A DNA stretch of 64,000 nucleotides from the NCBI GenBank assembly GCA_051294905.1, contig CM119372.1, positions 32,302,001 through 32,366,000 of the forward strand, in the 5' to 3' direction. Source of the stretch: Botryllus schlosseri (Eukaryota). The position numbers and the translations under genes are program-made. Below, piece by piece: positions 1 through 64,000 of this stretch (positions within the stretch are counted from its first letter, which is position 1; the number at the start of each line of letters is the position of its first letter). The notes beneath the pieces are model-generated. The model searched no databases. It was given only the letters and a program-made list of their open reading frames with translations, and was not told where the DNA came from.

Positions 1-1339
1 TGGGGACTATAACAAAATAAATAGCCCAAAAGAGGTGACTCAGTGAAAATGTAATTTTCGGCGGTCTCGCCTGGGCGTTCGTGAAATGGGAAACTATTTC
101 TAATTTAAACGACAGAATTAATAAAGCTGATTCATATATATATATTGTTCGGGCACAGTCGTGCTTGTGAGGGGTACTTGAACTTCTTGATTACAAGACA
201 TTGTGTCATAGATAGCAGTGAGATGTAGCTAACCCATCATATAGCTCATTGTTATACAAACCATACTGGAAATAGTTTATAGCATGTTTTTCAATCACTC
301 CTTTACATGTTTATGCAATATTTGATAAAAGTTGCAGTAAAAATCGGCATGAAAAATAGAGAAAAGTTGCATAAAGTTGTACTATAAAATCGCTCCAAAC
401 AGCTTAAAACATCAGAATACATAGATTCTGAGTATCTAGGAAGCTGTCGGAAGCTGTAAAAAAAGGTTGCAAAAGTTGCCCTACATATTAAAATGCGCGC
501 AGTATCCAAAGCTGTTGATGATTTGCATATATATGGACGCTCTACCCAGTTCACGATAGGTTTACACACCTTACAGCTGGGTTACCTTATGTCCTCCTTC
601 AGGAGGATTTGTCCACCTTTTCCAGGAAGTCGAAAATGTCCTCTGAGGATGCCTAAATGTCCTACTTTTTGGATATTAATCCTACTTTATAACTTCGACA
701 GCCAGGCTATTGGACGTTATAAACTAAAAAACGCTATAAATGACGCGAAATACGTAATGCGGACGTTCGAGCGGGTCATTCGGGATTGGCTTGAAAAAAA
801 TGACCTTTTTCTAGTCACAGCTGTATCGTTACAAAGTGGGTAATTCAGTAGTCGAGCCTAAAGAGGACCATTTTCAATCACAGGATTTCCAGTACAAATT
901 ACAAAATCATCAGTTTTTCAGTTCGTTAACCAAACTTTTATGATTTGTAATAAGTGTCCTCCCTTCCGGACCCAAAAATATGGTAACCCTACCCTAAAGT
1001 TTTCGTTCTGCAGCGGAAAATATTGGATGGATACAAGCTCATCATTCGACCAGAGAATTGGAAAAGCTGCGGTCAAAATATAGCCCAAAAGATACTTAAA
1101 GTGATACTGCAGTAAGCTGCAGTGTATATAGCAGTGGTCGGGAACCTTTTTTGTCCGAAGAGCCATATTTGCCATATTTTTTCCTTCTCAACTCCCAAAG
1201 AGCCATACATGTCAATCAACTGTTACGTCGCAATTGAAAATTCGTGACGTCATGGTAGCACCAATTCGAACTCACTACATGGGATTCCGCGTGTGAGCCA
1301 TATTTTCTTTGTAAAAACTGTATTTATTGCTCGAAAATG

Positions 1340-1870
1340 AAGCTCGAAACGAGAGGTAAGGCACATAGGGCCATGCCTCACTATTGATAACGCAATTCAT
1401 CGTAGGTTGCTTATAATTTATTATAGCTGATATTAATCGAATGTGACTGCCGCACTGATTCCGAAAACCTAAATACTTATCGACTATTCAGTTCTCAAAG
1501 TATTCGGCGGTAACATAACATTGCGCTACACGCATACATTTTATCGCCGGTACTACACAGAGCTATATACTTACCATCAAGAACGTGGATAGGCATGGCG
1601 TTACTTTTTTAATTCGAGTTAGTAATTGTGAATGTCACATCCACAACAGTTCATTTCGCGCCGTAGATCAGGAATACAATTTGTATTCGAAAACTGCGCT
1701 TTGAAATGGGCGTCGCCGTGTCTGCTATGCTCTTTGATTAATCAACGTGTCGCATAATGCAAGACTTCGAGTCGGGTACATAAAATTTGTGATTGGTATT
1801 GGCCGCCGGCGTGACAGTCACTTGAATTTGATGATTTTGAAAACAGGGGGTCCGAGCCCCTAAACCCGAA
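1340..1870. repeat. Dispersed repeat, copy 1 (diverged copy at ~49390-49900)
   Basis: Collinear shared blocks such as cgaaacgagag, acgcaattcatc, atattaatc.aatgtgac, gtatt.ggcggtaacata and cgtagatcag.aa. Confidence 0.7.
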
Positions 1871-2024
1871 GAGGGCATTGTTCTTACCTCTCAAAAACTT
1901 GTTTATACTGCCACAAGAATAATTATTTTGTCCGTGATGAAAATTTACCAACAAGTCGCTGCAATGTTGATCAATTCAGTACAAAAATAAATATTTGGCA
2001 AAGAGCCATATCTTATACCCAAAA

Positions 2025-3407
2025 GAGCCATATATGCAGGCCGTGTTATTTTTGGCATTTCAGGAGCCAGATGCCAAAACTGCCAAAAATAAAAATTTGA
2101 AAATGCCAAAAATAAGCAATTTTTGGCATATGCCAAAAATAACACGGCCTGCCAAATATAGTGTATTTCGTTCATGGTTTTGTGTTAACAGGACCGCGTT
2201 ACAAGCGAGAAGAGCGTTTGTGAAAGGCAGGTTTCTTAATCTGGGTCCAGCCCACCCATTAGGGGTGAAAGCATGGTGTCCTAAATGGTGTGGGCACAGC
2301 GAGATTGAACGGCTGACTGCATTTGGTTTACGTCATACTTTCCATTTGTCCAAAGGCAATTTTACGACCATTTTTGACAGGCTTGTCGAGCGCTAAATTT
2401 GATAAAACGGGTATCAATGAGAAGCTGCCGCAGTACTGATTATTAAAATATAAATTATATTCTGCTCATGGAACTGGAACCCCCAAAATCAACCACGATT
2501 TTTGCATTCTGATCGAGTTGAACATTGTGACGCAACAAACTGTATGGCCATTTCTGAGCTGCATAGTCTCGTTTTGCCAGACAGTCTTGTTGCGTCAATG
2601 TTTTTAAACAAGCTAACCTTCCCAGGACTCTTCCATGCGAGTTGGTAATATTGAAGCCACCTGAAGTGACAAAAGTCCTCCGAAAATATATCAGAAGACT
2701 GAAGGAGAAATGATAGTCGGGCTACTAAATAGAATGTGTTAAGAGACAACACAGGAAACTCCTGGAAAAGGATCGGGAAGAAAATTGTTTCCGCGATGAG
2801 ATCGATGGCACTGGCGAAGTGATCTCTTTTCATGATGCATGGAAGCCGGTTCTGTCCTCCAAAGATTTTGATCCTCTGAAAACCTTTTGTGGATGACTGG
2901 CAACATTCTTTCCCTCAACGGCTACTGTTGAAGCCGATATTTCCCAGATACGCTGGGCGAGAAATGAATTTAGGAGAAACTTAGCGGACCTGAGTTTGCA
3001 AGCACTGTTACAGTGCAAACGATTTAAGTCTATCCAACAGCTGTAACAATCAGCTGTTGAGCGTGTTTGTTAGGCTTTTCTTTCTTTTTTTGCTTATTGG
3101 CACCGATTCCGATGGATACTGCACATTTTGTGGTCTCGTTTGATATTATTAACCTATGAAATCGTTAGGTTTTTTCTTCTTATTATTGTTTGTTGGCACT
3201 GATTATACGTGGATGCCGCACATTTTGTGGTGTCTTTTGACAAACTAGAGCAAATAACGCGTTTTTGTGACTAATTCGAGGCTGAAACTATCTATTTAGA
3301 GAACGATGCCAAAACTGCCAAAAATAAAAATCGAAAAATGCCAAAAATAAGTTATTTTTGGCAGTTTTGGCATATGCCAAAAATAACACGGCCTGCATAT
3401 ATGGCTC
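2025..3407. mobile_element. Non-autonomous TIR element
   Basis: gagccatatatgcaggccgtgttatttttggca at 2025 is the reverse complement of tgccaaaaataacacggcctgcatatatggctc ending at 3407; internal tgccaaaa repeats; no transposase. Confidence 0.65.
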
Positions 3408-4546
3408 GCGAGCCATAGGATTCCGACCACTGGTATATCGGGTTCATTTAAAACAAAAATCAATTTAAAACAAACGTGTTCAAAACAAGGCCCCTATTTA
3501 ATATCTGTTTGTTAGTGTTGTTGTTTTTTAAGCCATTACGTCACGAATATTAAATTGTGACGTCATAATGGATTGACATTTACCATTGAAAATATAGGGT
3601 AAATATAGCTTCTTTGACGAAATATCTGTACTATCAATGTTGAACCGACTATTTTGAGAGTTTTGCCCATCCCATATCGATATACGTCGGCGATATCGGG
3701 TGGAAATTGTCCGTAGGCTCATACAACATGTTTTTGGTAGAGTATTTACACAATTATGGCATAATTTTACAACTTGAAAAACACACAATTTTGCATTTTT
3801 TAAAATGCCGTCATTTAAAACACTGTTTAAAATATGTTTTAAGCATAGTGCTTTAAAACACCGTTTGTTTTAAATACATCCCTAAGTGCATGTAGATATT
3901 ATTATCAATTGATTAGGCACCGCAGCCCGCAATGATTGTTCTCTTATAAATGTAGATTTGGCGTCCCTCTTCAGATTGTTTGCCGTTCGTAAGTTATTAA
4001 TTCCGTTTTGTTATGTGTGGTTGCTAGGTGTTAACTTCTATGCATGCATAGGCCTTTCTCCGTAATCACAGGCGACCACTATATTTAAAAGCTAATTACA
4101 CGACCCAGTTTCATTCGCTGTACTTGGATATTCCTTCGTCACGTCGTATATCTTAATACATGTAATATCTACCTTCAGCGGATCATCATTTTTCAAGATC
4201 GGTCGTGGGAGTTGAGTTCAATCGTAAAGGTAGTTCCAATAACTATCCGTAAGTTAGTAGCAGTTTCATAAAGTCAAAATCAATGCTATATCATATCGTA
4301 AACATAAATCGCCCGTATTTGTTATCTGCTGTGTCTTGTACATTCGGATACATATTTAATGATCCTACTATCCCCCATTACAATTCATATCTAGATTTGG
4401 TTAGCACTTACACCGCTACAAATTTTCATTAATTAGTGTCTCAACTTTTCACAATGCACACGCATAGCAGGCGTACCGTGTTAACCCAACCAGAACGGCC
4501 GGCCTCGAGTCCAAATTTCAATGCATTTCGAAAAATGTTCATAAAA

Positions 4547-4628
4547 TCCGAACCACGAGACTTGAACCGACACCCAATATATCGCTGTAATCGTGAAACA
4601 GCCGCCTAACCAACTGAGCTACTCTCAA
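4547..4628 (-). pseudogene. tRNA-derived pseudogene or SINE head
   Basis: A box TAGCTCAGTTGG, stem GCTGT/ACAGC around an enlarged 9-nt loop, B box GGTTCAAGTC, then TTTT; not a canonical cloverleaf. Confidence 0.55.
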
Positions 4629-4911
4629 AGCGAGAGAGAAACAGGTGATGCCCCTATACCAAGAAGTGTTCTCAACTTTTTGAAAATAAGAGAGAATTTG
4701 CTTCTTGAATTTGCGACTACGTCATACATAGACGTGCTCGGGATAGAATCATCGCCTGACTGATTTCACAGCAATATCAGGATTCCAAAATGACCTGAGT
4801 GAGGTTCTTACGATAATACAATCGACTGTAACGACCGCTGATATACCGACGGCTACAGTTGGCCATAGCGCGATTGCTGCCAGGCGTCTCGCATTCAGCG
4901 CACATACACGC

Positions 4912-6250
4912 GCCGCGTGTTATTGTAGTATTGACGACGTTCATTCAATGATTCAATTCACAGTGCCGGACGCCGATGTATGTAATCGCTTCGTACGAGT
5001 TACTAAGTACTAGATAGTGCTTTATCGAAACACACCTTGCTCTTGTACAACAAGTAGAACTGAATATATATTGGTTGGATTGACAGGTAGTCATATCTGC
5101 AATATAAAATGCAGTGTTTCACTGCAATTTTACTGGGCATTTGAAGAAAGATTAGGTCATACGGGGCCTACGATAACTCATCGTAGGCCCCGGGTCATAT
5201 TATGCAAGCCTTTCATCGACAATGGTGATGTAGACAATCGCTTTGAGACAAGGGCTGTCTATCGAACCAATAGGCATCCTGATAACCCAGCTATCACGAC
5301 ATGCGCATCGCAGCAATCAGTTTCGAAGTGCACAACTCGACCGCCGACTCTACATACCTATTTATTCGCTAATTTGACAATGGACATTGAACATTCAACC
5401 ATATTTAGGTTTTGTTCTCTACCATGGGCCAGATCTGAAACATTTTCACCAGAAGTGAAGCCATTTACGGACATAAATTTTCAGTCATATCGATTGCGCT
5501 TTGGAGATCTTGTAGCTCGCTGAACTGAATACTATCATGTTGGTAATGCTGTATTAGTATGAAAAGGAGCAATCGATATGCGTAATCTGCAACAGCGAAT
5601 CTTCGCTAATCACAACAGCAAATATATTACCGCGTGTTATTGTTTGGGTGATAACATAGTATCGCGGACGTTGAAATGATTCATTTCACAACGCCGGTAT
5701 ATGTAATCGCTTGTCCATCCTTTGTACGAGTTCGTGCCATGTGTTGAAACTAACATTGCTGTTGTACAACACGCGCATCGCAGCAATCAGTTTCGAAGTG
5801 CGTTCGTGACCGCAGACTCTACATACCTCGATCCGCTAAATTGAAAATCGACATTCAACCATATTTTTGTAAAGTAATTTATTGCGTGGCGCAATATATG
5901 CCATTGGCTTTGCTGGTCGTCAAATTTTCATGAATGACCTGCGCGTTGTGGACGGAAATCTCGAGCAGACACGAAAATACCTTTCAATACCAGAATCGCG
6001 ACCGGAGCTTTGATGTGCCGGTGCATTTCGTTTTATTCGCTAGGCTACTACGGGAAAGACGTGAAATATTTTCACCAGAAGTGCAGCCATTTACGGACAT
6101 AAATTTCCTGTCATATCAATAGCGGAGATCTTGTAGCTCGCTGAACAACATCATGGCAGTATTGGTGTATTAGTATGAAAAGCAAAAATATTCAATATGC
6201 GTAATCTTCAACAGCAACAGAAAATACATTGCTAAAACCCGCGCATGTTA
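4912..6250. repeat. Diverged tandem duplication, two units of ~0.7 kb
   Basis: ccgcgtgttattg, cgcatcgcagcaatcagtttcgaagtg, ttttcaccagaagtg.agccatttacggacataaattt and ggagatcttgtagctcgctgaa each occur twice in the same order. Confidence 0.8.
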
Positions 6251-7451
6251 TTTCCTAAAATATTTTTACTTCCAGTTCAAAGAATCTTCTGTGCGACTAA
6301 TTATTGATTATAAGTATTCCAATAGATGGGCAATGTGCATAACCAACACATGTTAGGAGAAAAGATCTGCAAATGAATTTGATGTCTCGGCGATGCGCTG
6401 ATTTATGTCACGGGCGCTGGTTTATCTCACGCGCGCACATTCACGCGAACGCCGTGGCGAATTGTATTTTGCGCAAAACATTTTTATGTATTCAATCTGC
6501 ATTTTGAACAGGTTATTCGATAGTATAATATGTTATTTATGGCTCGACGTATGCGTATTGATAATGGCTATCCATCTGGAATAGTTGTAATTGTCTACGA
6601 CCAGAGCAACTCAGGAAATTTAGGATTAAGTAAAGCGTGTTCGTGAAAATACGCTCAGTTATCATTAATGAGTGTGCCGTTTCGATCGGGTTAACGCAAA
6701 GTACTACCTATGTGGCACTAAAGATACTGAACAGCAATTAAGAATGCACGGCACCGAAGTTTCTAAAATGGAACATCTGAAGCTAATAAAATTATTCCGA
6801 ATCTAATAAAATTAATCACAGCACGAGTTCCATTGACCGACGATATATGTAAAATCGAAGCTCGTAATTTAACCCTCAGACGTAACTGAAATTGCTGATG
6901 CACTAAGATTTCAAACTACGAAGTAATTCACATTTCTATAACTCCAGTTGCGAATGAACCTATCTCACGCGCAGCAAACCTATCGCAGGGATATTTGTTT
7001 GCTCTCATGCTGCGTTATATCAGATCTATATTTCAGGACTCTGGCCCAGTCATATACGGCTTACTAATGTAATCAGCTGAAATTACAATTTACACATACA
7101 AAACAAAGGTCAGACAGGTAACCACGTCATCGTGTATCAACAAACATTACCTGTTGATCGGCGTACTTCGGAAATCGTGCTTGCTCTGAGGAAGAAAACC
7201 TCCGTAGCAAGCATGCCTCCGAGCCTCCGTAAAATTTTGGATCATGAAACGATTTCTGATTACGATGATACCTCCTGAAGAATGACATTTCTCACGCGTT
7301 CAATATACTGGTACAGCATCTGCCTGGCATGGGCTCAATGTTGGATATCAAACTGAATTTATCAAGGTTAGCAATTTGCAATCACAAACTCGGCTAAGAG
7401 TGGATTCGCGTCGCCGTTGATATTATTAATCGATCGATGCCGACCATCCAA

Positions 7452-7867
7452 CAGAGATGAGCATGGATTAGGATTAGGTTTTGAAAAAACAGGATTTGTG
7501 AAATTTTGTCGGATTTGGATTGGATTTGGATTAGACATTTTTTTCAGAACGGATTAGGATTTGGATTGGATTTAACTATTCTCTGGGAGATTGAAATGTC
7601 GTGTGGCGAATGGCGACAAACTTTATTCAGATCAGTTATTAATGTACTTATGGTTACGAAGTTACCTTGAATCAAGTGAATCGTTGGCTGTGAAAGAAAA
7701 TTTCATTGCATAAATTAGTATTTTTCCTGAATTTCCAGTTGGAATCGGATTAGAATTGGACATGGACTTGAATATGAAAAAGTTCTGGATTAGGATTAGG
7801 ATTTGGATTTGAAGGTTCGGATTTGGATTGGATTAGGACATAGAAATTTCAAATCCGCTCATCTCTG
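7452..7867. mobile_element. hAT-type MITE
   Basis: TIR cagagatgagc/gctcatctctg; perfect 8-bp TSD ccatccaa; internal ggatt(a/t) repeats. Confidence 0.9.
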
Positions 7868-8068
7868 CCATCCAACTCATGTCTACTGTCTAGATATAAA
7901 TCACGTTGACACTTCGTTAGAAATACCTGTGTACGAGTGGGACGTACACTTAAAGGGGCACTGCGCTCTAAAAATGATGTGGTCTCAAATTGAAGGTAAA
8001 AATGAACAAAAATTTTTGGCCGCATCCATTTCCTTCAGAACGCCACCGTAATGGAGCTGCAATTTATT

Positions 8069-8328
8069 GAAATTTCTACAAGACCAGCTGCCGCGGCTGC
8101 TTAACCCGTTACTTGGCACGATCTCTTCACCGTCGCACTTGCTCGACGCGATTAGGCAGTCATGCAGAGAACGAATTTTAGATAGTTGTCAGCCGATGTT
8201 ATGAAGGAAATGTGTCTAAGTTTCGTTCTCTGCGTGACTGCCTTATCGCGTCGAGCAAGTGCGACGAAGAAGACATCGTGCCATGTAACGGGTTAAGCAG
8301 CCGCGGCAGCTGGTCCTGTAGAAATTTC
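8069..8328. repeat. Long inverted repeat, ~114-bp arms with a 32-nt spacer
   Basis: 8069-8182 is the reverse complement of 8215-8328 with about ten mismatches. Confidence 0.9.
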
Positions 8329-8555
8329 GGATCACATGCACTATACGCCGTCATTTCCCGTACACAGGGAACACGAGTAAAACAATGAATCCCCATGTGC
8401 ATTAATGATTCCCCATGTACATCCTTTTCTCCAAATGCCTTTTTTCTTTTTCATTCTCTCGAATTTCCAATGAAAAAGTGCTGACTCAGCGTATTTCTAG
8501 TTACGAGGTTTGAGTTTTTTCCGTCTGCTCCCATTGTAGAGCATTTCGCACCTCT

Positions 8556-11500
8556 TCATAATGTACAATTTTCTTGCCTTATAATCTCGGCAGGAATGGG
8601 TCCTTTGCATAGTATCACCTCAGGGTTTTGTGATTGTAGCAGAATGAGCCCTCTGCTTCTGGCTTCTGCAGCATTCACGTGAAAAGCAACATTTTTCATT
8701 TTTGATTTCCGCGCCTTTGTCTTACTCAGATGAATAAATTTCCTATTAATTCGTTCAATGCCCAATAATACGATGTGTCTCGCATTTGATTTAGTCGTCA
8801 TGTGGTACAATACGTCGTTACCTCTGTACTCCTTATACGGGGGAGGTGTTCCTCTGGTGTGTCCGTGTGCTGCGGCCAGTCCCGCGTCCGAAACTATAGC
8901 CCTGTCACACTTTCTCATGATGGTTTTAATTTCTTCGATATCCATCCGCATCCCTAGTTTTCTTTCGATTATTCGACATGTCTCTTCCCAAGGGTGGTAT
9001 CCATCGATTGAGTCATTGCAGTGCTCGTGTCGACAGTGAAACATCAATGCTCGTTGTATTTTTCCTTCTCGGGGCATTGTCTGCGGATACAGAGGTTTCT
9101 CATGTTCCGGAATCATGGTCCAAACGTGTGGATCGTCTTCCCCCGCGGCCATCTCCATCCAGTAGGATCGAGATAATCCATCTGACGTGAACACCTGCAA
9201 CGTACTTAGATGAATTACCTCCTTTATCTGAAATCCTGAGAGGTGATTTAGCCATCTCTGAATCAAAGGTTTCGGACTCGGATTTTTTGCCTTATCTGTC
9301 GTCCTTTTGAGAAGCCCAAATACTCCCGTGTTATCGGTGATTATCGTGAAGGGTAAAGCTCTCAACATTGACTGCCATTTTTCCACCGAATCCTTTAGGG
9401 CTTTCAATTCTTTTGTGCATTGATCATAGGCTTTTGCCGCTGAAGTTGCCCATTTCTGACTGTAATAAGCGATTGGGTACACCTTTCCAAAAGGCGGTTT
9501 GCCCCCCACCTCCGTTTGAAAGATTATAGAACCAAATCCTATTTCGGAGGCATCCGTTTCCACAAAAATGGGAAGATCAGGATCCAAGTGGTACAATACC
9601 TTAGTATCATCGAGGGATGCTTGTGCCGTTTTGTAATCTTCCAGCAATTCAGCGGTCCACAGTACCGGCGTCACTCGCCCTTGAGTTGCCGGGACCTTTC
9701 CTGTCAAAGCATCGAATTTTGCTAGCTTCAAGCTCAATTCTGGGATATGTTCAGAGATGTAGCGGAGAGCGCCAATCCACCCCCGTAACTCATATATATT
9801 GTGGGGTGGGGAAAGTTCTCGTAAAGCCCTTATTCGTTCGGGCTGAACTTCAATTTCTTTTCCCGTTAAGGTTGCTCCCAACAGGTTTACCTTCTTCTTT
9901 CCAATGAAACATTTGTTAATGCTCACCGTCAATTTCATTTTGGCAAGTTGTTCAAATAACAGACGCAAGAGCAGCAAATGGTCGTCTACTGTTTTTGTGC
10001 TAAGAAAAATGTCGTCTATGTAGGCCTCCATAGGCGTCGCATTCTCCTCATCCGACCGGCCATTTTGCTTCATGTGTTGTTGGTATCTTTCCGTGATGGG
10101 TTTCACTACGCATTCCTGCATATTCGCGCTCCAAAAAGCTACAGCTGTTTTGAGCCCCATTGGCATTTTACGCCATCTTACGTGCATCCCTTTGATGGCT
10201 ATACCCACATATTGCTTAGACCTTTCCGTGACATCCATGTGGAAATAGGCCTTCTTCAGATCCAAGAGAGAAAGTACTTCTCTTCCTTGGGCGAGCTGTT
10301 TTACATCTGGCACTAACGGCGGAGGTACTTCTATTGATTTTATAGCCGCATTTAGGGGTTGTAGATTCTGTACGACCCTCCATGCTTGTTTCCATCCGTC
10401 CTCCTGCTTCTGCCTCTCATTCATTTTCTGAGGAACAACAAAAATAGCTAACTTCCATTCGGCAAAACCTTGTTCGATGACGCCTAAATCCAGGAAGTTC
10501 TCTACCGCCTCCTTTAATGCCTTTGCCTGGCCCTCCCCCTTTAGATTATAAGGACCAGAAACAAAAGGCTTAGTTGAAGGATCCTTAAGCTCGATGTCGC
10601 ATGGATACTTCATAGTCTGTGGGGCGCCAAGGTGGCCCCGTAGGTCTTCGAGTTCCGACGCAAAAGGCGCGTAGACGGCTTTCCAGACATCATCTGGAAT
10701 GATTGTGTTTTCCGGAGTTGTCAAGTCAGGAGGTTTGTACGGGAGTTTAGCCAGTGCTACTGATTGTGCACAGAGGTTCTCGAGTTCCGTTTTTACGCTC
10801 GCATTGGTGTCCTTTTGTAGAATGTATGTGGTAACTGGGCCAGCCATAGGCTGATACGACTTTCGTGATGTTCGGGGTTTTGGTGTTGGTGGAGAGAGGG
10901 CGAGGTCCTTCGTTGTCAGCGGGGATTCCCTACCTTTCCAATCTGACCTCTGAGCTCGGTGCGTGCCCGCACTTACCGTCACGCCGACGGACTCAATCTC
11001 CGCCGGGGGCCCTATTTCTGGGGAGACGTGCATCCTAAAATCCCCAGACTCCTCGTCGGTCATATCCAGACCCGTGTCCGGTTGACCGACGATAGCTGCT
11101 TCGTTAATACCTTTTGGGAATGTAGTTAAGACATGAGCTGCCGTAATGCTACTATGGGCCGAACAGTTACATTTGTCCGGACAAGTGCATCTACGAGAGC
11201 TTTCAGGACCAACTCTCTCGCGTGGGTCCTCATTTGCGCCAGCGGGGATTCCACACTCGACGTCTTCAAGAATAGTGCCAGCAGGGATTCCTGACTCGAC
11301 ACTTGGAGTTTCCCATAGGTCTTGTGTGACGTTAGTTGCGCTTTTCAACTCGTCGTTCGCGCCAGTGGTGATTACCATCTCGACACTTGCGCCAGCGGCG
11401 ACGGCTGGCAACGATGGCCAGCGCGCCGATTCGACGCTTACCTGATTTGCAGCTTCCATCAACCCATCGTTGGTCGCAGTTTTGCAAAGACTGCTTCCGA

Positions 11501-12041
11501 CTTTGGTTCCATTCCGTTGATCACACGAGATATCGTGGTATAATGTTAACAAAGACAACTCTTCATTTGCGTTAGACGGAGTTTTGAACTCAGTCGCTAT
11601 GTTTGGTAATTGCTGTACCTGATCAATCCATTTCAATCCCACAATATTGAGCGGGACCCCTTTCCCGGTCGCAAATGGAACCGACAGACCGTCAAAATCG
11701 ATTACTACCAAGGAATCAACGTGGGATGAGCCACCTATACCACGTAATTTCATGTCTAAGGGTTGGCGCTCATCCCAACTTCGTGGGTATTTAGTCTTCG
11801 CGACATTTTTCATTATCAAATTGGGGATGCTTCCCGCATCAGCCAGGAATTTTGTACCAGTAGTTGTATCAATTAAATACAAGAGTTGGCCGCCGAACAG
11901 TTCCGTGAAATCCGGCTGCAAAGGGTCATCCGGTGTATCAAGGAACGTAAATAGGGGTAGGGAATCATTATGTACAATTTTTGCGTGTTGGGGTAGTAAA
12001 TTATCTGGGAGCTGATTCACCGGATCAATCAGCACCCCCAT
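8556..12041 (-). CDS. pol: Pol polyprotein, Ty3/gypsy-like: PR, spacer, RT, RNase H, IN Zn-finger remnant, Tpt1/KptA-like domain
   Basis: PR FLADAGS...IVGL; RT LDLKKAYFHM, MPMGL, YIDD, KVNLLG; RNase H ETDAS, PIAYYS, KEL, TDN, DGLSR; no DDE core; C-terminal YHMT...RKFIHLS...SQNPEVIL. Confidence 0.95.
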   Translation of the reverse strand: MGVLIDPVNQLPDNLLPQHAKIVHNDSLPLFTFLDTPDDPLQPDFTELFGGQLLYLIDTTTGTKFLADAGSIPNLIMKNVAKTKYPRSWDERQPLDMKLRGIGGSSHVDSLVVIDFDGLSVPFATGKGVPLNIVGLKWIDQVQQLPNIATEFKTPSNANEELSLLTLYHDISCDQRNGTKVGSSLCKTATNDGLMEAANQVSVESARWPSLPAVAAGASVEMVITTGANDELKSATNVTQDLWETPSVESGIPAGTILEDVECGIPAGANEDPRERVGPESSRRCTCPDKCNCSAHSSITAAHVLTTFPKGINEAAIVGQPDTGLDMTDEESGDFRMHVSPEIGPPAEIESVGVTVSAGTHRAQRSDWKGRESPLTTKDLALSPPTPKPRTSRKSYQPMAGPVTTYILQKDTNASVKTELENLCAQSVALAKLPYKPPDLTTPENTIIPDDVWKAVYAPFASELEDLRGHLGAPQTMKYPCDIELKDPSTKPFVSGPYNLKGEGQAKALKEAVENFLDLGVIEQGFAEWKLAIFVVPQKMNERQKQEDGWKQAWRVVQNLQPLNAAIKSIEVPPPLVPDVKQLAQGREVLSLLDLKKAYFHMDVTERSKQYVGIAIKGMHVRWRKMPMGLKTAVAFWSANMQECVVKPITERYQQHMKQNGRSDEENATPMEAYIDDIFLSTKTVDDHLLLLRLLFEQLAKMKLTVSINKCFIGKKKVNLLGATLTGKEIEVQPERIRALRELSPPHNIYELRGWIGALRYISEHIPELSLKLAKFDALTGKVPATQGRVTPVLWTAELLEDYKTAQASLDDTKVLYHLDPDLPIFVETDASEIGFGSIIFQTEVGGKPPFGKVYPIAYYSQKWATSAAKAYDQCTKELKALKDSVEKWQSMLRALPFTIITDNTGVFGLLKRTTDKAKNPSPKPLIQRWLNHLSGFQIKEVIHLSTLQVFTSDGLSRSYWMEMAAGEDDPHVWTMIPEHEKPLYPQTMPREGKIQRALMFHCRHEHCNDSIDGYHPWEETCRIIERKLGMRMDIEEIKTIMRKCDRAIVSDAGLAAAHGHTRGTPPPYKEYRGNDVLYHMTTKSNARHIVLLGIERINRKFIHLSKTKARKSKMKNVAFHVNAAEARSRGLILLQSQNPEVILCKGPIPAEIIRQENCTL

Positions 12042-12050
12042 GCGTTTTTT
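12007..12050 (-). promoter_or_regulatory. -1 programmed ribosomal frameshift signal (gag-pol)
   Basis: A AAA AAC at 12050-12044 is in gag phase (TCA AAA AAC); pol is in the -1 frame; downstream hairpin GGG-T-GCTGATT...AATCAGC-T-CCC. Confidence 0.85.
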
Positions 12051-14872
12051 GAGAGTCGAATGCCTTGATTCAGTTCATCATCCGTCCAATATGAAGCGTC
12101 ATATCGACGTGGACGATTATGATATTGTGGTTCCGTCCAGGCCACCTGGCTATTACCCTGGGTTTGGTGTGCAGGCGGTCCTTGAGGACCCCATTGATCC
12201 CTATCATGCCAGTGGGTTCTATCTCGATTTTTTGGCCTGTTATCATAATAGGCTTCACACAAAGCGGTCCTTTGTGTAAATGAGGGAGATCCTTGCGTGG
12301 CAAGATACTGGTCAAGACCCTCAATCGTTAGCATGTTATTTCTTGTCAGGAAAGATTTCCAATTACGTTCCGCCGATTCTTTGACGCTTGGGGGCACTGG
12401 ACGTGCTCGCGTACGAACTATCCACCCCTGGTGTTCATCATAGGCGAGAACCTGATTGTTTAGCCAAAGTATAAATTTAGCCACACAACTACGGGACTGA
12501 TGTCCCGGGGCCTTACAGTAATAACACACCGAGAGTGACTGGCCTTGAGAGGGATTCAAATACAAGCCTAGAGGTGCGAAAATATTAGGGTTTCCAAGAA
12601 AATTGTACCTCTCACCTTGGCTCTCCGCAATGTTGCGGGCCTCCCGGCTGCTAGACGGAGTAATTTGCGAGCTGTCTACGCCCATTCCTGAGTCCTGTGT
12701 GTTCGCCATTCGAGGACTACGGTTTGAAGTGCTTGACCTTTGACTAGAACGTCGTGGTCCCGTGGTTTCGGGCGGCGCATTACGAACATTTGGAGGTCGC
12801 TCTTGTCTTGACCTCGGGGCCTGTACTCTTCTGCCGCGTCCATTTCCATTCATGACGTGCGTGGGTGGACGGTTGATCCGAGCGTTACGGAGTGGATTAC
12901 GGCGTGGTAGAGGGGTTTGGCCCGTGCCGGTCAGTCGTCGTGGTGACATTTGTCTTGGCGGTCCAGGGGGTGTCCCGCCCAAGACATTCGGTGGCGGCTG
13001 GGGTGGGGGTGATTGCGCCATTGGCGGCGGTGTCACACCTGGTGGTGGTGGAGGAGGAGTATCAAGTCGTCCATCCTCGCCACCGTGGGTCGGATAGCTG
13101 TGTACTATTGGTCCTGCAGGCTGAACATTATATATATGTACCGGCGGTAGGGAAGGCTTCGTTTCACGTGTTTGACCAGTTCCCCGATTCTTGGAACGCG
13201 TCTCCTGTTCGTCCAGAAATTCGGAGTTCCAAACAAGCTGTAGTTCCTCCGCAACTTCCCGCCAAGTCTTTTTTTCTTCCCAGCCTCGTAGCATTAGTCT
13301 GAGTGCCTCTGGTAATCGTTGTCGTAGATTTCGGAAAAGTCGCAGTCCATCCTGGTTATCCTTAATGTCACTTTCCATGTTTATTTCTAATTGTTTCAAG
13401 GCGCTATTTAGCAGCGGTAGGGGTTCGTCCTCCCAGCGGTAATTTCTACGGAAATCCCCGATGATCTTTTCATCATTTACCAAGCCCTGAGGGTTGGATA
13501 AAGAAAGGGATCTCATTACCGAAGCCCACTCTGCTTCCCCCGAATTTGTGTTGAAGAAATTCCCCAGTTGGGTTGCCTGCTTGTGGCGGCCAGCATCCCT
13601 TAACTTCTTCTGCATGGCGTTTGCCAAAATAACATCAGCATCCGTGTTTCCTGGGCCGTGACGTATTCGTCTCATCGAATTTGCCATCCATTTCAGAAGT
13701 GGCATGTCTCCAGGATCCATCATAAGCTGAAGCATCTCTTTTTCCGATTGGGGTTTAACGGGTATGGTGATCATCGGGGTTGTGACACCAGGTTGTTGTC
13801 GTGACCGTTGTGTCCCAGACCTTACACCATTATCTTTTGGAGTAGAAGTAAAACGAGGCATATTAGGGTACCCGGGGCTGTGAGATTGGCCCTCATCAGA
13901 ATATTCGTCAGTAAAATCATCATGGCTGTAGCTGTCTTGGAGTGACTTTTGGTAATTTCTTATCTCTTTAGCCAGACGTCGCATTCGAAAATCGATGTCG
14001 CCACTCTCTGAATTGTTCTCCTCGTTTCGCTGGTCCTCCTGTTCCAGAAATGTCACACGTCTAGATTCGCCATCCGCACTTCCTGCCCTCCTTCGAGAGT
14101 CTACCACTGCCCTACGACGGTTCTGGCGGTTTTGCCATGCCCGATAGCCTTTATACTTGTCCAGAGGGCCCTCTTCAGGATCTGACTCGGCCCGGGATTC
14201 GTCTCCCTCAACCCTGACAGTGTTCGGTATTTCGCCGGGACTCCCTTTTTTCTGCTTGGCACGCGCACCGCTGTCCACATGAAAACACGGTGTCGTTCCC
14301 TTACGGGAGCCTAACAACGCGGTCGGCCCTGAACTAGGTATCGTAGGGTATACAGCCTTTACCGTATGGCAATCTAAACCTTTCGTGACCGTCATTGTAG
14401 GCATTTGCGTTACGTCGTGTAATGACTGTTCAGTAAGAGGATCGTACGCTGGAGGATCGTAAGCTGGTGCGTTTGGTAGTACAGTCAAAACAGGAGTTGG
14501 AGTTCTTTCCTTTACAGCTTGCGCATGTGATTTTCCGAGGTCGAACTCTGACGCAAGAATTTCATTTAGTACTTCGGTAGAGACTTTCCCGCTAACTTTT
14601 GTGGTGGCATCGCACACAGCTTTGAGGTCCGCTTGAGCTTTTCGTACTTCTTTCTTTGCCTTTTCCAGCCCTTTCATAGTGTCGGGCAGGGTCGTCTTAA
14701 CTTCTTTTAATAAATCTGCTTGTTCAGCAACATCTTTAGCAAGTTGCCTTTCTTGTCGTCGAACATCATCATGACGTTTTTGCGTCGCTTTTAGCAGCCT
14801 GATTCCTTGTTCGAGCTCGCTGGCCGCTTCTGACGACTTTTTCCTTTTAAACCTTCTTAACATTCTTCGCAT
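12029..14872 (-). CDS. gag: Gag-like polyprotein, 947 aa
   Basis: N-terminal coiled coil, PPAY motif, proline-rich region, CCHC knuckle CYYCKAPGHQSRSC; directly upstream of pol. Confidence 0.9.
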   Translation of the reverse strand: MRRMLRRFKRKKSSEAASELEQGIRLLKATQKRHDDVRRQERQLAKDVAEQADLLKEVKTTLPDTMKGLEKAKKEVRKAQADLKAVCDATTKVSGKVSTEVLNEILASEFDLGKSHAQAVKERTPTPVLTVLPNAPAYDPPAYDPLTEQSLHDVTQMPTMTVTKGLDCHTVKAVYPTIPSSGPTALLGSRKGTTPCFHVDSGARAKQKKGSPGEIPNTVRVEGDESRAESDPEEGPLDKYKGYRAWQNRQNRRRAVVDSRRRAGSADGESRRVTFLEQEDQRNEENNSESGDIDFRMRRLAKEIRNYQKSLQDSYSHDDFTDEYSDEGQSHSPGYPNMPRFTSTPKDNGVRSGTQRSRQQPGVTTPMITIPVKPQSEKEMLQLMMDPGDMPLLKWMANSMRRIRHGPGNTDADVILANAMQKKLRDAGRHKQATQLGNFFNTNSGEAEWASVMRSLSLSNPQGLVNDEKIIGDFRRNYRWEDEPLPLLNSALKQLEINMESDIKDNQDGLRLFRNLRQRLPEALRLMLRGWEEKKTWREVAEELQLVWNSEFLDEQETRSKNRGTGQTRETKPSLPPVHIYNVQPAGPIVHSYPTHGGEDGRLDTPPPPPPGVTPPPMAQSPPPQPPPNVLGGTPPGPPRQMSPRRLTGTGQTPLPRRNPLRNARINRPPTHVMNGNGRGRRVQAPRSRQERPPNVRNAPPETTGPRRSSQRSSTSNRSPRMANTQDSGMGVDSSQITPSSSREARNIAESQGERYNFLGNPNIFAPLGLYLNPSQGQSLSVCYYCKAPGHQSRSCVAKFILWLNNQVLAYDEHQGWIVRTRARPVPPSVKESAERNWKSFLTRNNMLTIEGLDQYLATQGSPSFTQRTALCEAYYDNRPKNRDRTHWHDRDQWGPQGPPAHQTQGNSQVAWTEPQYHNRPRRYDASYWTDDELNQGIRLSKNAWGC

Positions 14873-14880
14873 AGCACTTC

Positions 14881-15228
14881 CTATTGGCTGGAGGAAGTAC
14901 TATTGACAGCTAGTTGTATATCAGAAGAAGATTCGTCAAAAAATGACGTTGATCTGGGTGACGTAGCAGTAGACGTAGAATTGGCGTGAATAAGCGTAAT
15001 TTCACTACTGTTCTCCGTTGGTCCTGGCGACGCGCTGGTAGGTGTAATATTTGTAGTGTTTAGCGTGGATTCACTACTATTTGGCCCAACAATTGCGTTC
15101 AACAGATCAACAAACGCTCCTGGCGACACGTGTAAATAAACTGCTGCCAACGTAATCAGGAGAGATACAAATGATGAAATCAAGGATATGACAAGTACCA
15201 ATTTTGCGATAGTCGTCTTAGAGAGCAT
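14881..15228 (-). CDS. ORF0: small type II membrane glycoprotein, 115 aa from the first ATG
   Basis: MLSKTTIAK, then a hydrophobic helix, then an S/T-rich tail with six N-x-S/T sequons; lies between PBS and gag. Confidence 0.65.
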   Translation of the reverse strand: MLSKTTIAKLVLVISLISSFVSLLITLAAVYLHVSPGAFVDLLNAIVGPNSSESTLNTTNITPTSASPGPTENSSEITLIHANSTSTATSPRSTSFFDESSSDIQLAVNSTSSSQ

Positions 15229-15257
15229 CGATTGGTCAACGTCTGGACACCGGAAGT

Positions 15258-15275
15258 ATCCCAGTGGTGCCTCCA
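15258..15275 (-). promoter_or_regulatory. Primer binding site, tRNA-Thr type
   Basis: TGGAGGCACCACTGGGAT matches 17/18 the complement of vertebrate-type tRNA-Thr(AGT) 3' end as recalled (TGGAGGCACCGCTGGGAT); preceded by CA plus a 2-nt spacer. Confidence 0.85.
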
Positions 15276-15277
15276 AT

Positions 15278-16430
15278 TGTGTTTAAAGTGCGGCTCCGAT
15301 AACGATCGTTATTGCGAGTAGTCCACACTTGGTTCGGTATACTTCGTGGTACAAAGTTGACTCTTTCTTTTACTCTTGACGTACTCAGATGTTGATTGAA
15401 GCAATAGTAGTTGTAATGTTGTTTCTTGTCAAGTTGACAATGACCTTGAGGTCCAGAATTCTAAACTAACCTTGATAACTGGTAAGCTTATACCTTAATA
15501 CAACCAAATACTCCAATCGTTATCATGCAGACAGAATGAGGTATCTAAGCAAAACTCGGTTAATATTGGCATATAGAATATCCATCAATTATAACACAAG
15601 ATAAAGCTTAAACCTATTCATATTCATGCACGAATTAATGTATTTTAAATACTCCAAGGTTTGTTTTCGCATATAAACTATGCGACGGCCTTTCCTGCCG
15701 AAGTGGTATCTTTCAGGGTTTGTTAACACATAACTAATGTGACGGCCTTTCCAGCCGAAAAATAGCTCATAGGTTTGTTTACACATATAATGCATGTGAC
15801 GGCCTGTTCTGCCGTAAAGCAGCTCCAAGGTTAGTTTACACACATAATGCATGTGACGGCCTGTCCTGCCGTAAAGTTCATTTATGACATATCGCTACAT
15901 TGTACACCATTCAATCACAATAGTCATGCACGAACTAATGTTTTCTGTTATATCTCTGGGTTCCTTTAGTATCGGTGTGTATAAGCTTTTTATTCATTCG
16001 TATGTACCGTGTCTCACAAACAATAGATTTGATTTACCACGAATCTTTAACTCTACACATGCTCCAATAAGGTAGAGGTTCCTAGCTTAGTCTAAGGGTG
16101 CGTAGCTAGTTATAACGCGTAACTCCGGGAGGTTCCAACATTAAGGACTTCTTATCGTTGACCCGATTAACATGGCCATATGCCAATTAAAGTGCACTTG
16201 TTGATACTACCCTTAACAAGGTGTTGCTTATTCGAACACTGTTAGATACCCAGGGTCCCTTTTACGGGTTTCTGAAGAATACCCTAAACATTTCTAATCC
16301 TAGGCTTCTATCCCGCTAGGGTGAAGGGTCCCGACACTAATATAGGGCGTGGTCGGTGTATAACGCCTAATTAAAGCCTACAGGCGTAGTACTCGCTATA
16401 ATGTTACTGTAGTAACAACCAATTATTCAC
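15278..16430 (-). repeat. LTR-like region; U5 end CA at 15278, far boundary undefined, no second copy in window
   Basis: aaacaCA-AT-TGG junction; candidate AGTAAA poly(A) signal near 15370-15375; enhancer-like tandem repeats. Confidence 0.55.
15652..15876. repeat. Four tandem ~56-bp repeats, U3 enhancer-like
   Basis: Core g(c/t)gacggcct.t.c.gccg.a recurs four times. Confidence 0.85.
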
Positions 16431-16476
16431 ACAATAAATGTTCACTAACCCATACACATATCTACGACATAAAATG

Positions 16477-17150
16477 TTAGCGCCATTTTAAAGCAACCTG
16501 ATGGTATTGATCAAAGATACAGTAAAGGCAGTGCTTGAACAAAATGGCGTCACTATGCAATATTACATCAAAGTAACCCTCACATGAAAATACCAATGTC
16601 CTGTTATGACTCGTGCGTCTCGTCATCATGCCGCAGATTGATTCATGTCGTTGTTCGTCAAACGCATCTTCTCCGATCTCCATCATGGTATGTCCAGGAC
16701 ATATTTGGCAACCGTACATTTGGGTACTTTCGTCTCGTGCATCTATTTCGAACCCGATTTCTTCAACTCCCTTGATAATGAAACGATTCTTCTGCGTATC
16801 TTTCCTTGATTTTGCAGTCGTCTTCGTCGTCTCCTTTCTTCGTTATCTTTAACGTGAGCTTTGGCGGGCATTGTTCGGCACATTTCAACCTCTGGTTCAC
16901 TGGTCCCTGCTGAGCAGTGATTTTTAGCGCCGGATTTCTTCTTATCTCTTCTATTTCACTTCATTAAGCCCTAGATTCTATCGAGGGGAGCAGTCATTCG
17001 GGACTGTCGAATAGAAATTTTAGAGTTGGTACCACCAAGTCGTTTTTTTAATGCCAATAGAATGTCCAGTCCATCTCGATATTCTCATGCCATTTCATCA
17101 CTCCACCCAGTCTTATTATGGTCTTATTGAGAGCAAGTCATTAAGTTCTC
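16477..17150 (-). pseudogene. Decayed orphan ORF
   Basis: Protein-like segments (MKWHENIEMDWTFYWH*, EIEEIRRNPALK..., IKGVEEIGFEIDARDESTQMYGCQICPGH...KWR*) broken by stops and one frameshift. Confidence 0.45.
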
Positions 17151-17589
17151 GGCATGTTTTCCAGACGCTCTTCTTGTCATACAAGTTTTAGATACACTCG
17201 ATGCGCACAGAGAGGACATTAAAACACACACATATCAGAATTTCGCGTCATTTGCTATCGTAACGTTGTCACAATACAATAATTCGCATGCACGTACTGA
17301 TCATGGTGCCATAAGTGCACTCGTAAGACACATCCATTTCGTGAAACGAATGTGCAAACAAGGCGGGTCTTATTCTAATGTCATACTCAATCATCGACAC
17401 ATCAGTTTCGAAAAACGAATGTGTGGACAAGTTCAACCATGGGTTACTTTTCTAAGGTCTTTATTTTAGCAGTACTGGCTTGAGGTATTCCTAATGTTAT
17501 AGGCCTATTATTTCCGGTTATAATGTTCATTTTTATTCAACTTATGTAGTTCCATAGCCATTCACGACGTAGCTACGTTGTAAATCGCT

Positions 17590-18455
17590 ATGGTAGTGCC
17601 CTAAACGTTTTGTAAAATCTGTCCGTCTTACCCAGGATCTAAAATCAAGGTACGGAGCTGTATCCATTGTGGATATCGTCCTTAACATTTTGGAAAATCT
17701 GTCCGTCTTATCCAAGATCTAACATCAAGGTACGGATCTATATCCATTGTGGATATGGTCCTTAACATTTTGGAAAATCTGTCCGTCTTATCCAAGATCT
17801 AGAATCAAGGTACGGATGTATCAATTTTAGTAAGCCTTAACGTTTTGGAATATTTGACGGTCTTCTCCAGGGTCTAGCACCGAGGTACCGATATATATTA
17901 ATTATAGTGGCCCTAATCGTTTTGGAAAATCTGTCCGTCTTATCCAGGATCTAACATCAAGGTACGGATGACTATTGATTACAATAGTAGCCCTAAACTT
18001 TTGGAATATATTTCGGTCTTCTCCAGGGTCTACCACCGAGGTACCGATATATATTAATTATAGTGGCCCTAATCGTTTTGGAAAATCTGTCCGTCTTATC
18101 CAGGATCTAACATCAAGGTACGGATATATATTAATTATAGTGGCCCTAATCGTTTTGGAAAATCTGTCCGTCTTATCCAGGACCTAACATCAAGGTACGG
18201 ATATATATTAATTATAGTGGCCCTAATCGTTTTGGAAAATCTGTCCGTCTTATCCAGGACCTAACATCAAGGTACGGATATATATTAATTATAGTGGCCC
18301 TAATCGTTTTGGAAAATCTGTCCGTCTTATCCAGGACCTAACATCAAGGTACGGATATATATTAATTATAGTGGCCCTAATCGTTTTGGAAAATCTGTCC
18401 GTCTTATCCAGGACCTAACATCAAGGTACGGATATATATCCATTGCGGATATGGT
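17590..18455. repeat. Tandem array of ~11 units of 77-80 bp
   Basis: Unit cgttttggaaaatctgtccgtcttatccaggacctaacatcaaggtacggatatatattaattatagtggccctaat; exact 77-bp period at 18151, 18228, 18305, 18382. Confidence 0.95.
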
Positions 18456-18489
18456 TCTTTTTGTTGCCATCTTGTTCGACGCAACGCTT

Positions 18490-20100
18490 CTAATATCTTT
18501 TCACCTTTTGGTTTGTCAAGCATTCTCATTAGGGTCCGAGCCCAAGTCCAATCCAACTACTTCCTCATGGTACACACGACACATGACGCGTGTCCATTTA
18601 AACTACTTCCTCGTGTTACATACAACATGAGTTGAGTTTTTGCAGTAGCACTCTGGCTGTCAACCGGCTGCATGTAATATGTGCGGTGACAGTTCTCGGC
18701 AGCTCACATTTGAGCGCAACACCGGCTGAATAAATAAACAGCCACTGATAGCGCCCAAAATGAAGCAACCTAGTAAAAGCCTAGAAACCTATTGCCCCCC
18801 ACAAAGGCATTTTTTTCATTGTTTTATAATATTTTTTTGTGAAAATGATTTTATACTCCGTATAACTTTTATCTTTGATTTTCGCTTTCGTAATTTTTTA
18901 TATATTATGTACATGTTTTAGAATCTATTGATTTTATAATTTTGTTCGCATTGGGTTTTCATTTTTTTGGATTTTTTTCTTAGTGGGTATTATACTATGA
19001 TGCAATGCGCGTATATACACAATTTAATATATCTCTCCACCCCATCCTTCCCCCCTTTTTTGACAGGGATTGTCAACAGTCACATTCCTTTCAGCACACT
19101 TACAACGTGTCAACTGGGAGGCGAGGTCTTCCCATAGTTCACCAAAGTGTTATACTGGATAGGAAGTGCCGAGAGACGTGCTCATCATTTATTTACATTA
19201 CGCCATCACGTGAGCACCTGATAGGCTTAATTTTCCCCATTAATATAAACCGTCAGACACTCAAAAAGAAAACACCTCTTACCATTTGGTAAGTGCCAAG
19301 CGGTGCCATTGGTATCCATCGAGTGAGAGGGGTGCCGAGAGGCAGGGATGGGAGAATGTCTTCTACATAGATTTACATATGCGAGTTAGATATAGTCAAT
19401 AAAAGTAAATTTTATATCCTTATGAAATTCTTGATGTATTGTGCGTCCGTCACGATCGCGAATTCAAAAAATTTATAATATATAAGCAGCAATTTAAAAC
19501 ACTTTGATGTCTCATAGTTATATCACTAATATCTCGCGGAGCCGACTGTAGCGAGGACTAAGAAAAAGGAAAAAATATAAGTAAATTAGAAACTCAAATA
19601 TAATTAGTAGATTAGCAAAAACATTTCATAATGAAAATAGGGTGATTTTTCACGGGGCAGGGGGTCTGGGAATGTTATCCGCTTTTTGTTACTATCTTCT
19701 CCTTCTTATGACGATTATTCGGGTTGACGAGCGATCGCAATTGGACCACACTAGTCTCGTAAATGATTGTGGCGTTAAAACAAATCATTCACTACAATGA
19801 GCGAACCTAATTGCATTTGTACCATCCGAATTAATATAAACATTTTGTGTAACAGACAATAAATGTAAAGCAGACTATCACTGAAGACAAAACATGTTCT
19901 ATACTTATTCGAAAATTCATTTTTGTATATAAGGTGGAAATTGAGCAGCTTGCATTCGAGTAATTGAACTATCCGTAGTCCCCGAGATGTTATTTCAGGG
20001 TCACACTTAGCGATTCAATCACAATACAATGTCCTTTACTTTCTGGAACTTAACATAAATTTTGTGTATCGGTATAATAAATCCGTGTATATAATAAATG
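18490..20100. repeat. Diverged direct repeat module A (module B at ~30865-32140)
   Basis: Collinear blocks cactgatagcgc, cccaca(a)aggcatt, gagtgag..ggtgcc, gattagcaaa..catt and cagact.tca...gacaaa. Confidence 0.75.
18516..18810 (-). pseudogene. Decayed gene, copy A (paralog of 30890-31199)
   Basis: GAISGCLFIQPVLRSNVSCRELSPH and VYHEEVVGLDLGSDPNENA* align with copy B with mostly synonymous changes; stops and frameshifts elsewhere. Confidence 0.7.
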
Positions 20101-20390
20101 AAATACAAGAATACAGCTTCTACTTCAGAGCTATTCTCCAGTTACACTGCATTCTGACTCAAATTCTTTTTCCGTTAAGTTTAGCTAGACAGGGATGCCG
20201 AATTATTACGTTTGTCCTAATTCCCTATCAGCTATAGCCTTATTAATTTAGTTGTCCCGGCTTGTCTGGCAGTCTAAACACTACCAGTCCGTTTCCATAT
20301 TTCAAAAGATGGATAATCAACAGCAATAAAAGGGTGAACAAAAACAACAACAAATTATGACACTACTGTCATAACACATTTTAAAAGTGT

Positions 20391-20843
20391 CTACAGTTGG
20401 TTAGCATATTCTCGTATTAACGGGAATGCAACGTCAAGTAATTCTTCCGTTGAAAGTAATAATGCAATCGGAGATGTTACGTCTAGATGAGGAATACGAG
20501 ACGAAACTACATTCTCATGGATATGATCACTTATTGGATGCAGTCCCACGACGAATGTATACCAACAATATTGAGCACTTTCAAATTGTTCCAACACTAA
20601 CATTCTAGCGACTGCACAATGTTTATCATATATTGCCTTCCATAAACTGTCCGAGGGGGGTTTTCCGAAGCATTTCTTCAAGTATGTAGACATTGTTGCT
20701 TTTATAGTACCCATTGATGAAGCTGCCCATTCATCAAAACTCCTGTTTTGATATTCCGCTTCAAATATATCAAAGTATTCATTGATTTCTTGTTTTGCCT
20801 CTTCTACCTCCCAAGTCTTTACCGTAATAGTTTCATTAGACAT
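20391..20843 (-). CDS. Orphan family A protein, copy 1
   Basis: Shares W..E.AK..I..Y...FE.EY..R.FD.W and A.Y.W.....LHP with 22117-22521 and 22518-22973. Confidence 0.75.
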   Translation of the reverse strand: MSNETITVKTWEVEEAKQEINEYFDIFEAEYQNRSFDEWAASSMGTIKATMSTYLKKCFGKPPSDSLWKAIYDKHCAVARMLVLEQFESAQYCWYTFVVGLHPISDHIHENVVSSRIPHLDVTSPIALLLSTEELLDVAFPLIREYANQL

Positions 20844-21023
20844 ATTCGATATGAGTTTTAGGCACTAAACACAAAAGATCTTATGACTCTATGGCTCTAT
20901 GACTATGACCGATAGGGTTTGCACGAAAGATTATGTGCATCTACAAATGAATCACGCATACTATGTATGTTGATGACGCGTTTTAGCTATTTTGTCTTAC
21001 TTAATGGTACGCCACCCATGGAT

Positions 21024-21479
21024 TCACTTAGCATACATCTCAGTCCAGTCTCGTGCCGTTTTCTGATAACGATCGAAATTATCTCGATACATCCTGGCAC
21101 TTTCTTCATCCATTGGATCATCAGGATTCGGAGAAGCCAGAAGTGAAGAAATCGATATTAATATCATTACCAAAGTCAAAACTGGAGACCACTTATCAGA
21201 GAGGATGTCGATGCAAATTGTACCCTTTCGACTTATATTTGGATGAAAAATCTTCGTATTGAATGTAATTTTAGGTGGTTTGAAGGGATATTCCGTGGGG
21301 AATTCAACTCTCATATGGAATGTCCCTCCATCGTACGGTGTTTCTGGTGGTCCACACAACATCGCATGCCAAACAAAGATATCTGATTCATCGAAGGGCC
21401 CCGCTTGCAAAATTGCGGGATTTGTTTGGATTTCTCGAGCGATTTTTAGTCGTTCGAAATGTAGTCTTTTCTTCGCCAT
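21024..21479 (-). CDS. Ubiquitin-conjugating enzyme E2, UBE2D/E-like, intronless; start MAKKR
   Basis: YPFKPPK, HPN tripeptide, active-site Cys in GTICIDIL, WSP, PNPDDP. Confidence 0.95.
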   Translation of the reverse strand: MAKKRLHFERLKIAREIQTNPAILQAGPFDESDIFVWHAMLCGPPETPYDGGTFHMRVEFPTEYPFKPPKITFNTKIFHPNISRKGTICIDILSDKWSPVLTLVMILISISSLLASPNPDDPMDEESARMYRDNFDRYQKTARDWTEMYAK

Positions 21480-21547
21480 TCGACGTAGTACTATGCTATC
21501 AATTAATCTTATATATGCAAAAAAAACAAAAAATGGGAAGATAGGTA

Positions 21548-22000
21548 TTACCAAAACAATCTTCTGTCTATCGCATACATATCACGTGAAAGACTTGCAA
21601 TAGTTCTACGCGAAATGTGCCAATCCTCGTCAACATTAACCATGGCCAATATATAGAGTAGAAATACATACAGGTAGTATGCAGGACTTTCCCCAAACTT
21701 TTCCTTCACAATACGTTCCAACATTTCGTTAGCACATTTCAGTTGTTCTCTCACCTCCTGGTCCCGGTATAGCCAAACGAGGAAATCCTTCAATACGAAT
21801 TCCATGTCACTAGCTGTCATAGTCGGAAAGTTTTTCACTTTTTCTCTTATCCGTTCATGTACAATCCCAATCCTCAGCCATGCAACTCTGCTGTCAGGAA
21901 TTGTAGGATATGGACATGGTTTAAATTTGTTGCGATCCAATCCCTTTCTTTGGGGATCCTTGAGTACATATGAATAATTCTCACCATATACTTCTAGCAT
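21548..22000 (-). CDS. Orphan protein, 150 aa
   Basis: ATG-initiated ORF tightly packed in the same-strand cluster; no motif recognised. Confidence 0.6.
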   Translation of the reverse strand: MLEVYGENYSYVLKDPQRKGLDRNKFKPCPYPTIPDSRVAWLRIGIVHERIREKVKNFPTMTASDMEFVLKDFLVWLYRDQEVREQLKCANEMLERIVKEKFGESPAYYLYVFLLYILAMVNVDEDWHISRRTIASLSRDMYAIDRRLFW

Positions 22001-22116
22001 TTTACTTTTGTAGTTTCCTTAAATATATAATTCCTGGTTATAAATGACCCACCCTTTTAAATCAAACATAAACAATCAATTTTCATCCAAACGTACGTCT
22101 AGAACTCAAAACATGT

Positions 22117-22521
22117 TTAATTAGGTTCCAAATGTGCTCCTATCCATTGTATTGGGAAATCATCTTTCATGGGATGCATATGGACAATATGTTTGTACCA
22201 AAGAAATTTGGCTTCTTTATAGTTTCCCAGAGTTATGATCGCAATTCGATTATGTTCTTCAATAGCGGCTTGATATCCAAAAGCTTTTCCTTGTAAGGAC
22301 AATGAATTCCTATAAACTTTGTCCACGTACGGCGTCAACATTCTGACAATGTCGTTCGGTCTTGTCATAGCCCATCTTGACCACCTGTCGGATATTTCTA
22401 CGTATTCTTCATAGTATTTACAGAACATACCAAAATAGAATTTAAAATCATTTGCTGCCGATTCATGTTCAATCTGTATCCATTCCCTTTTACTTATAGA
22501 TTTTCGAGGCATACCTCTCAA
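22117..22521 (-). CDS. Orphan family A protein, copy 2 (diverged)
   Basis: W...E...A...F..YF, RW, EH..IA...L.N...A...W...IV..HP pattern. Confidence 0.7.
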   Translation of the reverse strand: MRGMPRKSISKREWIQIEHESAANDFKFYFGMFCKYYEEYVEISDRWSRWAMTRPNDIVRMLTPYVDKVYRNSLSLQGKAFGYQAAIEEHNRIAIITLGNYKEAKFLWYKHIVHMHPMKDDFPIQWIGAHLEPN

Positions 22522-22973
22522 TCGTGTAAAACAACAATTTTTGCAAAAGCGACTTCTAAAATCGGAATAGCAACAGTTTTAAATTCTCGTTTAGTTAATA
22601 GTAACGCCGTAGGGGTTCGCAAATTCATTTGCGGTAAGCGTTCATCCACAAACTCTTTGGGTAAATATTCGTGAGCTGGATGCAGCTTGAAGATGAGTCC
22701 GAACCATGTGTATTGGGCCTGATCAAAATTTTTCATAACAAAAACACGAGCAATTTCACCGTGAGCGTTATAAAGCCTATCAAGTAGTTCGGGGTTTACA
22801 TCCGCAAAACATAGGTGTAGATATTTAGCCAATAATTGTTCAAATTTTTCTTTCGGAGTAGCTTTCCATTTATCAAAATTTCGATGATGATATTCTTGCT
22901 CGAATGCATCTTAGTATTTGCTGATTTGTTGTTTAGCTAGCGTAATTTCCCAATTTTCTAACACACTAGTCAT
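22518..22973 (-). pseudogene. Orphan family A, copy 3, with one premature TAA at 22913-22911
   Basis: MTSVLENWEITLAKQQISKY*DAFEQEYHHRNFDKW continues in frame into ORF 22518-22832 and aligns with copy 1. Confidence 0.8.
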
Positions 22974-22988
22974 CTTAATACAACAAAA

Positions 22989-23849
22989 TCACATTGAAAT
23001 CATATACTCAATATCACAAGTAAATGATTCGTAAGAACAAGGATGAATAGTATAATTCTGCACTGTACATGTTCTGGTCGTAAAGTTTCTTATTGTGCCT
23101 CTAAGTCCCAAATCATCTTGACAATGCCAAAATTCAGATTTATTTATCATTATATCATCAACATTTCCAAGAACATCGTAGTAAGATGTTTTTGGAATTA
23201 TGGTATCCGTTGCCTTGGATATTGCCCCCCTCAGTAATTCATATATCATTAATCTTCTCCCGAAATCTTCCTGCAGATCACGAGTTGAAAGTATGACATT
23301 TATCATATTATTAATGCTTTCCAGATCTTGCGGTGATACATGAGGGTATAAACCTTCCGTCACGAACAATTTGTTCTTGCTCAAATATGGTATCTCTTCA
23401 TCATTCATTCCAGGTCCATCCGAATCCAAAATTTCTTCCAATGTCTGTTTGAAATAAGTATGATCTCCTTCATATTTGTCATCAGAATCACTCTCCCGCC
23501 CATCCATATCCGGCCAATACTGTTGTACAGGGGAATGTATCATCCAATCCTCTCGTTCCACGATCAATTCCCAAACCTTATTGAGAAAGTCTTGTTGTTG
23601 GTTTTGATCCTTTCCCGTAAGTTTACGAATATCAATGGCTTTCAATGATTCATAAATTCTGCGTATGTTACGGCAGTTTTGTTCGACAGCATCCTCGACT
23701 TTCAAAGTGTGACCATACCTGTCACGTACATTTTGAAATTCTATCATACTAGTACCCATTTCTCCAAAACTTAATAACAAAAATTTTAGAATTGAAACAG
23801 CCATCCCAGTACACCATACGCACTCAAAACTGCAGTATTCACTAATCAC
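22989..23849 (-). CDS. Orphan family B protein, copy 1; true start probably downstream of the GTG
   Basis: C-terminal IYELLRGAISKATDTII...WHCQDDLGLRG motif shared with two other ORFs. Confidence 0.75.
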   Translation of the reverse strand: MISEYCSFECVWCTGMAVSILKFLLLSFGEMGTSMIEFQNVRDRYGHTLKVEDAVEQNCRNIRRIYESLKAIDIRKLTGKDQNQQQDFLNKVWELIVEREDWMIHSPVQQYWPDMDGRESDSDDKYEGDHTYFKQTLEEILDSDGPGMNDEEIPYLSKNKLFVTEGLYPHVSPQDLESINNMINVILSTRDLQEDFGRRLMIYELLRGAISKATDTIIPKTSYYDVLGNVDDIMINKSEFWHCQDDLGLRGTIRNFTTRTCTVQNYTIHPCSYESFTCDIEYMISM

Positions 23850-23950
23850 CTCTTCAAAATATGAGCACTAACATATTAAAATGTTATTTTTGCTAGGTAA
23901 ACTAGCAATATACCAGCCTAGCAACAAGATTAATAGTCCTGCCTGTCCCG

Positions 23951-25639
23951 TCAAGCTCTATACACTTTGATTTTCTCGCATATCTTTACATCACAGATGA
24001 GGCATCGTTCTACATTGGTCGCGCACCTTTCACAAGAACATAGGTGTCCGCAGGGTATGAAAGTTACTTCACTCCTGTTTTTCCTGCATTGTTGACAAAA
24101 CACAGTCTCTTGTACTTCTTTTATACTTTTGGCGAGATCCTCTGTAGAAATAGATTCCGATATAGCTTCATTCTTCATTCCTTCTCTGGCACTTATGTCA
24201 CTATTTTTTTCAAGGATATTAGTTACTCGATGGTTTGTCGTTTGTGGATTAACCGATGTAATACTTGGTGTCGTAAGTAAGTCTTGAATAATGTCCCTTA
24301 ATTCACCACGGAAACCATTGTCTCGTCTGTTGATAGCTCTTTCTATTTGTCCTCTCGTAAATCCCATATTTTCCAATTGCATCCTTTTTCCGTATTCTTC
24401 AAGCGAGCTTGTCATGTTTCGACGTCCCTCGTCCTGTAGCTCGTCCAGACATATCCCATTCCTTATCGAAGGTCGATTAAGATTGGGGTGTTCATTCTTC
24501 AGGCGCAATACGAAATCAACGCCTTTCATTTGAAAAACGTACTCGCAACCTGGGAACCACTTAGCATGTTCTGTCCATGGTTCGTCGTTGTAATCCCAAT
24601 TTTGCAAACCTCCGTTACAATAGAAACACTTTGTCTTATCTGCATTTCCAAGGAAAAACAGACCAGCTCTCGCCAACTGTTCAACTGGCGCAAGAATTCT
24701 TTGTCTTGGCCATTTATCGTTAAAGGAATCTATTCTTTGTTGCAACGTCATCATATGTGAATTTATCGGATATAGGCAAGGAAATCGTTCAATCAACCTA
24801 AGCTGTTCTTCCGGTGAAGGTTCCGGCGGTTCTCCAGTATTAGTCGTTAACCTCTCAATTTTTTTTCGAATATTGTCATCCGCTTGATTCCTTTCAGATT
24901 CCGTCATTGGTACATTTCCCGTATAGTCGTCGTTTACAATCCTGCACTTGGCAAAATGTATTTGATGTTGTTCGATTATATTATCAGTAGGTGCCCAGTT
25001 TCGAAGTACTCCCGAACACGAAAAACATTGTGTTCTATCTAGGTTTCCAAGATAGAAAAATCCTTGTTTGGCTAATTCCCCCACCAAATATGGAGCAGGG
25101 TAGGATGGCCATTTGTCAAAGGTTTTCCTCCTCTCGAACTCACTTCTCAAATTCATGGTTCGCAGTAATATCTCATGTTCTCGGTCACAAATATTAGCGA
25201 ATATGGTTTGTGGTAATTGATGCTCCAGCTCTCTGGTAGTTGTTCTTCTTGTATCCCGATCAGACCGAGTTCTTGTGAAGTTAAAGTTACCCCTTATGTG
25301 TCCAAAAAAAATCCTCGTAGAACAGTTCGAAATAGTCACGTTGTAGCCCTCTCGTCCCGACACCATACTGCAAGTAGCTTCATGCCAACGATTGTCCAAG
25401 ACATCGTCTTCAATGTCCCAGTTTTCCACGCAAATGCCGCAGCCAAAGCACTTTACTATATCTTTATATCCCGTCCAATAAAAACCCGCAGCTGCCAGAT
25501 AAATCGGCATTACAGGAATTTCCTTAGGATAATGTTTGAACGTTGCAAGTCTATAATTTTCCACCCAATGATTCCCAGGTGGTATATAGGTACAGTTCTG
25601 ACCAGGAAGATCGCGATCTCTGTTTGTACGGACCCCCAT
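23951..25639 (-). CDS. Inhibitor of apoptosis protein: 3 BIR + UBA-like + RING, intronless
   Basis: BIR2 and BIR3 have canonical CX2CX16HX6C; BIR1 is degenerate; MGF UBA motif; C-terminal RING CQQC...PCGH..CERC...CLIC. Confidence 0.95.
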   Translation of the reverse strand: MGVRTNRDRDLPGQNCTYIPPGNHWVENYRLATFKHYPKEIPVMPIYLAAAGFYWTGYKDIVKCFGCGICVENWDIEDDVLDNRWHEATCSMVSGREGYNVTISNCSTRIFFGHIRGNFNFTRTRSDRDTRRTTTRELEHQLPQTIFANICDREHEILLRTMNLRSEFERRKTFDKWPSYPAPYLVGELAKQGFFYLGNLDRTQCFSCSGVLRNWAPTDNIIEQHQIHFAKCRIVNDDYTGNVPMTESERNQADDNIRKKIERLTTNTGEPPEPSPEEQLRLIERFPCLYPINSHMMTLQQRIDSFNDKWPRQRILAPVEQLARAGLFFLGNADKTKCFYCNGGLQNWDYNDEPWTEHAKWFPGCEYVFQMKGVDFVLRLKNEHPNLNRPSIRNGICLDELQDEGRRNMTSSLEEYGKRMQLENMGFTRGQIERAINRRDNGFRGELRDIIQDLLTTPSITSVNPQTTNHRVTNILEKNSDISAREGMKNEAISESISTEDLAKSIKEVQETVFCQQCRKNRSEVTFIPCGHLCSCERCATNVERCLICDVKICEKIKVYRA

Positions 25640-26089
25640 ATTTATTTTTTTTCCTTAAATTCTATTTTTCGGTGTAGTAGTACATGGCAGAACAGGCATT
25701 CATCTATACTAGGTCGAGGTGATGGTCTCTCAGGTGAATATACCTTATTTACTCAATTCCATCATAATCATACAATTGTTCTGTACACAACACGGAGACA
25801 AGATAAATAAAAACATTGCACAATAAAATATCTCAAACTTGTAACAAGAGACTCTCTAACAAAACTTCAACAACATTTCACATTCAACATCTCATACCAT
25901 TCTCCTTGTCTCACCAGGTGGTTCTAATCAACATTATTTTTCATTTGATATTTCAATCTAATGGAAGAACGATAATAATATACAATTTTTTCATAGTTCA
26001 CGATTGATATGGCCCGCATTCCAAGTGATTTAGCAATCTCCATGGGTTAGAGGTTAGGCCGTCGTTTAATCATTTTGACAAATGAACAC

Positions 26090-26908
26090 TTAATAACGAG
26101 AATTTCGGTAAACAATGTTGGAATTTTCCAAAAATAGGTTCATTGACTGAGCGTTGCTATTAACTCTTTTCGAATATATGTATATATATCCATCCATTGC
26201 AACAGTTTTCGAGTCCAGTATCAAATACCCTTTCACTCCAAAATTCGTTTGACTATGCCAAGTCCACGCGGAGCTAGCACTTCTTATATGACTAAGATCG
26301 TTTGTGCGTATCAAAATATTCGTATATTTCATCACTACTCCACGTATCACTTCATATATTACTTGCCTTATTCCTGAGGGAGGTATCCTTCTGATTACCC
26401 CTAGCAGAGTTTCCGTAATTATAGCCCACGAAATTTCATCCGGCTGTATAGTTTGTTCCTTCCATACTTTTATGCTTTGTCGCTGTGATGAATTCTTTAC
26501 GATGGCAGAATCTTGGGAGTCGTCGGAGTCCGTATCATCGAACGTATCTGAGTCCAAATCGTTCTCTGTTTCGTCCTTAATCGTCCAATCTTGGGTTTTA
26601 CAGATAGAGCATGAATGATGCCTTTTATACCAATTGTTTTCCTTTCCGAAGAAGGTTTTTAGCGCATCGGTTATTGATACAAGACACCGTGGATTTTTTG
26701 TTACCTCAATTTCATCAAGTTGTGTTATCAGATTGCGAAAAATGGCAGCGTTATGATTCCGTATATCGTCTAAATACATTATGTCACTATGAACACAAAA
26801 CGAAAACGTAACAGCAATAAAGGATTCAGTGTTATGTACGTGCACACTAACACTCCCATAGTACTTATGATACCAAGACTGTACTTGTGCTAGATTGCGT
26901 TGCAACAA
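26090..26908 (-). CDS. Orphan family B protein, copy 2; likely ATG at 26779
   Basis: IYEVIRGVVMKYTNILI...WHSQTNFGVKG motif; acidic D/S stretch. Confidence 0.7.
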   Translation of the reverse strand: MLQRNLAQVQSWYHKYYGSVSVHVHNTESFIAVTFSFCVHSDIMYLDDIRNHNAAIFRNLITQLDEIEVTKNPRCLVSITDALKTFFGKENNWYKRHHSCSICKTQDWTIKDETENDLDSDTFDDTDSDDSQDSAIVKNSSQRQSIKVWKEQTIQPDEISWAIITETLLGVIRRIPPSGIRQVIYEVIRGVVMKYTNILIRTNDLSHIRSASSAWTWHSQTNFGVKGYLILDSKTVAMDGYIYIYSKRVNSNAQSMNLFLENSNIVYRNSRY

Positions 26909-27150
26909 TTATTTTCAAACAAGCCGCATCCGTACCAATATCAACCGCTTTTTTATTTTTTATTTTTTTTTATTTTTATTTTTTTTAGTTAAGGAAAACA
27001 AAGGGCATATGAAATAGGATACTTGACTCCGGTACTCAAAACCGGCTGCTAACTCTTTAATATATACAATTTCCATCTTTAGTCAATTTCCAAGATAGAG
27101 GCATTCATGTTAAACAAATTTGATACTTTCAACAAATGCTATATCCAATA

Positions 27151-28098
27151 TTACAATGGTCTGTAATGAGGTTCACTCGCAATTATTTCCAAAAATCTTG
27201 GAAATCTTTCTTCTAGTGCCACTCGTCTTTTCCAGAGCCACTCATGCAAGTATTGGGGAATAAGTGATCGAGGTACACCGCACAATCGTCTGATAGCAGA
27301 CTTAAAAAAATTCCAAGAAGCCTCAATCAGCTGCGTATGCACACCGTCTTCACTAACATAGGTCTTATGGTGGTTCACTACCGAGTGTTTATAATTCATA
27401 CCCAAACTTTCTAATTTGCGATAGCTGGCAAAAGAATCGGTCCATATTGTAGATCCCTCTTTTACATGCTTCATAATTATCTCTGACAATACCGAAGCTT
27501 TTCTTCCTTCTTCAGGTACCAATTCTGCAAACATTTCACGAGTTTCCACATCTATTCCGGCCAAAACCCATCGCTGTCGTATCGGTCTTCCGCGGGGATT
27601 TCCCGGTTTTCGCTTAGCCACAAAGGTCTCATCGATCTGGCATACGTGGGATTTCCCGTGAGATTCACCGCCTATTCTGGTACCTCTTCTCTTCATTTCA
27701 CTTGAGCATACTTTTCGAAGTTTTCTGGACCAATTTACCAAAGTTCTTTTGCTGACATTCGCTTCGAACGCAATCTGTCGCTGTGATACATCTATTGTCC
27801 AAAGATAAACAATTATCACAAGGTTAGCGAGCTCTATTCTACTTCCCTCAAACAACGATCGTTTCCTTATAGACACTGTAGTATTGCACCTGGAAGTAGA
27901 ACACCTCCATCTATATCCATCCCTCAACCATCTACATTTTTCTTCGATCATTGGTTGTTTGCATTTGGAACATGTAGCTTCACGAGCAAGTAAATGGCGT
28001 GAACGCAGAAATTCTATACATTTTCGGCCACTTGAGATGATACCCAACCGAACAAGATGAAGCAGATTGTCCCTTCTCCGGATTTTCTTACATTTCAT
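27151..28098 (-). CDS. IS1595/ISXO2-like (Merlin-type) DDE transposase
   Basis: N-terminal CxxC...C...C Zn ribbon; QIDET, RGR...WV, IWTDS..SY..L, VNH, HTQLIEASW, YLHEWLW; all three acidic residues intact. Confidence 0.9.
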   Translation of the reverse strand: MKCKKIRRRDNLLHLVRLGIISSGRKCIEFLRSRHLLAREATCSKCKQPMIEEKCRWLRDGYRWRCSTSRCNTTVSIRKRSLFEGSRIELANLVIIVYLWTIDVSQRQIAFEANVSKRTLVNWSRKLRKVCSSEMKRRGTRIGGESHGKSHVCQIDETFVAKRKPGNPRGRPIRQRWVLAGIDVETREMFAELVPEEGRKASVLSEIIMKHVKEGSTIWTDSFASYRKLESLGMNYKHSVVNHHKTYVSEDGVHTQLIEASWNFFKSAIRRLCGVPRSLIPQYLHEWLWKRRVALEERFPRFLEIIASEPHYRPL

Positions 28099-28172
28099 TT
28101 TCAATTTATAAAGTATACACTCCAGTATAACGTAGATTCTGTATATACAAAAAAATGAAACAATGAGCGTTT

Positions 28173-28679
28173 TTAGGCAGGCACTTTCAAAGCCATAAAT
28201 CGGCAATCGGCTTCTTTTAACGATATTGCACGTGTTTGTGCATACGCGTAAATCTGAACTTCCGGAAAGATCACCCATACTATGAGATCCCGTTCAGTTT
28301 CCTCATTTCTAAGAAAATCCTTCCAGTCTGGGTTTACCCTTTTCAAGTCTGTAACCCATTGTATCCCGATATCTGCGAACGCCATTTGAATAGGTCTTTC
28401 AGGATAGAGGCTTCCTGCGTAAATCTCCTCCCACTCGTTTTCATCAAGATGTTTCCCAGTCCAATAGTTGTCGCATGTTGGAATACCATACTTCTGTTTC
28501 CAAAATCGTAGTCGCAGATTGGATTCATCCTTCATTACATTATACAAATGATTTGTCAAGGTGTATGTTGTCATGAGGAATTTCAGCGATTGTAGCCCAT
28601 AATCGATAAGTGCTTCCTTTTGGGGTATCCAAATTGGATGTTCTGTCTCCGGATCTTCACAACGCAAACCCAAACACAT
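28173..28679 (-). CDS. Orphan protein, 168 aa; weak similarity to 32255-33079
   Basis: ATG-initiated, packed in the cluster; LKFLMTTYTLTNHLYNV...RLRFW resembles LVMETIKTTPVRDHLMNL...RIQYW. Confidence 0.6.
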   Translation of the reverse strand: MCLGLRCEDPETEHPIWIPQKEALIDYGLQSLKFLMTTYTLTNHLYNVMKDESNLRLRFWKQKYGIPTCDNYWTGKHLDENEWEEIYAGSLYPERPIQMAFADIGIQWVTDLKRVNPDWKDFLRNEETERDLIVWVIFPEVQIYAYAQTRAISLKEADCRFMALKVPA

Positions 28680-28795
28680 ATTAATGGTCCCAGCTATGTT
28701 ATTACTATGGGTTCCTTATACAAACACACACCATATAAGTTGGATAGAACAAATCACACCCAATAAATCAAAACCCTATCATCGTTACTCAAACT

Positions 28796-29827
28796 TTACA
28801 GTAATCGAAATGTGACCAGACACCCAATAATGGTAACTGTTTGTTTCGAATGTATAGTCATAGCGAGGGATGGACTATCCGTCACTTCATAAGGCGAGTA
28901 TGATTGTTTCCGCCAAAGAAAACTTTCATATGACGTTCCGTTAACATATTTTTTAAATTTTAAAACCTCTAATTTTGGTAATTTTAAAAGTAAGGAATCG
29001 TTAAGAGACTGAATATAATTACAACTGAGATCAAGCGTGTGTAGACCTTGGAACGATGTATTGGAGAAAAGAGAGAAAAATTGTACGTTGTTATATGACA
29101 ATGTTAGTCTCTCCAGGTTAAACGAATATTGTAACACTGTCATTTCGAACTCAACCAATTTGTTTCCATCCAGGTGTAACGTTTCCAGTTCTCCCAATCC
29201 TCGAAAAACCCCTCGTTTTATAACCTTTATTGCATTTCTTGATAAGTCCAGTATTTTTAGACGATACAGGTGATTGAAGGCTCCGTCTTTTAACTCCTTT
29301 ATCACATTATTATCCAAATATAATTTTTTTAAATTTCCCAACATTGCAAATGTCGATTCGTTAATTTGTTCCAACAAATTGCTGCTGAGATACAGACACT
29401 CCAGTCGTAGCAGCCCAAAAAAATTTTCCTTCCGAATTTGTTTGATGTAATTTCGCATCAAGTTTATTTCCCTAAGCTTTGCATTATTACGGAAAGCAGC
29501 TCCTTGAAGTATCTGGATTTTATTCCAACCACAGTGCAATACTTCTATGTTCTCATATTTTTCCAGTTGATCTCCAGTTAATTTCCGTAGACAGCTGTCG
29601 TTAATGAATAGTTGTGATGTATCTCTACAAGACTTTGCCAGATATATCTGGTCAGGGTCTGGGATTCTTGTATAAATCGAATGGTCGCACCACAGGATCA
29701 AATTGCTTCCCTGCATGCATTCAGGATACAGTGAAGTTCGTCTATCATACGGCGTACACTTTGATCTTTCCATTATCCCTGAATCGATTGCGATACAGAC
29801 GCCAAACCAACATATTATTACTCTCAT
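28796..29827 (-). CDS. Secreted or surface leucine-rich repeat protein, intronless
   Basis: Signal-peptide-like N-terminus; eight 24-aa LxxLxLxxNxI repeats; Cys-containing N-cap; hydrophobic C-terminus. Confidence 0.9.
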   Translation of the reverse strand: MRVIICWFGVCIAIDSGIMERSKCTPYDRRTSLYPECMQGSNLILWCDHSIYTRIPDPDQIYLAKSCRDTSQLFINDSCLRKLTGDQLEKYENIEVLHCGWNKIQILQGAAFRNNAKLREINLMRNYIKQIRKENFFGLLRLECLYLSSNLLEQINESTFAMLGNLKKLYLDNNVIKELKDGAFNHLYRLKILDLSRNAIKVIKRGVFRGLGELETLHLDGNKLVEFEMTVLQYSFNLERLTLSYNNVQFFSLFSNTSFQGLHTLDLSCNYIQSLNDSLLLKLPKLEVLKFKKYVNGTSYESFLWRKQSYSPYEVTDSPSLAMTIHSKQTVTIIGCLVTFRLL

Positions 29828-30012
29828 ATTGTTTGTTTCGTTAGTAACTTATATAATCAAACATAAGACCATTAATACCCGTTCAAAATTTGCACCAATG
29901 AATCAGTAAACCCATATTTTCATGCTGCATGGAGCAATATAAACATCAACTTTTCAACCCAATATCTTCATATATACACCTTCTTTAATGTCGATCCTTA
30001 CTCTGATATCAA

Positions 30013-30561
30013 CTAATCAATATCAACACTACTTCCCTCATATGGAAAAGGATGTATTTCTATGCGTCTTATCCTTTCTGTTTGCCAATGAATTGAATTC
30101 GAATATCCTTTTAGTCCCAAATCGTTTTGACAAGACCATACTTCAACATGTGGTGGATCTTTACAACTATCTCTTTCATCATACACATTTTTGGAAATTC
30201 TAGTATTCGTAGTTTTTATCACGAGTCCCCTAATTAATTCATACAACATGACTCTTCTTCCAAAAGAGATGCGTTCATTCATTCTGATTGCAAATATGTC
30301 ATTAATCACATGACAGAAAGCATTTAATGTTTCTTGCGCTATTTCGTCATCTAGGGATACATCCACCGGTCCAAAGTTCGTCTGCTTAACCCATTCGATC
30401 TGGTCTGTAAGTAATTCCCATACCTTTTCTTTTACCATCAATATTCTAGATTCGTCATTGTAGTATTTTAGATCCCATTTATCCAATTCCTCATATACGC
30501 CATCCAAAAGGTACCAGTTTGGTAGATTATTATCAACCTCAATATAATCGAACTCTAACAT
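30013..30561 (-). CDS. Orphan family B protein, copy 3
   Basis: VKEKVWELL and LYELIRGLVIKTTNTRISK...WSCQNDLGLKG match copy 1. Confidence 0.75.
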   Translation of the reverse strand: MLEFDYIEVDNNLPNWYLLDGVYEELDKWDLKYYNDESRILMVKEKVWELLTDQIEWVKQTNFGPVDVSLDDEIAQETLNAFCHVINDIFAIRMNERISFGRRVMLYELIRGLVIKTTNTRISKNVYDERDSCKDPPHVEVWSCQNDLGLKGYSNSIHWQTERIRRIEIHPFPYEGSSVDID

Positions 30562-30733
30562 TCTATTTCCACTAAAACATCTTAAATTTTAAGATAATTT
30601 AATTCGATATATACAGTTCATAGTATTATAGAATCTATCCACAAGCACTTCACAACATATTCCGTATACATTTAACTTTGTCAAATATTCATATTCATTT
30701 GAACAATAAATCAACAAGAATAATCAGAACCCC

Positions 30734-30805
30734 GGCGCCGTGGCACAAGGTTTCAGCTCCTGATTCCCGACCAAGGGGTCCTCGGTTCAAACCCGGGAGT
30801 GAGCG
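30734..30805 (+). pseudogene. tRNA-like sequence with degenerate acceptor and anticodon stems
   Basis: A box TGGCACAAGG, T arm CTCGG-TTCAAAC-CCGGG, nominal anticodon CCC; acceptor stem does not pair. Confidence 0.55.
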
Positions 30806-30864
30806 TAGGGCAATACGTACTTGCTCCCGATGTTAAATGATACAACAAGCCTTTAGACCCAATT

Positions 30865-32140
30865 TGGAATTCTTCACTTATAATTTTTGTCAAGCGTTTT
30901 CATACCAGCTCAAACCCAATTCCAATCCGACCACGTCTTCATGGTACACTTCATATTTCGCGTTTTTCAATCTACTACTTTAACACTTCACATCCATAGC
31001 GAGTTAAGTTGTCGCTTTGTGCAACTCATCAAATAGTACTGTTGCGGTCAATCTGCTATTAGTAGCGTGCGCGGGGACAATTCCAGACAGCGTACAGTCG
31101 AGCGTAACACTGGCTGAATGAAGCCACAGTCACTGATAGCGCTCAGCCCAGGCGCTATCGAGTAAATGCACCAGAAGCGTATCACCTCCCACAAGGCATT
31201 TTTACCATTTTATTTTATTTATATTTTTTATTAAACGATATGTACATACTACTTTTTTTTTTATTTTTTGAGGATTTTTTTGGTGGGTATATAGAAATGC
31301 TATCACCATCCTTGTCTTCCTCCCCTGTCTACGGAAAATGCTGGCGCACATTTTCGCTTAGACGTGTTCATCCATGTCACAACTAGGAGCTTAGTTTTCC
31401 CACAAGTCAAGCACAAGGTACTTTACTTTATATGAATGTCTTCTTACTTTGAGAAATATCAAGTTTGGGACCCAGAGTGAGGAGAGGTGCCAAGAGACAA
31501 GGATGGAAGTATGGACAACTTAAATAAAGATTGGAATAGTACTAATATAAAATTTTCGAATCAAAAACTATCGAGAATAAGCTCAAGGCACAACACATCT
31601 ACATGTAGCGTATGTCTCAATGACAGCTCCATAAAACTACATAATAATCGCAGCATTAAAGAAAGATCTAGTGATAACAAGAAACTGTCTCGGGTTTATA
31701 TCTAGCAGAGCGTAAAACGTGGAAAAAACTTGAAAAATAATAAATAAAATTAATCATACGTGATCAAATGATTAGCAAAGCATTCCACCATGAACACGAG
31801 GTGATTTAAATGGCAGATGGTCCGGGGCTGTTACACGTTAATATTCGCCGTTCTAGTCCTACAGACGACACAATTCAACACCACATTTCACATCACCAAT
31901 GACCGACACCGCACAGACTTTCATCAATGACAAACTCATGGTCTTTTCTGAAGCGAAAAATCATTAATATACATATAGTGGAAATAGCTCATTGCTACAT
32001 TCAAGTATATAGGCATTTTAGTAGTCCTAGAGATTCTATTCAAGAGGCAGTGGTAGCGAGTCAATTCACAATGATAATTCGATGTATCGGAATATTGCTA
32101 TAAATCGGACCAATATATAATAACTCCGTTTATTTTACCG
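30865..32140. repeat. Diverged direct repeat module B
   Basis: Collinear with 18490-20100. Confidence 0.75.
30890..31199 (-). pseudogene. Decayed gene, copy B (paralog of 18516-18810)
   Basis: SAISDCGFIQPVLRSTVRCLELSPR, RLTATVLFDEL and VYHEDVVGLELGLSWYENA*; same terminal TGA as copy A. Confidence 0.7.
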
Positions 32141-32254
32141 ACCAGAGTACCAAGTGCGAATGACCCCATGTAGTTCTACACAATTGTCCACACATTATGC
32201 TCATCAGAAACCGTACTTCGTTAGACATTCTGAATCGTGATATGCCTCTAACCG

Positions 32255-33079
32255 TTACAAGTTTGAACCTTCACACATTTTCATTTTTTTTGGCTTGGGC
32301 AAAGTTTGGCTCCCATGTCCTCTACCCGGGGAGAGCCCAACGTATTGTATATTTTCAATCGACGAGGTGCACTCGTCACCTCTTTGTTGGGTACCTTCGT
32401 CTTTCTCTTTTCGAGGTTGGTGAGTTCGCTCTGACAACTGTTCAATAGGAAGAATGAAAGCACCTCCCACGAAGCCATAAATTGTCGTAGTTCCATATGT
32501 AAAGCTCCACCCTTCAGGGTTTCCGCCGTATAGTAGTTCAAATTCTGCCTGTTGTCGCAACATTAAAACATCCCAAAGGGGCAACTCTTTATCATTTCGA
32601 TAATATTGAAGCAATATGGCAATGGCGGTTACTAGCGCTTCTGCGTATAACACGTATAGAACTAAAAGTCCCTTTTCTTCCTCAGTATTTTGATTCAATG
32701 CCTTATTAATTTTACACGCGTCTTGTACGCAAGTGTGACACAGTTTTACAAGTTCCATTACATCCCAAGTGTTTTGAAAGTATGCACGAACGTTCCTCAT
32801 AACCCAACACTGTCTGCATTGATCAATTGTGGCCGGGCGGAATGGCACTTCCAATCTTGTCCAGTCCCCTTTTGTAAGTACGCACTTTTGCCAATATTGG
32901 ATTCTCGGGTTAGCATTTCCATGAGCTCCCATCAATAAGTTCATCAAATGATCTCTAACCGGAGTAGTCTTGATAGTTTCCATTACTAGGCGTTGTCTAT
33001 GCGTTAGCGGAATACTCGATGCCCACTTGAGTGCAAAACTATGATCAACTTCAGGCTGGCACAGAAGTCCGTGACACAT
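32255..33079 (-). CDS. Orphan protein, 274 aa
   Basis: Long ATG-initiated intronless ORF with a CxxC pair and a hydrophobic segment; last ORF of the island. Confidence 0.65.
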   Translation of the reverse strand: MCHGLLCQPEVDHSFALKWASSIPLTHRQRLVMETIKTTPVRDHLMNLLMGAHGNANPRIQYWQKCVLTKGDWTRLEVPFRPATIDQCRQCWVMRNVRAYFQNTWDVMELVKLCHTCVQDACKINKALNQNTEEEKGLLVLYVLYAEALVTAIAILLQYYRNDKELPLWDVLMLRQQAEFELLYGGNPEGWSFTYGTTTIYGFVGGAFILPIEQLSERTHQPRKEKDEGTQQRGDECTSSIENIQYVGLSPGRGHGSQTLPKPKKMKMCEGSNL

Positions 33080-33224
33080 GTTGTCTAAACTAACTCTTCA
33101 CCTATATCCCTTTTTTTGAAGAAAAATAGAATTACTGGGCGTTGTCTATGCGTTAGCGGAAAGCTTGATGCCCACTTGAGTGTAAAACTATGATCAATTT
33201 CGGGCTGGCACAGAAATCCGTGAC
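32982..33224. repeat. 94-bp duplication of the 5' coding end of ORF 32255-33079
   Basis: 32982-33075 is repeated at 33131-33224; the copy lacks the ATG. Confidence 0.9.
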
Positions 33225-36200
33225 TTTTTTACCATACGGTCATTTCCCAGTTTGCGTACGGAGAACGCATGTACGTCGCCGACTTCACGAGTACTATACA
33301 TAGCATGACAGGCAATTGTTGAAGCAGGCTATTAGGCCGCGTTGATACGTTGTTGCATAATATACAATGTACGTAAGTGGCTCATATACCAAAAATCATC
33401 ACCATGGTACATATGGTTTTTTATTTTAGAATCACTCCATTGCAAAATAGCTTAGCCATTAGCCGTTAATGAATACAAAATACACAGCGTTTAGGTAAAT
33501 GCAACCTTAATCCATGTAATCATGACCACAACCCGCGTTCACTACAGCCGTGCTCAGTCAGCATCGTCTAGTAGGCCCACCAAAATCCAGAAAGTTAGGT
33601 TACAATTTTTACTGAATACTATCCGACGAATAACGATAAACAGATCAGTGATGCTTTAAAAAGAAAAGAAAAAAAGGAAAAAACCACCATTTCAAAATGC
33701 AACATACAGTCGCGCAAGCATTGCTGCTTGACTCAATGCGCGAACATGCCAAATATATGCCCACAGGACATCGTTGTTATTGATTCTCTGCTTCTAGTAA
33801 TATCTGGCGTAACTGATTCAGTTAATTGGACAAAATCCCATTAACAGTTGTCACCATTGTGGTCAAAACACTATTCAGGTTTGTTGGCTCGGCGCACAAT
33901 GTCTTCTGAAGAATCAAACCATAGATAGGCTAACTAACATACGGAGGCTAGTTATCTATAATTTAACAGTTTGATATTCTGTCATTGCCTGAGACGTTCA
34001 AAGCGTTTCTGACGCAAGGGACGGACACTTTTATTGTCACACCCGATTAGAGTGGTAACTAAGTAAAAAGGTATGGAACACCTCTGACTGCGAGATACAC
34101 TCGATTGATTATTACTGATTCAGTCTCGTCCATCTCCATATCCTACTTCAACCACCTTCGTTTTATGGCGTAACAGTGGACTAACACGGTGTAGACCGCT
34201 ATTATATTATAGAATGTAAACGTTTACACTCTACAATAGTACTTCTCAACCTGTGTGACGGTTCGCAATTGTGCGAATTAAAACAATTTCAGTGCGAATG
34301 ACGAAGGTGGTGCGAACAGTGCGAATGAATTTACGGATCAAGTGCGAACGAAAATCGTGAACAATTGTTAATTTTTCTGATGGTGAATAATTCAAACAAA
34401 CCCAACAGGAAACCCAAGGTCAGTCGAACCTCTGTAGTAGTGACGCAATTTCGAGTTTCTTTGTTCCTCTCGTATAGCCTACTCGCGAGACAGAAGTTGG
34501 AGCAGCGTATCATAAGGTAGCGAGCTCTAATGTGCCTATATATTTTTTTTTTTTTATCGTTTTTCTATTATGTTCCAAGAGATAAGGAAAAAGCCTCAAT
34601 ACAATCATGTGGGGTTTTTCATCCGCCCAACAAACTGGAGCCTAAGGGCGATTTCTGCGAGCAAGCATTCTTCATTCGCGAAAATACGCTGCATTTCGGG
34701 CTGGAGTCCAGAACAGATTTTAAGACATGGCCATCCAAGAAAGTGGACGTTTTTGTACAAAACTCAACAACTCATTTTACAGAAATAGGTGAAATCAAAC
34801 CGAGCGAAAAAGTTGCCATTTTAATGTGACACTGCAATGCAACCTTGTTTTATACGGCCCGCGAAAGCCTCAATAAACGTGAAAATATTGATAAAATGCG
34901 CAAAATACCAAATTACTGTGGGTACTTGGTTAAACTTCTTCTTACTGTATTTCAACATGGTAACGATAAGTTATATTCTGCCATAGTATTTTTTTTTTTT
35001 TATTTATTTATTTTATTGATAGTGTGATGTCCCGAGCTCACGGCCCATGTATTTATGAAAGCTATCAATTGCTAAACAACACAGAACGTGAATCGTAAAT
35101 GACTTAATTTGGACTACAAGTGTGATCTAAGATTGGTGACAGGAGCAAGTGCAATACTTTTTGTGCTATACTTGGACAAACCGATTCGCAAGTGTGTCAG
35201 GTAGACTCGTTTATTTATGTGTAGAGGTATTTATATATTGTAGAACAGTATCTAATGGTAGCGCAATGATGTCGTCAGCCTTGTGTCCTGGAGTCAGACC
35301 AAAAGTACAATCAGCAATTCTACGAACAGATTGGTGCTCACAGACTCAAATTCACAACCAATTCTAAGAATCGGGGCAGGGACATCTAGAGTTCTAGATA
35401 TCCCTGAATATGGACAACAGGATTTCATCCATTATTTTGACAATGAGGACGAGCAACACATAAATTCTTGTCAATGTTTCTGAAGCGTGTACGCTATCAT
35501 CAAATGAATGTTTGGTTTGTCTTAAATAACCAAATACATACAAATTATTCCCATGTTATCGGTCACTATATTACTAAACAACAATATTTAATTTTGGCTT
35601 AGTATCTCGATTTTATATAGTGCGGCTCACGAATGGATTCAAATGTTGAATGAAGCCCGCGAGATAAACAGTTTGCCCACTCTCGAGGTAAGCAGACAAT
35701 TTTTTTGCACATCAGAACAAAATGTTGTTAAGTGTTATCATCTTCTATTTTATAACAATATTCGATTAGCACGTGCGAATGAAATTTGTCTTACACCAAA
35801 GATGCGAATGGAGCTCAAAAAGGCTGAAAAGCACTGCTCTACAATTATATCGTAGCAACGCCGCAGTACTTTCATGCAGTGTTGCACTGCATATTGGAAC
35901 TGATTATGAAACGGCGCGCTGTATTCTTGTGATACTAATTATTATGTCGTGGGACGGACGATGCTGCTTGGCGGGCCGGATCCGGCCCGCGGGCCGTAGG
36001 TTGCCAACCCTTGAACTACGCAATCGCGTAATATCGCAGAAGGCAACGCTTTTCCAATCCGACACAACATAGTGTCTATTGTACATATCTTCATGCTACT
36101 GAAGTGGTATCAACCCCAGTTGCTGGTGATGTGTAACTTGCAACTGCATAAGGGATTCGTAAGTATACACATTTTGCCTTATTTGACACCGCCCAGTGCC

Positions 36201-39200
36201 CATATACGCTCGATAAGTCATTTCACGTGATACACTATTGCTCTATTTTACGTTTCATGCATGATCAACAGCGTTCACAGGCCAACAGCAACTTCGTGTG
36301 CCATCTAAACAAATATACAACTGCCTCTATATAGTGTTGTTATTACAGGCTCCGGAATCAAACTAGCACGTTTTGCACTCGTAGTAGCGATCTACTAGAT
36401 AATTAAATACTACAATCAGTTTTTACAGCATTGCTTTTGCATTTACAATCCGACAGTTTATGCGCTTACGGTCTTATCATGGACATATTTGATTTTCGTC
36501 ATCGTGTCGTTTTTCAATGATCAAGCAACCCACAACAACGATGACGAACAGTCATGCTGAACGCTAATCAGTGAACACTGAGCAGTATTGCTGGTAGCTG
36601 AACATTCAGACACTCTAGATTACATTGTTTACGTCATTTTATAAATAGTATCTTTCAAGATATTAAGGAAGCATACCAAACGTATTTGGTATATTTGTAG
36701 TTTTACAGCAGGTGTGAACTTTATGCTATGATCTGCTACGCCAGGTCTGCCCCCACTGAATGCATTTCTAGCTCGTACCAGATGTATTATTAACACACAA
36801 GCAACCACATATCGAAACACTGGTGCTGGCGTAATCATATTCTCTGGCCATTGCGAGTTCGCGACGAGCGTTCCACGTAATTTAACCTTCCCCGCGACAG
36901 GGCCCATCAAGTGTTTAATCATCAATTCCCAGAAGGCCTACGTTGAGTGACTCGGCACAGGCGTTGTAAGCCAAATGTTACCCCGCGATCACAGAATGTG
37001 ATACTGCCACAAACATGAATGACCTTAGAGTCGTCGACACAGAGGAGGATCTCAAGTTAGACACAGAAGATGATCATCCCGCCTCCGTATTTAATCGGAT
37101 ATCCGCCCGATATTTTGGAAGTTCGGCGTAAACAACTATTCAGGTGTTTACAGACGGTTTCGTGGAATACCCTATCCATCTTTTGAAAAATATGTCAAGA
37201 ACCCTTAGTTGCATTATATCACATCCAGAGTTAGGAAACCAGAAAATTCTCGATTTTCCAAACCGAATCACAGCCACAAACATTATTATCGTCCAAGAAC
37301 ATGCTCCAAATTAGATTCAAATCGTAGTTTCCTAACAGTTTCATAGGTAGGTCAGAATTAAGTTTCCTGAGTTTGCAAAATGTAGGGAATTGTATTATGT
37401 TCAGTTCTTATGATTTAAGAATTCATGAAAAATAGTATGGCAAATGTCTCCGCGGCAAGCTCGGCTCATTTTGCACTGTACAGCCAACCTGTAGGTTTTT
37501 CTGGAAGACCATGGATAAATTCAACTAAAATTAGAGCATGGAAACATTTCGCAAACTGGACCAGAACCAGACCACCAGCACCCCGCTCTAATCTGTCTAA
37601 TCAAACAACCAGAATTATCCAATTGCCACAGTCCGTTACAGAGACAAGATACTGCTTAAATAATGGAGATTCCTGTACCAGTCCAGTGGCTTAATATGGC
37701 TGATCAATTGATCATATATATGTGGCTTTCTCGCTAGTTCAGGCATCCATCAACTACGTAATTAGAAGATTTACACTGAAGTCCCAGCTGTCGTTAGTTA
37801 CTGACTTTTAATGTATCAGATAATCGCATCAATTTCCAGACTGGTACGGGTTCGTTTTAATTTGGTGGGGCATCTCTTCTTGCTGCAATTCACCTATATC
37901 CGCGGCCGATATTGAACCATTGTTTTTTTTTTTATTTTTTTTTATTTTTTTTTAAATGGGCCATATAGGATCCTGTGCGAATTTCACACTTTACTGGCAT
38001 AAATCCGGGGAAAACAAGATCTACCGTACAAATGAGCTGTTTGGTCCAGTACAGGGGTTCCCAAAGGTTGAGCCATGGCCCACTGATAGGCCACAGAGTA
38101 TTTAGAGGTGGGCCACAGAGCTGTTTAGAAAACTTCAGAATTTTTGTAAGTGTAATAGAGGTGGTCAAAACAGTTAATAAAGCTACTAAAGCAGAAGCAG
38201 AAGCAGCGACTAAAAAAAATATATATATATCCACTCCAATACGAGTGGAAGCACTTCTCACACAAGCAACCCGAAACCACCCGAAGCAGAAGCAGAACCG
38301 GTTGACCTTGAAAGTACTCAAACAAACAAGTAGTTGTGAAAACGGTTCTGATTGGATGGATTATAAAAAGGTGCAAATGGAGCTATGTGATTGGTGACGA
38401 GCTTAATTCATATTGATGCACACCAGCAGGCATTCAATTTTCGAAAGTATAAGCATTCGTCCACTTCACGGGATGAAAATGATTGTATCGATCAGAAATG
38501 TGACGCTAACCCTCTACTTTCTCGAACAACACGTTTTGGAATATAGCCTGGTATGGCGCCATCCCCCATATTGTAAGGGTGGTAGTTTAATCGAAGAGCA
38601 ACCCGTAGAAATTGTATCGGATACGGTGTAAACACTTTGCACGATTAGTATACGTTAATACAAAATATGGCGGAGTGCAAAAATGCCATATTGTGTAGCC
38701 CTATTCCCAGAAATCAAAGTCATTACTACACTTGCTTTTATACTTCAACATGTATGTTATCCGGACAAAAGAACTGATGATAATTTCAACTCAAGGTATA
38801 TGATACTGGGAATTGAAAGTAAAACACAAATATTACTTCTAAGCGCAGAATATGTACTTTATGTCTTAGTCCAGAAGGTTTTCAAAGTGGTACGCCAAAA
38901 CAGCTCCAAAAAAAAAATTTTCCACTCTTCCAGATTAGGACACGCCCTGGACATGTTTAGATGAAGCACTTCGCCACCAACCGCCTCTGAAGTTTAGTTT
39001 TACCACTAAAAATTTATGCGCATGATCTAACTATACGTCGGCTACTTAGCTACAAAGCTCTTTATCCGACGCTGATCAGACGTAGTTACATGTATGATGT
39101 AAGCATATGTACCAATCGAAAACGCTTGCGGGAAACGTTGGCTTTCCTACTGGCTACGACAACCCACGGCCAACAGCAACCAAAACAATGCTGAGACAAC

Positions 39201-42200
39201 CAAGTATTTCGGCAGCGTCATATGTCATCTGCCGTTTGAAAGGGTATGCAATGAACTCGCAATGAAGTGAAATTGATGTACAGATTTATTGTACTGCGGC
39301 AGGCCGTATTATTGTAAGCTAACTAGCCATAAAAGCAAATTATTAGTAACTTCTGACGCAAGGCTCATCGGAGCACATTCATCTTTGAACTCTGTTTAGA
39401 AATGTCCGGCCTGGAAATCATTATTAGATAATGATAGAGTCACAGGAATTGATCGTATCATTGAATTGTATATTCTTACATCGCAACATCAGCTGTTTGA
39501 TACCGGGCATACAAAGTACATCTTGCATATCTGCAGTACCCCATCTACCAAGGAATTTTTCAGTGGTATAATACTCTAGTGCGGGCCTCGTTAATTTCAA
39601 TTGGGCGCGAGCCACCTCACTAATTACCACGGCCTATCTTAGGCAGTTTGACTTCAACAACGAGATCAAAAAAAGTCAACGCAGTTTAACAGCCACGTCC
39701 GACAAATCTACACGTTATTACAATGTTATGTTTTCCAACATGGACGACGGGCACAATCACCACATTATAGACAATAATTTACTGAAAAACCACAAATACA
39801 ACAAAACTGCCAAGATCATTACTTTTCCCCCATATTTTGAACGGTGAGCCGTGCACGATACTTGATAACACTCTCTAGAAGTTAAAACAGGGATGGCAGT
39901 CGATCTGATATTCACGGGCGCATGTAAACCATTTAGGGCGTTACCAGTAACGTCACATGTCATCCAAAGGTCGGTTAAATAAGTGCCAATGTTGATCGCC
40001 ACGATATATGGCCCGCCGAATGCGAGGCCACCTGCATACGGATACCCGGTTGTCGTCAATAAAGGTTCAAGATATCACACACTCACTGAAAAAACTGCTT
40101 CGATAACATTTCCCTAGCCAATTGCGTTCATTGCTATGGAGTCAGCCTAGGCTGGTTCCGACAATAAATCACAACGTTGAAACCGCTGATACCGGTCACG
40201 TCGCTGAAATGCGTAAGCAACACACGGTAAGTAAAGTTTCTGCTGAATGAGATTAGGACGAAGGCAGGTTCCAGCAAGCAAACTACAGAAGGGTCTGTTT
40301 CCGAATTCAGTTGTTCATCAGATATTTGTTCTTATCCTTACTGTTCATCAACCATTAGGGTAGTTGATATCAGTTGTCAAGATGACAGAAAAGCGAGGTG
40401 TTGTTGTAGAGGTAACTGATGGTGGTTCTGATTTCTGATGTTATTTGAAATGATTGTGTGGTGTGGTAATGTATGAATATATGTTGACATGGTCAATTGA
40501 TCATGTTTATTATTTCGGAAACACTCTAGAACTGAATTACCACTCTCTGATTAGTTATGCGCACATCACCATGCTGACAATATTTCCTATTCATTTCTGC
40601 TCTATCTAGTGATCATGATCACTCTGATTGATTCATCCATTTTGTATTGTTATGTGACTATGCCACTTCTTATGAAAATTTACTTCCATTCTTCAGTAGT
40701 TCTAGTGGTCTTGGCCAAGTCATAATGCACAATATCTGGTTTTGTTTTTGGCATCATAGCATGCCTGGGTTACTATGTTTACCCTCTCCACAAAGCAATT
40801 TCTGTTCTCAAGTTTTTCTAGTTCATTTTCCCGACCTAGTTTCCACTACTTGCACTTATATTCAAGATATATACCGTACCTAAAATTATTGATTTGAAAT
40901 GTAATAAAAATATACCCTTGTAAGGCATTGTTTGATACTAATTTGTTAATTATAATGTTTATATCTGTTTTGCAGGCTATATTTAATGTAAAATAGTACT
41001 AAAGCAATAGCAGGATTTTTAACTCTGTTCCTATCTCTAGATCACTATTAGTTGCTCCATTTACGCTTGACTTGACGCTAGACTGCATGACGCATTCGAA
41101 TTTGAAACACACGGCGCAACATTATCAGTATACAATCCGCAGCCATCCCATTGTACCAGTGAATAGCAAGTCTCAATAAACTGGACTGGGGAACAGAGCA
41201 TTCATTTAATAAAAGGTAATTAGTTTATTGATAAAATATTGTGCAGATTTCTGCATTATCTTATGTTAATGTTGTCAAGACAACACGAAACTGTTTTAGT
41301 AATGGGATTCACCAACCCTTGCTATGGGTGCTGTAAACAGACCGAACAGAACGTCAGACACCCCCTCCCGGACCGGCAACGTCATACGAAGCCTGACCTA
41401 TTCAGACCAGCGACAATAATACAATTCTTGCACCAAGCCCTGACTCAAGTCCAGGGCTATCTCATGTGTACCACACATAAGTGATGCTGTAGTATAGACT
41501 TCAACCCTCCTCTATTTAAATACACAGCGATGATCAGCAGCGCTGATGCTGCATAGTCGTGTTCCCCATTAGTACTAACCGGCCGTCTTTTCAATGACTA
41601 CAAGCCAATGATTCACAAGCTTTGCTGTGGTTGTGTGGACCACATCCTAATGCCCATGTTATTTTAGCTTGTTGAAAATCATCCTGTGACAGTAACTGCA
41701 ATAAATGTCGGGTTGCCTCTATCAATTATTAATGCTGGGAAATACTGCATGTGATGGATATGGTTTTCTGATTCACTGTGATACACTTTCAGTTGTCATG
41801 ATGTGAATAGTGGTACTGTCTCCTGAGCATAATCACTTACTTATACAAATGAGAAATTTCTACAATTCGAATTTCAAGAATGGACAAAAAACAAGATGAG
41901 AATATGTGCATGTCTGGAGACAAAGCTTACTAGGAGGTTTGTATGACATTAAATCATTACCTATACTAGAATCAGTAGATATCTTGTTGACTAGCGTTAC
42001 ATTTTTTTGTAATGCCTAGTCATTATTGCTGTTGAACCCTCATTTGTAAGTCATGTGAATCGAGCTGTGATTGTTAGAGTTGGATGCCTTGAACTGCTGC
42101 AACCTCCTTCATCTTGAATCTTCATTCTAGCTATCATGATTTTGATTTTTTTGCAGGAAAATGCAGCCACTTAGATTGATACATGACTGCCGGAACTGCA

Positions 42201-43961
42201 GAAGGTTTCACCGAAGGAATATCAAGTCAAGTCAAAGCACGATCTGTCACGTGAGTTGTAAGACTTGCTGCTTGTTTATTCTGGAACAGTTCAAGCATAC
42301 ATAGAATATACCGGCTGTTATTTTACCTCTGACCCACAAGTTACTTATGGCTTTGAACCCACCATGACCGCAGACCTGCGCAAACTACTGGATTTTCAAA
42401 ATGAGAAACTAGAAGTAGAACTACTCACTCTTCAAAAATCCATAACCAGAACTAGGATATGGTAGTCAAAGTAGTTGTCGTTGCCACTGCAGTAGAAATA
42501 ACACAATGAATTTTCAGTTGATTACAAGTAGTACTAGCGACTTCCCAGTCATGTCAAAATCCAGAAGTGGACTTGGACAATGAACGGCCAAGTCGCAAGA
42601 GATTAGACTTCACATAAAAACGTAGTCAGAGCATACAGTTACTGATAGTCCGAAGTTTACTGTTGGCCCTAACATCAGTTGTGGTTACATGCGGGAAATC
42701 ACAGTCCTCAATTGTTTCGTACTAACTCAGGGCATGTACATTTGTACAAGCATACTCCCTTATCCATAACTACAATAACATGTCTAACCATCCCCAATCA
42801 GTCTTCACCAGCTAGTCATCTATGTCTGACTTACCAACTGTGACTTTTAGATCTCAGGAATGATAAGGATATGATCAGGAGAGCCGCCGACCACCCGAGG
42901 AGAAAGAGGCGGACCAGCGAGCCCGGAAGTCCCGCTCAGCAGTCTCACAGAAGACATCACATCGCATCTATATCCGATCGCCACCCCAATATAAGATCAA
43001 CAGTGGACATCCCGGCACCATCCGCATGGGCACCGGTGAAACTGCCTGCACCGAAACCAGAGGGACATCACCGCCACCCGTGATAATTTATATTTGTACT
43101 TGGGAAACCTGCAAATAAGCGAATCTGCCCGGAAGACGACCCCTTGTCTCGGTCATTGAACTGAATATTTATGGAAAGTGTGCTGCAATTTGGAACTCTA
43201 GTCGGAGATATCACCCGTACGGTCAACAATAACTACAAACTCGCAATAAGTTTCCCAATTCCACTTGTGACGATGCTAACACAGGCTTCGCAGTTTTCTC
43301 ATTTCCTGTGCGCCACCGGCCCACTGCAAAGTGTCCCCCAAGCATCCCAAACCAACCTGAAGGTACTAAAAGTACTCGAGCAGGTTGCTTTGAAACCTGA
43401 CCAGGTTGTTGCTGTTGAGTATGATTTGATTGGCGATTTTAACTCAATGGTTTTGTTCGCCATTTTCGTGATAACTGTTCAGTGTTCATGCATTAGATGA
43501 CTGCATTCGTTGATAGAGTGAAATCTATTACATCCTTGAAGACCTGACCAGGTGTCGTATTCTTTTAGCAATTGTAAAACGGTAGCCACTCTTGAAATTG
43601 CTGGTTTTTGTGCTTATAACTGATATTAAGCCTCGCTTACTTTTCGAGAATATATAAATTCAATGGCTGACATTATCGTTACACTGATTCTGTTTTGACC
43701 GGTCAGCGTGAGATTGATAACCATGTCTCAAAACTCATCCAAACATTACAAAATCCGAAATGTAAAAGGAGGTCGTTTTCTCAATACCTCATGAAGTAGA
43801 AAGTGGCATAACATCAGAGCGAGCCAGAGTGAGTTGTGCAAGTAGGCAAACCTGAGTACTCAAAAAAAATCCACGGTACTTAATTAAACACCCCTGGTCA
43901 ATATAAAAGTGTGCCTTATATTGGAATTGTAGCGGCCATAGTACTTTGCTAGTGGCTACAC

Positions 43962-45129
43962 CAGAGGTCTCAAACTCAAATGTGCTCGCGGGCCAATTTC
44001 CTACTTTTTCATGGTGCTGCGGGCCTCAGCAACAATAATGGGGTAATTCAATGTATTTCCAAGTATAGGCCTTATTTGACGGAACCTTGCAGACTCGAAT
44101 TCCACACGCATCGTGAAAATGTGATTTAGTATTGTTAATTCACGCTGGCAAGACAAACATCTCATTTTTAAATATTTGAATAAAATTGTTGCTGTACTTG
44201 GCATAGTTTGTCAAAATAATTAGTTGTAGACCCCATGCGACAGTACGAATGCATCAGGATATCGCAAAAGCTGGCGCGTCATAATTTTGCAGCTAGTGGA
44301 CATTTGACGGACCATAATTGAAGGTAAAATTTAATAATTTTACAAAGATTGTTTTGATATCCGAGCATTGGAGCAGTATAGCCTAAACCGGGTTTCGGGC
44401 ATAGACCTACTCCTGATAACTAGGCTACATTGATCAGATCATGTCATTACGAAAGTCAAATAATATCAGCGTTAGATCTACCTTCGAAATGAAACAGATA
44501 GATAACAACTTGACCATACCGATACGGTGGAAATGTTCAATCGCCGAAGATCCCATTGGTGTTACAGGCAAAGCATAGGCTACGACTACTTGATACTCGC
44601 CACATTAAATTGGCGATAATAACATATAAAAAGATACCCAAGATAACACAGAATGTAACCAACTATTCATCCAAGGGGCACATAATGCCAATGGCGGTGG
44701 CCACACCGACCTGCTTAGATATCTAAATAAGCTACGCAACGCAAGATACGAACTTTTGATATTTAATTGTTTCTCAAACCAGTTTGATAGTTTGTTGCGT
44801 TTGTGATTGTACCAAGTCACGGCATTCCGAGTCACAAAAGTTCTTTTCTGATTGTAACGTTTGACGCGACGAGTATGAGTATGAGTAATTCATCATGAAC
44901 AAGCAATGCCACTCAACAGATCATCTCCCACAACGTGGTAACTTTTGAAAGCTATGTAATAGTGAAGTCCGATGAGCTGTTTCAAGCTTCTGGAGTAGCC
45001 TCAGAGCGAATTTTAAGTCCTCAAATTAAAAAAAAATTGGTAGTCAAATATTGTCGAATACTCCGAAACACAAAATGCCGTCGCGGGCAGCACAAAATGG
45101 TCTTGCGGGCCGCGTGTTTGAGACCTCTG
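43962..45129. mobile_element. Non-autonomous hAT element
   Basis: TIR cagaggtctcaaac/gtttgagacctctg; perfect 8-bp TSD ggctacac. Confidence 0.9.
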
Positions 45130-46277
45130 GGCTACACCTTGGTATGGTAGTTCTGTCACTTTCTACCCCATTGTATGAGCAGGTGTATCCAGTAGTATTT
45201 CACGAGCTAAGTAGTCAATTATACAAAATATCAATAATTGTGTTGGAATATTAGCACAATGCTTGACCCTTACTTTCTTTGCACCATTATGAGTGCGCGT
45301 AGAACTAGGTCTCATAACTCGATCCTTTATTGGCGACAAACTCATTGTCCCTGAATTATTGCGACTCAGTATTTCTGCATAAAGAACTGCAGTTTGAAAG
45401 GCCGCGTTGAGCAAGCACAGCGCCTTTATTACGTCATCACAAACGCTAGCTGCTCGCTATATACTGTCCACGGAATGATGCAATGGTAACGTGAGTGCCG
45501 AACGTTCATCGTGTGAGAGTCAACGTAATGGATGCACAACATCGACGCGTTATTTTGTCTACAGGGACATTTATGTCCGACAGTGAGCTGGTGTGAGTAA
45601 AGGGAGCGACTGTAGCGTGCGTTGTAACCTATACCCAAATAATTTCGTGAAAACGTACTTGTCACTCCATGTCCACCCTGTGCGACGTGCGATAAAAATT
45701 CTAGATTCTACCCAACCCTTATAAGCGCGAAGAGCAAGCAAGTAGAGCGCAAAATCTAGCGAAGCAGATACAGCGAAAATGAGACCCACCTGAATAGGTA
45801 TCTCAAGTAATGAAAACCACCTGAGCACCTTGAAAGGACAGAAAACTTTGGCGAATACGTGGAATATTCTACCTTATGGTCATATCCGAATGTACGAGAA
45901 TGTGGCTGGCCTCGGGATACGGCAATACCTTGGAACTGATATTTAAACCCCCAAGTTCCCAAATTAGCTGTCAAGCTAATCTAAGTTTTCATTAGCTTTG
46001 CAAGCTAACTGCAAATTGCCTGGGCAATCTACTTGATATCATAACCAGTGTCGGGAACTATATGCCGCCTTTAGTTGCATTCATCAACGTGATTGCATTC
46101 TACTCGCCCCCCGCAATGTAAAAGACGTAGTATACCAATCTGGACCAAGAAGTGAACACCGAGCAAAAAAATACATCCTCCGCAGGGTGTCGATCGCGCA
46201 CTGCCACGCTGATCACGACTGGCTCATACCGACCGACTGCGCAACTCCAGTCTATAAGCAACACATCTGTTGCCAAT

Positions 46278-46713
46278 CAGTGTTGCCAATTTAGCGATTT
46301 TGTCGCTAGATCTAGCGATTTCTTCGTTCGGTTTAGCGACAAAAAATATCGATCTAGCGACTAGCGATAAATCTAGCGACTTTTGAAAAATATTTAGCGA
46401 TTTTTTAGCGATTTTTTTTCAAAAATATTTGTCATCAATCAGTTTTAAGAAGCAAACCTCATGCACGTTCACCACCTTTTATGTGCACCACAGCGTCAGC
46501 ACGGATCGCCGATTTGTATTCAGGTCGCGTGCATGGAAATCAACGTCTCTACTGACTTTCTTGGTCATGGGAGCGAAGTTGGCCATAACTTTTCCAGTCA
46601 TAAAAATCGCCAAATCCGCCAAAATCATGGCCAAATGACCAAGATTTAGTGACATCTAACGATTTTCGACACCAGTTATAGCGATTTTTGTCCATCCGGG
46701 GTTGGCAACACTG
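46278..46713. mobile_element. hAT-type MITE
   Basis: TIR cagtgttgccaa/ttggcaacactg; internal tagcga repeats; imperfect TSD. Confidence 0.8.
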
Positions 46714-48005
46714 GTTGCTATCCCCATTAATTCAGACGTATATCAACTACTTCATCGCGTACGGCTCCAACGCACACACCCTGTTGATTCTGAAAGCCTA
46801 TGGCGTAGACGCAAGAGTGGTTTGCAACTTCAATCGATAATTTCACAACCGAGCAGACCCCCTATACATTTAATACAGGATTCCTCGCTCGTGGTACGAC
46901 ATTGGCTTAGATATTGAAGTGAAGCCGATCACTCTATGGTTTTTGATGTGGCAGGCCCCATAACTTGTGCTTATATATTTGCGCAAAACAGATAACATTT
47001 TAACAGGTAAGCAGCTCTCAACCCCGAATTATCCCGGTTGTGTACCATATATGTAGGTCATGTTAGGACTGCCATACGTCCGGAATTTTCCTGTTTAAAC
47101 TGCGCCCGGGAGGAATCTCCAAAATATGCCTTAATGTTCGAAATTTTGGAGTTCTGAAATAGGCTCAAAGTGTTTTCGTAACTCAGCGGAGCCGATAATA
47201 TTTTGGGGCAGATCTATGCCATTTGAGATTCCTCTTCGCGCTGCGCGTGATTCAGTGTCACATTCATTGATCCGCCACCCTCGCAAAGCATGCGAAAATG
47301 GATCAAAATTTTACAGTAACACATGGAAGAAGTAACATTATAGACCGTTTTCAGTCACAAAATTTACCGACCAGATGCGCATAGAAACCCGAGGTATTTC
47401 ATATGGCCCCAGCAGTTACATCGACATTAATTATTCCGATTTACTGCACGAAACCTGCGAACTGTATCAATTCTTTTTCGAGTAAAAGCCAGCACTGCGT
47501 TCAATGTTTTACACACCAACTATCCGTGAGGTGACTCTCGTGGAGCGAATCATTACTTAACATTTCATATTTTGATCGAAATATGCTGGGCAGAACAGGT
47601 ACTGCCTCAATTAGGCACACTATAGTTCCATTTTGATGTTGAGAACTGATTAACCATCCCGTTACAAGTTGCAAGTATACTTAGATACATAGATATATAC
47701 TCGCGTCACGACGATCAATCCAAGTTAAAAGCTACATTCCTAATAGAAAACGAGCAATCAGATATGCGGAAGTTACAACCGATTTTGAAGAAATTACAGT
47801 CCTTACACATAGAGGCAATTTTCTGGCTGAATACCCAGTACATGTTTGCGGACTAATAATTTGTACTTTAATGTTCAATAATGCCGCGCGAATACATACA
47901 CCCACAGCGTCATTGCAAACAATCATCAAGTCAGTCGTGATGTCCGTATCAGGTCGTAGGCATCGCAGGTCTCGAGCCATATTAATTTATACGACAAGAG
48001 TATTA

Positions 48006-48890
48006 CAGAGGTAGTCAAAGTAGTCAAGAAAGCTACTCAAGTAGAAGTAGAAGTAGTGGTGAAAAAATCTACTCAAGTACGAGTAGAAGTACTTCTTTCA
48101 TAAGCCACCTAAAACTACTTGATGCAGAAGTAAAATTGACTGACCTCAAATCCACTCAAGTAAGTAAGTAGTTCTGAAAACAGTCTTAATTCGTTCGCAT
48201 GGATCTGTCAAAAGCTGCAAACTGAGCTATCTGGAAGATGCAGAGAGCTTGATTTGTATTACTGCGTCTCAGGAGGTATCAATTTTCGACAGGATAAGCA
48301 TTCTTTCGCATCATGGGATGCAAATTAAAGTATTGATAATTGCTAGATATCGAAACAGTAGTTTCAAATTTTATGGTGGGCCATATTTATTGTGATGAAA
48401 TATTTAATATGACCGATATTGCGGTATGAGCAGAATCAAGCAATCCGGTACCTAAATAATATTCACGGGTACTTTCGCGAAAACATATCTGTCAGTCCAA
48501 AACTACTGTGCGCGAAGCGCAACCAAATTTCTGGGCTTTACTTGACTTTTATGAATATCAAATGTTGGTACTACTACTGGTCACCCCGTATCCACTATGC
48601 GCGAAGCGCGACGAAATTCATGGGTTTCTCTCAAATTTTATGAAAATTAGATGTTGCTGCTCCGTGAAAACAGCCCCGAAATTCCTCAGGCTATCCTCCC
48701 GTTTGGAGGATTAAACTACTTCTATTTGACAAACTGAAAATAGTGAGAAGTAAGTAAGTAGATCACAAAATATTTCGAAGTAGAAGCAGAATTAGCGAAA
48801 ATCAGATCTACTTGAGTAAGTACCAGAAGTAGAGGAAAACCACTTGAGTACTTCGAAAAAGTAGAAGTACTTTGTCACTGACCACCTCTA
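48006..48890. mobile_element. MITE-like element with agtag/ctact subterminal repeats
   Basis: agaggtagtca versus tgaccacctct ends; ctactcaagtag motifs at both ends. Confidence 0.6.
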
Positions 48891-49389
48891 AGTATGCGAC
48901 GCATCAATCAAACTACTTCTTATCAGACTGCTGTACCTTTTATTCATATATATTTTTGTTTAACGGCTTCGACATGTATTTTACGTTTTGAATCCCAGAC
49001 GGAACAGTAGCCATGCCTATCACAGGGAAAATGGATTCCTGTTAACAAATGTTTTCAAGATTCAAAACAGAACATCCCCGAACAGCAATATGTATGTATC
49101 AGTAGTTCACTGACAATCTCGGTATTAGAATCAGTCCTGCAGTAGCGAAGCGAAACTATCATGCGATCAGTCTAAAAAATTACAAATTACAAACAGGTTA
49201 TCAGCCATTCCGCAAATTCTGAGAACTCGCGGCTCCTCAGCAAATGCCTCATCGCGGATTCCCTGCCAAGAACCACCGCCCTAGGGTGTTTCGAATACAA
49301 TCCCAATTGTCAACTACACGTTTTAGGTAATCGCTGTTTAACCATTGTTGTTCTCCGAGCTGAAAGTTGTAGAACAATAGTCGAGAACT

Positions 49390-49900
49390 AAACGCGAAAC
49401 GAGAGATAGGCACAGTCAGACCAAGCCACCCCACTGACCACGCAATTCATCATAACTAGCGCCGAACTTATTATAACCAATATTAATCCAATGTGACCGT
49501 CACACTGATTTTGAAAATCTTCTGAATCCCCAAGGTATTTGGCGGTAACATATATCCTTGCTCTATACGCTTACTTTATTCGCCTGTAGAGTTACGTGTA
49601 TGCCAAGAACGTGGTTAGTTATGACGTTGTTTGCAATTCAAATTAGGGACTGCAAGTGTCACCTCTGCGGCATTCTTATTTCGCATCGTAGATCAGAAAA
49701 ACAATATACATTTTAAAGTTGCTGCGTCATTATGGTGTCACTATGTCCGCTATTTACTCCACGTACCTTGAAATCCAAGATTTCAAATCACGTAGACCAC
49801 CTTAAATTCGCGAGTGATATTTGGTCGCCGGTGTGACGGTTTCTGATATTTGATGATTTTATATTTGATGATTTTATCATGATATCATCACCAAGAGGCT
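49390..49900. repeat. Dispersed repeat, copy 2 (see 1340-1870)
   Basis: Collinear shared blocks with 1340-1870. Confidence 0.7.
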
Positions 49901-52694
49901 CCCTAAAAAAATCAGAGCTGTAACCAAGTCACAATGCTCCGAGTCACAAGTCAATCACAGCTTTATAGTCAAGTCATTTATTTTTTATTGCCATTTTTCA
50001 TATCTATTTCTTAACCCCTCTGGCATCACCAAGGACTCCTATATTCACGGCGTAGAATGCTGTATAGTGCATTTATTAGCCTATATCAAACGAAAGTCGC
50101 TAAACATGCAGTGTCTGCTTTGTGTATGATACGCTCCCATGTTTAATACGCATCCTTAAAATAGCATGCAAATTTTAGAAAGGCCTGCACCCATGTATAT
50201 TACTTGTTCTGCGTCTCAATGGGCGAGTAGTTGCGATTTTAGGGTGCGCTATCATTGCGTATTTGCGATGCAGTTATTAAACGATCATTACTCAATCAGT
50301 GGAATATTCTTTGAACGATAGTAGATAGCAGCCAAAGCTCGCAAGGCCGGCAGAGCGATAGTTTCGGCTATCGACACTATATCTTGTACACGAGGTCCAT
50401 GACAAGTGTGACAGGTCAGGCCAACGATTATGTCGTGCGTACCAGGCCTGCCGATGATGCGACCGATCGCGAAAGCATTTGTATCCAGCGTACATGGCAT
50501 ACTATATGTGCGATTGGGGGGGCCTGTCGTTGACGTGATGAATTGGCGATTACTGCCGCGTGCGCGCTGCGATCAGTCATAAAGAATCCGATAATTTAAC
50601 TGCCTCAGTGTTTTGAGTTGGACATCTTCTTAGTATACTTTACATAATAGCATCTTAGCTCATACAACGAAATGGTTTTTAGCTCAGAATTACCCTTTAC
50701 TGACCGCTATCAATTTTTTTAGCATACTCTCCACGCAAGGTCCGCTGCAACAATTCTATTCGCCTTGGGCACCTCAGAGCAAGATCGGGAAAGATCGGGA
50801 GCCACCTCAAGACGTACACCAATCGTCCATTGATCCATACCACAGGTTTGTCTTACACAATTAGTGTTTAGTATTTGATATTTTCCTGGCAATGGCGCAC
50901 AACATTAGATTGAAGACATAATATTTCAAAAGACACCCCCCATTAAAAAAAACGCTGTTTAAAATACGTTTTGAACAAGGTGTTTCAAAATAACGCCTGA
51001 TCCAAATGCAATCCCAACGGCAACGCCGATCAGTTACCACGGCAACAGGCGGGATAGCCAGTAGTGTAAAAATTGATCTGGTTTTAATTGGCAATTTGAC
51101 ACTACCCATGACGTGAAAACACGCATATGTGCGTGTTTACGCCCATATTTCCTTGCATTCACCATTCATTGCATTCATCTTCAGGGACCCTCAATGGTGT
51201 TCAATTTCTATAAAGTCTTGCGGTTCTATAGCGTTGAAATTCTATAGCTTTACAATTCTCACGGGTCGCTGTTTTTTTCCATTTGTACTATCGTCGTCAC
51301 GTGTGGCATATGTAACTAATTTCGCCTAGTGCATGGTATTCGTCTAATAGATATCAGGTCCCAAACCCTAAATACAAAATACTTAAAAAGCTTGACGCCT
51401 GTTAGTTAGCGAGTCCGCAACATCGCGCAAATGCCAACCAACCATCATTCTACCCCCCTCAACTAAACTGCATTGCGCGCATATCCACCAAATATATATA
51501 TATATATTTTTTTTCTTTTTGGCCCATAATAGTCTCGTAAACTAGGTCGCGAAATAGGTTAGTATGTTTGTGTATATCCGCGAATTGACGTCATTCCTGC
51601 GCAAGGTGCACATCTACCCTGTGCGATCAAGTCATAATTAACAATTATCGGGAAATGGAGCAATACAGCTCCGACGTTGTTATCATAAGCAAACAATTGT
51701 CGCGATGTTAGATCCGGAACCTCATTGTGATGTACGCCGGTAGGGGAATTCGATTAGAGATAGAGCTTCGGAGCTGGAGTCAGTTCTTTAGGGGTAGCGA
51801 CGGCTTCGACGTATTTCATAAGATGCCATTGTATATGTAATGACCATATCTGCTGAGTTAACATAATTCAACAGCAGGCCTTTTCCCCCCTTTGGCGCTA
51901 TCGTTCTCGACTAACCATGTTCTTGGGGATTCAACAGCAAGGCAGTCGTATGTTCCATATTCAATTTTCATACATTAGTGCTGAAACTCGGTATGCGAAT
52001 TACGCCTGTGAATATTGTGGATATTCTGCATACCCGCAATTTCATCATCAGCACAACCTTATTGGCCAATTATAACGTTAACGAGTACAGTGCCAGTGTT
52101 AAAACGCCGCATCAGAATTTTAATGCTGTATACTGTACAGCATTGGCACGAAGCAAAGTGGGTTCCAGTGCAACTATGACGTTAGCGACAATTGACAAGT
52201 ATTCATTATATCGCCACAAGCCGGCACAGCGGCACCCATGTACCGTTGCCGCATCCGATTTTACTGACGGCCAACAGACTCCAGATTACTATAGATAACC
52301 AACTTACGGGTAAATTAATCAAACTACTCAGAATTGCTTCACATGCCGCATGCGGTCTGCTGGCCTTATGCTCGACATTGCTATCCTAGGCCATCATTGT
52401 TCGAGAAATTGACAAGAATAAGAAAAGTCGCGGTATGTCATGCTATAGCGTCTCAAAGTTTCCAAATTGCAACTGTGTTGATGACAGCATAATCTTTGCT
52501 CAGATTATAGAAGAACCTACAAAAGAGCATGGCCCAAAGTACAGTCCTTCAACTGCTGCTGAAGTTTTGATGAAGCCCTCTTCATTCAGGCAGTTGCTGA
52601 CTGATGATATCCACAAGAAAGACTGGATTCCCGTCATTATCCACACTTACTTTTTTTTTTTTTACGTGTTCCCGCACCAAATAAACCTGATTCA

Positions 52695-53075
52695 AATTTA
52701 CTGGTCTCAGGAGCTTAAAACTGCTGCAAGGGACCAGACGAGTATATTGATATTACAGCAGATTTCTGTTGCCTTTAGTTACGGAAATTTTCCGTCAAAC
52801 TTCCTACGTTCAGCATATGTAAAATCATATTACGGGGAGAGTTATTTCGAATTTACTGGTCTCATCAGCGTAAAACTGCTGCATTGGACCAGACCAGTAA
52901 CTTGGTATTACAGCCGTTTTCCGTTACATCAGGTAACGGGAATTTTTCCGTAAAAACTTTAACAGTCAATCTTTGTAAAAAATAAATTACGGTCAATAAT
53001 ATTTTACGGGAAAATATTTTTCAAATTCACCGGTCTCAGAGTCGTAAAACTGCTGCCAAGACCAGACCAGTAATT
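52695..53075. repeat. Three diverged copies of a ~50-bp motif
   Basis: aatt.ac.ggtctca...g..taaaactgctgc...gaccagac at ~52695, ~52850 and ~53025. Confidence 0.7.
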
Positions 53076-53910
53076 TGGCATAGAATATTCTCAACAGTGT
53101 ATTTCATCGTTGACGATCTTTCTGTGAGCACAAACGCGAAAATAAACCCTCTCTCGCAATTGCTAATCGGCTAAATCCGGCACTTTTTCATTTTCAGATG
53201 GGGCAGTCTCCAGAGAAAAAAATCGTGTGACAATTAAACACGTGAAGCACGAAGAACGATTTCACCACTTTTTTAGTCTATTGCAATGTACGACGATTTA
53301 CCAAAAATGTGACTGCTAGACCCGCGATCTGCCCATGCGTATGAGTTGACATTTCAGTCATCATCATCCAAGTGTCGCGGCCACGCCGACTATATTTTTG
53401 GCTGGCCCTGCGAGCCCACAATCTGAGCCATTCAATTTTGATAATAATATATTGAAAGTTAGCTCGCGCGCTACTCAAACCCACTCGCGGGTCACATATG
53501 GTGTTTACGTACATTTGTCACTCACACCCATGCTAGTAGGTGTGATCAAATATTGCACCGTTCTTTCATGCAACTATGAAGATTTTCTCCCTTTTAAAAA
53601 AAATTAGTTTTGTGCTTTGATTTTCCAAAACTTGACCTTTGGAGTGTGGCATCTGTGTCGGTCAGGAACCCGGATAAATGAACAGGGATGCGACAAGTGT
53701 GCACTGCTAAATGTATCCTTGTGGAAAATTTAGCCGAATCATAATGCTGCTCACCGTATAAGAAGTGAGCACCCATCTGCTGAAGTAAGCTATAGGTTGT
53801 ATAGGGTATTGTCTTTCGAGGGTAAACTATCAATTGGAACGCGTGGTTTTGCCCACTTTATTGTTGTTCGTATCTCTAAGGATTCTTGTACAGGCCCATT
53901 CACCTTGTTG

Positions 53911-54125
53911 CAGTGCCGGGATCAAGCCACTACCCTCGAGTCACGAGTCATCCCGAGTCATTGCACATTTTGACCCGAGTCAAGTCAAACCAATCGATTC
54001 CCAAAGGTGACTCGAGTCAAGTCAAGCCACCCGATTTTTGGAGGCGACTCGAGTCAAGCTGAGCCAAGTCAAGTCAAGGCAAGCCAGTAAAGTGACTCGA
54101 GTCAAGTCAAGTCATCCCAACACTG
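53911..54125. mobile_element. hAT-type MITE
   Basis: TIR cagtg..gggat/atccc..cactg; TSD ccttgttg/ctttgttg; gactcgagtcaagtcaag repeats. Confidence 0.8.
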
Positions 54126-57100
54126 CTTTGTTGCAATGTAGCATTGTTCAGCCTTTATGGACCAGGCTTAATTAGGTAAATTCGCCTACGGCTATAGCTT
54201 CAGCGACAAATTAACATTCTTTGTATTGATTCGTGTGCCACATTGACAATGCATGAATAATAGCTATAATCGCCAAATCCTATTGTAATTTACGATTACC
54301 GTATACTGAGATGGGCCACTCGTGCTTTCGCTGAATGCCAAATTCTAAATTTCAGCCACAACATGCGTAATTAGTACGAAATATAGGGTAGCTCACCGCA
54401 TGGGCGTAATACGAATACAAATCAGAAGTAGCACAAGGTCACATGACGAGACAATGATTGTATCGCGCGAAAGAGGCTAAATAGGGGTAATATTATTTTT
54501 TTAAAAAAATATCAAGGGCTGTAGCATTTTCCCGCACCTTTCTAGTTACTTTCATATCTATACTGCTATGTTATTCAATATTTGGCAGCTGTTTAAATTG
54601 TTCAGTAAATCGGCCTAGCCAGCAACTGGCATGCAGCTTTCGGCTCATATTTATGGTTCGATCTGTCAAGGAGAATTTAGTATGACAATACCCTTAAGCT
54701 TTTGATGATATAATCTGCATCTTCACAGCAATCAAGTCCATACTTCCGATATCACAATTATAGTATAAAAATATCCATTCGAACTGTCATTACCAGAGCG
54801 ACAAAACAGTTGCTGCCCTCTAGTCTTGCTTTGCATATCAGATTTCGTTATATACCCGCAGTTTGAGTACACACGAGGCTATACCCAAGTTACTCCTTCG
54901 CGGTCATTGACTCGCGACCGACCAAGTTCACATCACAGAAAGTGACGGAACACTTCAGGGTATGTAAACCCCCTATGTATCGATACGGAAATTTACTGTA
55001 ATGCGTTCAACTAAATTATTCTTCCAAAGTATTGGCGGCTAACTCGAGCCTATCTCACTTGATGACGTTCGGCTGAACTACTGAGTAAAATTTCCAGCGA
55101 TTATAAAAGGTGATGCATGAATTTCTTCCCAGCTCTTAATAATGGAAAATATTGGAATTATTTTTTCCGTTGGTGATGGACATAATATGTCAGCGAAGAC
55201 TCGACGTTTACGCCACTAGTAGATTGAAAAATGTATCGCGGTATATATAACATGTAGCTTGCGGAACCGAAACTTGATTGAAATTCATCTGAGGCTGATT
55301 GTGACATCCATCTCGTGGTTTGGATAGTTGGCAGAATGTATAACACATCTAAAACTAATGTTGCAATTGACATGCTTGTCGTGTAATGTGCCGGTGTCTT
55401 CCAATTTCTCAAACCTAACGATTATACCACGAGTCATGGGAAACCCGGTCAAGAATGCACTTTTGAATCGAGCGTCCGTACGTTCAACCCACGACTTGTT
55501 TATTAAACTATATAAATTCATCGGAGTTATTGTCCTATAAATAGCGTAAGAATTTTTTTTCCAAATCCATGAAGTGCTATTCTTTGGGGTTGACTTCGCA
55601 GTCAAGCTGGTATGATACATTTATTGTCTCTATGAGTCGGGGAATCGTACGCCAATGTTCGGCAATGCGCATTGAGTGCTCTGATTATTTGATCAGCCGA
55701 AATTGACGAAAACAGAAACAGCCTATATCAATACATTTCAGATAACTACCAACGACCATTGCATCTAGAATCGCTCGGCGTCATTTATCCTCATTATGCC
55801 CTTAGATCAGTGCTCTTAAACCCATCCCGTCGTGGTACACCCTATCAACATATTCTCAAAACTTGTGCACCCATGACCATATAATACACCCATAGCGCAG
55901 CAGGCCGTAGTTCGATTATCTCTACAATGCATCCGCATTCCAGCGGAGAGTCGACATGGACCACAAATACTGATGATATTTGTTACTGTGAAATTGACAC
56001 AGTGGAGGGCCATCGCGGTGTCCTGTGCCTTCACTAATTTCTTGAGATACTCTTATTTCTTGGGGTATGTTTTGCGTAAATTTCCTTACTGCAGAAGCAA
56101 AACATCCCAGCAGGCTTGCAATATATGATATATGTACCAAATTCGCGAGTATAAATGTGAAGGGAAGATACCCGCATTACGTGTATAGTCGCGCGGAGGG
56201 TAAAATTTGTCTTTCGAATGGACTTTGCCGAAAATGTTGATAGTATCACATATCGCTGTCAAAAATCCATTCATTCTCAATTCTCGTGACCAGATTAGAG
56301 TCGAGGGAGGAGCGTCTTCAAAAATTCTGAACACAAAATTAATGATGACGCATCTTCGGGTTTTTAATAATAAATTTGTCGCATATTGTTATTCTCTCCT
56401 TTTTTTGGCCTCCCATCAGGATTATTTGTATTGCTATCATTATCATTGTTATTACACATCAATTACAGAGGCGCTATTCGCCTGTTTAGGATTTCTTCAT
56501 CCCGACAGCGCAAATTCATTGCCCATGCATTGGGCAATGAGAAGGACAATCGCCTGCACACGCACTCCCGCTCTTCACTATCTCTCGCCCTCGCTCTGCA
56601 GACGCGCAGCCAGCCAAACAAATAAGGACGTGGTTTTGAAACAAAATGGCGGAGTTTGGATTTTCATTTATTTATTTTGAATTCATCAACATAGCATCAA
56701 TTCGTTATGGCTTAGTACTCGCGGAAATTAAAATTATACAATCCACTCGTGTTGACGATTTTACGCGCATAATAATCTTGTTGACGAGTCCGGGAGTGCT
56801 ATTATTTAGCAACTCTCTGATCTGTCATGAACAATTAAATACCAGCGCTTATCAACGCGTCGAACAATTGAATGCCCGCGCTTATCAACGCGTCGTTAGT
56901 AGCCTCAACGACGATTTACGCAAGTCAAAATGTCCGAGTTTTTATGGAGTATGTGATATATGATAACGGCGATTCTAGGCGCTTCCAACCTTTTGTCTTA
57001 TACAACACGTATCTTCTGATGGTTATGTTCAAGTGTTAACGGAAATCAATTACCCATGTACCCACGCGTTGCACATGTTTGTGGACATTCGATATCATTT

Positions 57101-57631
57101 AGTTTCGCGACGTAACTCTTTAATCATTCCTCACACACCTAACGGCATTGGCTCCGAGTCATCGAGATACAGGAGCCAACTCATTCTAGGTACGAGGCTC
57201 GAACGTTAGACTGGAGATGAAGTTAGGCTATAAGCGATGATTCATCTTTCGTATCCGGCGTAATGCAGATGCGATTGTATACGCCTTCCTATAGTATAGT
57301 GCACACCGGGTCTATTGCATATGTGATTCATCAAGCAAACGGAACTGGGTTTGTTAGAAACGTGATTTGCCGCGCGCAACACTGATAATGCGACCTACCT
57401 ACTGCAACCGGGTGCCTGAGCCCGAGCTGCAATTCCAAAAGCACTGAATTTGTCGTAAAGACCGGTTATTTTGAAATTGCGCTCGAGCTCTGTGCCTATT
57501 TCTTTCTTTTATTTTTTTTTTCTTTTTATCGCGCCAAGGGTCATTTTGTTAGTCGCAAAGGCCCAACTTCATTTTACGCTCAGAACTCCGGTCCATAACC
57601 TCTCGTTTACCTCTCTCGACCCCCATTTCAG

Positions 57632-57821
57632 AACCGACTACGAGGAAGAGACAAGCTGGAACATTGAGAAGATCAGCGTGCTCGTGAAGCCGAAATCGCA
57701 AGAGTCCTTGGCCGCCACATCGAGCCTGCTCAAAAAGAACAAGGCCTTTGAAACTGAGCCAGCCGTGCACAAGAACAGGGTCAAGGGCGTAGTGAAGGAA
57801 GGAAGGAAATTGATCGAAGTG
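57632..57821 (+). CDS. Internal exon of an unidentified host gene
   Basis: Pyrimidine tract + tttcag acceptor, GTAGGT donor, open frame TDYEEETSWNIEK...KLIEV, GC-richer codons. Confidence 0.7.
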
Positions 57822-58931
57822 GTAGGTCCTTCGTGTGATAGTCTCCGCCAATTCTGATTATCATGTTTTGCCAATAAGACGCCACCTTCCGAAAGCGCGT
57901 TATTTGACCTAGGGTTGACCCCACTACTCAAATATCTCTAAATTATACGGTCTGTGCGCCGGCATCAGATATATCATTGACGAGATCCTCAAATTCGCTG
58001 ATTTTTGACCGCCGCAAGATCCAGATCGATTGCAATACAGCACCTAAAACAGGTATCGCAAAGCAACTCACGTTAGTGACTTAACTAGCTAGCTATTGCT
58101 CCGCAACCTTCTCACGACGCATAATGAAATAGGTATGGTCCAAATGAATGGTACTGAATCATCTTCGACGTGACGTCGAATTGGCATTACATTTTATAGT
58201 AATGGTTTTTGATGTAATTTTCCCTATTCTCTGATTTAAATTAAAATTAGTGTTATAGCTTCAAGGTTTTCTGTTCCAAGTCAACCTAGAGATTAGGGTT
58301 GCAGCTGCAGTTATATATATATATTATTATTTTTTTTAAACTTAGATTGTATTTGTAATAAATATATTTCCAATATTACAACTCCGAAACTTAATCTTGT
58401 TCAGTTCATGTCAAATCATGTTCAGTCTACCAGTCAATCAGGTCCATCAGTTTATTCCTATAAGCACGAGATTGACGAATGTCTCAACAGTAAGTCTCGC
58501 TTGTTTTTCACTATGAAGTGTCTCCGCACCATCACCAGGAATGCCTACAACTCAATCAGAATTAATATTAGAAATGGAATTCATTTCGCAAATTAAATCA
58601 TAATTCGATTACCGTATGAGCTCTCTGCTCTAATTAGACTACAATTTACTAATCATCCAAGTCTACCCAATTAGAATGATGTCACTGTTTTAGTATCGCC
58701 GCTGACATCGATCGTACGTAGGCTAAACGTTTTCTTTATTTGTTACCCTAATACGTTTTTAATTATTGCGGTTTGCGTGACCTAATTCCATATGTTGAGA
58801 AGTTCTCGTGTCAGAACGAAGCCAGGAATTGTTACGTGTTAGTTGCCTGTGATTCGTAAACTAAAAAATCTTTGCCGCGCGATTATTTGTGACACGAGAT
58901 CCGATTTCAATCTTTTGCGAATGATATTCAG

Positions 58932-59060
58932 GACAATCCCGAGGAGAACGAAGAGATTCCCGACAATCCAAAGGACAGGGAAGACAAGCTGGACGAAGCG
59001 GCCCATAAGCGAAGATCAAAACTACTGGCCATCCAGGATTTTCTGCATCTCAACTGGGAG
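58932..59060 (+). CDS. Next exon of the same host gene
   Basis: ttcag acceptor and GTAACG donor; phase 0 matches the previous exon; DNPEENEE...QDFLHLNWE. Confidence 0.7.
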
Positions 59061-60572
59061 GTAACGTGTTATAAATTTTACTATGACTCCCGATCCCTGG
59101 CTCAAGGTGCGATTTTCAAAAGATCAGAGGTGTGACCGCAAATTCGAATTCTTCATTATGCAGTACAACATTTCCCGAACACTTTCGACTTGTAGTTTTT
59201 CGTTGACTCCAAAAATCGCCTTCTAAACAGTAGTGGTCAAAATTGACCGAGCGCTTCCCCTTACAGCACCTAAGTAGCTTTATCTACTATTTTCACATAC
59301 CCGAGTGGTCCCTTTATTTATATTACTTACGCGTAGTAATAATTTTAAAGACTCAAGTCGTGCAACAAAACACAATTTTTTGTGAGTACCGTAAACCGGG
59401 GCAACTTTGGACATTAAATAGTAAAAGGTTACGGTAGCTAAATTATAGTTTTACGGCGGAATGTGGCCGTACGACCGCGAGTACCCTTGGCACCCTTGGT
59501 CTGACCGAATTCAGGATGAACACTTGAGCAATGCTGCAACGTATTGGGAATGCTAAACACGAATCTGAGCTGTAGTGGTGATTTCCTCAAGAATCATTAG
59601 ACAGATAGCGCAAGCTGAGCACATGCTAGCTCCACCCTGTGTCAAAGAGAACTTCTAAGTCCATGACCATAGGTTAAATGATGAGAAACATTTGCTTACG
59701 GCCTCACATTTTGAAATATTACACATCCAGTCAACCTGCCCTGAAACATAAACCGGCGTATTTATTGTGATGACTATAGTCATCGACTTTTCGGTTCATT
59801 TGCGGATCCGGTACATCCCACTACACCCCATCCGAGTGGTTCACCCCCCTTTTAAATATATTATGGTACACCCTGAGGTGTGCGAAAACCCCGGTTGGAG
59901 ATCACTGCCTTAGACGATTCGAGGTGCCATGGCACGCTACGCTGCATAGCATAGTGTAATTTTAGATCTAATAAAAAAGGTATCTGAGCATAGCAACAAC
60001 AACTTACACACTTTACAGCGCGAGGGGATAAACACTTTGATGTATTTTAAGGCAGGTATGGTATGAGGCGATTGCGAAAAACAGTAGCTCCAATCACAGG
60101 GTAGGGCGGTACGAAATTTGATTATTTATGTGCTACAAATTAACTCCCGAATTCTTGGTAGGTTTCGATAAATTTTTAGGTTTTCTTAGCACCGCTCCCG
60201 GGTCAATATGACTTCATTTTCGATTTTAATATAGTTTGGCCCTTAGTGATTATATCCCTACATTACAGATACGGGCAGCAGAGGAAGATGATGCGCCCCA
60301 TATAGAAACACAAATTGGACTCGTGTACCCCCCACTGCAACCACAATCTTGATAGGAAACTCCAGGTCAGTGCAACTTCTGTATCCTGTTTGCCCCCTCA
60401 ATAAATTATGTAGCAGACAACCAACACTTTAACCACACAAATCTACGTTAACGAGTTATCTGACCCAAACACAACTCCAAAAGCGAACATTCAAACAGTA
60501 CTAAAGAGTTGCGCAAACCTTCTCGCCCCCACCCAATACTATTGAGAAACATCTTTGTTACTTATTTCTTTA

Positions 60573-63500
60573 TTAACAGTTTAGTTTGTCCTGCCACGCG
60601 ATAGTTGTTATACATGATTTTTGGTTATTTCGTCGAGCAACACCTCTAAAATATTTTTTAGACCCGTTATTGCAGTACTTTTTGTAAACCACATATACTA
60701 ATAGGAATACGACAGACATACATACTGCGATAATTATGGAATCAATGTTTCGCGGATTTATCAATCCTCCGCCGTTGTATAATTTAGTAAAAATGTCTCT
60801 TACCGTGTAAGTCCGTTCAAGTATTTGTAAGTTATACAATTCTTCGTAAAAATCAAAATCACTTTGGATCAGTCCGTCATATGCGGTGTTCTGCGATGTG
60901 CTGTGTTCATTGAAGATCGTCATCTTTAGTACTGTGTTTCCTGATCCGATCGGCAGAGCCTGTCTGTTGGTAATTGACGACAAGATCGCCGTATCGTCCC
61001 TCGGATCAATTGTTGTTGGTCCAGATGTGCCATCTCCTGATGAAATTGAAGTGGTTATTTTGGTACTTACCTTTCGATCATGCTGTTGGAGTTGGTGATC
61101 CGGCCCGGTGATGGAGAGGTGCATATTCGTCACATAGTACGGATCTGTTTCGGTTGTTCTTCCAGCCCGTTTTGTTTCCATCACATCTACGCGGCGTTGC
61201 ATTGATATTGTGCGTCGATGATTTACACGCAATGGTTGCGTATAAGGCTTGGTTTTTAGGTTAGTTTCGAACGTCTCTAGCAGTCGTTTCTTAGGTACAA
61301 GGCTTGACTCTCTTCTGATCAGGGTGGATGGATGACGAGTCGTTGTATCAATTCCCTGTAGCAAATTTGCGCTTTGTATTGAGGGTGTAAGCGTCGTTAA
61401 TTCATCCTCGGAGACGGGGTCCTTAGTCGTCCTGACTATGGTGGCGTTAATGGAGTCGATCACCGTTTGTGGTTCGCGCGTTGTTGTTCCCTGAGGACTC
61501 CACGTCCTTAATATATTCTCGGGATCTCTAGAAAGACCAGTGGTCTGACTATCGGCACTCCATGTTTGTTCCGCTTCTTCCAACAGATCAGTTAGTGGAC
61601 TCAGAGTTGCAGACACATTCATTGCAATCTTACTGACCCTTGCAGTTCCTATTCCCTTAGTCCTAAATCGCGAAAGGGTTTGGGATTTTCCATCCGTGGC
61701 GGTCTCAGTCCCAACCGTTTCCTCCCTTAAAATATTACGCACGGCAAGAGACGCTGTCGTCGTAGCAGTAGCAGTACCCATTACATGTGATATTTCTTCC
61801 AATGTAGTGGGCGTATTTTGAGTTGTTGTGGTATGTTTCAAATCTCCCGAAATCGTTCCTTCTGGAACGGTTATAAAACTAGGAGCGACGGAGATCGACA
61901 CAGGCCTTTCCTTTAGTGATATGTCATATTTGCCGTCGGCGTCGTCAGCCACTGGCACCGTTGAAGTAACTTTTACCGAAGTAGGTCCCAAATCATTACT
62001 CAGGGAAACCTTATGTGTCGTCCCTGCAGTAGTCGTTTTCAAACTACCACTTTCCCATGTTTTCATGGTTGTACCGCCCACCATCACCGAAGTGGTTTGC
62101 GGAACTCCTGTGGTCCATGTGGTCCTAGCGTGATGGTTCTCATGGTCATCACTCGCGGTTAGCATCACCGTTTGAGCTGTGAGTTTCTCCCCCGCATTAT
62201 TCCTATAGGCATATGGCGTATAGACCAAGGCACCGTCACAAAACGTCCCCCGATAGATCCACCGAGACTGAAATAACTTTTCGTCCCTCACTTCTGCATG
62301 AATTAGCTTTTGTGAGGCCATATAATTCAGAAGTATCGTATTCATTAATTTTGCTTGTTCTATTAATGTCGTTCGTAGGGTGAGGTTATGCCTCATGGAT
62401 AACTCCTCAAGTTGTCTTCGGGAGACGGGTTTTTCTTGCGTTTTTACGCCTCTTCTTATTCGAACCTTTAGTTGTGACAAGTGTTCCTTTATCTTATTTG
62501 TGTATTGTACCCCAAGACGGGACAGCCAGTTCCTAATACCCCCTTGTCCATACTCATTTGGTGCCTCTCGAGAAGGGGATAGTATAAACGCAAACCTTTC
62601 CCTCCCATTTGAAATCAAGCAGGAAGTTTGATTATCCGGGGTTGCTAAAAGCTTTTTCGTCCGTGTTCGGTTTTCAGGAGCAGCAATTTGCATTGCACCG
62701 TGTCGGGGATCCGCAAACACTGCCCGCCCCTCGAAAGGATCGTATAATACTCTATTGAATATTAAGGCTGTTTCGAGATCTCCCACAGCCGTCGAACAAA
62801 CTTGCCTATTTTCTTTCAGTTCGCACCGCGAGCTATTATGTAAAAGAACCGGGTAAGGGTCATACATTGTCATGTCTGAAGGTTGGGGTTTGGCCCTCGT
62901 GCGGATGAATGCCGTATCGGTTTTTCGTCCGTCGAACATCACATGCCAATGCTCCGTATATGTCTCGTTTCTTGCTTGTAGCCATACCAGATTCTCGCTT
63001 ATCCTTGGCAGAGGGACTCCATTAGGCCATTGATTGCTAGAAAAGGTTTTTCGCCTATCCGGCGGTTTTCCAATAATACTGGGATCGACTTCCTGTATTA
63101 CAAAATCTAGCGGCAAGAAATTGTCATCCGGTTGTTCCCCCGCGAAGTAGCATTCTATACAAATCACTCTACTTCGACGCCTTCCGGGAGTAACACAATG
63201 GCTGAATCTATTCTGTCCGATATCCCATCCATTACGACGCCCGAACTGATAGTGACAATCTGCTTCCACCGTCACATATTGTTCTAACAGGTTTATGATC
63301 ATTGTCTTATATACGGTTAGTCGCTGTAATGTCTCGAGGGGTAAAGAATGCAAGACTCGGGTTTCTACGTACCTCCAAAAATGTATTACTCCCAGTTTGC
63401 CGTTGCGTCGGTACTTTATTTTTCGAGAGTAGTAGTCAGTAGGGTTCAGATCCGGTAATATCCACGACCCAGTCCTTCTGCACACACACTCCCGTTCATA

Positions 63501-63884
63501 CGCCCAGGTTTCATTCCAATACCTGGCGCTTTGGGACGCTGGGGATGATTTGGGCGCAAGTAATTTGTATAAACTTTGCGGTGTGGCCTTTAACGGACCA
63601 AACGCTGTGCTGTCAACCTGTATCTGATATCGACGTTGAACGTCTCTTCGAGGCCAGTCTCTTCCTAACACAAAAATTCGTGACAAGGGCACCCCTTGCG
63701 GTCTTGGTGGGGCGTCGAAAGGCATCCATCCCGTAATATTAAAGACGTCCTCGGACTCCACGATCATAGCAGATAAGGGTAGTAGGTTTTCGTCAGTTTG
63801 GGCTTTCACAAAACAAGCCCACAGGGTTAACAACAGCAACCCTTGTAGTCTTTTCCCTTTGTACAGGCAATCAATTATTGGCAT
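60573..63884 (-). CDS. Env-like type I membrane glycoprotein, 1103 aa, intronless
   Basis: Signal peptide, Cys-containing ectodomain with N-glycosylation sequons, RIRR furin-type site, helical segment, T/S-rich stalk, TM IIIAVCMSVVFLLVYVVY, short basic tail. Confidence 0.7.
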   Translation of the reverse strand: MPIIDCLYKGKRLQGLLLLTLWACFVKAQTDENLLPLSAMIVESEDVFNITGWMPFDAPPRPQGVPLSRIFVLGRDWPRRDVQRRYQIQVDSTAFGPLKATPQSLYKLLAPKSSPASQSARYWNETWAYERECVCRRTGSWILPDLNPTDYYSRKIKYRRNGKLGVIHFWRYVETRVLHSLPLETLQRLTVYKTMIINLLEQYVTVEADCHYQFGRRNGWDIGQNRFSHCVTPGRRRSRVICIECYFAGEQPDDNFLPLDFVIQEVDPSIIGKPPDRRKTFSSNQWPNGVPLPRISENLVWLQARNETYTEHWHVMFDGRKTDTAFIRTRAKPQPSDMTMYDPYPVLLHNSSRCELKENRQVCSTAVGDLETALIFNRVLYDPFEGRAVFADPRHGAMQIAAPENRTRTKKLLATPDNQTSCLISNGRERFAFILSPSREAPNEYGQGGIRNWLSRLGVQYTNKIKEHLSQLKVRIRRGVKTQEKPVSRRQLEELSMRHNLTLRTTLIEQAKLMNTILLNYMASQKLIHAEVRDEKLFQSRWIYRGTFCDGALVYTPYAYRNNAGEKLTAQTVMLTASDDHENHHARTTWTTGVPQTTSVMVGGTTMKTWESGSLKTTTAGTTHKVSLSNDLGPTSVKVTSTVPVADDADGKYDISLKERPVSISVAPSFITVPEGTISGDLKHTTTTQNTPTTLEEISHVMGTATATTTASLAVRNILREETVGTETATDGKSQTLSRFRTKGIGTARVSKIAMNVSATLSPLTDLLEEAEQTWSADSQTTGLSRDPENILRTWSPQGTTTREPQTVIDSINATIVRTTKDPVSEDELTTLTPSIQSANLLQGIDTTTRHPSTLIRRESSLVPKKRLLETFETNLKTKPYTQPLRVNHRRTISMQRRVDVMETKRAGRTTETDPYYVTNMHLSITGPDHQLQQHDRKVSTKITTSISSGDGTSGPTTIDPRDDTAILSSITNRQALPIGSGNTVLKMTIFNEHSTSQNTAYDGLIQSDFDFYEELYNLQILERTYTVRDIFTKLYNGGGLINPRNIDSIIIAVCMSVVFLLVYVVYKKYCNNGSKKYFRGVARRNNQKSCITTIAWQDKLNC

Positions 63885-64000
63885 ATTAATTTAACATGTA
63901 AAAATCTGCAATTCATATAGCTGTGTTTAGTGAAGTGTAATGGTTAAGAGATCTTCGGCGGAGGTCGGTTACCATCGCACTATGGATCTGCGCTCCCTAG

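What the first reader, a model, noticed from the sequence alone, without database searches (positions are those of the whole stretch)
8330..33300. ~25-kb integrase-less giant retroid element carrying a DNA-virus-like cargo cluster
Seen: intact gag-pol with PBS and frameshift signal; no DDE integrase; about a dozen intronless, tightly packed, same-strand cargo ORFs (E2, IAP, LRR, transposase, orphan families); no MITEs, while both flanks have many. Known: Ty3/gypsy elements and retroviruses normally encode integrase and little cargo; caulimoviruses and hepadnaviruses lack integrase; >30-kb gypsy-like Burro elements are reported from planarians. Inference: retro core and cargo form one reverse-transcribing virus-like genome.
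Basis: partly seen in the sequence, partly recalled or inferred. Interest (0 to 1): 0.92.

Follow-up and report, generated by a model that had tools for sequence, protein, structure and literature searches.

The report
Integrase-less retroelement beside transposase gene array
An intact retrovirus-like gag-pol that has an RNA-repair (KptA/Tpt1-like) domain where integrase should be lies next to a tight array of 13 intron-less genes (IAP, E2, LRR, a DDE transposase, orphan families); the two are tied together by genes they share with relatives elsewhere, but it is not shown that they are one 25-kb reverse-transcribing genome.

Summary
All genes lie on the minus strand. gag (12029-14872) and pol (8556-12041) are intact and joined by a canonical -1 slippery site. 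No rve integrase and no LTR exist anywhere in the 64 kb. Thirteen packed, intron-less ORFs (20391-33079) encode an E2, a 3xBIR+RING IAP, an LRR protein, an IS1595/Merlin-type DDE transposase and three orphan families. The claimed PBS could not be verified.

New here: pol ends in a KptA/Tpt1-like RNA 2'-phosphotransferase domain that appears to keep its catalytic tetrad. This integrase-less, LTR-less architecture is shared by about four distinct relatives in other assemblies. There the extra ORFs, including a glycoprotein, lie 3' of pol and are unrelated to this cargo.

The DDE's closest relatives also sit in tight same-strand arrays. One array has an E2. Another has a homologue of that glycoprotein, which also occurs at 60573-63884. 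So core and array belong to one gene-sharing network.

Against a single co-linear genome: no terminal repeats, cargo 5' of gag, a 5-kb ORF-free spacer, and GC3 of about 0.35 against 0.46.

Best reading (0.45): two juxtaposed modules. One genome: 0.3.

The parts
8556..12041 (-). pol ORF, 1161 aa, intact, in the -1 frame relative to gag. Order: protease motif, RT (9867-10391, with Y-I-D-D), RNase H (9231-9659), KptA/Tpt1-like domain (8601-9068). No integrase.
   Evidence: Pfam: RVT_1 2.5e-16, RT_RNaseH_2 4e-17, PTS_2-RNA 1e-7 (32.6 bits, cut-off 26). A profile of four pols against PDB gives 8r0s 'Enzymatic polyprotein' 118 bits, Ty3 95 bits, and Tpt1 structures at E about 1e-10 to 1e-11. The protease motif reads D-A-G-S here and D-T-G-S in P0002 and P0003.
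12044..12050 (-). -1 ribosomal frameshift heptamer A AAA AAC in the gag/pol overlap.
   Evidence: Read directly from the sequence. U UUA AAC lies at the equivalent place in L001 and L002. A downstream stimulatory structure is not demonstrated.
12029..14872 (-). gag-like ORF, 947 aa, intact. It has a CCHC knuckle (12485-12529), an N-terminal coiled-coil-like part and a Pro-rich part.
   Evidence: zf-CCHC E 0.0017. Homologous to the ORFs upstream of pol in L003 (42%), L001 (24% over 580 aa) and L002. No PDB relative.
14881..15276 (-). Small ORF (115 aa from the first ATG) with one transmembrane segment and a Ser/Thr- and N-glycosylation-rich tail. It ends 6 nt before the gag ATG. Whether it belongs to the core is unknown.
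   Evidence: No Pfam hit. No counterpart in L001 or L002.
15277..20390 (.). ORF-free spacer. It holds a 57-bp tandem array (15652-15877), a BIR-like remnant on the minus strand (16477-16755), a 77-bp tandem array (17594-18439), and a 330-nt stretch (18512-18837) that is 66% like 30886-31229.
20391..20843 (-). Orphan family A, member 1 (150 aa).
   Evidence: Paralogy to 22518-22970 (34%, E 5e-31) and to 22117-22521.
21024..21554 (-). Ubiquitin-conjugating enzyme E2 (151 aa from the ATG at 21479). The HPN...C active-site motif is present.
   Evidence: UQ_con 1.2e-47. Sequence.
21548..22000 (-). Orphan ORF (150 aa), loosely family A.
22117..22521 (-). Orphan family A member (131 aa from the ATG).
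22518..22970 (-). Orphan family A member, probably a pseudogene. Homology to its paralogue runs through 1 in-frame stop, and there is no ATG at the expected start.
22989..23849 (-). Orphan family B member (271-286 aa).
   Evidence: No homologues found among 5.8 billion proteins by the word-indexed search, or in IMG/VR.
23951..25639 (-). IAP: 3 BIR domains plus a C-terminal RING, 562 aa, in a single exon.
   Evidence: BIR 4e-54 in 3 stretches, zf-C3HC4_3 3e-8. The best relatives are ascidian IAPs (Styela clava 45%), and the Styela gene has introns.
26090..26908 (-). Orphan family B member.
27151..28278 (-). IS1595/Merlin-type DDE transposase with an N-terminal zinc ribbon. The likely start is the ATG at 28098 (315 aa). 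D-D-E and the zinc-binding Cys residues are conserved.
   Evidence: Pfam 1e-16, NCBIfam 5e-28. Alignment A8. Closest relative P0101: 76% aa, dN/dS 0.10, dS 1.4.
28173..28679 (-). Orphan family C member (168 aa). Its 3' end is also found upstream of the DDE in Logan contig L010.
28796..29827 (-). Leucine-rich-repeat protein (343 aa) with a signal-peptide-like N-terminus.
   Evidence: LRR_8 8e-36.
30013..30561 (-). Orphan family B member (182 aa).
32255..33222 (-). Orphan family C member (274 aa, 32255-33079), plus a 94-nt duplicate of its 5' end (33131-33224).
60573..63884 (-). Outside the finding's interval. A type-I membrane glycoprotein ORF (1103 aa) with a signal peptide, a mucin-like Ser/Thr region and a C-terminal transmembrane segment. 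It is homologous to the ORF 3' of gag-pol in L001 and L002 and to the ORF after the DDE in L013. Its GC3 (0.435) is like that of gag-pol.
   Evidence: An HMM built from the relatives alone hits only this ORF (E 1.5e-10 among 179 window ORFs).
8069..8328 (.). MITE-like palindromic element (114-nt arms, 92% complementary) about 230 nt beyond the pol stop. It is a neighbour, not part of the element.

Best explanation
The interval holds two modules that belong to one gene-sharing family of virus-like elements of ascidians or other marine invertebrates. They are most likely juxtaposed pieces and not one co-linear reverse-transcribed genome.

MODULE 1, about 8.4-15.3 kb. This is an intact retrovirus-like core without LTRs or integrase. 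gag is translated directly. A -1 frameshift at A AAA AAC yields gag-pol. pol carries protease, RT, RNase H and, where integrase would be, a KptA/Tpt1-like NAD-dependent RNA 2'-phosphotransferase domain. I infer that this domain repairs or processes 2'-phosphate or cleaved RNA ends of the element's RNA or of tRNAs, as proposed for the KptA domains embedded in the polyproteins of an ascidian nidovirus and a picorna-like virus. I do not infer that it integrates DNA. Relatives carry a tRNA-type PBS-like block just upstream of gag, and a glycoprotein 3' of pol.

MODULE 2, about 16.5-33.2 kb. This is a single-strand array of intron-less genes centred on a conserved, selected IS1595/Merlin-type DDE transposase. 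Around it lie host-derived manipulation genes (an IAP E3 ligase, an E2, a secreted LRR protein) and three fast-evolving orphan families. I infer that the IAP and E2 block apoptosis or redirect ubiquitination, and that the DDE enzyme provides DNA insertion.

SHOWN: the gene content, the intact ORFs, the frameshift site, the absence of IN and LTR, the conservation of the KptA-like domain, the purifying selection on the DDE, and the gene-sharing links.

INFERRED: every function, and the claim that the two modules arrived or evolved separately.
For: The clade lacks integrase and LTRs. This follows from pol relatives P0001-P0003 and loci L004 and L005, from the absence of any repeat within +-10 kb in L001 and L002, and from the lack of rve matches.

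The KptA-like domain is well supported: Pfam above its cut-off, and a profile against eight Tpt1 structures at E down to 1.5e-11, with the Arg68 and Arg121 equivalents aligned and an invariant R-H pair upstream. A precedent in ascidian virus polyproteins is reported in PMC9503650.

L001 and L002 share homology only from about 125 nt upstream of gag to about 5.8 kb past pol. Their extra ORFs are unrelated to the window's cargo, and nothing lies on the same strand upstream of gag.

Composition differs. GC3 is gag 0.44, pol 0.475 and glycoprotein 0.435, against cargo 0.28-0.41. Outside contigs are internally uniform.

No terminal repeats exist for any partition of the block. The spacer holds a BIR remnant and tandem arrays.

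The array is a recurrent entity on its own. The C2-DDE adjacency is conserved at dS 1.4 with dN/dS 0.10. All six closest DDE relatives whose contigs could be read are followed by a tight or overlapping same-strand ORF. None of those short contigs shows RT.

The two modules are linked: a DDE followed by a glycoprotein homologue in L013, and a DDE followed by an E2 in contig jBZ06M7J.
Against: It would be an odd coincidence for two rare element types to lie 5 kb apart on the same strand, with a third related ORF (the glycoprotein) in the same window, if they were unrelated insertions.

The whole 25 kb, spacer included, lacks the interspersed repeats of the flanks. That fits one young insertion.

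All arrays seen are strictly single-stranded, as expected for a genome copied from one RNA.

In relatives GC3 also drifts down from gag-pol to the 3' ORFs, by 0.03-0.05, so composition is not decisive.

The outside DDE contigs are too short (1.1-5.7 kb) to exclude a nearby gag-pol. One of them has an unread 546-aa ORF just upstream of the DDE.
Confidence: 0.45

Rival explanations
1. Cargo and gag-pol are one large reverse-transcribing, virus-like genome. It may be a circular, pararetrovirus-like genome that was linearised between pol and the first cargo gene, so that the cargo, which would lie 3' of pol on the circle as in the relatives, appears 5' of gag here. The separately encoded DDE transposase would stand in for the missing integrase.
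For: The modules are adjacent, co-oriented and free of host repeats. Lack of integrase and LTRs is a clade trait. Relatives carry multi-ORF 3' regions followed by about 76-bp tandem arrays, and the window has a 77-bp array between cargo and gag, which fits a permuted circle. The gene-sharing network links DDE, glycoprotein, gag-pol and E2. All arrays are single-stranded. The best PDB match of the RT profile is the pararetroviral 'Enzymatic polyprotein' 8r0s, at 118 bits against 95 for Ty3.
Against: GC3 differs by about 0.10 between the core and the cargo, while other contigs are uniform. L001 and L002 start at the same point just upstream of the PBS-like block, which speaks for defined ends and against random linearisation. 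They carry no DDE, E2 or IAP within +-10 kb. Poly(A) hexamers are not avoided on the coding strand: 20 observed against 27.5+-4.6 expected. The tandem arrays share no sequence. No copy with this order is known.
Confidence: 0.3
2. The array is a host gene cluster: domesticated or lineage-specific single-exon genes, perhaps an SL-trans-spliced operon as is common in tunicates. The retroelement simply landed beside it.
For: The cargo's GC (0.35-0.43) matches the flanks (0.40). The IAP is closest to ascidian IAPs. The DDE is under strong purifying selection, and its adjacency to C2 is conserved at dS 1.4, as orthologous host loci would be. Ciona has a 38% DDE homologue annotated as a gene. Few poly(A) signals lie between the ORFs.
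Against: One sequencing run (SRR25569784) holds at least three deeply diverged DDE arrays (76%, 40% and 36% identity) with different neighbours and, in a sister run of the same series (SRR25569780), very different GC3 (0.30 against 0.62). That looks like diverse mobile or viral lineages. One array places the DDE beside a viral-type glycoprotein shared with the retroelements. Orphan family B has no detectable homologues; families A and C were tested only against solved structures, and C against IMG/VR.
Confidence: 0.15
3. The juxtaposition is an assembly artefact, a chimeric join inside the repeat-rich spacer.
For: The tandem arrays at 15652-15877 and 17594-18439 are the kind of sequence where assemblies misjoin.
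Against: No N run and no abrupt break is visible in the stretches read at the block's edges and in the spacer. The minus-strand BIR remnant between the arrays and gag continues the array's content towards the core.
Confidence: 0.04

Closest known systems
Env-carrying Ty3/gypsy elements (Metaviridae/errantivirus-like; Tor of Oikopleura and the 'ancient errantiviruses' reported in tunicates, PMC13524379)
   Same: The gag-pol layout, the PR-RT-RNase H order, an RT/RNase H of the Ty3 type (20-26% identity to Ty3/gypsy Pols; Ty3 structures at 95 bits), and a CCHC knuckle. In relatives there is also a tRNA-type PBS-like block and a glycoprotein ORF 3' of pol.
   Different: There is no integrase and no LTR. 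A KptA/Tpt1-like domain lies at the pol C-terminus. The glycoprotein has no detectable sequence relative among solved structures; likeness to F- or gB-type fusogens was not tested by fold.
Caulimoviridae (plant pararetroviruses) and their endogenous copies
   Same: PR-RT-RNase H without integrase, and no LTR in the DNA form. The best solved-structure match of the RT profile is 8r0s 'Enzymatic polyprotein' (118 bits).
   Different: The host is an animal. There is a gag-pol -1 frameshift, a glycoprotein and a KptA-like domain, and no movement protein. An episomal circle is not shown.
KptA/Tpt1 domains embedded in polyproteins of RNA viruses (Botrylloides leachii nidovirus, Beihai picorna-like virus; PMC9503650)
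   Same: A KptA domain embedded in a replicase polyprotein, with an ascidian host in one case.
   Different: Those are positive-strand RNA viruses. No retroelement case is mentioned in that survey, and none turned up in my literature searches.
Merlin / IS1595-family DNA transposons
   Same: A transposase with a zinc ribbon and a DDE core, with its catalytic residues kept.
   Different: No TIRs flank the gene or the array. The gene is packed among unrelated same-strand genes here and in all six related contigs that could be read.
Giant cargo-bearing elements: Teratorn (piggyBac plus herpesvirus, medaka), Terminons/Athena (rotifers), Burro (planarians). Named from my own knowledge and from the finding, not from a tool.
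   Same: A large size, co-oriented accessory ORFs, and (in Teratorn) a virus-like gene set paired with a cut-and-paste DDE transposase.
   Different: Teratorn is a dsDNA herpes-like virus with TIRs. Terminons use a Penelope-like RT. Burro, as far as I recall, is an LTR element. None of them has the PR-RT-RH-KptA pol.

Membership tests
Ty3/gypsy LTR retrotransposon (Metaviridae) | Long terminal repeats flanking the element | tested here: not met
   No direct repeat links any pair of candidate ends in the window, and none occurs within +-10 kb of pol in L001 or L002.
Ty3/gypsy LTR retrotransposon (Metaviridae) | An rve-type integrase in pol | tested here: not met
   No rve hit in Pfam. Pols that carry integrase match only the RT-RH part.
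Ty3/gypsy LTR retrotransposon (Metaviridae) | RT followed by a Ty3-type RNase H, and a gag upstream | tested here: met
   RVT_1 and RT_RNaseH/_2. Ty3 structures at E 3.5e-26. gag with a CCHC knuckle and a -1 frameshift.
Ty3/gypsy LTR retrotransposon (Metaviridae) | A tRNA primer-binding site next to the 5' LTR | tested here: inconclusive
   A PBS-like 20-nt block is invariant in L001 and L002, 69 nt upstream of gag in L001. It is absent from the window. No tRNA was available for a complementarity test.
Pararetrovirus (Caulimoviridae-like) | PR-RT-RNase H without integrase, and integrated copies without LTRs | tested here: met
Pararetrovirus (Caulimoviridae-like) | An episomal circular dsDNA genome, with permuted or rearranged endogenous copies | not testable with these tools
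   This needs reads or other copies from this genome. L001 and L002 share the same 5' start, which does not suggest random linearisation.
Tpt1/KptA RNA 2'-phosphotransferase | Sequence membership in PF01885 | tested here: met
   32.6 bits against a cut-off of 26. A profile of four pols matches eight distinct Tpt1 structures at E 1.5e-11 to 2e-7.
Tpt1/KptA RNA 2'-phosphotransferase | The catalytic Arg-His-Arg-Arg tetrad (PMC6333775) | tested here: inconclusive
   The equivalents of Arg68 and Arg121 are aligned and invariant. An invariant R-H pair lies 43 aa upstream, inside the Pfam envelope, but was not aligned residue by residue. The single-sequence AF2 model was too poor (pLDDT 45) for a fold test.
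Merlin/IS1595 DNA transposon | A DDE transposase of the IS1595 type | tested here: met
   Pfam 1.2e-16, NCBIfam 4.6e-28 above its cut-off. D, D, E and the zinc-binding Cys residues are conserved.
Merlin/IS1595 DNA transposon | Terminal inverted repeats with a target-site duplication | tested here: not met
   No inverted repeat lies around the gene or the array above chance level.
Endogenous large dsDNA virus | Hallmark genes (capsid, DNA polymerase, packaging ATPase) and genes on both strands | tested here: not met
   None appears among the ORFs scanned with Pfam. All genes lie on one strand. IMG/VR scans with families B and C, pol and the glycoprotein found nothing.
IAP (BIR + RING E3 ligase) | BIR repeats plus a C-terminal RING | tested here: met
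   Three BIR domains and a C3HC4 RING.

The most novel reading that the evidence does not exclude
Ascidians may harbour a family of large, single-strand-coded retrovirus-like elements of 25 kb or more. These would have given up retroviral integrase and LTRs, encode a KptA-type RNA-repair domain in pol, use a separately encoded IS1595/Merlin-type DDE transposase for insertion, and carry a host-manipulation cargo (IAP, E2, LRR, orphan families) together with a novel glycoprotein. The window would then show one such genome, possibly as a permuted copy of a circular form.
Probability: 0.27. Interest if true: 0.92.

Novelty: new variant of a known kind. Interest (0 to 1): 0.72.

Why it matters
A retrovirus-like gag-pol that lacks both integrase and LTRs, in an animal, and that recurs in several assemblies, raises the question of how such elements enter DNA.

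A KptA/Tpt1 domain fused to RT-RNase H was not mentioned in the literature I could search. It parallels the KptA domains in the polyproteins of an ascidian nidovirus and a picorna-like virus. This points to a host RNA-cleaving defence or RNA-end chemistry that different viruses of these animals must counter.

The DDE-centred arrays are a second, undescribed kind of gene-dense unit. If the two prove to be one genome, it would be a retroelement that outsourced integration to a cut-and-paste transposase and reached the cargo size of a DNA virus.

Tried and rejected
- LTR and TIR searches at several sensitivities found nothing above chance.
- Rfam and tRNA scans of the window and loci found nothing, so the PBS could not be tested.
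- Exact look-up of ten window proteins found none in the collection, so other copies in this genome cannot be reached.
- Orphan families have no homologues: not by protein search (B), not in IMG/VR (B and C; the family A alignment was too weak to search with), and not in PDB profiles.
- AF2 models of family B (pLDDT 37) and of the KptA-like domain (pLDDT 45) were too poor, so no fold search was run.
- gag and the glycoprotein have no relatives in PDB.
- Poly(A)-hexamer avoidance on the coding strand is not significant.
- Non-coding spacers and tandem arrays of the window and of L001 and L002 share no sequence.
- The second large minus-strand ORF (60573-63884) is not a second pol. It is a glycoprotein.
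- No RT-DDE fusion occurs among the long DDE hits.
- The context of the Ciona DDE homologue is not on record.
- The IAP hit P0040 lies on a bacterial contig and is irrelevant.
- The run accessions do not appear in the paper library.
- An RT phylogeny was not built, because no reference sequences could be fetched without typing them.

Full report
ANATOMY. Everything of interest lies on the minus strand.
- Reading 5' to 3' on that strand, the finding's interval starts with a 13-gene array (33079 down to 20391).
- A 5.1-kb ORF-free spacer follows (20390-15277).
- Next comes a small membrane-type ORF (15276-14881) that ends 6 nt before gag.
- Then come gag (14872-12029) and pol (12041-8556).
- A MITE-like palindrome (8069-8328) follows about 230 nt after the pol stop.
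- GC is 0.45-0.50 over gag-pol, 0.36-0.40 over the array and about 0.40 in the flanks.

THE RETRO CORE.
- gag (947 aa) and pol (1161 aa) are uninterrupted: 0 stops and 0 frameshifts beyond the programmed one.
- pol is in the -1 frame, and the heptamer A AAA AAC lies in the 46-nt overlap.
- The relatives L001 and L002 have U UUA AAC just before their gag stop.
- A hairpin follows in the window, but its energy is not distinguishable from shuffled sequence.
- Pfam finds RVT_1, RT_RNaseH and RT_RNaseH_2 and, at residues 992-1147, PF01885 (RNA 2'-phosphotransferase Tpt1/KptA) above its curated cut-off. It finds no rve.
- Fourteen Ty3/gypsy Pols that carry integrase match only the RT-RNase H region of the window, L001 and L002.
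- The protease motif reads D-A-G-S in the window and D-T-G-S in two relatives.

RELATIVES OF POL.
- The word-indexed search of 5.8 billion proteins gave only three close relatives (47%, 38% and 36% identity). All lack integrase. The next hits are ordinary Ty3/gypsy Pols at 20-26%.
- Two more relatives came from marine metagenomes. L003 and L004 are 98% identical copies from two assemblies.
- In the four-sequence alignment the C-terminal domain is conserved, with 20 invariant positions.
- A profile of it matches eight distinct solved Tpt1 structures at E 1.5e-11 to 2e-7. The invariant arginines pair with Arg68 and Arg121 of the C. thermocellum enzyme (tetrad as defined in PMC6333775).
- An invariant R-H pair lies where Arg18-His19 are expected. 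All four tetrad residues therefore appear to be kept, two shown by alignment and two inferred by position.
- An earlier notebook entry that said one arginine was lost is corrected in entry 4.
- The same profile scores the pararetroviral 'Enzymatic polyprotein' 8r0s at 118 bits, above Ty3 at 95 bits.
- A survey of NAD/ADP-ribose systems in viruses reports KptA domains inside the polyproteins of a Botrylloides leachii (ascidian) nidovirus and of a picorna-like virus. It does not mention retroelements (PMC9503650). My literature searches found no RT-KptA fusion.

ARCHITECTURE OF THE RELATIVES.
- L001 and L002 come from the same ENA assembly, and their pols are about 70% identical.
- They share homology only from about 125 nt upstream of the gag ATG to about 5.8 kb past the pol stop. 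That is a unit of about 11.5 kb: gag, pol, a CUB-domain ORF, a large glycoprotein region and two smaller ORFs.
- A 20-nt block with the layout of a tRNA 3'-end complement is invariant between them, 69 nt upstream of gag in L001.
- Neither locus has any long-range direct or inverted repeat within +-10 kb.
- Upstream of gag there are only opposite-strand fragments of other elements.
- None of their extra ORFs resembles the window's cargo, and no remnant of them lies downstream of the window's pol.
The L002 gag is split into four ORF pieces, so at least three breaks. The CUB/glycoprotein region is divided differently between L001 and L002, so at least one frame break exists in one of them. The L003 gag-pol junction uses one frame change more than expected.

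THE ARRAY.
- The ORFs encode an E2 with its active-site motif, an IAP with three BIR domains and a RING, an LRR protein with a signal-like N-terminus, an IS1595/Merlin-type DDE transposase, and three orphan families.
- One family-A member is probably a pseudogene (1 in-frame stop).
- A BIR-like remnant lies in the spacer, and a duplicated 5' piece of the first gene lies upstream of it.
- No family member occurs outside 16.5-33.2 kb.
- The IAP is closest to ascidian IAPs (Styela clava 45%). The Styela gene has introns and this copy has none. From this I infer that the host, or the donor of the gene, is an ascidian.
- About half of the ORFs have a TATA-like box within 70 nt of the ATG, and few are followed by a poly(A) hexamer.
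- Hexamer counts on the coding strand are not significantly low.

THE DDE GENE IS THE KEY.
- Against 1.84 billion cluster representatives, its best hit (P0101, 76% aa) starts exactly at the window's internal Met61.
- The Logan contig L010 that carries it is 76% identical in DNA. Its first 30 nt match the 3' end of the window's preceding gene, so that adjacency is conserved.
- dN/dS is 0.10 at dS 1.4.
- The zinc-ribbon cysteines and the D, D and E residues are conserved across 14 relatives.
- Every other close relative whose contig could be read is also followed by a tight or overlapping same-strand ORF.
- On contig jBZ06M7J the DDE is followed after 6 nt by an E2, with more ORFs on both sides.
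- On L013 the ORF that follows the DDE is homologous to the glycoprotein region of L001 (E 8e-19) and L002 (E 1e-11).
- It is also homologous to the 1103-aa ORF at 60573-63884 of the window.
- An HMM built from the relatives alone finds only that window ORF (E 1.5e-10 among 179 ORFs; alignment A7).
- That ORF has a signal peptide, a mucin-like region and a C-terminal membrane anchor. Its composition is like that of gag-pol.
- It is separated from the array by 27 kb that carry repeats shared with the other flank.

WEIGHING THE INTERPRETATION.

For one genome:
- adjacency and shared strand;
- the repeat-free 25 kb;
- the clade-wide lack of integrase, while an intact DDE enzyme sits in the neighbouring array;
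- the single-strand coding of all arrays;
- the gene-sharing network.

Against one genome:
- no terminal repeats of any kind;
- cargo on the 5' side, whereas relatives have unrelated extra ORFs on the 3' side and start just upstream of their PBS-like block;
- no DDE, E2 or IAP near L001 or L002;
- GC3 that is uniform inside each outside contig (0.62/0.59, 0.46/0.44/0.44 and 0.36-0.40) but splits here into 0.44-0.475 for gag, pol and glycoprotein against 0.28-0.41 for the cargo;
- a 5-kb non-coding spacer holding a decayed BIR.

The glycoprotein ORF lies 27 kb away behind host repeats. This shows that pieces of this element family can lie as separate blocks in this neighbourhood.

I therefore rate 'two juxtaposed modules of one gene-sharing family' at 0.45. 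I rate 'one genome, possibly permuted' at 0.30, 'a host cluster beside a retroelement' at 0.15, and 'artefact' at 0.04.

MECHANISM (INFERRED).
- The core expresses gag and, through the frameshift, gag-pol.
- Reverse transcription is probably tRNA-primed, as the relatives' PBS-like block suggests.
- With its tetrad apparently kept, the KptA-like domain most plausibly removes 2'-phosphates or otherwise processes cleaved RNA ends of genomic RNA or tRNA. That would be a counter-defence or RNA-maturation role. It is not a substitute integrase.
- How DNA enters the chromosome is open. The candidates are host repair, as for endogenous pararetroviruses, or a DDE enzyme of the associated arrays.
- The array's IAP, E2 and LRR proteins fit manipulation of the host's apoptosis, ubiquitin and recognition pathways.

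NOVELTY AND SCORE.
- The parts are of known kinds: a Ty3/caulimovirus-grade RT, a Tpt1 domain, a Merlin-type DDE, an IAP and an E2.
- The combinations are not described in what I could search: PR-RT-RH-KptA without integrase or LTRs, and DDE-centred single-strand arrays that share a glycoprotein with such retroelements.
- I file the finding as a new variant of a known kind, with interest 0.72.

2. My scripts printed ORF-piece names that include coordinates for a relative's (L002) split gag. Those coordinates are neither used nor repeated here.

Noticed in passing
window 60573-63884 (-): A 1103-aa type-I glycoprotein ORF with gag-pol-like composition. It is homologous to the ORFs 3' of gag-pol in L001 and L002 and to the ORF after a DDE in L013. 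Any gag-pol that belongs to it would lie beyond the window end.
   Followed up: yes
window 8601-9068 (-), pol residues 992-1147: A KptA/Tpt1-like RNA 2'-phosphotransferase domain occupies the place of integrase. It is conserved in all four aligned pols and appears to keep the Arg-His-Arg-Arg tetrad.
   Followed up: yes
window 8069-8328: A MITE-like palindrome with 114-nt arms (92% complementary) and a 32-nt loop, just beyond the pol 3' region.
   Followed up: partly
window 2025-3407: An element of about 1.4 kb bounded by perfect 34-nt inverted repeats with sub-repeats. It is probably a non-autonomous DNA transposon of the host.
   Followed up: no
window 17594-18439 and 15652-15877: A 77-bp tandem array (about 11 copies) and a 57-bp array (4 copies) lie in the spacer between the array and gag. 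L001 has an unrelated 76-bp array after its last ORF.
   Followed up: partly
window 18512-18837 and 30886-31229: Two stretches of about 340 nt, 66% identical, in direct orientation and 12.4 kb apart, both in ORF-free gaps of the array. Their meaning is unknown.
   Followed up: no
window 36000-61000: There is a persistent weak negative GC skew on the plus strand across the 'host' DNA between the array and the glycoprotein ORF, which the 1-8 kb flank does not show. This might reflect minus-strand transcription or decayed coding sequence.
   Followed up: no
one search hit list; L014: Endozoicomonas, a bacterial symbiont genus named here for ascidians (E. ascidiicola), encodes BIR+RING proteins 28-35% identical to the window IAP. 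This looks like host-to-symbiont gene transfer.
   Followed up: partly
L003 and L004: The same relative of the element (98% DNA identity) appears in two separate marine metagenome assemblies.
   Followed up: partly
window pol, protease motif near residue 68: The protease active-site triplet reads D-A-G in the window, where two relatives have D-T-G. Protease activity may be altered.
   Followed up: no

Follow-up and report, generated by a model that had tools for sequence, protein, structure and literature searches.

A Tpt1/KptA-type domain at the end of Pol in an integrase-less, gypsy-like retroelement family

The locus described here raises the question of what an RNA 2'-phosphotransferase-like domain is doing at the end of a retroelement Pol, at the point where an integrase would be expected. 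An earlier note had drawn attention to such a domain, of the Tpt1/KptA type, at positions 8556-8815 of the 64-kb stretch of DNA that was analysed (the window), and had read its peptide as being in frame with reverse transcriptase (RT) and RNase H. This reading holds, as the peptide is the last 86 codons plus stop of the ORF at 8556-12041 on the minus strand, and the plus-strand frames of 8556-8815 give only stops. The region is almost certainly the C-terminal Pol domain of an intact minus-strand retroelement that is kin to both Ty3/gypsy elements and caulimoviruses and whose gag and pol are apparently joined by -1 frameshifting (Table 1), the domain being inherited and selectively maintained in an integrase-less family that occurs in several invertebrate-type assemblies.

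Table 1. Coordinates of features at the locus (aa and residue numbers refer to Pol)
Feature	Position	Strand	Remarks and basis
Tandem repeats, 4 x 57 nt	15647..15896		5' of gag
Small ORF abutting gag	14881..15276	-	Predicted single-pass membrane protein with N-glycosylation sequons
gag-like ORF, 947 aa	12029..14872	-	Intact; one CCHC zinc knuckle (12485-12529); homologous to gag ORFs of relatives
-1 frameshift heptamer A_AAA_AAC	12044..12050	-	Canonical, in gag frame, just 5' of gag stop
pol ORF, 1161 aa from first ATG	8556..12041	-	Intact; protease, disordered linker, RT, RNase H, Tpt1
Retropepsin-like aspartic protease (aa 50-155)	11577..11894	-	D68-A-G70 active site; conservation, AF2/Foldseek
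Reverse transcriptase (aa 551-725)	9867..10391	-	Y-I-D-D motif (Y674, D676, D677); Pfam RVT_1, 60.5 bits
RNase H, Ty3/gypsy type (aa 795-958)	9168..9659	-	Pfam RT_RNaseH, RT_RNaseH_2; invariant columns
RNase H-Tpt1 linker (aa 959-991)	9069..9167	-	Acidic W-M-E motif conserved across family; alignment
Complete Tpt1/KptA domain (aa 992-1150)	8592..9068	-	Pfam, PDB profile, AF2, Foldseek
Tpt1 N (RNA) lobe	8832-9068	-	
Tpt1 C (NAD+) lobe	8592-8831	-	
Tetrad R1004	9030-9032	-	
Tetrad H1005	9027-9029	-	
Tetrad R1047	8901-8903	-	
Tetrad R1100	8742-8744	-	
NAD+ contacts H1080/T1082	8796-8804	-	
NAD+ contact H1104	8730-8732	-	
Hairpin, 260 nt, near-perfect	8069..8328		114-nt arms, 92% complementary; 228 nt 3' of pol stop

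Both sequence profiles and structure prediction identify the domain. With the whole Pol as query, Pfam PTS_2-RNA (PF01885) matched aa 992-1147 over positions 3-177 of its 177 with 32.6 bits, the cut-off being 26, and the C-terminal 264 aa alone gave 36.6 bits (E 6e-9). A protein word search with the C-terminal region alone returned nothing. In the PDB, Tpt1 chains were the only sequence matches, and a profile of the family likewise hit no others there (E 2e-11). The AlphaFold2 (AF2) model of the domain has a pLDDT of 88.9 and a pTM of 0.80, and its best 22 Foldseek matches are all Tpt1/KptA proteins, of archaeal, bacterial, human and mouse origin, with TM scores of 0.74-0.79 across about 180 columns; a different fold first appears at E 0.09. 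Pfam, and AlphaFold with Foldseek, which the earlier note had proposed as checks of the fold, bore it out. The note had held the RNA-binding N-lobe to be absent, and this was wrong, because the model and its match to full-length Tpt1/KptA show both an N-terminal RNA lobe and a C-terminal NAD+/ART lobe, and the whole enzyme is present, including the Arg-His dipeptide of the catalytic tetrad. The interval 8556-8815 was therefore rightly assigned to the domain but covers its C-terminal (NAD+) lobe only.

[quoted passage not shown] It differs from them in being fused C-terminally to RT-RNase H, whereas the cellular enzyme is a free protein of about 180 aa, in having Met or Trp for the Gly of HGT, in an N-lobe signature of the elements' own, H-x-R-H-x-x-C...H (H1002, C1008, H1016), and in an identity of only some 17-25% to any cellular Tpt1. 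Conservation was counted over 18 element sequences, with denominators that vary by column. The tetrad, as defined previously (PMC10622864), is conserved at R1004 in 13 of 14 sequences, and at H1005 (14/14), R1047 (17/17) and R1100 (16/16) in all of them. The same is true of the NAD+ contacts H1080 (17/17), T1082 (16/16) and H1104 (16/16), which belong to motifs, the HGT His/Thr and H-H-V, whose roles have been described (PMC10415124). These catalytic residues share alignment columns with those of cellular Tpt1; R1100 corresponds to PhoTpt1 R115 in pairwise alignment, and R1047 falls on the tetrad arginine in profile and multiple alignments, being two residues off in one pairwise alignment. Judging from its sequence, the Pol-borne Tpt1 is apparently enzymatically active. 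That HGT reads HMT here had been seen before (the Met is M1081 of Pol), and this is typical of the family, in which the middle position is M in 9/16 and W in 5/16, as against G in 37/45 cellular Tpt1 proteins. In solved TRPT1 this Gly makes backbone contacts only (PMC10415124). Nor have the elements conserved a Lys and a Tyr that in archaeal Tpt1 help to enclose the 2'-phosphate, and given these two differences the substrate specificity may have shifted from that of the cellular enzyme.

The remainder of Pol is that of a retrovirus-like element. The kinship of the protease was revealed by the fold search alone, since a sequence profile of the region found no match in the PDB. Across aa 50-155 the pLDDT of its AF2 model is as high as about 90, the best 40 Foldseek matches of this model are all retroviral proteases, D68 and G70 are invariant in 6 Pols, and the relative P0177 has a Pfam RVP match above cut-off. 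The solved RTs nearest by sequence are those of cauliflower mosaic virus (8r0s, E 2.8e-19) and Ty3 (4ol8, E 2.8e-12). In the RNase H, D830, E878, D903 and D954 are all present, and in the linker that follows, where AF2 confidence is low, W961, M962 and E963 are invariant in 4 Pols. The frame of pol is -1 relative to gag, with an overlap of 46 nt, and in L002, L003 and L008 the heptamer T_TTA_AAC is found at the same place as that of the window element, and the hairpin that comes after it bears compensatory changes. A -1 frameshift appears to yield Gag-Pol, and because these signals are present, translation of pol from its own ATG, as in pararetroviruses, is unlikely. The small ORF abutting gag is a possible part of the element; it has no Pfam match, and no relative of it was found. 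The hairpin 3' of pol (-209.7 kcal/mol, z -25.9) was not found in relatives, and may either belong to the 3' UTR or have inserted separately. One unit weakly similar (64%) to the 57-nt repeats lies at 8333-8365, in the 3' region. A 1103-aa ORF at 60573-63884 on the minus strand was considered as a second copy of the element and is unrelated to Pol.

No DDE integrase was found, as neither rve nor Integrase_H2C2 matched the window Pol, the antisense ORFs or the flanks, and there was none in any of the related Pols examined or in their neighbouring ORFs. Pfam likewise gave no tyrosine recombinase, GIY-YIG or other endonuclease in the window element. By repeat search and self-BLAST there is no direct repeat flanking 8556-15276 in the whole window, and LTRs are also lacking in L001-L003. 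Terminal inverted or split repeats were not found at the window element, and its noncoding flanks had no match in related loci. In neither the window nor 7 related loci were ribozymes (hammerhead or self-cleaving), other Rfam families or tRNA genes found, and the Tpt1 domain has no 2H phosphoesterase, RNA ligase or macro domain as a partner. A non-LTR (LINE-like) affiliation was rejected on the gypsy-type RT/RNase H and the missing endonuclease, and one with DIRS, Ngaro or Penelope-like elements on the lack of a recombinase or GIY-YIG domain, of inverted or split terminal repeats and of a ribozyme; kinship with the Troyka elements (PMC12440569) was dismissed because these have both an integrase and LTRs.

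The window element has the gag and pol of the Metaviridae, the order within pol being protease, RT, RNase H, and beyond the family the best database matches, with about 25% identity, are Pols of gypsy elements. The family shares with Ty3/gypsy elements a CCHC gag, a gypsy-type RNase H, -1 gag-pol frameshifting and, in some relatives, an optional env-like ORF3. It differs in that no member examined has an integrase, in the lack of LTRs in the window copy, in having Tpt1, with or without an ExoIII/APE1 nuclease, in the integrase slot, and in head-to-tail arrays at two loci (L004 and L006). Endogenous caulimovirid copies are often head-to-tail arrays as well, and the Caulimoviridae further resemble this family in being reverse-transcribing, in their gypsy-like RT-RNase H and lack of integrase, and in the nearness of the cauliflower mosaic virus RT. 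Unlike them, the elements reside in an animal-type genome, use a -1 frameshift for Gag-Pol, carry a Tpt1 domain and have neither a movement protein nor any other caulimovirid gene, and no free viral form was found in IMG/VR. Scans of IMG/VR viral contigs and JGI metagenome contigs found no relatives, and no protein identical to the window Pol turned up in an exact look-up.

That the fusion is an accident, whether a one-off recombination or assembly chimera with host TRPT1 or a decayed and inactive relic, might be suspected from the low identity of the domain between lineages (20-34%) and from the fact that some members score below the Pfam cut-off. A search for further RT and PTS_2-RNA fusions, which the earlier note had recommended, showed that the fusion is not confined to the window, but is shared, in frame and in one and the same position, by at least 9 Pols from at least 6 assemblies (the window Pol, P0001, P0002, P0003, P0174/P0038, P0175, P0176, P0177 and P0178), besides fragments (P0026-P0037). 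The catalytic residues are essentially invariant, the ORFs of the window are intact, and the Tpt1 domains of the elements form a clade distinct from all cellular Tpt1, the nearest cellular matches being scattered archaea and bacteria with similar scores. This distribution and conservation refute an accidental origin and leave it hardly any probability. Between L002 and L003, pN/pS, used instead of dN/dS as synonymous sites are saturated, is about 0.4-0.55 for Tpt1, 0.65 for the disordered linker and 0.12 for RT, and the Tpt1 domain evolves about three times faster than RT. At least one gene model annotated as a "probable RNA 2'-phosphotransferase", XP_039263204.1 of Styela clava, which is among the fragments, is of the element type and points to an annotation trap.

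The slot at the end of Pol is not filled alike throughout the family. In L004 the Tpt1 domain is followed by a C-terminal ExoIII/APE1 nuclease of the cellular type, in L007 a dUTPase takes the place of Tpt1 and is accompanied by an EEP domain, and one metagenomic protein has Tpt1 domains together with a normal integrase. At this position the ExoIII/APE1 and dUTPase of these sister lineages resemble further modules for cleaning up nucleic acids. The earlier description of a Tpt1-fold domain where integrase should be is right in that the domain ends Pol, in the integrase slot, with no integrase found, but "in place of integrase" is a statement about position only, because sister lineages put ExoIII/APE1 after Tpt1 or a dUTPase there. 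One might suppose from this position, and from the failure to find an integrase, recombinase or nuclease in the window element, that Tpt1 functionally replaces integrase in genome insertion, for example by preparing or joining DNA ends at the target. We know of no Tpt1 enzyme that cuts or joins DNA, and a lineage that retains Tpt1 and adds a separate nuclease, like the metagenomic Tpt1-integrase protein, indicates that Tpt1 coexists with insertion enzymes and is not a substitute for them, so that such a role is very improbable. The Tpt1 domain does not account for the way in which the cDNA of an element lacking integrase gets into the chromosome.

We tentatively propose that the domain is packaged as part of Gag-Pol and acts in cis, and that its most likely job would be NAD+-dependent removal of a 2'-phosphate from the RNA that serves RT as template or primer. 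Because it belongs to Gag-Pol, Tpt1 would be packaged together with RT and RNase H, and would act on the element's own nucleic acids. In the canonical two-step reaction, the 2'-phosphate removed would be either internal, at a ligation junction, or terminal, at an opened 2',3'-cyclic phosphate. Since it would otherwise block copying or extension by RT, Tpt1 would be an RNA "healing" module. Animals join RNA mainly with RtcB, which leaves no 2'-phosphate, and the source of one on the element RNA is hypothetical for this reason. Also counting against a healing role are the lack of a ribozyme and of a ligase, 2H or macro partner, the changed HGT Gly, the unconserved Lys and Tyr, and the fast evolution of the domain. 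A precedent in its favour is that KptA domains embedded in the polyproteins of invertebrate RNA viruses have been read as serving RNA-end processing (PMC9503650).

The main rival to phosphate removal, put forward in the earlier note, is that the domain is a one-step ADP-ribosyltransferase capping the 5'-phosphate ends of element cDNA or RNA fragments, which arise for example after RNase H primer removal, and so shielding them from exonucleases, ligation and sensing. ADP-ribosylation of 5'-phosphorylated DNA and RNA by Tpt1/TRPT1/KptA is regarded as their main reaction in mammals and bacteria (PMC12678800, PMC10415124); it would suit the reverse-transcription complex equally well, an integrase-less element has free cDNA ends to manage, and the His/Thr contacts to the adenosine ribose that it needs are invariant. 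Structurally the model comes closest to KptA-DNA-NAD+ complexes, but this nearness reflects their closed conformation rather than substrate preference, and no ADP-ribose-removing partner (macro, NADAR) is encoded. In Runella Tpt1 it is step 2, the release of the phosphate, that selectively depends on the second arginine of the tetrad (PMC10622864), and as capping alone would not require this residue, its invariance in the elements (17/17) slightly favours true phosphate removal; capping is a possibility that we consider doubtful. A role in counter-defence, which the earlier note also named, or in host manipulation, in which the domain would not serve reverse transcription itself but repair element or host RNAs cut by host RNases to cyclic-phosphate ends, modify host RNAs or consume NAD+, appears rather unlikely. 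In its favour, the KptA proteins of viruses are usually interpreted as repairing RNA in the conflict between virus and host (PMC9503650), and a Foldseek search of BFVD found the Tpt1 fold in giant viruses, picorna-like viruses, a baculovirus and a nidovirus of a tunicate. The domain also changes faster than RT/RNase H does, and sister lineages fill the neighbouring slot with dUTPase or APE1-type modules. Tethered to RT-RNase H, however, the domain is better placed to act in cis inside the particle than to reach host targets in the cytoplasm, there is no ligase or 2H domain alongside, and the active-site residues are strictly conserved and not diversifying.

Removal of 2'-phosphate can be extended to a more speculative and distinctly improbable scheme, in which the elements are an undescribed, integrase-less, possibly enveloped pararetrovirus-like lineage of marine invertebrates. 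Template RNA would be joined or circularised by a pathway of the tRNA-ligase type, the 2'-phosphate left at the junction would be erased by Tpt1 so that RT could read through, and repeated passage of RT would give multimeric cDNA, which would account for the head-to-tail arrays in L004 and L006. If this were true, NAD+-dependent RNA repair would be an obligatory step in the life cycle of a retroelement.

The earlier note knew of no retroelement Pol with a Tpt1 domain, and we found none in the literature searched; a retrovirus-like Pol without integrase that ends in Tpt1 is a family-wide combination undescribed there. A survey of KptA domains reports none in retroelements (PMC9503650), and Tpt1 is unmentioned for rotifer LTR elements with extra ORFs (PMC5408684) and in a survey of env-carrying gypsy elements of metazoans (PMC13524379). 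Invertebrate virus-like replicators have recruited Tpt1/KptA in the polyproteins of a Botrylloides leachii nidovirus and a Beihai picorna-like virus, and as stand-alone proteins in sawfly nucleopolyhedroviruses and Bodo saltans virus (PMC9503650, PMC11848433; Foldseek BFVD), but these carriers are RNA or large DNA viruses, and none is reverse-transcribing. The capture of a nucleic-acid enzyme into Pol has parallels in the dUTPase of some retroviruses and rotifer LTR elements and the AlkB-type demethylase of orchid gypsy elements (PMC5408684, PMC9289625), and a sister lineage of the present family has dUTPase at the same position; Tpt1 differs in not being among the described accessory domains and in coming with the loss of integrase.

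Captured dUTPase, chromodomain and AlkB modules in Pols each revealed a step of host dependence or conflict, and the presence in Pol of a Tpt1 that is conserved and apparently active implies that, in these elements, a 2'- or 5'-phosphate on nucleic acid matters during reverse transcription. To our knowledge, no current model of retrotransposition includes a step of this kind. With this family one can also ask, in a natural context, what Tpt1 does in animals, whose tRNA splicing does not need it, a long-standing question in the Tpt1 literature cited here. A gypsy- and caulimovirus-like lineage apparently without integrase or LTRs, with interchangeable Tpt1, ExoIII/APE1 and dUTPase modules and with env-like genes, extends the range of reverse-transcribing elements known from animals.

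By profile, predicted fold and catalytic residues, the domain that ends Pol belongs to the Tpt1/KptA family of RNA 2'-phosphotransferases, which bears out the earlier note. The interval 8556-8815, to which that note assigned the domain, comprises the final 86 codons of the minus-strand pol ORF; a plus-strand reading was ruled out by stops there. The Pfam PTS_2-RNA (PF01885) match extends over positions 3-177 of the 177-position profile, with scores of 32.6 bits for the whole Pol and 36.6 bits for its last 264 amino acids, against a curated cut-off of 26 bits. A plain sequence search of all PDB chains with these 264 residues returned Tpt1/KptA entries only, as did a domain profile from four related elements (E 2e-11). 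The AlphaFold model of the domain, built on a 41-sequence alignment, has a mean pLDDT of 88.9 (>90 for residues 31-200) and a pTM of 0.80, and its best 22 Foldseek matches in the PDB are all Tpt1/KptA proteins from archaea, bacteria, mouse and human. These align at TM-scores of 0.74-0.79 across about 180 columns, the entire enzyme, and the next fold appears only at E 0.09. The RNA-binding N-lobe is thus present, contrary to the note, whose interval covers the NAD+ lobe only; the full-profile match and the structural alignment cover both lobes.

We compared residues in an alignment of 18 element-borne domains and 45 cellular Tpt1 proteins. The Tpt1 catalytic tetrad is Arg14-His15-Arg62-Arg115 in the Pyrococcus enzyme, and its second arginine is selectively crucial for chemical step 2 (PMC10622864). 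R1004, H1005, R1047 and R1100 of the window Pol occupy these columns, with conservation in 13/14, 14/14, 17/17 and 16/16 element sequences, respectively. In solved TRPT1 structures the NAD+ riboses are bound by three residues, His and Thr of HGT plus the second histidine of H-H-h; the HGT Gly makes backbone contacts only (PMC10415124). The corresponding H1080, T1082 and H1104 are invariant in the element sequences. The HGT motif does read HMT, as had been noted, and since Met or Trp stands at the Gly position across most of the family, this is, on the alignment, a family trait and not decay. H1002, C1008 and H1016, which surround the catalytic Arg-His of the N-lobe, are nearly invariant in the element family and variable in cellular Tpt1; we speculate that they may form an extra metal-binding or structural site.

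The domain assignments give Pol the order protease, RT, RNase H, Tpt1. The protease region is modelled at about 90 pLDDT, its best 40 Foldseek matches all being retroviral proteases; the RT retains Y-I-D-D and the RNase H all four acidic residues. Integrase is indeed lacking, as had been claimed: Pfam detected no integrase, recombinase or nuclease domain in the window Pol, antisense ORFs or flanks, and no LTRs or other terminal repeats were found for this copy within the entire 64 kb. Relative to gag, the pol frame is shifted by -1 in all members. Three related loci (L002, L003 and L008) have T_TTA_AAC where the window copy has its canonical heptamer, followed after 2-5 nt by a hairpin of 10-13 bp, which compensatory changes preserve in L008. 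The heptamers of L004 and L006 are non-canonical. The frame, the heptamer near the gag stop and the hairpin point to -1 frameshifting, with a Gag-Pol fusion as the most likely form in which Pol is produced. In that case the particle would contain Tpt1 alongside RT and RNase H.

Features of the window and of related loci
Feature	Position	Strand	Remarks
gag-like ORF	12029-14872	-	947 aa, intact; CCHC zinc knuckle; directly upstream of pol
pol ORF	8556-12041	-	1161 aa, intact; ORF reading
Retropepsin	Pol aa 50-155	-	invariant D-x-G, AF2 fold, Foldseek
RVT_1	Pol aa 551-725	-	Pfam
RT_RNaseH	Pol aa 795-958	-	Pfam
PTS_2-RNA (Tpt1/KptA)	Pol aa 992-1147	-	Pfam
Full Tpt1 domain	8592-9068	-	both lobes
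Family-specific H1002/C1008/H1016	8994-9038	-	alignment
Heptamer A_AAA_AAC	12044-12050	-	gag frame; few nt before gag stop
Small ORF	14881-15276	-	predicted single-pass membrane protein; several N-glycosylation sequons; ends 9 nt before gag ATG
Near-perfect 260-nt hairpin	8069-8328		114-nt arms, 92% complementary; 228 nt downstream of pol stop
Four 57-nt tandem repeats	15647-15896		upstream of gag
Separate satellite	17594-18460		about 11 units of 77-80 nt; beyond 57-nt repeats, further upstream
Uninterrupted host-like ORFs	20391-33079	-	one strand; several without Pfam match
IAP-like protein	23951-25639	-	triple-BIR plus RING
IS1595/ISXO2-like DDE transposase	27151-28278	-	
Leucine-rich-repeat protein	28796-29827	-	
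ORF, 1103 aa	60573-63884	-	signal peptide, Ser/Thr-rich middle, C-terminal membrane anchor; no Pfam domain
L004 Pol	L004:721-6727		RT, RNase H, Tpt1, ExoIII/APE1-type nuclease
L006 array	L006:1-23243		three units, 97-99% identity
L007 (sister lineage)	L007:8001-10472		RNase H fused to dUTPase in place of Tpt1
P0041 (metagenomic protein)	L005:238-3249		two canonical Tpt1 domains, then integrase zinc-binding, rve, SH3

The search for other fusions of RT with PTS_2-RNA was successful. The same in-frame RT-RNase H-Tpt1 architecture is found in related proteins P0001 (47% identical to the window Pol), P0002 and P0003 (36-38%), P0174/P0038, P0176, P0177, P0178 and P0175, the last representing a cluster of 215 sequences, besides many fragments (P0026-P0037). 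Sources include at least six ENA assemblies (ERZ781364, ERZ21736675, ERZ22157276, ERZ25067590, ERZ1755870 and ERZ25067576, the last counted for a Tpt1-less sister lineage), with Logan and JGI fragments additional; this spread rules out a one-off fusion in the window copy. Neither IMG/VR nor the JGI metagenome contigs contained a relative, and no free viral form was found. P0030 is XP_039263204.1, a 198-aa NCBI model from the tunicate Styela clava named "probable RNA 2'-phosphotransferase"; it matches the element profile at E 4e-35, falls within the clade of the retroelements and is probably a Pol fragment, not host TRPT1, because it starts in the element-specific linker. When 1.84 billion representatives were searched by profile, sequences of the elements (E 1e-89 to 1e-14) preceded all cellular Tpt1 (from near 1e-13); the nearest cellular matches come from scattered archaea and bacteria and do not point to one donor. 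Between the intact copies L002 and L003, non-synonymous and synonymous proportions (pN and pS) were 0.32-0.34 and 0.62-0.82 for the Tpt1 lobes, 0.10 and 0.82 for RT, and 0.32 and 0.49 for the disordered linker. With pN below pS, the Tpt1 domain is, judged from this comparison, under constraint, yet evolving about three times faster than RT.

No family Pol contains an integrase, and in the related loci the ORFs after Pol are different genes. Downstream of Pol, L002, L003, L006 and L008 carry an ORF with a CUB domain and a glycoprotein-like ORF3 of about 1100 aa; the ORF3s of the four loci are homologous to one another. The window ORF at 60573-63884 matches the same stretch of about 100 aa of this env-like ORF3 in L002, L006 and L008 (E ~1e-6 each) and is possibly a distant relative, or part of another element copy running past the window end. 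The L004 nuclease matches bacterial exonuclease III (E 1.8e-42) and human APE1 (~1e-32) and resembles cellular repair nucleases more closely than LINE endonucleases; the next ORF encodes an alphavirus-E1-like class II fusion domain (5e-19). L007 has a separate Exo_endo_phos nuclease ORF downstream of its dUTPase Pol. Tpt1 and integrase can coexist, as the domain set of P0041 indicates; its Tpt1 lies outside the element clade, and its 3.4-kb contig is too short to show RT.

L001-L003 lack LTRs or terminal repeats. Units are arranged head to tail in L004 (period about 9.3 kb) and L006 (about 13.8 kb); unit A of L006 breaks off inside ORF3, the second L004 Pol is shortened by a transposase insertion, and the Pol of L009 is interrupted once. 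Membership of the L006 Pol in the 215-sequence cluster implies high copy number in that genome. The closest solved RT by sequence is that of cauliflower mosaic virus (8R0S, E 2.8e-19), before Ty3 (E 2.8e-12), and, outside the family, animal gypsy Pols are the best database matches, with identities of about 25%. The window element works like gypsy-type retroelements, but the integrase and LTRs that define LTR retrotransposons are both absent, as are the hallmark enzymes of LINEs, DIRS/Ngaro and Penelope-like elements. Array formation and the absence of integrase are features in common with caulimovirids, although no episomal form is evident.

The hairpin downstream of pol is single-copy in the window, folds as RNA at -209.7 kcal/mol (z -25.9), overlaps one sub-threshold miRNA-precursor match in Rfam and was not found in relatives. 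One unit at 8333-8365 is weakly similar to the 57-nt repeats. No homologue was found for the small ORF before gag.

The literature searched, with many subscription-journal papers and Repbase reports outside its coverage, held nothing relevant on Tpt1, KptA or PF01885 and retroelements, in agreement with the earlier note that no such Pol was known. A survey of NAD+/ADP-ribose systems in viruses describes KptA as uncommon in viruses of eukaryotes, and there is no reverse-transcribing element among those it lists (PMC9503650). The Tpt1 fold has two known outcomes, two-step NAD+-dependent removal of a 2'-phosphate and one-step ADP-ribosylation of a 5'-phosphate end (PMC10622864, PMC12678800, PMC10415124), and the chemistry open to the Pol domain would be NAD+-dependent attack by a nucleic-acid phosphate. 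Neither accounts for cDNA insertion without integrase.

The role that we tentatively favour would be to clear 2'-phosphates from template or primer RNA. There is no evident 2'-phosphate source, searches of the element and related loci found no ribozyme, ligase, 2H or macro partner, and some of the residues that enclose the 2'-phosphate in the archaeal proteins are not retained. The main rival, which is less likely, is that the domain caps 5'-phosphate ends of cDNA or RNA with ADP-ribose. Less probable still is a role in counter-defence or RNA repair, for which analogous KptA domains in invertebrate RNA-virus polyproteins offer a parallel (PMC9503650; BFVD matches). Phosphate removal is preferred because the tetrad is invariant throughout, step-2 arginine included, because Tpt1 is tethered to RT-RNase H, and because sister lineages carry clean-up enzymes at the equivalent position. 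As Tpt1, Tpt1 with ExoIII/APE1, and dUTPase alternate after RNase H, this slot holds interchangeable nucleic-acid "hygiene" enzymes.

Follow-up and report, generated by a model that had tools for sequence, protein, structure and literature searches.

Introduction

Among LTR-type reverse-transcribing viruses, an integrase-free circular cycle has been described for the plant caulimoviruses. In the accessible text of the relevant papers, these viruses have no integrase and are maintained as minichromosomes (PMC11363490); copies in chromosomes occur opened, as tandems or in rearranged form, for the most part close to the tRNA site (PMC13658181). The locus described here, an island of retrovirus-like sequence in an animal genome, resembles the Caulimoviridae in having a tRNA-primed protease-RT-RNase H arrangement without integrase and in the opened, rearranged state of their chromosomal copies. 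It is unlike them in its animal host, in a primer site for tRNA-Thr rather than tRNA-Met, and in possessing a separate, frameshifted Gag, a Tpt1 domain, a TG...CA LTR-like unit, a length of about 25 kb and host-derived cargo. Furthermore, Pfam identified no movement protein in 18 long ORFs of the window, where several ORFs are without assignment.

The Metaviridae (Ty3/Gypsy), among them errantiviruses with env and rotifer elements with cargo, share with the island a capsid-like Gag fold with a CCHC motif, a -1 frameshift and the protease-RT-RNase H order, as well as a primer-binding site (PBS) two bases after CA and a polypurine tract (PPT) before TG, but here these last two signals belong to a single central unit. 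The island departs from that family in having no integrase, one LTR (in the copy analysed), a Tpt1 domain at the integrase position and a long separate branch. Kuafuorterviruses are likewise a deep, overlooked animal lineage, and a sporadic Exo_endo_phos domain occurs among them; as far as the accessible text goes, they have an integrase, two LTRs, an IADD, VADD or LADD motif in the RT and a length of 5-6 kb, whereas the island has YIDD (PMC11673190). Odin retrotransposons are another recent, deep and overlooked animal RT lineage and, within the same limit on the source, carry an integrase, two LTRs and a dual RNase H, in contrast to the single RNase H of the island (PMC9040795). Across the animal lineages compared (Kuafuorter, Odin, errantiviruses and rotifer elements), the accessible descriptions give an integrase or paired LTRs. 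By defining features, the element is outside Caulimoviridae, Kuafuorterviridae and standard Ty3/Gypsy.

DIRS and Ngaro elements have no DDE integrase, and circular intermediates have been proposed for them; they encode a tyrosine recombinase and are without protease and tRNA priming. The island, unlike these, has a protease and a PBS, and no tyrosine recombinase was found in the window by Pfam, PHROGs or NCBIfam. With Merlin/IS1595 transposons an island ORF shares a DDE transposase. Merlin elements normally have long terminal inverted repeats (TIRs), their ends consisting of TIRs and an 8-9 bp duplication, and TIRs were not found here.

Tpt1/KptA enzymes depend on an essential Arg-His-Arg-Arg tetrad, according to the accessible part of PMC10622864. 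Some ADP-ribosylate 5'-phosphate DNA or RNA ends while others strip terminal 2' or 3' phosphates; such end capping or healing is confined to a subset of the enzymes, and the role of Tpt1 outside fungal-type tRNA splicing is termed obscure in the accessible text of PMC6182162 and PMC6573784. The island domain is like these enzymes, of which viral versions exist, in its tetrad and NAD-lobe fold, and unlike them in being a C-terminal fusion to an RT-RNase H polyprotein. Neither the errantivirus survey nor the rotifer extra-ORF paper mentions Tpt1 or a phosphotransferase in its accessible text, and TPT1, named in one literature match, is a different gene from Tpt1/KptA. We found no published description of an RT-RNase H-Tpt1 lineage, in a search outside which lay subscription papers, Repbase and supplementary domain tables (e.g. 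PMC11673190, PMC13524379). An integrase-less RT-RNase H-Tpt1 lineage, overlooked in the initial annotation of this DNA, is the main finding of the present work.

Results

Extent and composition of the island

The stretch analysed (the window) is 64 kb long, and the island lies on its minus strand at about 8.36-33.24 kb, roughly 25 kb in all. The left compositional edge falls at 8390 (range 8010-8440); on the right, cumulative purine skew flattens near 33250, whereas a two-segment fit instead gives 31450. Tentative edges are provided by a direct repeat:

8350..8359, no strand: 10-bp direct repeat, left copy, tentative left edge
33239..33248, no strand: 10-bp direct repeat, right copy, tentative right edge

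As a lead to the true edges this repeat is suggestive only: it is not significant (15/500 shuffles; 75/562 host windows), and 2548 of 20000 random host pairs contain direct repeats of at least this length. Similarity between the edges was rejected as proof of a circle junction or a target-site duplication (TSD), not being significant, and no TSD is readable at LTR ends, neither island edge bearing an LTR.

Strand and purine skew are common to all parts of the island, and GC is 0.38 in the cargo versus 0.47-0.50 in gag-pol. Minus-strand ORFs cover 87% of 20391-30588 and 8% of 33231-60500. There is no envelope gene inside the island, and element-like sequence stops at most about 200 nt past the pol stop. 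A 15-nt purine tract (8438-8452, minus strand) lies about 100 nt past that stop, with TG 13 bases further and no similarity to the LTR start thereafter. About 20 bases outside the tentative left edge is a foldback element (8069-8328) with 114-bp arms that are 92% complementary.

A Pol polyprotein ending in a Tpt1 domain

8556..12074, minus strand: pol ORF, protease-RT-RNase H-Tpt1 and then stop (Pfam, tblastn, alignment)
11625..11897, minus strand: aspartic protease region (alignment with four relatives)
9168..10391, minus strand: RT (YIDD) and single RNase H, acidic catalytic motifs present
8574..9068, minus strand: Tpt1/KptA RNA 2'-phosphotransferase domain, Pol residues 1003-1167

The protease active-site motif of the window copy differs from that of its four aligned relatives, and this copy may therefore be inactive; a related fragment, P0144, matches Pfam RVP (E 6e-4). 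The domain at the C-terminus of Pol matches PF01885 at E 1e-7 and an NCBIfam Tpt1 model at E 1.6e-10 (below the whole-protein cut-off), and all of its sequence matches in the PDB are Tpt1. Its tetrad is Arg1015-His1016-Arg1058-Arg1111, with spacing as in PhoTpt1. A fold search with the predicted structure returned Tpt1 as the top four hits (Z 12.2, 10.6, 9.6 and 8.8), matching over the NAD lobe only; the RNA lobe of the model is of low confidence (pLDDT under 50). Among viral proteins, BFVD contains Tpt1-like folds of an RNA nidovirus, a baculovirus, giant viruses and phages. The domains matched by the model include one inside the replicase of a Botrylloides leachii nidovirus and one inside a nonstructural protein of a Melipona bee virus, which suggests that invertebrate viruses acquired Tpt1 more than once. 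The fusion of RT-RNase H to Tpt1 is solid and holds even if the circularity considered below fails.

The same Pol ending recurs in relatives

Four database proteins (P0001-P0004) match the window Pol at 36-41% over 92-99% of the region from the RT to the end, and a profile search added P0088, P0089, P0102, P0162 and fragments. In eight divergent database relatives a Tpt1 tail follows the RNase H as it does in the window Pol, and the Arg-His-Arg-Arg tetrad is complete in 8/9 aligned tails, P0089 having three of the four residues. With the same ending in its relatives, the Pol architecture, as judged by sequence comparison, marks a family and not a broken copy. Individual relatives show further variation: P0001 has an exonuclease-III-like EEP nuclease domain, another end-processing enzyme, after Tpt1; P0101 has a dUTPase after the RNase H; and in P0169 the end of Gag and the protease share one frame. 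A scan of GTDB for relatives gave 70 pattern matches, none of which was confirmed.

Most RT matches are Ty3/Gypsy-like, at 21-28% identity. We built RT-RNase H trees by quick searches on 48 and 35 rows, taken from 80 RT-RNase H cores plus caulimovirid rows after near-duplicates had been dropped; they contain one caulimovirid genus and are without retrovirus, Bel/Pao, Copia or DIRS references. Five relatives with the full RT-RNase H core form one clade with the window Pol (SH-aLRT 96-99). P0092, which falls inside this clade, ends 29 residues past the RNase H with neither Tpt1 nor integrase. The nearest sampled outgroup in the mixture-model tree consists of the integrase-bearing P0196 and P0215 (support 91), whereas the caulimovirid rows, which joined the clade at 95 on a long branch in one quick tree, stand apart. 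The best solved structure for the Pol profile was the CaMV RT (8R0S), at 136 bits versus 120 for Ty3 (about 17 apart). On these alignments, a loss of integrase independent of that in caulimoviruses is slightly favoured.

Searches for an integrase

No integrase was found by Pfam in 250 window ORFs (18 + 87 + 145, the last set taken from 215 short plus-strand ORFs). When 87 RT polyproteins, 72 of them listing rve, were compared with the window by tblastn, 0/88 matches lay outside pol, and with all 238 fetched proteins 0/364 lay outside gag-pol. The rve domain is absent in 24/24 scanned family proteins or fragments, and in the best 150 profile hits Tpt1 and an integrase are never joined in one family protein. 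In intact members, an integrase or recombinase may nevertheless be encoded by a gene of its own beyond pol.

Gag, ORF0 and the frameshift

14881..15228, minus strand: ORF0, 115 aa, with an N-terminal membrane anchor, 35% Ser/Thr and six N-glycosylation sequons (putative function)
12029..14872, minus strand: gag, 947 aa
12044..12050, minus strand: slippery heptamer A AAA AAC in the gag frame, predicting a -1 frameshift into pol

The N-terminus of Gag is coiled-coil-like by eye, and Pfam identifies a CCHC knuckle. A capsid-like helical domain lies at 13163-13750, with Atlas features at 0.93 to Retrotrans_gag clusters. A model of this domain matches the capsids of Ty1, foamy virus, Arc, MLV, copia and others at modest Z scores (5-6.6), intermixed with unrelated helical proteins, and Foldseek returned no match for it at E 0.001 in PDB or BFVD. 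Gag has three database relatives (P0236-P0238; 70, 59 and 32%). The heptamer is of a known slippery type; the hairpin downstream of it is not significant (15/200 shuffles, z -1.5).

A single LTR-like unit in the centre of the island

15258..15275, minus strand: primer-binding site, tRNA-Thr(AGT), 18 nt (complement compared with printed tRNA 3' fragments)
15278..19044, minus strand: candidate single LTR, TG...CA, 3767 bp (about 3.8 kb), boundaries inferred from motifs
19045..19061, minus strand: polypurine tract, 17 nt, then TG
15652..15877, no strand: 57-bp x 4 tandem array in the U5-like part
15989..16114, minus strand: TATAA (16114) and AATAAA (15994), a possible promoter/poly(A) pair with a short R (motif-level)
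16477..16842, minus strand: small ORF in the candidate U3, weakly like the first BIR of the cargo IAP (blastp E 2e-4)
17594..18439, no strand: 77-bp x 10.9 tandem array in U3

The minus strand reads CA (15279-15278), AT and then TGG, which opens the 18-nt primer site (15275-15258). The site precedes ORF0 by 47 nt and gag by about 400 nt. The complement of this site agrees with a printed tRF-3a of Thr-AGT at 16/17 bases (PMC10878346) and with a longer printed tRF-3 at 17/18, pairing ending at base 18 (PMC7330628), both as given in the accessible text; the match is near-perfect against mammalian tRNA, a reference that may differ from the host's own. The CA-AT-TGG junction with a tRNA-Thr PBS that the initial annotation had picked out is thus borne out. 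A loose version of the CA-PBS pattern occurs four times in the 64-kb window, only the occurrence at 15258-15279 heading gag, so that the weight of the junction lies in its tRNA match and its position.

Neither blastn nor nhmmer detected a second copy of 15278-16430 within the window, and local alignment of the DNA after pol with the start of U3 gave no significant match, in agreement with the earlier observation that no matching LTR follows pol. The same annotation had set the 5' end of the LTR at 16430, where we find no purine tract; 19044, directly after the PPT, is more likely. Among 24 minus-strand purine tracts of at least 12 bases, that at 19061-19045 is the only one followed directly by TG. 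The PPT-TG...CA-AT-PBS signals are contiguous in one run, present in single copy, and from the PPT-TG, TATA-like, AATAAA and CA-PBS signals we infer that the unit is an LTR. The promoter/poly(A) assignment is motif-level, the candidate LTR holding 17 TATAA and 3 AATAAA. The 77-bp array sits in an enhancer-like position and may act as such. Folding of the leader is weak (z -2.1).

A proposed captured one-LTR circle and its alternatives

The element combines a Gag with capsid-like fold and zinc knuckle, a PR-RT-RNase H-Tpt1 Pol whose ending its relatives share, a tRNA-Thr site and a PPT-contiguous LTR-like unit. On balance, we favour reading the island as one copy of an undescribed integrase-less lineage with Tpt1-ending Pol, in which a caulimovirus-like one-LTR circle was captured in the chromosome. 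Circularity is suggested by a single copy at one locus: a PPT-LTR-PBS run with genes on both sides has the look of a one-LTR circle opened elsewhere, and the LTR would be single and central because the circle opened between pol and cargo. A two-LTR linear form would be useless to an element without integrase. In the proposed cycle, a single promoter/poly(A) unit on the DNA circle would yield terminally redundant RNA. Gag would package this RNA, and reverse transcription, with priming from tRNA-Thr and the PPT, would turn it into a circle that persists as an episome; chromosomal copies would arise in the rare event that host repair captures a circle, here one opened between pol and cargo. A permuted one-LTR circle had already been proposed in the annotation. 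The absence of integrase from Pol here and in relatives and the contiguous PPT-LTR-PBS strengthen that part; the circle itself, seen from one copy, is plausible rather than proven. On the other proposal of the annotation, a head-to-tail tandem sharing one LTR, the data weigh neither way. The accompanying statement that random breakpoints imply circles was too strict, because 77% of complete endogenous florendovirus copies open by the tRNA site, in the accessible text of PMC13658181.

The alternative that survives best, although we consider it unlikely, is a conventional two-LTR element of a new lineage, in which separate ORFs behind pol would encode the integrating enzyme and env. In that case the window would contain a rearranged tandem sharing one LTR, or a copy truncated just past pol, with an env-like ORF from the upstream partner. 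Two features of the right flank bear on it:

57632..57821, plus strand: host alpha-spectrin exon with acceptor and donor signals, outside the element
60573..63884, minus strand: env-like ORF, intronless, 1103 aa, with furin-type site, Thr-rich stalk and C-terminal TM

The env-like ORF (60.6-63.9 kb) is on the same strand as the island, its codon usage correlates better with the cargo (0.74) than with pol (0.49), the element-like sequence ends soon after pol, and the sampled sister taxa carry an integrase, all of which favour the two-LTR reading. Against it, 27 kb of ORF-poor, host-like DNA including the spliced alpha-spectrin exon separates the ORF from the island; the 110 nt before the ORF are unlike the DNA after pol (299/500 shuffles score as well); a Tpt1-integrase fusion is missing from those best 150 profile hits; and Ty3/Gypsy-type elements hold their integrase inside Pol, in the accessible sources. 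The intervening host DNA also contradicts the initial annotation, in which the env-like ORF was a contiguous part of an env-cargo-LTR-gag-pol order. This ORF may belong to a related element continuing past the window. It has no homologue among 5786 candidates and none in Atlas, PHROGs or NCBIfam, shows only a weak transmembrane-region Pfam match, and has no similarity to ORF0.

The spectrin exon is the one host-exon match among 87 + 145 ORFs, so that either its introns are very long or it is part of a gene fragment. As a spliced alpha-spectrin exon, it indicates that the host is an animal. Both the island and the env-like ORF are antisense to it. Elsewhere in the flanks, an element at 2025-3407 with 34-bp perfect inverted ends and internal sub-repeats is probably a host non-autonomous DNA transposon, and old dispersed host repeats of 66-69% identity (1331-1838 with 49381-49860; 38149-38492 with 47999-48337) are not found in the island.

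A less probable alternative is a chimera in which a 5'-LTR-PBS-gag-pol fragment, 3'-truncated or non-autonomous, abuts an unrelated cargo element bounded by two repeat blocks, A and B. It turns on the cargo and its surroundings:

20391..30588, minus strand: intronless cargo cluster (E2, IAP, LRR, transposase, paralogues, unknown ORFs)
21024-21479, minus strand: ubiquitin E2
23951-25639, minus strand: IAP, 3 BIR + RING
27151..28098, minus strand: IS1595/Merlin-type DDE transposase ORF without terminal repeats of its own (NF033547, 99 bits, cut-off 75)
28796-29827, minus strand: LRR protein
18512..20090, minus strand: block B, non-coding, spans the PPT, 66-70% like block A
30886..32133, minus strand: block A, a duplicate of block B that has diverged and whose purine tract is degenerate
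32255..33224, minus strand: outermost unknown ORF, preceded by two 94-bp repeats

The cluster also holds two three-member paralogue families and unknown ORFs; the 94-bp repeats (32982-33075 and 33131-33224) are 91% identical. As the annotation had it, the cargo lies upstream of the LTR on the gag-pol strand, which 13/14 ORFs of at least 120 aa in 20.4-33.1 kb share. Because its GC differs from that of gag-pol and it has its own brackets, the diverged direct repeats A and B, the cargo could be a separate module, and this composition step and these repeats are what favour a chimera. However, before the TG of a 5' LTR host DNA would be expected and not a PPT, and the inner block, B, spans the PPT while one further ORF lies outside block A. 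The blocks are only 66-70% alike while the intervening ORFs are open; duplication in a replicating genome accounts for this better than aged LTRs do, and all parts have strand and purine skew in common. We found no repeats common to the cargo or island and the flanks.

Just inside block A and antisense to the cargo is a tRNA-like sequence (30745-30825, plus strand) with A- and B-box-like motifs by eye, which could be the head of a SINE or a small-RNA gene transcribed by Pol III. At standard thresholds neither ARAGORN tRNA genes nor Rfam families were found in the window, and relaxed ARAGORN output was noise.

We think it more improbable still that a Merlin/IS1595-type transposase replaces the integrase and integrates the circle at one defined position between pol and the cargo, making the permutation programmed rather than accidental. 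The transposase gene is open and has no terminal repeats of its own, and the repeat at the edges could also be interpreted as a duplication of 9 bp enclosing inverted termini of 4 bp, a pattern set post hoc that occurs in 415/20000 random pairs. However, Merlin elements usually have long TIRs. No TIRs were found around the transposase ORF, TIR and TSD signals around it or the island are at chance level, the inverted match at the island edges is 4 bp only, and the inverted sequences present are low-complexity 14-mers only, with no TIR plus duplication of at least 7 bp at 12 bp; the gene may be a passenger. Merlin is the eukaryotic counterpart of IS1595 (PMC3673617), and a herpesvirus with a co-opted piggyBac transposase (PMC5718144) offers a precedent, each in the accessible text of its source.

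Finally, an assembly artefact, with repeat collapse or a mis-join producing the single central LTR, could be imagined from the tandem arrays and the foldback element near the junctions, but it is highly implausible given that ORFs are open across the island, the array units are distinct and diverged, and the Pol architecture recurs in independent datasets.

Discussion

Under the favoured reading of a captured one-LTR circle, Tpt1 would protect nucleic-acid ends, in an NAD+-dependent manner, until the circle closes. Our preferred guess, at somewhat less than even odds given the rest of that explanation, is that the domain uses NAD+ to cap or heal phosphate ends at primer-removal sites of the new DNA or on RNA. 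Alternatively, given the Tpt1-like domains of unrelated viruses, the gene could have an accessory or general counter-defence role with no link to integrase loss. Likewise speculative is the view that the IAP, E2 and LRR genes are captured host-modulating genes.

Taken at its widest, the proposal would be of a family-level lineage of animal pararetroviruses in the Ortervirales, to which we give not quite an even chance. Its members would be episomal circles of the 25-kb class made by reverse transcription, with an independent loss of integrase, Tpt1 end-capping in its place and captured anti-apoptosis and ubiquitin genes, and would enter the germ line via permuted accidental insertions only. 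If true, this would represent a second route from retrotransposon to pararetrovirus, in animals and with a much larger genome, and pipelines that rely on paired LTRs or an integrase would overlook the lineage. The element is also a concrete setting for Tpt1 function beyond fungal-type tRNA splicing.

Follow-up and report, generated by a model that had tools for sequence, protein, structure and literature searches.

An E2 and an IAP as possible separately acquired cargo of a giant retrovirus-like element in Botryllus schlosseri

IAPs on mobile elements are already known, from Burro elements and from adintoviruses. Burro elements, giant Ty3/gypsy-like LTR retrotransposons of planarians, have been proposed to interfere with host apoptosis (PMC6431247), and adintoviruses and Polintons–Mavericks encode IAP and Bcl2 homologues (PMC8502044). 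Transposons that carry full host-manipulation genes act in a virus-like manner and can reshape host gene families, and an element-borne IAP is one possible route to the expansion of IAPs in ascidians. We found no published case of an E2 together with an IAP in such an element; the supplementary figures of the adintovirus report (PMC8502044) may show E2 genes. Here we describe a locus of Botryllus schlosseri in which an E2 lies close to a full-length IAP. We give a little better than an even chance to the reading that both are accessory cargo in the packed gene block of a giant retrovirus-like mobile element, acquired separately and not matched to each other. A retro-like element with an E2 next to a full-length IAP would take the Burro and adintovirus precedent beyond single anti-death domains, to enzymes of the ubiquitin pathway.

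The two genes sit in a 10-kb block that is 83% coding, with all ORFs on the same strand as a gag–pol unit. Within the window, which is the whole 64-kb stretch of DNA analysed, the block holds the following features:

20391..20843, (-): family A copy 1, 150 aa, assigned by paralogy; predicted all-helical (model pLDDT 66)
21024..21479, (-): UBE2D-like E2, a single uninterrupted, intronless ORF of 151 aa
21548..22000, (-): ORF of 150 aa between E2 and IAP, no Pfam or PHROG match
22117..22512, (-): family A copy 2, 131 aa, assigned by paralogy
22518..22970, (-): family A copy 3, cut short by a premature stop near codon 20
22989..23804, (-): family B copy 1, 271 aa, assigned by paralogy
23951..25639, (-): IAP, 3xBIR-(UBA-like)-RING, a single uninterrupted, intronless ORF of 562 aa
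26090..26779, (-): family B copy 2, 229 aa, assigned by paralogy
27151..28278, (-): IS1595/Merlin-type DDE transposase ORF (Pfam DDE_Tnp_IS1595, PF12762, E 1e-16)
28173..28679, (-): open reading frame, 168 aa
28796..29827, (-): leucine-rich-repeat protein, 343 aa, intronless (Pfam LRR_8 E 8e-36)
30013..30561, (-): family B copy 3, 182 aa, assigned by paralogy; model unusable (pLDDT 39)

The first-pass annotation had placed E2 and IAP within 2.5 kb of each other, and the gap is indeed 2,471 bp. It had also read them as a self-contained module, but four ORFs intervene and both genes belong to the larger same-strand block, together with two three-member paralog families (A and B), the leucine-rich-repeat gene and the transposase. 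Neither family returned a Pfam match or a usable Atlas match, and no relatedness of one family to the other was found. Family A copy 1 had one weak PHROG match (E 0.008), and tblastn with this copy reads across the premature stop of copy 3 (35% over 139 aa, E 5e-31). A Foldseek search with the model of copy 1 gave no match at E 0.001 and no clear fold; a Bcl-2-like fold for family A is unsupported by the fold search, in which the best Z was 6.1. The transposase ORF has N-terminal Cys pairs and is followed by an A-rich tract (26947-26990). Its translation contains what we take to be the D, D and E motifs, and no TIR with a target duplication of its own was found. Among the 16 long ORFs scanned with Pfam, none matched PolB, capsid, packaging ATPase or rve integrase. 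Viral contigs scanned with pol, family B, E2, transposase and IAP gave no relatives for any of the five queries, and the 64-kb window gave no tRNA or Rfam match.

Two diverged direct repeats of 1.5–1.8 kb, R1 and R2, bracket the cargo block, not gag–pol. The features around the block are:

8556..12041, (-): pol, with a protease-like motif, RT, RNase H and a Tpt1/KptA-like domain
12029..14872, (-): gag-like ORF of 947 aa, with a zinc knuckle that scores under the cut-off (zf-CCHC, E 0.002)
14881..15228, (-): small ORF immediately preceding gag, hydrophobic over part of its N-terminus
16477..16842, (-): short ORF whose Cys/His pattern resembles a BIR, weakly and uncertainly; it aligns with BIR1 of the IAP in the block at 30% over 54 aa
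17594..18439, no strand: tandem array, 77-bp unit, about 11 copies
18475..20264, no strand: R1, downstream of the block and upstream of the gag–pol unit
30853..32297, no strand: R2, upstream of the block
32255..33079, (-): ORF of 274 aa, its start partly duplicated at 33131-33224

R1 and R2 agree at 970 of 1,370 aligned columns, with a score of 598, whereas 10 shuffles reached no more than 263. From this homology we infer that the block and gag–pol form one element. The gag-like ORF has relatives in L001 and L002 (39–42%). The pol ends in the Tpt1/KptA-like domain, with no Pfam match to integrase (rve), and its terminal layout is shared by its relatives P0001–P0003, as their alignment shows, and L002. 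The short ORF at 16477..16842 had no Pfam BIR match and was not matched by seven other IAPs. Within the 64-kb window, self-BLASTN found no paired LTRs around gag–pol, and end scans (for an exact 8–9 bp duplication with an inverted repeat, followed by relaxed scans) found no TIR with such a duplication enclosing the block and gag–pol; all that they returned were small MITEs of the host and pairs at the level of chance. A third repeat, hinted at by a DNA-contig joint between 19912 and 36684, was rejected, because its alignment scored 143 and shuffles reached as much as 154. The earlier proposal that a retroid element had captured the two genes survives to the extent that they appear to be cargo of an element with retroid genes, as suggested by the packed intronless block, its transposase and a repeat homologous to the gag–pol leader.

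Contig depth, which is a rough guide only, was compared in X1 and X5, two DNA runs from different samples. The depth of R1 is about 20–30 times that of E2 and IAP (1,472–2,251 against 64–90 for single contigs in X1; 415–1,000 against about 50 in X5). It falls sharply near 20.4 kb, between R1 and the block, and more modest increases are seen over family A, over the transposase and over family B copy 3. E2, IAP and R2 lie near single-contig depth, so, at 90% identity or above, the block has not multiplied along with the multi-copy R1 unit. Alleles in X1 differ by 1–2%, and part of the block is also present in X5. Among the best-supported 40 of 630 rows, 6 of the 19 X1 differences within block ORFs are silent, which is no excess. 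Because one neighbour is broken and the listed allele differences are not enriched for silent changes, the window copy of the block is likely to be drifting, and it is likely to be low in number. Of two RNA runs, 6 in 100 of one and 13 in 100 of the other were read, and these showed no real cover of E2 or IAP. RNA piles at 25639-25657 and 31252-31270, and a 72-read joint between them, were dismissed as artefacts because they fall on T-rich tracts and their loose ends are adapter-like or poly-C.

The break in depth near 20.4 kb bears on a reading that we regard as unlikely, in which the block is another mobile unit, either derived from a Polinton/Maverick or a Merlin DNA transposon with cargo, lying beside the multi-copy gag–pol element or recombined onto it. 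E2 and IAP would then act as in the favoured reading but would owe nothing to reverse transcription by the gag–pol element. IAP homologues are known in adintoviruses and Polintons (PMC8502044), in keeping with such a unit, but the scanned ORFs contain none of the PolB, capsid, ATPase or integrase genes, and R2 is homologous to R1, the leader of gag–pol. More improbable, in our estimate, is that the host owns the block, as a lineage-specific cluster of retrogenes or of element genes that were domesticated, fixed and put to use, alongside which the gag–pol element inserted. Its low depth, the 1–2% between X1 alleles and its partial presence in X5 would suit a host cluster, and the frames stay long and open though R1 and R2 are only about 66–71% alike. 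Styela clava, moreover, has four close annotated IAP paralogs, and many animals have intronless IAP duplicates (PMC13159474). Yet the gene density is virus-like, a transposase is embedded, one paralog is broken, silent changes are not in excess among the listed alleles and both RNA runs lack cover. Taken together, the data support the view that E2 and IAP are not the host's ordinary copies.

The E2 was originally described as an intronless UBE2D-like enzyme with an active-site Cys, and this holds. The ORF matches Pfam UQ_con (E 7e-48) and, among solved proteins, is closest to the UBE2D/Ubc4 type (E 8e-50). It keeps HPN 79-81 (H79-P80-N81), the catalytic C89, D91 and D121, as well as R5, F66 and P99 of the RING-binding face, and departs from UBE2D2 with Q25 at S22, K96 at Q92 and V100 at A96. 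With a UBC fold, the HPN motif, the catalytic Cys and no extensions, it is a class I E2. Its identity to four canonical UBE2D rows is 51%. In a 54-row tree, where canonical UBE2D denotes the six rows labelled by their match to solved UBE2D sequences, the E2 does not nest inside the canonical clade and sits apart from it in a divergent clade of nine rows (support 97/84), with P0251 as its nearest relative (77%). No A-run of at least eight follows either the E2 or the IAP. Old processed retrocopies lose their 3′ poly(A) remnants.

The ORF, BIRs and RING of the IAP were likewise found as first described, and its UBA more weakly. Pfam matches cover three BIR stretches (E 4e-54; BIR1 at 64-90, with ascidian-type spacing, BIR2 at 205-232 and BIR3 at 338-365) and the RING (515-549, E 3e-8). 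An MGF motif is present in the UBA-like segment, which lines up with ascidian IAPs over their UBA region but reaches only 14 bits against the Pfam cut-off of 22.4 (E 0.046). All three BIRs have the C-x2-C...H...C zinc-ligand pattern, and BIR2 and BIR3 align with BIRs of XIAP, cIAP and NAIP. The residues that we take to form the IBM groove are present in both, and judged by their sequence BIR2 and BIR3 look intact. The IAP groups with the four Styela clava paralogs and two further sequences (SH-aLRT 100). Whereas BIR3 is spread over three exons in chordate XIAP-like genes, it lies in one ORF here, and caspase-9 and Apaf-1 are reported absent from tunicates (PMC13159474). The IAP is of ascidian host ancestry, without introns. 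Since the IAP is of the Styela ascidian type and the E2 is divergent and outside canonical UBE2D, the data do not support the view that a matched host pair was captured directly. The idea of a one-step cDNA capture of a cognate pair fares no better on other counts: the E2, in its separate supported clade, is not a recent canonical UBE2D copy, no A-run of eight or more follows either gene, the two have not multiplied along with the element's multi-copy part, and the E2~Ub-activating surface of the RING departs from the canonical form.

That departure lies chiefly at the linchpin, Arg606 in cIAP1 (PMC6349121). The IAP RING has all eight zinc ligands and keeps the tail aromatic Y560, but carries Q517 and L547 at two positions that are usually hydrophobic or Pro, and the non-cationic D550 at the linchpin. 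Two of 28 IAPs had no pattern match; in the 26 compared, the linchpin is Arg in 16, Lys in six, Asn in two, His in one and Asp in one. An Asp at the linchpin of RNF38 weakens E2~Ub binding 28-fold (PMC12326332, Table 1), and by analogy D550 would lower, without excluding, ligase activity. The RING may still work because XIAP is active with Tyr as its linchpin residue (PMC12326332) and because the zinc ligands and Y560 are kept.

These same residues could be read as marks of a dedicated, co-evolved E2–E3 pair, the RING matched to its own E2 rather than to host UBE2D, which would open a private ubiquitylation route to caspases or IAP antagonists. We rate this lower again. Both genes are open and only 2.5 kb apart, the E2 retains F66, P99, R5 and all catalytic residues, and neighbouring interface positions are altered in both partners (D550 in the RING; K96 in the E2, Q92 in UBE2D2). 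However, K96 is replaced by Glu in the nearest relative, P0251, and Lys occurs at the same site in unrelated E2s; the linchpin varies among Styela-clade RINGs, which have no known partner E2; and the two genes are separated by four unrelated ORFs and differ in ancestry. Least probable of all is the combined scenario of an integrase-less giant element that integrates by a Merlin-type transposase and, with an orthogonal E2 and a re-tuned host-derived IAP RING, blocks death insulated from host UBE2D.

If the two genes are instead separately acquired cargo, as we favour, an active element would use BIR2 and BIR3 of the IAP to bind processed caspases, or IAP antagonists, by their N-terminal IBM peptides, and this binding would delay host cell death. 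The RING could serve as a weak ligase or as a dimerisation scaffold, and host E1 would load the E2 with ubiquitin for use by host or element ligases generally. The anti-apoptotic role proposed here for the IAP is suggested by the apparent integrity of BIR2 and BIR3. In the phylogenies, a check suggested at the outset, the IAP nests among Styela-type ascidian IAPs and the E2 falls outside canonical UBE2D.

Among described systems, Burro resembles the putative window element as a giant retroelement with BIR and ubiquitin-pathway domains, but has an integrase, LTRs and its domains within the polyprotein, whereas the window pol has no integrase domain and the cargo genes are separate ORFs; the block adds a full-length IAP with a RING, an E2 and a Merlin-type transposase (PMC6431247). 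Teratorn similarly couples a DNA-transposon DDE enzyme with virus-like genes and with genes captured from the host, but combines piggyBac with an alloherpesvirus, whereas the window combines RT genes with an IS1595/Merlin-type enzyme, the ends being unseen within it (PMC6431247). Adintoviruses and Polintons share with the block the dense intronless accessory genes and an IAP carried by an element integrated in an animal genome; no PolB, capsid or rve integrase was seen in the window, however, where gag and RT are the replication genes next to the block (PMC8502044). The cIAP1/XIAP RINGs and UBE2D (UbcH5) resemble the window pair in the domain order of the IAP, its zinc ligands and its aromatic tail residue, and in the E2 in the catalytic residues and the counterparts of F62 and P95; they differ from it at the RING linchpin (Asp here), at the Gln and Leu positions and in the E2, which is 51% identical with Gln at the backside Ser22 (PMC6349121, PMC12326332). 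African swine fever virus encodes an E2 (pI215L) and a caspase-binding IAP (pA224L) in one genome; it is a large DNA virus, and the two proteins are described there on separate pathways, the E2 in interferon/NF-kB signalling, and as unpaired (PMC12172490). By analogy, this virus would be the closest precedent for an E2 and an IAP carried as unpaired cargo.

The first-pass annotation had proposed that an E2 and an IAP with a RING form a captured, cognate and self-contained anti-apoptotic module. Both ORFs stand where it placed them, each as a single uninterrupted frame without introns, inside a packed gene block flanked by diverged direct repeats, with a gag-pol unit beyond one of these:

8556-9070, minus strand: Tpt1/KptA-like domain (RNA 2'-phosphotransferase family; E 1e-7) at the pol end, in integrase's usual place
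18475-20264: direct repeat R1, flanking the block
20391-30561, minus strand: packed block with E2 and IAP, 83% coding, all ORFs on one strand
21024-21479, minus strand: UBE2D/Ubc4-type E2, 151 aa (Pfam UQ_con, E 7e-48)
23951-25639, minus strand: IAP with three BIRs and a RING, 562 aa (Pfam)
30853-32297: direct repeat R2, flanking the block

The two genes do lie within 2.5 kb of each other (gap 2,471 bp), yet four ORFs separate them. The block also holds three copies each of paralog families A and B, which have no Pfam match (one family A copy is interrupted by a premature stop), two other unknown ORFs, an LRR gene and an IS1595/Merlin-type DDE transposase ORF. R1 and R2 are identical in 970 of 1,370 aligned columns (score 598; none of 10 shuffles exceeded 263), and BLASTN aligns one core at 66% over 349 nt and another at 69% over 160 nt. 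About 160 bases past the transposase stop, an A-rich tract (26947-26990) looks like what is left of a poly(A) tail; a search for a target duplication around it gave nothing convincing, the best 8-mer match being low-complexity.

The E2 is UBE2D-like, as annotated: a structure-sequence search matched it to solved UBE2D/Ubc4-type enzymes (E about 1e-49), and alignment to UBE2D-type enzymes shows that it keeps HPN, the active-site C89, D91 and D121, together with the RING-facing residues R5, F66 and P99 (UBE2D2 numbering for S22, F62, C85, Q92 and P95 follows the available part of PMC6349121). It looks catalytically competent, although it would take ubiquitin from a host E1, so that the module would not be self-contained in the strict sense. 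Its sequence marks it as a separate E2 lineage of long standing and not a fresh copy of host UBE2D: identity to canonical UBE2D rows is 51%, and a 54-row tree (the query, 40 new matches of one search and 13 of the 150 matches of another) sets it apart from them. There it pairs with the database protein P0251 (77%) in a 9-row clade (support 97/84) whose members are unnamed; none of ten relatives looked up bears a name.

For the IAP, the three BIRs and the RING of the annotated 3xBIR-UBA-RING architecture are borne out, and the UBA is suggested by an MGF motif and its expected position, with a Pfam score under the cut-off. Its best database matches are Styela clava proteins, which makes a stolidobranch ascidian the likely host. 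A quick-method tree of 29 rows, which took in 28 of 75 database matches, places it in a 7-row clade (SH-aLRT 100) whose other members are four S. clava paralogs and two sequences without a name. Ascidian-type 3xBIR-RING IAPs are also annotated in Endozoicomonas bacteria (P0053, P0077), possibly through host-to-symbiont transfer or contamination. The lack of introns suggests that the gene once passed through an RNA intermediate, since chordate XIAP-like genes spread BIR3 over three exons, according to the accessible part of PMC13159474. A cDNA stage is thus plausible for the IAP, through this or another element; the E2 is no fresh UBE2D copy, and no poly(A) remnant was found 3' of the IAP.

Zinc ligands are preserved in BIR2 and BIR3, and both line up well with BIRs that bind peptides, so the likeliest activity of the IAP would be to bind caspases or antagonists that bear an IBM; we take the groove residues of BIR2 and BIR3 to have peptide-binding roles. 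In the RING, eight of eight zinc-binding residues are kept, as is the aromatic residue of the tail, Y560 (F616 in cIAP1); Gln and Leu occupy two positions that are Ile/Val and Pro, respectively, in canonical ascidian IAPs. The RING linchpin is Asp, aligned to cIAP1 R606 (reference residue from the portion of PMC6349121 at hand); the residues at this position among 26 compared IAPs are Arg (16), Lys (6), Asn (2), His (1) and Asp (1). In the available part of PMC12326332, Asp at the RNF38 linchpin gives 28-fold weaker E2~Ub binding (Table 1), and XIAP is functional with Tyr there. By analogy with the RNF38 loss, we read the IAP RING, with its Asp, as a ligase that is probably weak when paired with ordinary E2s. 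The window E2 may be privately matched to it, having Lys96 at the UBE2D2 Q92 position, but Glu at this position in P0251, its nearest relative, counts against it.

Reads from 4 of 24 listed runs were mapped on 18460-38400, giving summed contig depths, not copy numbers. R1 reached 1,472-2,251 in DNA run X1 (single contigs, 64-90) and 415-1,000 in X5, from a different sample (about 50), whereas X1 bins stood at 78 and 118 for the E2, 101-216 for the IAP and 98-115 for R2, with family A, transposase and family B copy 3 bins up to 220-380. The difference points to a gag-pol leader present in many repeats and to few closely similar copies of the window E2 and IAP. Coverage of the block in X5 is incomplete, with four empty bins between 20455 and 33089, holes that are not proof of absence. 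The right side of the block looks like ordinary repeat-rich host DNA, because very high-depth host repeats start just beyond it (33755-36414 and 37745-38400; summed X1 depth as high as about 96,000). In the best 40 of 630 rows, 6 of the 19 X1 differences in block ORFs are silent and 13 change residues, conserved positions included; eight fall in the E2 (3 silent, 5 residue-changing). This small sample, taken with the interrupted copy of family A, fits a passive, drifting insertion. RNA runs X13 and X17, sampled at 6% and 13% of each run, gave 1,058 and 188 reads, nearly all aligned over part of their length and with piles on T-rich tracts; there was no real cover of E2 or IAP.

R1 is followed downstream, again on the minus strand, by a 77-bp array, an ORF with a doubtful resemblance to a BIR, a small ORF of hydrophobic character, gag and pol. 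By Pfam, pol has RT, RNase H and the Tpt1/KptA-like end, and no integrase domain. Pol of this type also occurs in three database proteins (P0001-P0003; 36-47% identical) and at two metagenome loci, the Tpt1/KptA-like end being common to P0001-P0003 and L002; the next matches are at most 27% identical, many with integrase Pfam domains. In the metagenome contigs L001 (1-4703) and L002 (1-4776), both gag and pol belong to this integrase-less family (pol identity 47-50%); the contigs are too short to reveal any cargo. Within the 64-kb window we found no inverted ends with target duplication enclosing block and gag-pol, and no LTR pair by self-BLASTN. Of the features that would mark a single giant element, the analysis bears out the integrase-less pol, the Merlin-type transposase gene and the homology between R1 and R2. 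About 100 bases past the pol stop lies a polypurine-tract-like purine-rich tract (8395-8455, minus strand), then a short duplicated 20-mer; no LTR matching this tract was found. A 260-bp foldback just past pol (8069-8328; 114-nt arms, 92% complementary) may be a small inserted MITE with an 8-bp target duplication, because the same palindromic 8-mer stands at both ends.

Elsewhere, a 57-bp tandem repeat (four copies, 15652-15877) precedes the small ORF that stands ahead of gag, and small non-coding hAT-like MITEs, which have inverted ends and are flanked by perfect 8-bp target duplications, lie at 2037-3395, 7452-7867 and 43962-45129. A putatively envelope-like intronless ORF of 1,103 aa (60573-63884, minus strand) has a signal-peptide-like start, a Cys-rich N-terminal half, a Thr-rich stretch and a C-terminal hydrophobic segment, with no significant match in Pfam or PHROG.

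In the literature searched, with subscription papers mostly outside reach, we found no description of a retroelement carrying an E2 together with a full IAP, or of a Merlin-linked integrase-less retroelement. Precedents, as described in the accessible parts of the sources, include the giant retroelement Burro, with BIR and ubiquitin-pathway domains (PMC6431247), adintoviruses, which bear IAP homologues as the block does (PMC8502044), and ASFV, which has an E2 and an IAP in one viral genome with separate roles (PMC12172490). The putative cargo may extend these known precedents, and its presumed carrier may be more unusual.

Follow-up and report, generated by a model that had tools for sequence, protein, structure and literature searches.

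To our knowledge, reverse-transcribing elements integrate by means of a retroviral-type integrase, a tyrosine recombinase or a target-priming endonuclease, or have nothing for this step. A 64,000-nucleotide stretch of the Botryllus schlosseri genome (the window) holds a gag-pol unit that lacks an integrase and, at a distance of ~19 kb from pol, a gene for a transposase of the Merlin/IS1595 type. Could an enzyme of the cut-and-paste class do the work of the missing integrase? An earlier note on this DNA had suggested so, citing an intact DDE triad, a position co-oriented and packed with the neighbouring genes, and the lack of terminal inverted repeats (TIRs) or a target-site duplication (TSD) around the gene.

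The transposase gene and its flanks

27151-28098, minus strand: Merlin/IS1595-type DDE transposase, 315 aa (Pfam match, alignment and predicted structure)

The 315-aa frame matched the Pfam model DDE_Tnp_IS1595 at E=8.6e-17, scoring 62 bits where the cut-off is 27, and is laid out as a four-cysteine motif (C43, C46, C66, C71) followed by a helical region and a DDE core (D156-D221-E259). The catalytic residues, D156 in the context DET, D221 in WTD and E259 in LIE, were invariant in 10 of 10 aligned close relatives, which bears out the claim of an intact triad. An AlphaFold model of the protein (pLDDT 86.6, pTM 0.83) has an RNase H-like DDE fold at its core, for which the best match was the SIV intasome (Z 13.8, rmsd 3.2, 128 residues aligned); no solved structure related to the transposase by sequence was found. 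In alignment, the four-cysteine motif corresponds to the zinc ribbon found in an IS1595 protein of bacterial type, and the Pfam zinc-ribbon model gave no match on the transposase. The frame extends open to an ATG at 28278 (375 aa), and the closest relative begins at the 28098 ATG. The stretch 27151-28098 is an intact Merlin/IS1595 transposase gene.

Merlin is a common superfamily in animals; 7055 transposase representatives were retrieved at E<=0.001, the best of them 76% identical. A quick tree of 71 rows, which took in 70 of the 137 length-filtered matches, placed the transposase in a clade of 10 rows (SH-aLRT 97), inside which divergence reaches 34-46% identity with the catalytic triad still invariant; a Ciona intestinalis protein, 38% identical to the transposase, fell outside the clade. 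Those clade members that were looked up are located on short contigs, and no locus of the clade was found in viral contigs or in the prokaryote genomes searched. The Atlas neighbours of the protein are eukaryotic PF12762 clusters (score 0.97-0.98).

Merlin ends are described as beginning with 5'-GG and being bordered by 8-9-bp TSDs (PMC8101967). When 37,370 end pairs in the two spacers flanking the transposase were compared, the best inverted match was a T-rich 17/24, no better than the top of the 14-17 range given by 30 shuffles. Among the 16 GG..CC pairs in these spacers the best was 13/24, and the four spacer pairs with an exact 8- or 9-bp duplication, which are chance duplications, reached 7/24 at best. 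The same kind of scan across the whole window recovered ordinary TIR+TSD elements elsewhere, for example at 43962-45129. This element and three others, at 7452-7866, 2037-3395 and 1168-2001, are small and non-coding, with inverted ends and 8-bp flanking repeats, and served as positive controls. The reported lack of TIRs and a TSD, made by eye, was thus upheld against shuffles, and the flanking TIRs and TSD that had been held to betray a nested Merlin insertion are not present around the gene. A stand-alone Merlin transposon has GG-initial TIRs of 24-462 bp and an 8-9-bp TSD, both absent here; the locus encodes a Merlin transposase without itself being such a transposon.

The cargo block and its copies in other samples

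The transposase lies in a cluster of genes between two non-coding repeats, R1 and R2, with the following features.

32255-33079, minus strand: ORF274; single-copy depth in run X4, near zero in run X5
30886-32072: repeat R1; lies across the cargo cluster from R2, of which it is a diverged direct copy
30013-30561, minus strand: ORF182, orphan; no usable Atlas match
28796-29827, minus strand: leucine-rich-repeat (LRR) protein, 343 aa (Pfam); on the same X5 contig as the transposase
28173-28679, minus strand: ORF168, orphan, from the ORF list; adjoins the transposase in the X5 contig
26090-26779, minus strand: ORF229, orphan downstream of the transposase, from the ORF list
23951-25639, minus strand: intronless IAP with three BIR domains and a RING (Pfam)
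22989-23804, minus strand: ORF271, orphan; skipped by a joint in X5
about 22557-22970, minus strand: ORF150a paralogue, with one stop near its start
22117-22512, minus strand: ORF131, from the ORF list
21548-22000, minus strand: ORF150b, from the ORF list
21024-21479, minus strand: ubiquitin-conjugating E2 (Pfam)
20391-20843, minus strand: ORF150a, from the ORF list
18512-20025: repeat R2, non-coding; among the parts of the element tested in other runs, the one repeated most
17594-18439: 77-bp tandem array, 10.9 copies
15652-15877: 57-bp tandem array, 4 copies
19913-36683: 16.8-kb block (cargo, transposase, R1, ORF274 and a MITE-rich stretch), missing from a joined form in X5 and X10

The transposase ATG stands 74 nt behind the ORF168 stop (75 in the earlier note), and the transposase stop 371 nt before ORF229. 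All 11 listed genes within 20391-30561 are on the minus strand, so that the description of a co-oriented, packed gene holds, and the GC3 of the transposase (0.37) falls in the range of its neighbours (0.30-0.41). Read along the minus strand, the features are ORF274, R1, ORF182, LRR, ORF168, transposase, ORF229, IAP, ORF271, ORF150a paralogue, ORF131, ORF150b, E2, ORF150a and R2; then the 77-bp and 57-bp arrays; then a primer-site-like 20-mer, uORF115, gag, pol and a candidate end near 8329. The cargo therefore lies upstream of the primer-like site, and not in the usual place behind pol.

The orphan genes of the cluster fall into two paralogue families, of which one, comprising ORF182, ORF229 and ORF271 (27-36% identity, with a common C-terminal motif), has no Pfam match and no usable Atlas match. 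R1 and R2 are 66-69% alike in the parts aligned by BLAST. They were considered as long terminal repeats (LTRs) and rejected, given this divergence, their bracketing of the cargo and not of gag-pol, and the 3.2 kb between the end of R2 and the primer-like site. The 77-bp and 57-bp arrays upstream of that site are possibly promoter or origin repeats.

Three smaller observations concern the same region. Between the arrays and the gag leader, a small ORF (16477-16842, minus strand) is weakly like the BIR region of the IAP (tblastn E 0.002), with no Pfam match. Just before R1, a tRNA-like stretch was seen by eye at 30733-30810, where partly fitting RNA reads pile up; it is possibly the head of a SINE, and ARAGORN and Rfam gave no match there, nor any tRNA or Rfam match within the 64 kb. 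A 91% direct repeat (32982-33075 and 33131-33224) duplicates the 5' part of ORF274.

In order to compare the cluster with other copies, 4 of 24 listed runs (X4, X5 and X10 included; one RNA run) were compared with 18500-38400 at 80% likeness; X4 may stem from the same sample as the window. A 2333-nt contig from X5 spans 27672-29979, and so carries the 5' half of the transposase together with ORF168 and the LRR gene (2308 nt, 42 differences, no gaps); a contig from X10 spans 27882-28144, crossing the transposase start codon, with 5 differences in 263 nt. Because the transposase is contiguous with the same two upstream genes in another sample, it is unlikely to be a recently nested Merlin.

Summed contig depth over the transposase was 222 and 144 in X4 (single contigs 11-16) and 666 and 710 in X5 (versus about 50). 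These values, which are depths and not copy numbers, fall in the range of the shared cargo genes, 177-370 in X4 and 487-1255 in X5, bounded by the ORF182 bin (177 and 487, respectively) and the ORF131/ORF150b bin (370 and 1255). R2 stood above the transposase in X4 (683-1413), and the MITE-rich stretch at 33.8-36.4 kb far above it, with depths of thousands to tens of thousands; past 36.7 kb the depth was moderate again (207 and 552 in X4). ORF271 and ORF150a were at single depth in X4 and at zero in X5. The RNA run, of which 6% was read, gave no depth over the transposase, and 2780 of its 2785 placed reads fit only partly.

Two joints reveal how the cluster varies. One, 22982->23931, drops ORF271 and was seen in two X5 contigs. 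The other, 19912->36684, was seen in one contig each in X5 and X10; it drops 16.8 kb, including all cargo and the transposase, so that related copies without the transposase exist. Its two sides overlap by 1 nt, so the 16.8-kb block is not an insertion with an 8-bp TSD, and the block as a whole was rejected as a nested Merlin on this ground. The position of the joint suggests an element extending beyond 36.7 kb, although the joint may instead mark the junction of some other repeat. According to the earlier note, absence of the gene from other copies would mean a nested Merlin insertion. Such an absence was found in part, in this joined form, but there the gene is lost along with all cargo in a 16.8-kb piece whose joint overlaps by 1 nt and bears no Merlin-insertion footprint.

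That the gene is an ordinary nested Merlin whose ends have decayed is, on these data, very improbable. The depth over the transposase in X4 does exceed that of the bins on either side (52 and 39), Merlin is abundant in animals, and 110 joints exist beyond the 15 displayed. Against this, the gene stands within 74 nt of an intact upstream gene, its own frame is intact, no trace of ends was detected, the same upstream context recurs in two other samples, and none of the 15 displayed joints drops the transposase alone.

We also considered that the transposase is a passenger, captured in the same manner as the IAP, E2 and LRR genes and retained because it serves some other purpose or was copied recently, while another enzyme, such as a helper acting in trans, integrates the element. 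The gene does sit amid host-like cargo in a modular block from which ORF271 or the whole 16.8 kb can be missing, the RNA run showed no depth over it, and conserved Merlin ORFs without ends, read as domesticated, are described in ciliates and dinoflagellates (PMC8101967). However, the triad is invariant across a clade diverged to 34-46% identity, whereas DDE is lost in several of the end-less copies described in that report (PMC8101967), and an integrase-less lineage in many copies needs some integrating enzyme. We judge capture as a passenger to be unlikely.

The gag-pol unit and the ends of the element

Downstream of the arrays on the minus strand lies a gag-pol unit with the following parts.

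15258-15277, minus strand: primer-binding-site-like 20-mer, TGG-initial, 5 nt behind CA and upstream of uORF115
14881-15228, minus strand: uORF115, with a hydrophobic N-terminus and a Ser/Thr-rich tail, from the ORF list
12029-14872, minus strand: Gag-like protein, 947 aa, with a weak zinc-knuckle match below the Pfam cut-off; overlaps pol by 13 nt
8556-12041, minus strand: Pol, 1161 aa, with a protease-like motif, reverse transcriptase (RT; YIDD), RNase H and a Tpt1/KptA-like domain (Pfam, motifs)

The protease of Pol is assigned by its motif alone. The 20-mer is, we presume, a match to tRNA-Thr; among 48 viral loci with the primer-site motif, none held a tRNA gene. At the end of Pol, where an integrase would stand, is the Tpt1/KptA-like domain (8556-9070, minus strand). 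No integrase was matched in the window, and none in Pol, either by protein comparison or by Pfam on 18 + 83 frames; the Pfam frame scans covered frames of at least 68 aa outside bases 1-8000. Fifteen distant Pol proteins, of which most have integrases, were compared with the window, and their matches at E<0.01 were confined to RT and RNase H. When 15281-20300 was searched against 1-8555, no match was obtained at E<0.1; as nothing from this region is repeated downstream of pol, the element is without an LTR.

The lack of an integrase extends to the relatives. Among 19 Pol matches, four are close (36-46% identical), and all four are without integrase; six outside Pol relatives were scanned, and all six matched Tpt1, three of them with scores over the Pfam cut-off, and rve matched none of them. 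Pol relatives at 33-42% identity still retain the RT and RNase H motifs. One Pol relative belongs to a 31-member cluster, several members of which are on megabase contigs; the lineage thus multiplies despite having no integrase. A quick tree built on RT-RNase H (28 rows) set the seven Tpt1-type rows apart from 17 gypsy-like rows (97) and four IMG/VR rows (100). Judged from these sequences, integrase loss is a property of the whole Pol lineage. Six Pol relatives came from metagenome contigs, of which the two close ones were both under 5 kb; these contigs, L008:1-4703 and L009:1-4776, one of which is labelled marine, hold the same gag-pol type, and L009 has the Tpt1-like Pol end and a frame break inside RT. 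Seven relatives, all distant, were in viral contigs, and none was found in prokaryote genomes. No contig outside Botryllus schlosseri was found to hold both this Pol and a member of the transposase clade, most such contigs being too short.

These features bear on whether the element could be a giant Merlin DNA transposon which moves by cut-and-paste only, with gag, pol and env as cargo or as a supply of particles, and with reverse transcription not used for new insertions. The lack of an LTR would fit, as would the internal position of the putative primer site and the size of the element, which may exceed 28 kb and holds MITEs, and is large for an RNA genome. Yet gag and pol are intact, the RT and RNase H motifs have been preserved across the diverged relatives, the cargo ORFs are intronless, and a TGG-initial site lies just ahead of the gag leader. 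We consider a purely cut-and-paste element to be quite unlikely.

If the transposase acts on the whole element, it would do so at inverted repeats at the ends of that element. The candidates in the window, and the MITE beside one of them, are as follows.

8329-8555: candidate left end, with GG at 8329 abutting a MITE
8077-8320 (8069-8328 with flanks): 244-nt MITE whose arms, counting the flanks, measure 114 nt; bears a palindromic 8-bp duplication
60573-63884, minus strand: intact membrane-anchored Thr-rich ORF, 1103 aa, with a signal-like start and a C-terminal hydrophobic stretch

With the left end allowed anywhere within 8060-8555 and the right end up to 63980, the best TIR+TSD pair among 373 exact 8-bp pairs reached 7/12, against 7-10 in 30 control windows. 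Element-level searches for TIRs and TSDs inside the 64-kb window gave nothing above chance, and the far end may be beyond 64000. The 8-9-bp TSDs and inverted repeats which the earlier note proposed to look for at the element ends thus yielded no pair inside the window. Two candidates were discarded: an inverted match between 8346-8388 and 31309-31346, which exceeded 20 of 20 shuffles in a narrow test but was equalled by 13 of 30 in a wider one, and an element splitting a TTAA-type repeat starting at 7950, the other half of which was not found.

The 1103-aa ORF, on which Pfam gave no match at its cut-off, is possibly the far end of the same element and is a candidate member. A host gene was sought between 33 and 60 kb and rejected, with one decayed alpha-spectrin-like exon as the only trace among 83 frames. 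This exon (57630-57857, plus strand) lies behind a splice-acceptor-like site and ends in a stop, and a second exon-like piece was seen by eye at about 58925-59060. The stretch from 38 to 60 kb looks like host DNA that is rich in repeats and contains this decayed exon.

A proposed element family and its known counterparts

The proposal of a substitute integrase therefore stands in part: the transposase behaves as a resident gene, the gag-pol unit has neither integrase nor LTR, and the loss is lineage-wide, but the TIR/TSD pair expected at the element ends was not found in the window. The distance of ~19 kb between the gene and pol also counts against it. The best explanation, to which we give an even chance, is that Merlin is the integrating enzyme of the element family and that the gene at 27151-28098 is an internal, probably second, copy of it.

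We reason that the element would be copied through RNA, by tRNA-primed reverse transcription inside Gag particles, and that the Merlin enzyme would bind short inverted repeats expected at either end of the whole element and insert the DNA, generating an 8-bp duplication. As the primer-like site is internal and pol stands at one end, what is integrated would be the RNA genome in circularly permuted form; it would derive from an excised circle that, past the point where the ends join, would lead from pol into Merlin and env. A step of excision to a circle has been suggested for Teratorn, where it is likewise a proposal (PMC10175614). The 16.8-kb cargo block between R1 and R2 may have come by recombination from a second member of the family, bringing its own Merlin gene.

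In its full form, the model describes virus-like elements of a new kind, reverse-transcribing and present in marine invertebrates: a Merlin/IS1595 transposase and inverted ends replace integrase and LTRs; the stored DNA is the RNA genome in permuted, circularly shifted order; the circle reads gag, pol-Tpt1, Merlin, env and cargo, with the transposase at the place of an integrase; and members swap cargo blocks that carry their own Merlin genes. We put this forward tentatively, as a model with somewhat less than even prospects. If true, a retroelement using a cut-and-paste transposase of the bacterial IS1595 type would cross the divide between class I and class II elements, extend the Teratorn principle to retroelements and provide a living model of integrase replacement. 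It would also explain the many copies of an integrase-less Pol lineage, and offer a route for the spread of IAP, E2 and LRR genes. If the system is real, it represents a new kind of element. The family counts for more here than the gene at 27151-28098, which could be a spare.

A search of the literature by title and start of the abstract, outside Repbase, subscription journals and supplements, found no integrase-less retroelement carrying Merlin. DIRS-type elements and pararetroviruses are reverse-transcribing, lack a retroviral integrase and have circular DNA stages. DIRS elements use a tyrosine recombinase, and we know of no integrating enzyme encoded by pararetroviruses. No tyrosine recombinase of the DIRS/Ngaro type was matched among the frames scanned (frames of at least 68 aa outside bases 1-8000).

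With the envelope-bearing Ty3/gypsy elements and retroviruses, the element has in common Gag, a protease-like motif, RT, RNase H and a primer-site-like sequence. It differs from Ty3/gypsy (Metaviridae) and Retroviridae in having no integrase and no LTR, in the Tpt1-like end of its Pol and in the cargo upstream of its primer-like site; the gag-pol partner works like a gypsy or retroviral one but belongs to neither group. Its IAP/BIR cargo recalls the giant Burro elements (PMC6431247). The Kuafuorterviruses (Troyka) are, similarly, described as a neglected reverse-transcribing lineage of marine animals (PMC11673190); as characterised there, they have LTRs, an integrase, a length of 5-6 kb and an IADD, VADD or LADD motif, whereas Pol here has YIDD and no integrase (PMC11673190). 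Without LTRs, integrase or the [IVL]ADD motif, the element is not a Kuafuortervirus.

On the side of the transposase, the protein has in common with the Merlin superfamily and the IS1595 family (IS1016 group) the DDE_Tnp_IS1595 domain, an intact DDE and a length of about 300 aa (PMC8101967, PMC10045372). It differs from the superfamily in standing without TIRs or TSD, in a gene cluster linked to gag-pol, and with a four-cysteine motif. That an entire virus genome can be moved by a DNA transposase is described for Teratorn (PMC10175614). Teratorn, which consists of piggyBac and an alloherpesvirus, likewise has a DNA transposase within a large virus-like element with many accessory genes, and is proposed to integrate as a whole unit (PMC10175614, PMC6431247). 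No piggyBac transposase or herpesvirus core gene had a Pfam match among the 18 + 83 frames of the window; here a reverse-transcribing gag-pol takes the place of the herpesvirus, and Merlin that of piggyBac. For Teratorn, the TIRs, the TTAA target and activity are reported as demonstrated, whereas no ends were found here within the window. By analogy, Teratorn is the closest known principle to an element that joins Merlin to gag-pol.

Follow-up and report, generated by a model that had tools for sequence, protein, structure and literature searches.

The G protein of pneumoviruses is a mucin-like, extended type II glycoprotein that binds without fusing and stands beside a separate F protein, to which it is unrelated. 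Filovirus GP carries its mucin domain in GP1, ahead of the furin site, and retains the fusion loop, the CX6CC motif, and the full fusion machinery in GP2. Host membrane mucins combine PTS tandem repeats with SEA, EGF, or vWD domains.

Type I glycoproteins are also borne by retroelements, as the accessible text of the respective reports describes for the F-type and gB-type Envs of the errantiviruses, which are invertebrate Ty3/gypsy elements (PMC13524379), the Env of lokiretroviruses (PMC7947760), and the Tor Env of Oikopleura (PMC4402516). F-type and loki Envs combine a furin site with a fusion peptide (PMC13524379, PMC7947760), and Tor3b/4b Env has seven conserved cysteines as well as F-X-G and N-[LV]-G motifs upstream of the transmembrane (TM) segment (PMC4402516). 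Env derivatives that are non-fusogenic are already known. Drosophila Iris, a domesticated Kanga/roo-type env of baculovirus-F-type origin with demonstrated synteny, is an intronless env-derived type I membrane protein without furin site or fusion peptide and, in the sections available, is proposed to act as a decoy or dominant-negative (PMC1262188). Primate HEMO/ERVMER34-1 derives from a vertebrate retroviral Env and is described, in the part of the source at hand, as a conserved, non-fusogenic ORF with a shed ectodomain (PMC13461226).

Here we compare these systems with an ORF in a 64-kb stretch of Botryllus schlosseri DNA (hereafter the window), which an initial annotation had read as an Env-like glycoprotein with a furin site and a mucin stalk.

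Results

Features of the ORF

Positions 60573–63884 of the minus strand form one stop-free frame of 1103 aa in a single exon, as first annotated, and 30 base-shuffles of 33.5–64 kb gave stop-free frames of at most 168 aa. By homology and hydropathy, the intact ORF is predicted to encode a type I membrane glycoprotein from a viral Env family; all of its features are given below on the minus strand. The signal peptide, single TM segment, and short tail that had been proposed were recovered by hydropathy. A putative signal peptide (aa 1–28, 63801–63884) contains the N-terminal hydrophobic stretch LLLLTLWACFV, where KD11 hydropathy peaks at 2.61 (aa 16–26), and cleavage was placed by eye after VKA28. 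At the C-terminal end, the TM anchor (aa 1049–1067, 60684–60740; KD19 2.69) is followed by a basic, Cys-containing cytoplasmic tail of 36 aa (aa 1068–1103), which together with the stop codon and an AATAAA overlapping it spans 60569–60683; this AATAAA, at 60574, is a possible poly(A) signal.

Between these ends lie a surface-subunit (SU)-like head (aa 77–416, 62637–63656) with eight cysteines within aa 133–363, a helical neck with no fusion peptide ahead of it (aa 447–532, 62289–62546; placed from a low-confidence AF2 model and landmark spacing), the motif LFQSRWIYRGTFCDGAL (aa 537–553, 62226–62276), and a T/S-rich stalk (aa 570–1000, 60885–62177; T+S 0.29). With T 0.19, S 0.10, and P 0.06 in its core (aa 590–970) and no internal repeats, the stalk is modestly mucin-like, which bears out the T/S-rich character first ascribed to it. 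The protein differs from host membrane mucins in the lack of internal repeats and of any SEA, EGF, or vWD domain in Pfam, and by this domain content it is not an ordinary host mucin.

Relatives of the encoded protein

Six relatives, P0061–P0066, were found among 1.84 billion representatives. A profile built from P0063–P0066 alone finds the ORF protein over aa 77–416 (hmmsearch E 9.4e-34), and in the alignment the head shares W..ER.C.CxR, YK.M.I, F..QE.D, P.L....C, and YDP with the surface subunit of P0063–P0065. The Env-like identity that had been suggested is thus upheld by head homology to viral-type Env relatives, and the ORF protein is supported as a homologue of viral-type envelope glycoproteins. 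Judged from these comparisons, the Env family of P0063–P0066 is an undescribed one, to which the ORF protein belongs by its head.

Three of the six relatives (P0063–P0065) have the anatomy of class I fusogens, with R-x-K-R ahead of a hydrophobic peptide (mean KD of 1.36, 0.66, and 2.26, respectively, over the 18 aa after R-x-K-R), heptads, and a TM segment. The complete ones, P0064 and P0065, both have a C-terminal TM segment with an amphipathic, Gly-rich segment ahead of it, and P0066 stops before the cleavage region. Since no fold was obtained and no relative was found in Pfam, PHROG, or PDB, the label of putative class I fusogens for P0063–P0065 is one of anatomy. All six relatives come without genomic context, and their viral nature is putative. 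The remaining two, P0061 and P0062, cover the region yet have neither R-x-K-R nor a hydrophobic peptide. P0061, the nearest relative (37% identity over aa 342–486), looks like a 180-aa broken fragment. P0062 (722 aa; 24% identity over aa 122–637) repeats the layout of the ORF protein, with head, helical neck, motif, T/S-rich stalk, and TM segment and no fusion parts, and, shared at this identity, the layout has persisted in two or more lineages. Its stalk measures ~120 aa versus ~430 aa in the ORF protein, and the two stalk sequences are unlike each other. An SU tree joins these two proteins at 88/85, a join flagged as a long-branch one.

Pfam gave no match for the ORF at E 0.05 and none of baculovirus-F or paramyxovirus-F type for the six relatives at E 0.1, and neither PHROG nor PDB held a relative of the ORF protein or the family. 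Word-indexed searches returned no relative with aa 28–600 (7387 candidates, all proteins of 606–1931 aa) or with the 7-row alignment (7916 candidates). Sequence searches of PDB with both alignments and with P0065 gave chance-level matches only (fluorescent proteins, a sigma factor), the best being ribosomal uS3 (E 0.0015 over a helical stretch), with HA at E 4.5. The Atlas clusters nearest to P0065 are coronavirus spike, haemagglutinin, and F0 proteins at 0.86–0.88, which we treat as a lead only. A lipocalin-like head was considered and rejected, the ESM Atlas clusters in question scoring 0.79–0.82, in the same range as shuffled proteins. In scans of prokaryotic genomes, 0 of 42 pattern matches for Env were confirmed; for pol, 1 of 139 was, on a 500-bp contig at 26% identity, and it was set aside.

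Neck and stalk compared with the fusion subunit

The motif of the ORF protein is collinear with the fusion-subunit motif of P0064 and P0065 and is also found in P0062; the common pattern LF..Y..DG, defined only after the alignment was inspected, occurs once in each of the four full-length proteins. From YDP to this motif there are 191 and 181 aa in P0064 and P0065, 156 in the ORF protein, and 137 in P0062. Aligned with the fusion subunit by hhalign, the neck showed weak homology (P 0.012 with the YDP region and 0.063 without it), and by a simple heptad score the neck fell outside the top three windows of the ORF protein. The neck is probably a shortened remnant of the first helix of the fusion subunit, as modeled from these spacings and predicted helices. 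Neither a second heptad nor an amphipathic region lies beside the TM segment, and ~430 aa of T/S-rich chain lie between helix and membrane. Comparison with the relatives shows that the ORF protein has no fusion peptide and has lost the fusion subunit's membrane-proximal half, in whose place the stalk stands. An origin of the stalk by frameshift was discarded, as tblastn of the relatives gave no fusion-subunit homology in other frames.

The structural check that accompanied the initial annotation, AlphaFold followed by Foldseek, did not yield a fold: AF2 reached pLDDT 30.7 with one sequence and 36.6 with seven, and a Foldseek search of BFVD and PDB with the latter model returned nothing at E ≤ 0.001, a result that is uninformative at such confidence. 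A three-copy complex prediction of aa 395–567 scored 0.00, with the alignment unused and its own fold uncertain, and carries no weight in either direction.

The reading that we prefer, and to which we give about even chances, is that the ORF product is a non-fusogenic offshoot of an undescribed class I-type Env family, and that the ORF resides in, or came recently with, a mobile retroelement or a virus, the remaining genes of which would be found beyond the 64 kb. Attachment to a receptor, or its blockade, is the most likely task of the product, and not the fusion of cells. An attachment protein, or a second element extending beyond the window, had been among the first proposals, and these are still the best reading.

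Genomic surroundings and composition

The same window holds a retroid island (8556–33079, minus strand) with gag (12029–14872), pol (8556–12041), and cargo ORFs that include IAP, E2, and LRR. The island pol is RT-RNase H-Tpt1 without an integrase core, and P0001, recovered without flanking DNA, is a pol 46% identical to it. The ORF is co-oriented with the island, as had been observed, at 27.5 kb from the nearest island ORF and 45.7 kb from gag. The intervening, repeat-laden 27.5 kb contain no minus-strand ORF longer than 142 aa, and in a Pfam scan of the 127 stop-free frames of at least 58 aa in 33.3–60.4 kb, the one match was a spectrin repeat. The only two spliceable spectrin-like exons found in this interval are on the plus strand, antisense to the ORF: a diverged alpha-spectrin-like exon at 57632–57821 (CAG/GTAGGT sites; Pfam Spectrin E 7.5e-8; alpha-spectrin in PDB) and, in frame with it, an exon at 58932–59060 (CAG/GTAACG sites), which we take to be spectrin-like as well. 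With one Pfam match and two such exons, the description of the surroundings as intron-rich host DNA is borne out only in part. Repeats in the gap also occur at the other flank of the island (1331–1838 versus 49381–49860, 66%). Blastn at E<1e-3 gave no match joining 57.9–64 kb to the island, the flanks of the ORF showed no similarity elsewhere within the window, and neither gag or pol nor an LTR pair or target-site duplication was seen around the ORF, upstream of which the window extends for 116 bp. A purine tract with TG at 59853, considered as an LTR after the ORF, was rejected: it lies inside an apparent (by eye) small DNA-transposon insertion and has no partner repeat. Rfam gave 0 matches in the window.

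The codon and strand bias of the ORF is retroelement-like. Its coding-strand AT skew is 0.165, with 0.156 for pol, 0.215 for gag, and −0.011 for gap DNA, and its GC3 is 0.435, with 0.44 for gag, 0.475 for pol, and 0.75 and 0.63 for the first and second of the two nearby host exons, which are small and possibly pseudogenic. The tetranucleotide likelihood of the ORF is highest under the gag-pol model. Its codon log-ratio (+0.003) is no more than intermediate, with values of +0.03 to +0.04 for gag/pol and of −0.011 to −0.091 for cargo, and its composition is nearer to island gag/pol than that of any of the 12 cargo ORFs tested. Skew, GC3, tetranucleotides, and the position antisense to the host exons favor the preferred, element-borne reading; the codon log-ratio and the lack of visible element genes around the ORF count against it. 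An A-rich bias is a generic trait of retroelements.

This composition, unlike that of the two host exons, bears on the strongest rival, which we hold to be somewhat unlikely: a host-domesticated env of the Iris or HEMO kind that has lost furin site and fusion peptide and would serve the host as a decoy, restriction factor, or adhesion molecule, with the same biochemistry as in our preferred reading and the host as owner. An ORF of 1103 codons that is intact amid decayed element relics, the absence of visible element genes near it, the AATAAA at its stop, and the same layout in P0062 all speak for domestication, and loss of furin site and fusion peptide is the pattern of Iris as far as the available text describes it (PMC1262188). 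Against it stands, besides composition, the nearest relative P0061, whose broken state is that expected of decaying element copies.

We consider it unlikely that the island and the ORF form one giant integrase-less Tpt1-pol element ordered env–cargo–gag–pol, with the ORF as its envelope or attachment gene and 33–60 kb as interrupted or captured DNA. Strand and composition agree with such a link, and the island has a small membrane mucin ORF besides gag and pol but no Env; the compositional likeness, however, is of the generic A-rich kind. Physical continuity fails across the gap, with its opposite-strand spectrin-like exons and host repeats common to the other island flank, and no DNA is shared; the membership in the Tpt1-pol island first suggested is conjectural. 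Similarly unlikely is a giant or multi-component invertebrate retroid virus, itself undescribed and of the Tpt1-island family, that has the ORF product as its dedicated attachment protein, a single class I Env having been duplicated in that family and one copy turned into a mucin-stalked receptor binder. If true, this would be a paramyxovirus-like split of attachment and fusion, of which our literature search found no report in reverse-transcribing elements.

The RIRR sequence

RIRR (aa 475–478, 62451–62462), found exactly where it had been annotated, is a possible furin site by motif and the sole R-x-[KR]-R in the protein. Such a motif was present by chance in 56% of 2000 ectodomain shuffles and in 51% of 2000 shuffles of aa 29–570. 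RIRR precedes the shared motif by 62 aa, versus 144 aa from R-x-K-R to the motif in both P0064 and P0065, and has no counterpart in the fusion-less relatives P0061 (QVRE there) and P0062. Given its non-homologous position, its lack of conservation, and its frequency in shuffles, we conclude that RIRR is neither the family's conserved cleavage site nor an Env-type furin maturation site, as which it had been read. The helix said to follow it is predicted at low confidence (mean pLDDT 36.6), but with helices at aa 447–482 and 489–532, RIRR lies within the helical run, not ahead of it. The reported absence of a fusion peptide stands, the 18 aa after RIRR being polar (mean hydropathy −1.26) versus 0.66–2.26 for the 18 aa after R-x-K-R in P0063–P0065.

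A working furin-activated fusogen, primed at RIRR and with a cryptic fusion loop as in filoviruses, is therefore very improbable, even with a perfect furin motif before a predicted helix in an intact ORF; the polar sequence after RIRR, its place away from the family's site, and the T/S-rich chain where a second heptad or amphipathic region would be expected by the TM segment all oppose it. It is scarcely credible that the ORF is a relic, lately dead and without function, with a frame that stays open through youth alone, as signal peptide, cysteines, and TM segment are all intact and recurrence of the fusion-less layout in P0062 would need long-term selection.

Discussion

In our preferred reading, the signal peptide would direct the protein into the ER, and the SU-like head, by its homology, would retain the surface-subunit fold of the family and presumably bind a receptor or glycan. 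Comparison with the relatives shows that the segment holding furin site and fusion peptide has gone, along with the membrane-proximal half of the fusion subunit; with these parts lost, the protein could not drive the hairpin refolding by which class I proteins fuse membranes, and with the head kept, it would bind without fusing. The stalk, probably O-glycosylated, would hold the head far from the membrane, and incidental shedding of the head via RIRR may occur. Two roles could follow for the protein: attachment or tethering alongside a separate fusogen, or the blocking of receptors (superinfection exclusion) on element-carrying cells.

Within its family, the ORF protein resembles P0063–P0065 in its homologous head, signal peptide, C-terminal TM segment, and collinear motif, and differs in having a T/S stalk where they have R-x-K-R, a hydrophobic fusion peptide, and heptads, the first two as in F-type and loki Envs. 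It resembles P0062 in its whole fusion-less layout and differs from P0061 and P0062 in having RIRR. Like pneumovirus G, it is mucin-like and may work as a binder without fusion, but G is type II and the ORF protein is type I and apparently carved from a fusogen. The filovirus analogy first drawn finds no sequence link: the stalk follows the basic site and replaces the fusion machinery, CX6CC is missing, and there is no Pfam or PDB match.

Iris is alike in being intronless and env-derived but comes from a baculovirus-F-type Env, for which the ORF has no Pfam match, and a mucin stalk is not described for Iris in the accessible text (PMC1262188). With HEMO, the ORF protein shares a probable Env origin without fusion, and shedding is only possible for it; the vertebrate retroviral source of HEMO sets the two apart (PMC13461226). 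Errantivirus and baculovirus-F-type Envs differ through the missing Pfam match and the absence of an adjacent gag-pol within the window. The seven-cysteine set reported in the available text for Tor3b/4b (PMC4402516) is missing, Cys 549 being the only cysteine of the ORF protein from aa 423 to the TM segment. None of six family motifs occurred in the readable parts of the eLife supplements, in which long cells are partly legible.

Our literature search, in which few subscription journals were covered, found no conversion of a fusogen to a stalked binder for invertebrate retroelements. The comparison brings to light an Env family without a Pfam, PHROG, or PDB match, one branch of which has exchanged its fusion half for a mucin-like stalk while retaining the head. 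An element-borne ORF would suggest a retroelement that assigns attachment and fusion to separate proteins or encodes its own superinfection exclusion; if the ORF is kept by the host, it would be a candidate invertebrate restriction factor.

Architecture of the Env ORF

The sole long open reading frame past 33.1 kb in the window lies at 60573–63884 on the minus strand and encodes 1103 residues (Env ORF); across 30 shuffles the longest stop-free frame was 168 aa, which places it far above chance. The protein has a hydrophobic N-terminal stretch (aa 13–28), 12 cysteines within aa 6–549, the tetrapeptide RIRR at aa 475–478 (62462–62451, minus strand), a repeat-free T/S-rich region at aa 570–1000 (T 0.19, S 0.10, P 0.05), and a TM at aa 1049–1067 followed by a 36-aa tail, with nine N-glycosylation sequons, all N-terminal to the TM. 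The membrane anchor is intact, and the initial annotation described the protein accurately. A Pfam search returned nothing but one sub-threshold match, which falls on the TM.

Relatives of two designs

Word-indexed searches returned zero relatives; phmmer with aa 28–600 as the query identified six proteins at E ≤ 0.001 among 1.84 billion representatives (P0061–P0066), which sort into two designs. In P0063, P0064, and P0065 a signal peptide and a ~400-aa head are followed by a basic site (RNKR, REKR or RKKR), an immediately adjacent hydrophobic peptide (mean KD 1.36, 0.66, and 2.26, respectively) and heptad-rich helices; in the two complete members, P0064 and P0065, the C-terminus consists of an amphipathic, Gly-rich stretch plus a TM. 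This layout is class I fusogen anatomy. The Atlas clusters closest to P0065 were coronavirus spike, haemagglutinin, and F0 proteins (0.86–0.88), a lead only. P0066 is a fragment covering the head. A profile built from P0063–P0066 alone matched the window protein at E 9.4e-34 (aa 77–416) and the 722-aa P0062 at E 4.3e-57.

None of the six relatives matched viral Pfam families, none of the four tested (P0062–P0065) matched PHROGs, and PDB sequence searches gave chance matches only. The relatives are known as proteins without genomic context, and their anatomy suggests a viral nature. Lokiretrovirus Env has a layout common to these relatives, but it matches PF00523 and they do not (PMC7947760).

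Loss of the fusion machinery

The cleavage region falls between two landmarks: YD[PS], where the head ends, and further downstream [LIW]F-x-Y-x-[DN]G[AL][LI], a pattern set post hoc from the alignment and present once per protein in all four full-length members. Alignment around the landmark region by hhalign gave P 0.012 across 50 columns, and 0.063 without the YDP region. From one landmark to the other the complete fusogens measure 191 and 181 aa, the Env ORF 156, and P0062 137; the shorter ones therefore lack approximately the length of a cleavage site plus fusion peptide. The furin site lies 144 aa ahead of the motif in both complete fusogens and RIRR 62 aa ahead of it in the Env ORF; QVRE occupies the RIRR position in the closest relative (P0061, a fragment), R-x-[KR]-R is absent from P0062, and this pattern arises in 51–56% of 2000 shuffles. 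The initial interpretation is partly supported: Env derivation holds, but RIRR as an Env-type furin maturation site finds no support, given its differing spacing, its absence from the fusion-less relatives and its frequency in shuffles.

A low-confidence AF2 model places RIRR within a helical run (aa 447–482, 489–532) followed by a β-hairpin. We take this neck to be what probably survives, in shortened form, of the first helix in the fusion subunit; heptad scoring, in which the neck fell outside the top three windows of the Env ORF, counts against that reading. Downstream of the motif, the fusogens have ~150 aa of helical amphipathic sequence up to the TM, whereas the Env ORF has ~430 T/S-rich residues. 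The Env-family head has been kept, the fusion peptide and the membrane-proximal fusion half lost, and a stalk gained, a fusion-less stalked design found again in P0062 at 24% identity. A frameshifted fusion subunit as the source of the stalk was rejected, as other frames contained no fusion-subunit homology.

Genomic surroundings

The Env ORF is separated by 27.5 kb from the nearest ORF of the minus-strand retroid island, and 116 bp upstream of it fall in the window. On the minus strand of this gap no ORF exceeds 142 aa. Among 127 gap frames of at least 58 aa, one matched Pfam, a diverged α-spectrin repeat on the plus strand; it forms an exon with canonical splice sites, and its frame continues into another exon, 58932–59060 (57632–59060 together, plus strand, intact GT-AG). 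With no further spectrin exons found in the window, the pair is probably a pseudogene fragment; promoter-like AAAATGGCGG lies nearby at about 56645. Some repeats of the gap recur in the flank on the far side of the island, and blastn of 57.9–64 kb against the island gave zero joining matches. The Env ORF may therefore lie antisense within a host intron or pseudogene, and it is discontinuous with the island. The gap also contains two decayed copies (37969–38492 and 47999–48337; 69% identity) that resemble DEDDh exonuclease fragments by eye and have no Pfam match.

AT skew is 0.165 in the Env ORF, 0.156 in pol, 0.215 in gag, and −0.011 in the gap, and GC3 is 0.435 against 0.63 and 0.75 in host exons; the window is ~40% GC without general CpG depletion. 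Together with the spliceosomal spectrin-like exons and the animal-type IAP, these last two features point to an invertebrate animal as the likely host. The tetranucleotide log-likelihood of the Env ORF is −1.379 under the gag-pol model, −1.392 under cargo, and −1.393 under host. Its codon log-ratio of +0.003 exceeds that of each of the 12 cargo ORFs (−0.011 to −0.091) and falls short of gag (+0.030) and pol (+0.039). Composition is retroelement-like, which favors an element origin and is silent on which element.

The retroid island

Besides pol and a gag that bears a zinc knuckle, the island (8.5–33.1 kb, minus strand) carries cargo ORFs, a tandem array and a small ORF for a membrane mucin. 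In pol (8556–12041, minus), a protease-like segment (FLADAGS) precedes RT and RNase H, after which come what looks by eye like the remnant of an integrase zinc finger (HEH...H...C) and a Tpt1/KptA domain (Pfam E 1e-7); this last domain occupies the place of the integrase core, none of which was found in pol. Because one other protein, P0001, shares this design at 46% identity, it represents a family, and one that may surpass the Env ORF in novelty.

Immediately upstream of gag, a small ORF of about 115 aa (14881–15225, minus; MLSKTTIAKLVLVISL...) has a hydrophobic N-terminal anchor and an S/T/N-rich ectodomain, resembling a small type II mucin glycoprotein. Also upstream of gag are tandem arrays of 57 nt × 4 copies (15652–15877) and 77 nt × 10.9 copies (17594–18439), and a decayed BIR copy at about 16590–16760. 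Dense intronless cargo (20391–30561, minus) includes two paralogue families (20391/22117/22518 and 22989/26090/30013), an E2, an animal-type 3-BIR RING IAP, an LRR protein and, co-oriented, an intact ISXO2/IS1595 (Merlin-like) transposase (27151–28278, minus), around which no inverted repeats were seen and which could be the island's integrase or a passenger. Non-coding blocks at 18512–20025 and 30886–32072, each at the head of a gene module, are an in-island duplication (66–69% identity), possibly promoter or terminal-repeat remnants. A 94-nt block is duplicated at 32982–33224 (91% identity), overlapping the start of a 274-aa ORF at the upstream edge, and 230 bp past the pol stop a hairpin (8069–8328; 114-nt arms, 92% complementary) is either the element's terminus or an unrelated fold-back insertion.

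Among known giant retroelements, those of the Burro group carry cargo, including BIR domains, as well as env, but they retain integrase (PMC6431247). None of the papers that literature searches listed was relevant to a Tpt1-bearing retroelement, an integrase-less cargo element or a mucin-stalked domesticated invertebrate Env.

Interpretation

The Env ORF could be placed neither with functional class I fusogens nor with host membrane mucins, and the filovirus GP analogy of the initial annotation failed. It likewise differs from F-type errantivirus (PMC13524379) and Tor3b/4b (PMC4402516) Envs. In its likely mode of action it resembles HEMO (PMC13461226) and Iris, which lacks furin site and fusion peptide (PMC1262188), with membership in neither family claimed.

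That the Env ORF is a non-fusogenic Env derivative we regard as highly probable, with roughly an even chance that it is borne by an element other than the island's. Domestication by the host, against which composition points, is a less likely origin, and ownership by the island's element, with its shared skew and strand but no continuity, is improbable. A cryptic fusogen, for which RIRR would speak, is very improbable, and a dead relic more so.

The class I mechanism depends on a second heptad as well as on a fusion peptide; since the Env ORF lacks both, it would be unable to fuse membranes. Its head would still bind the family's receptor, projected by a presumably O-glycosylated stalk. Pneumovirus G would be a model for how such a protein works, with no family membership claimed. 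In this reading, the Env ORF belongs to an Env family not described before, within which it has lost fusion and carries its head on a mucin-like stalk; its product would either mediate attachment while another protein acts as the fusogen, or block the receptor.
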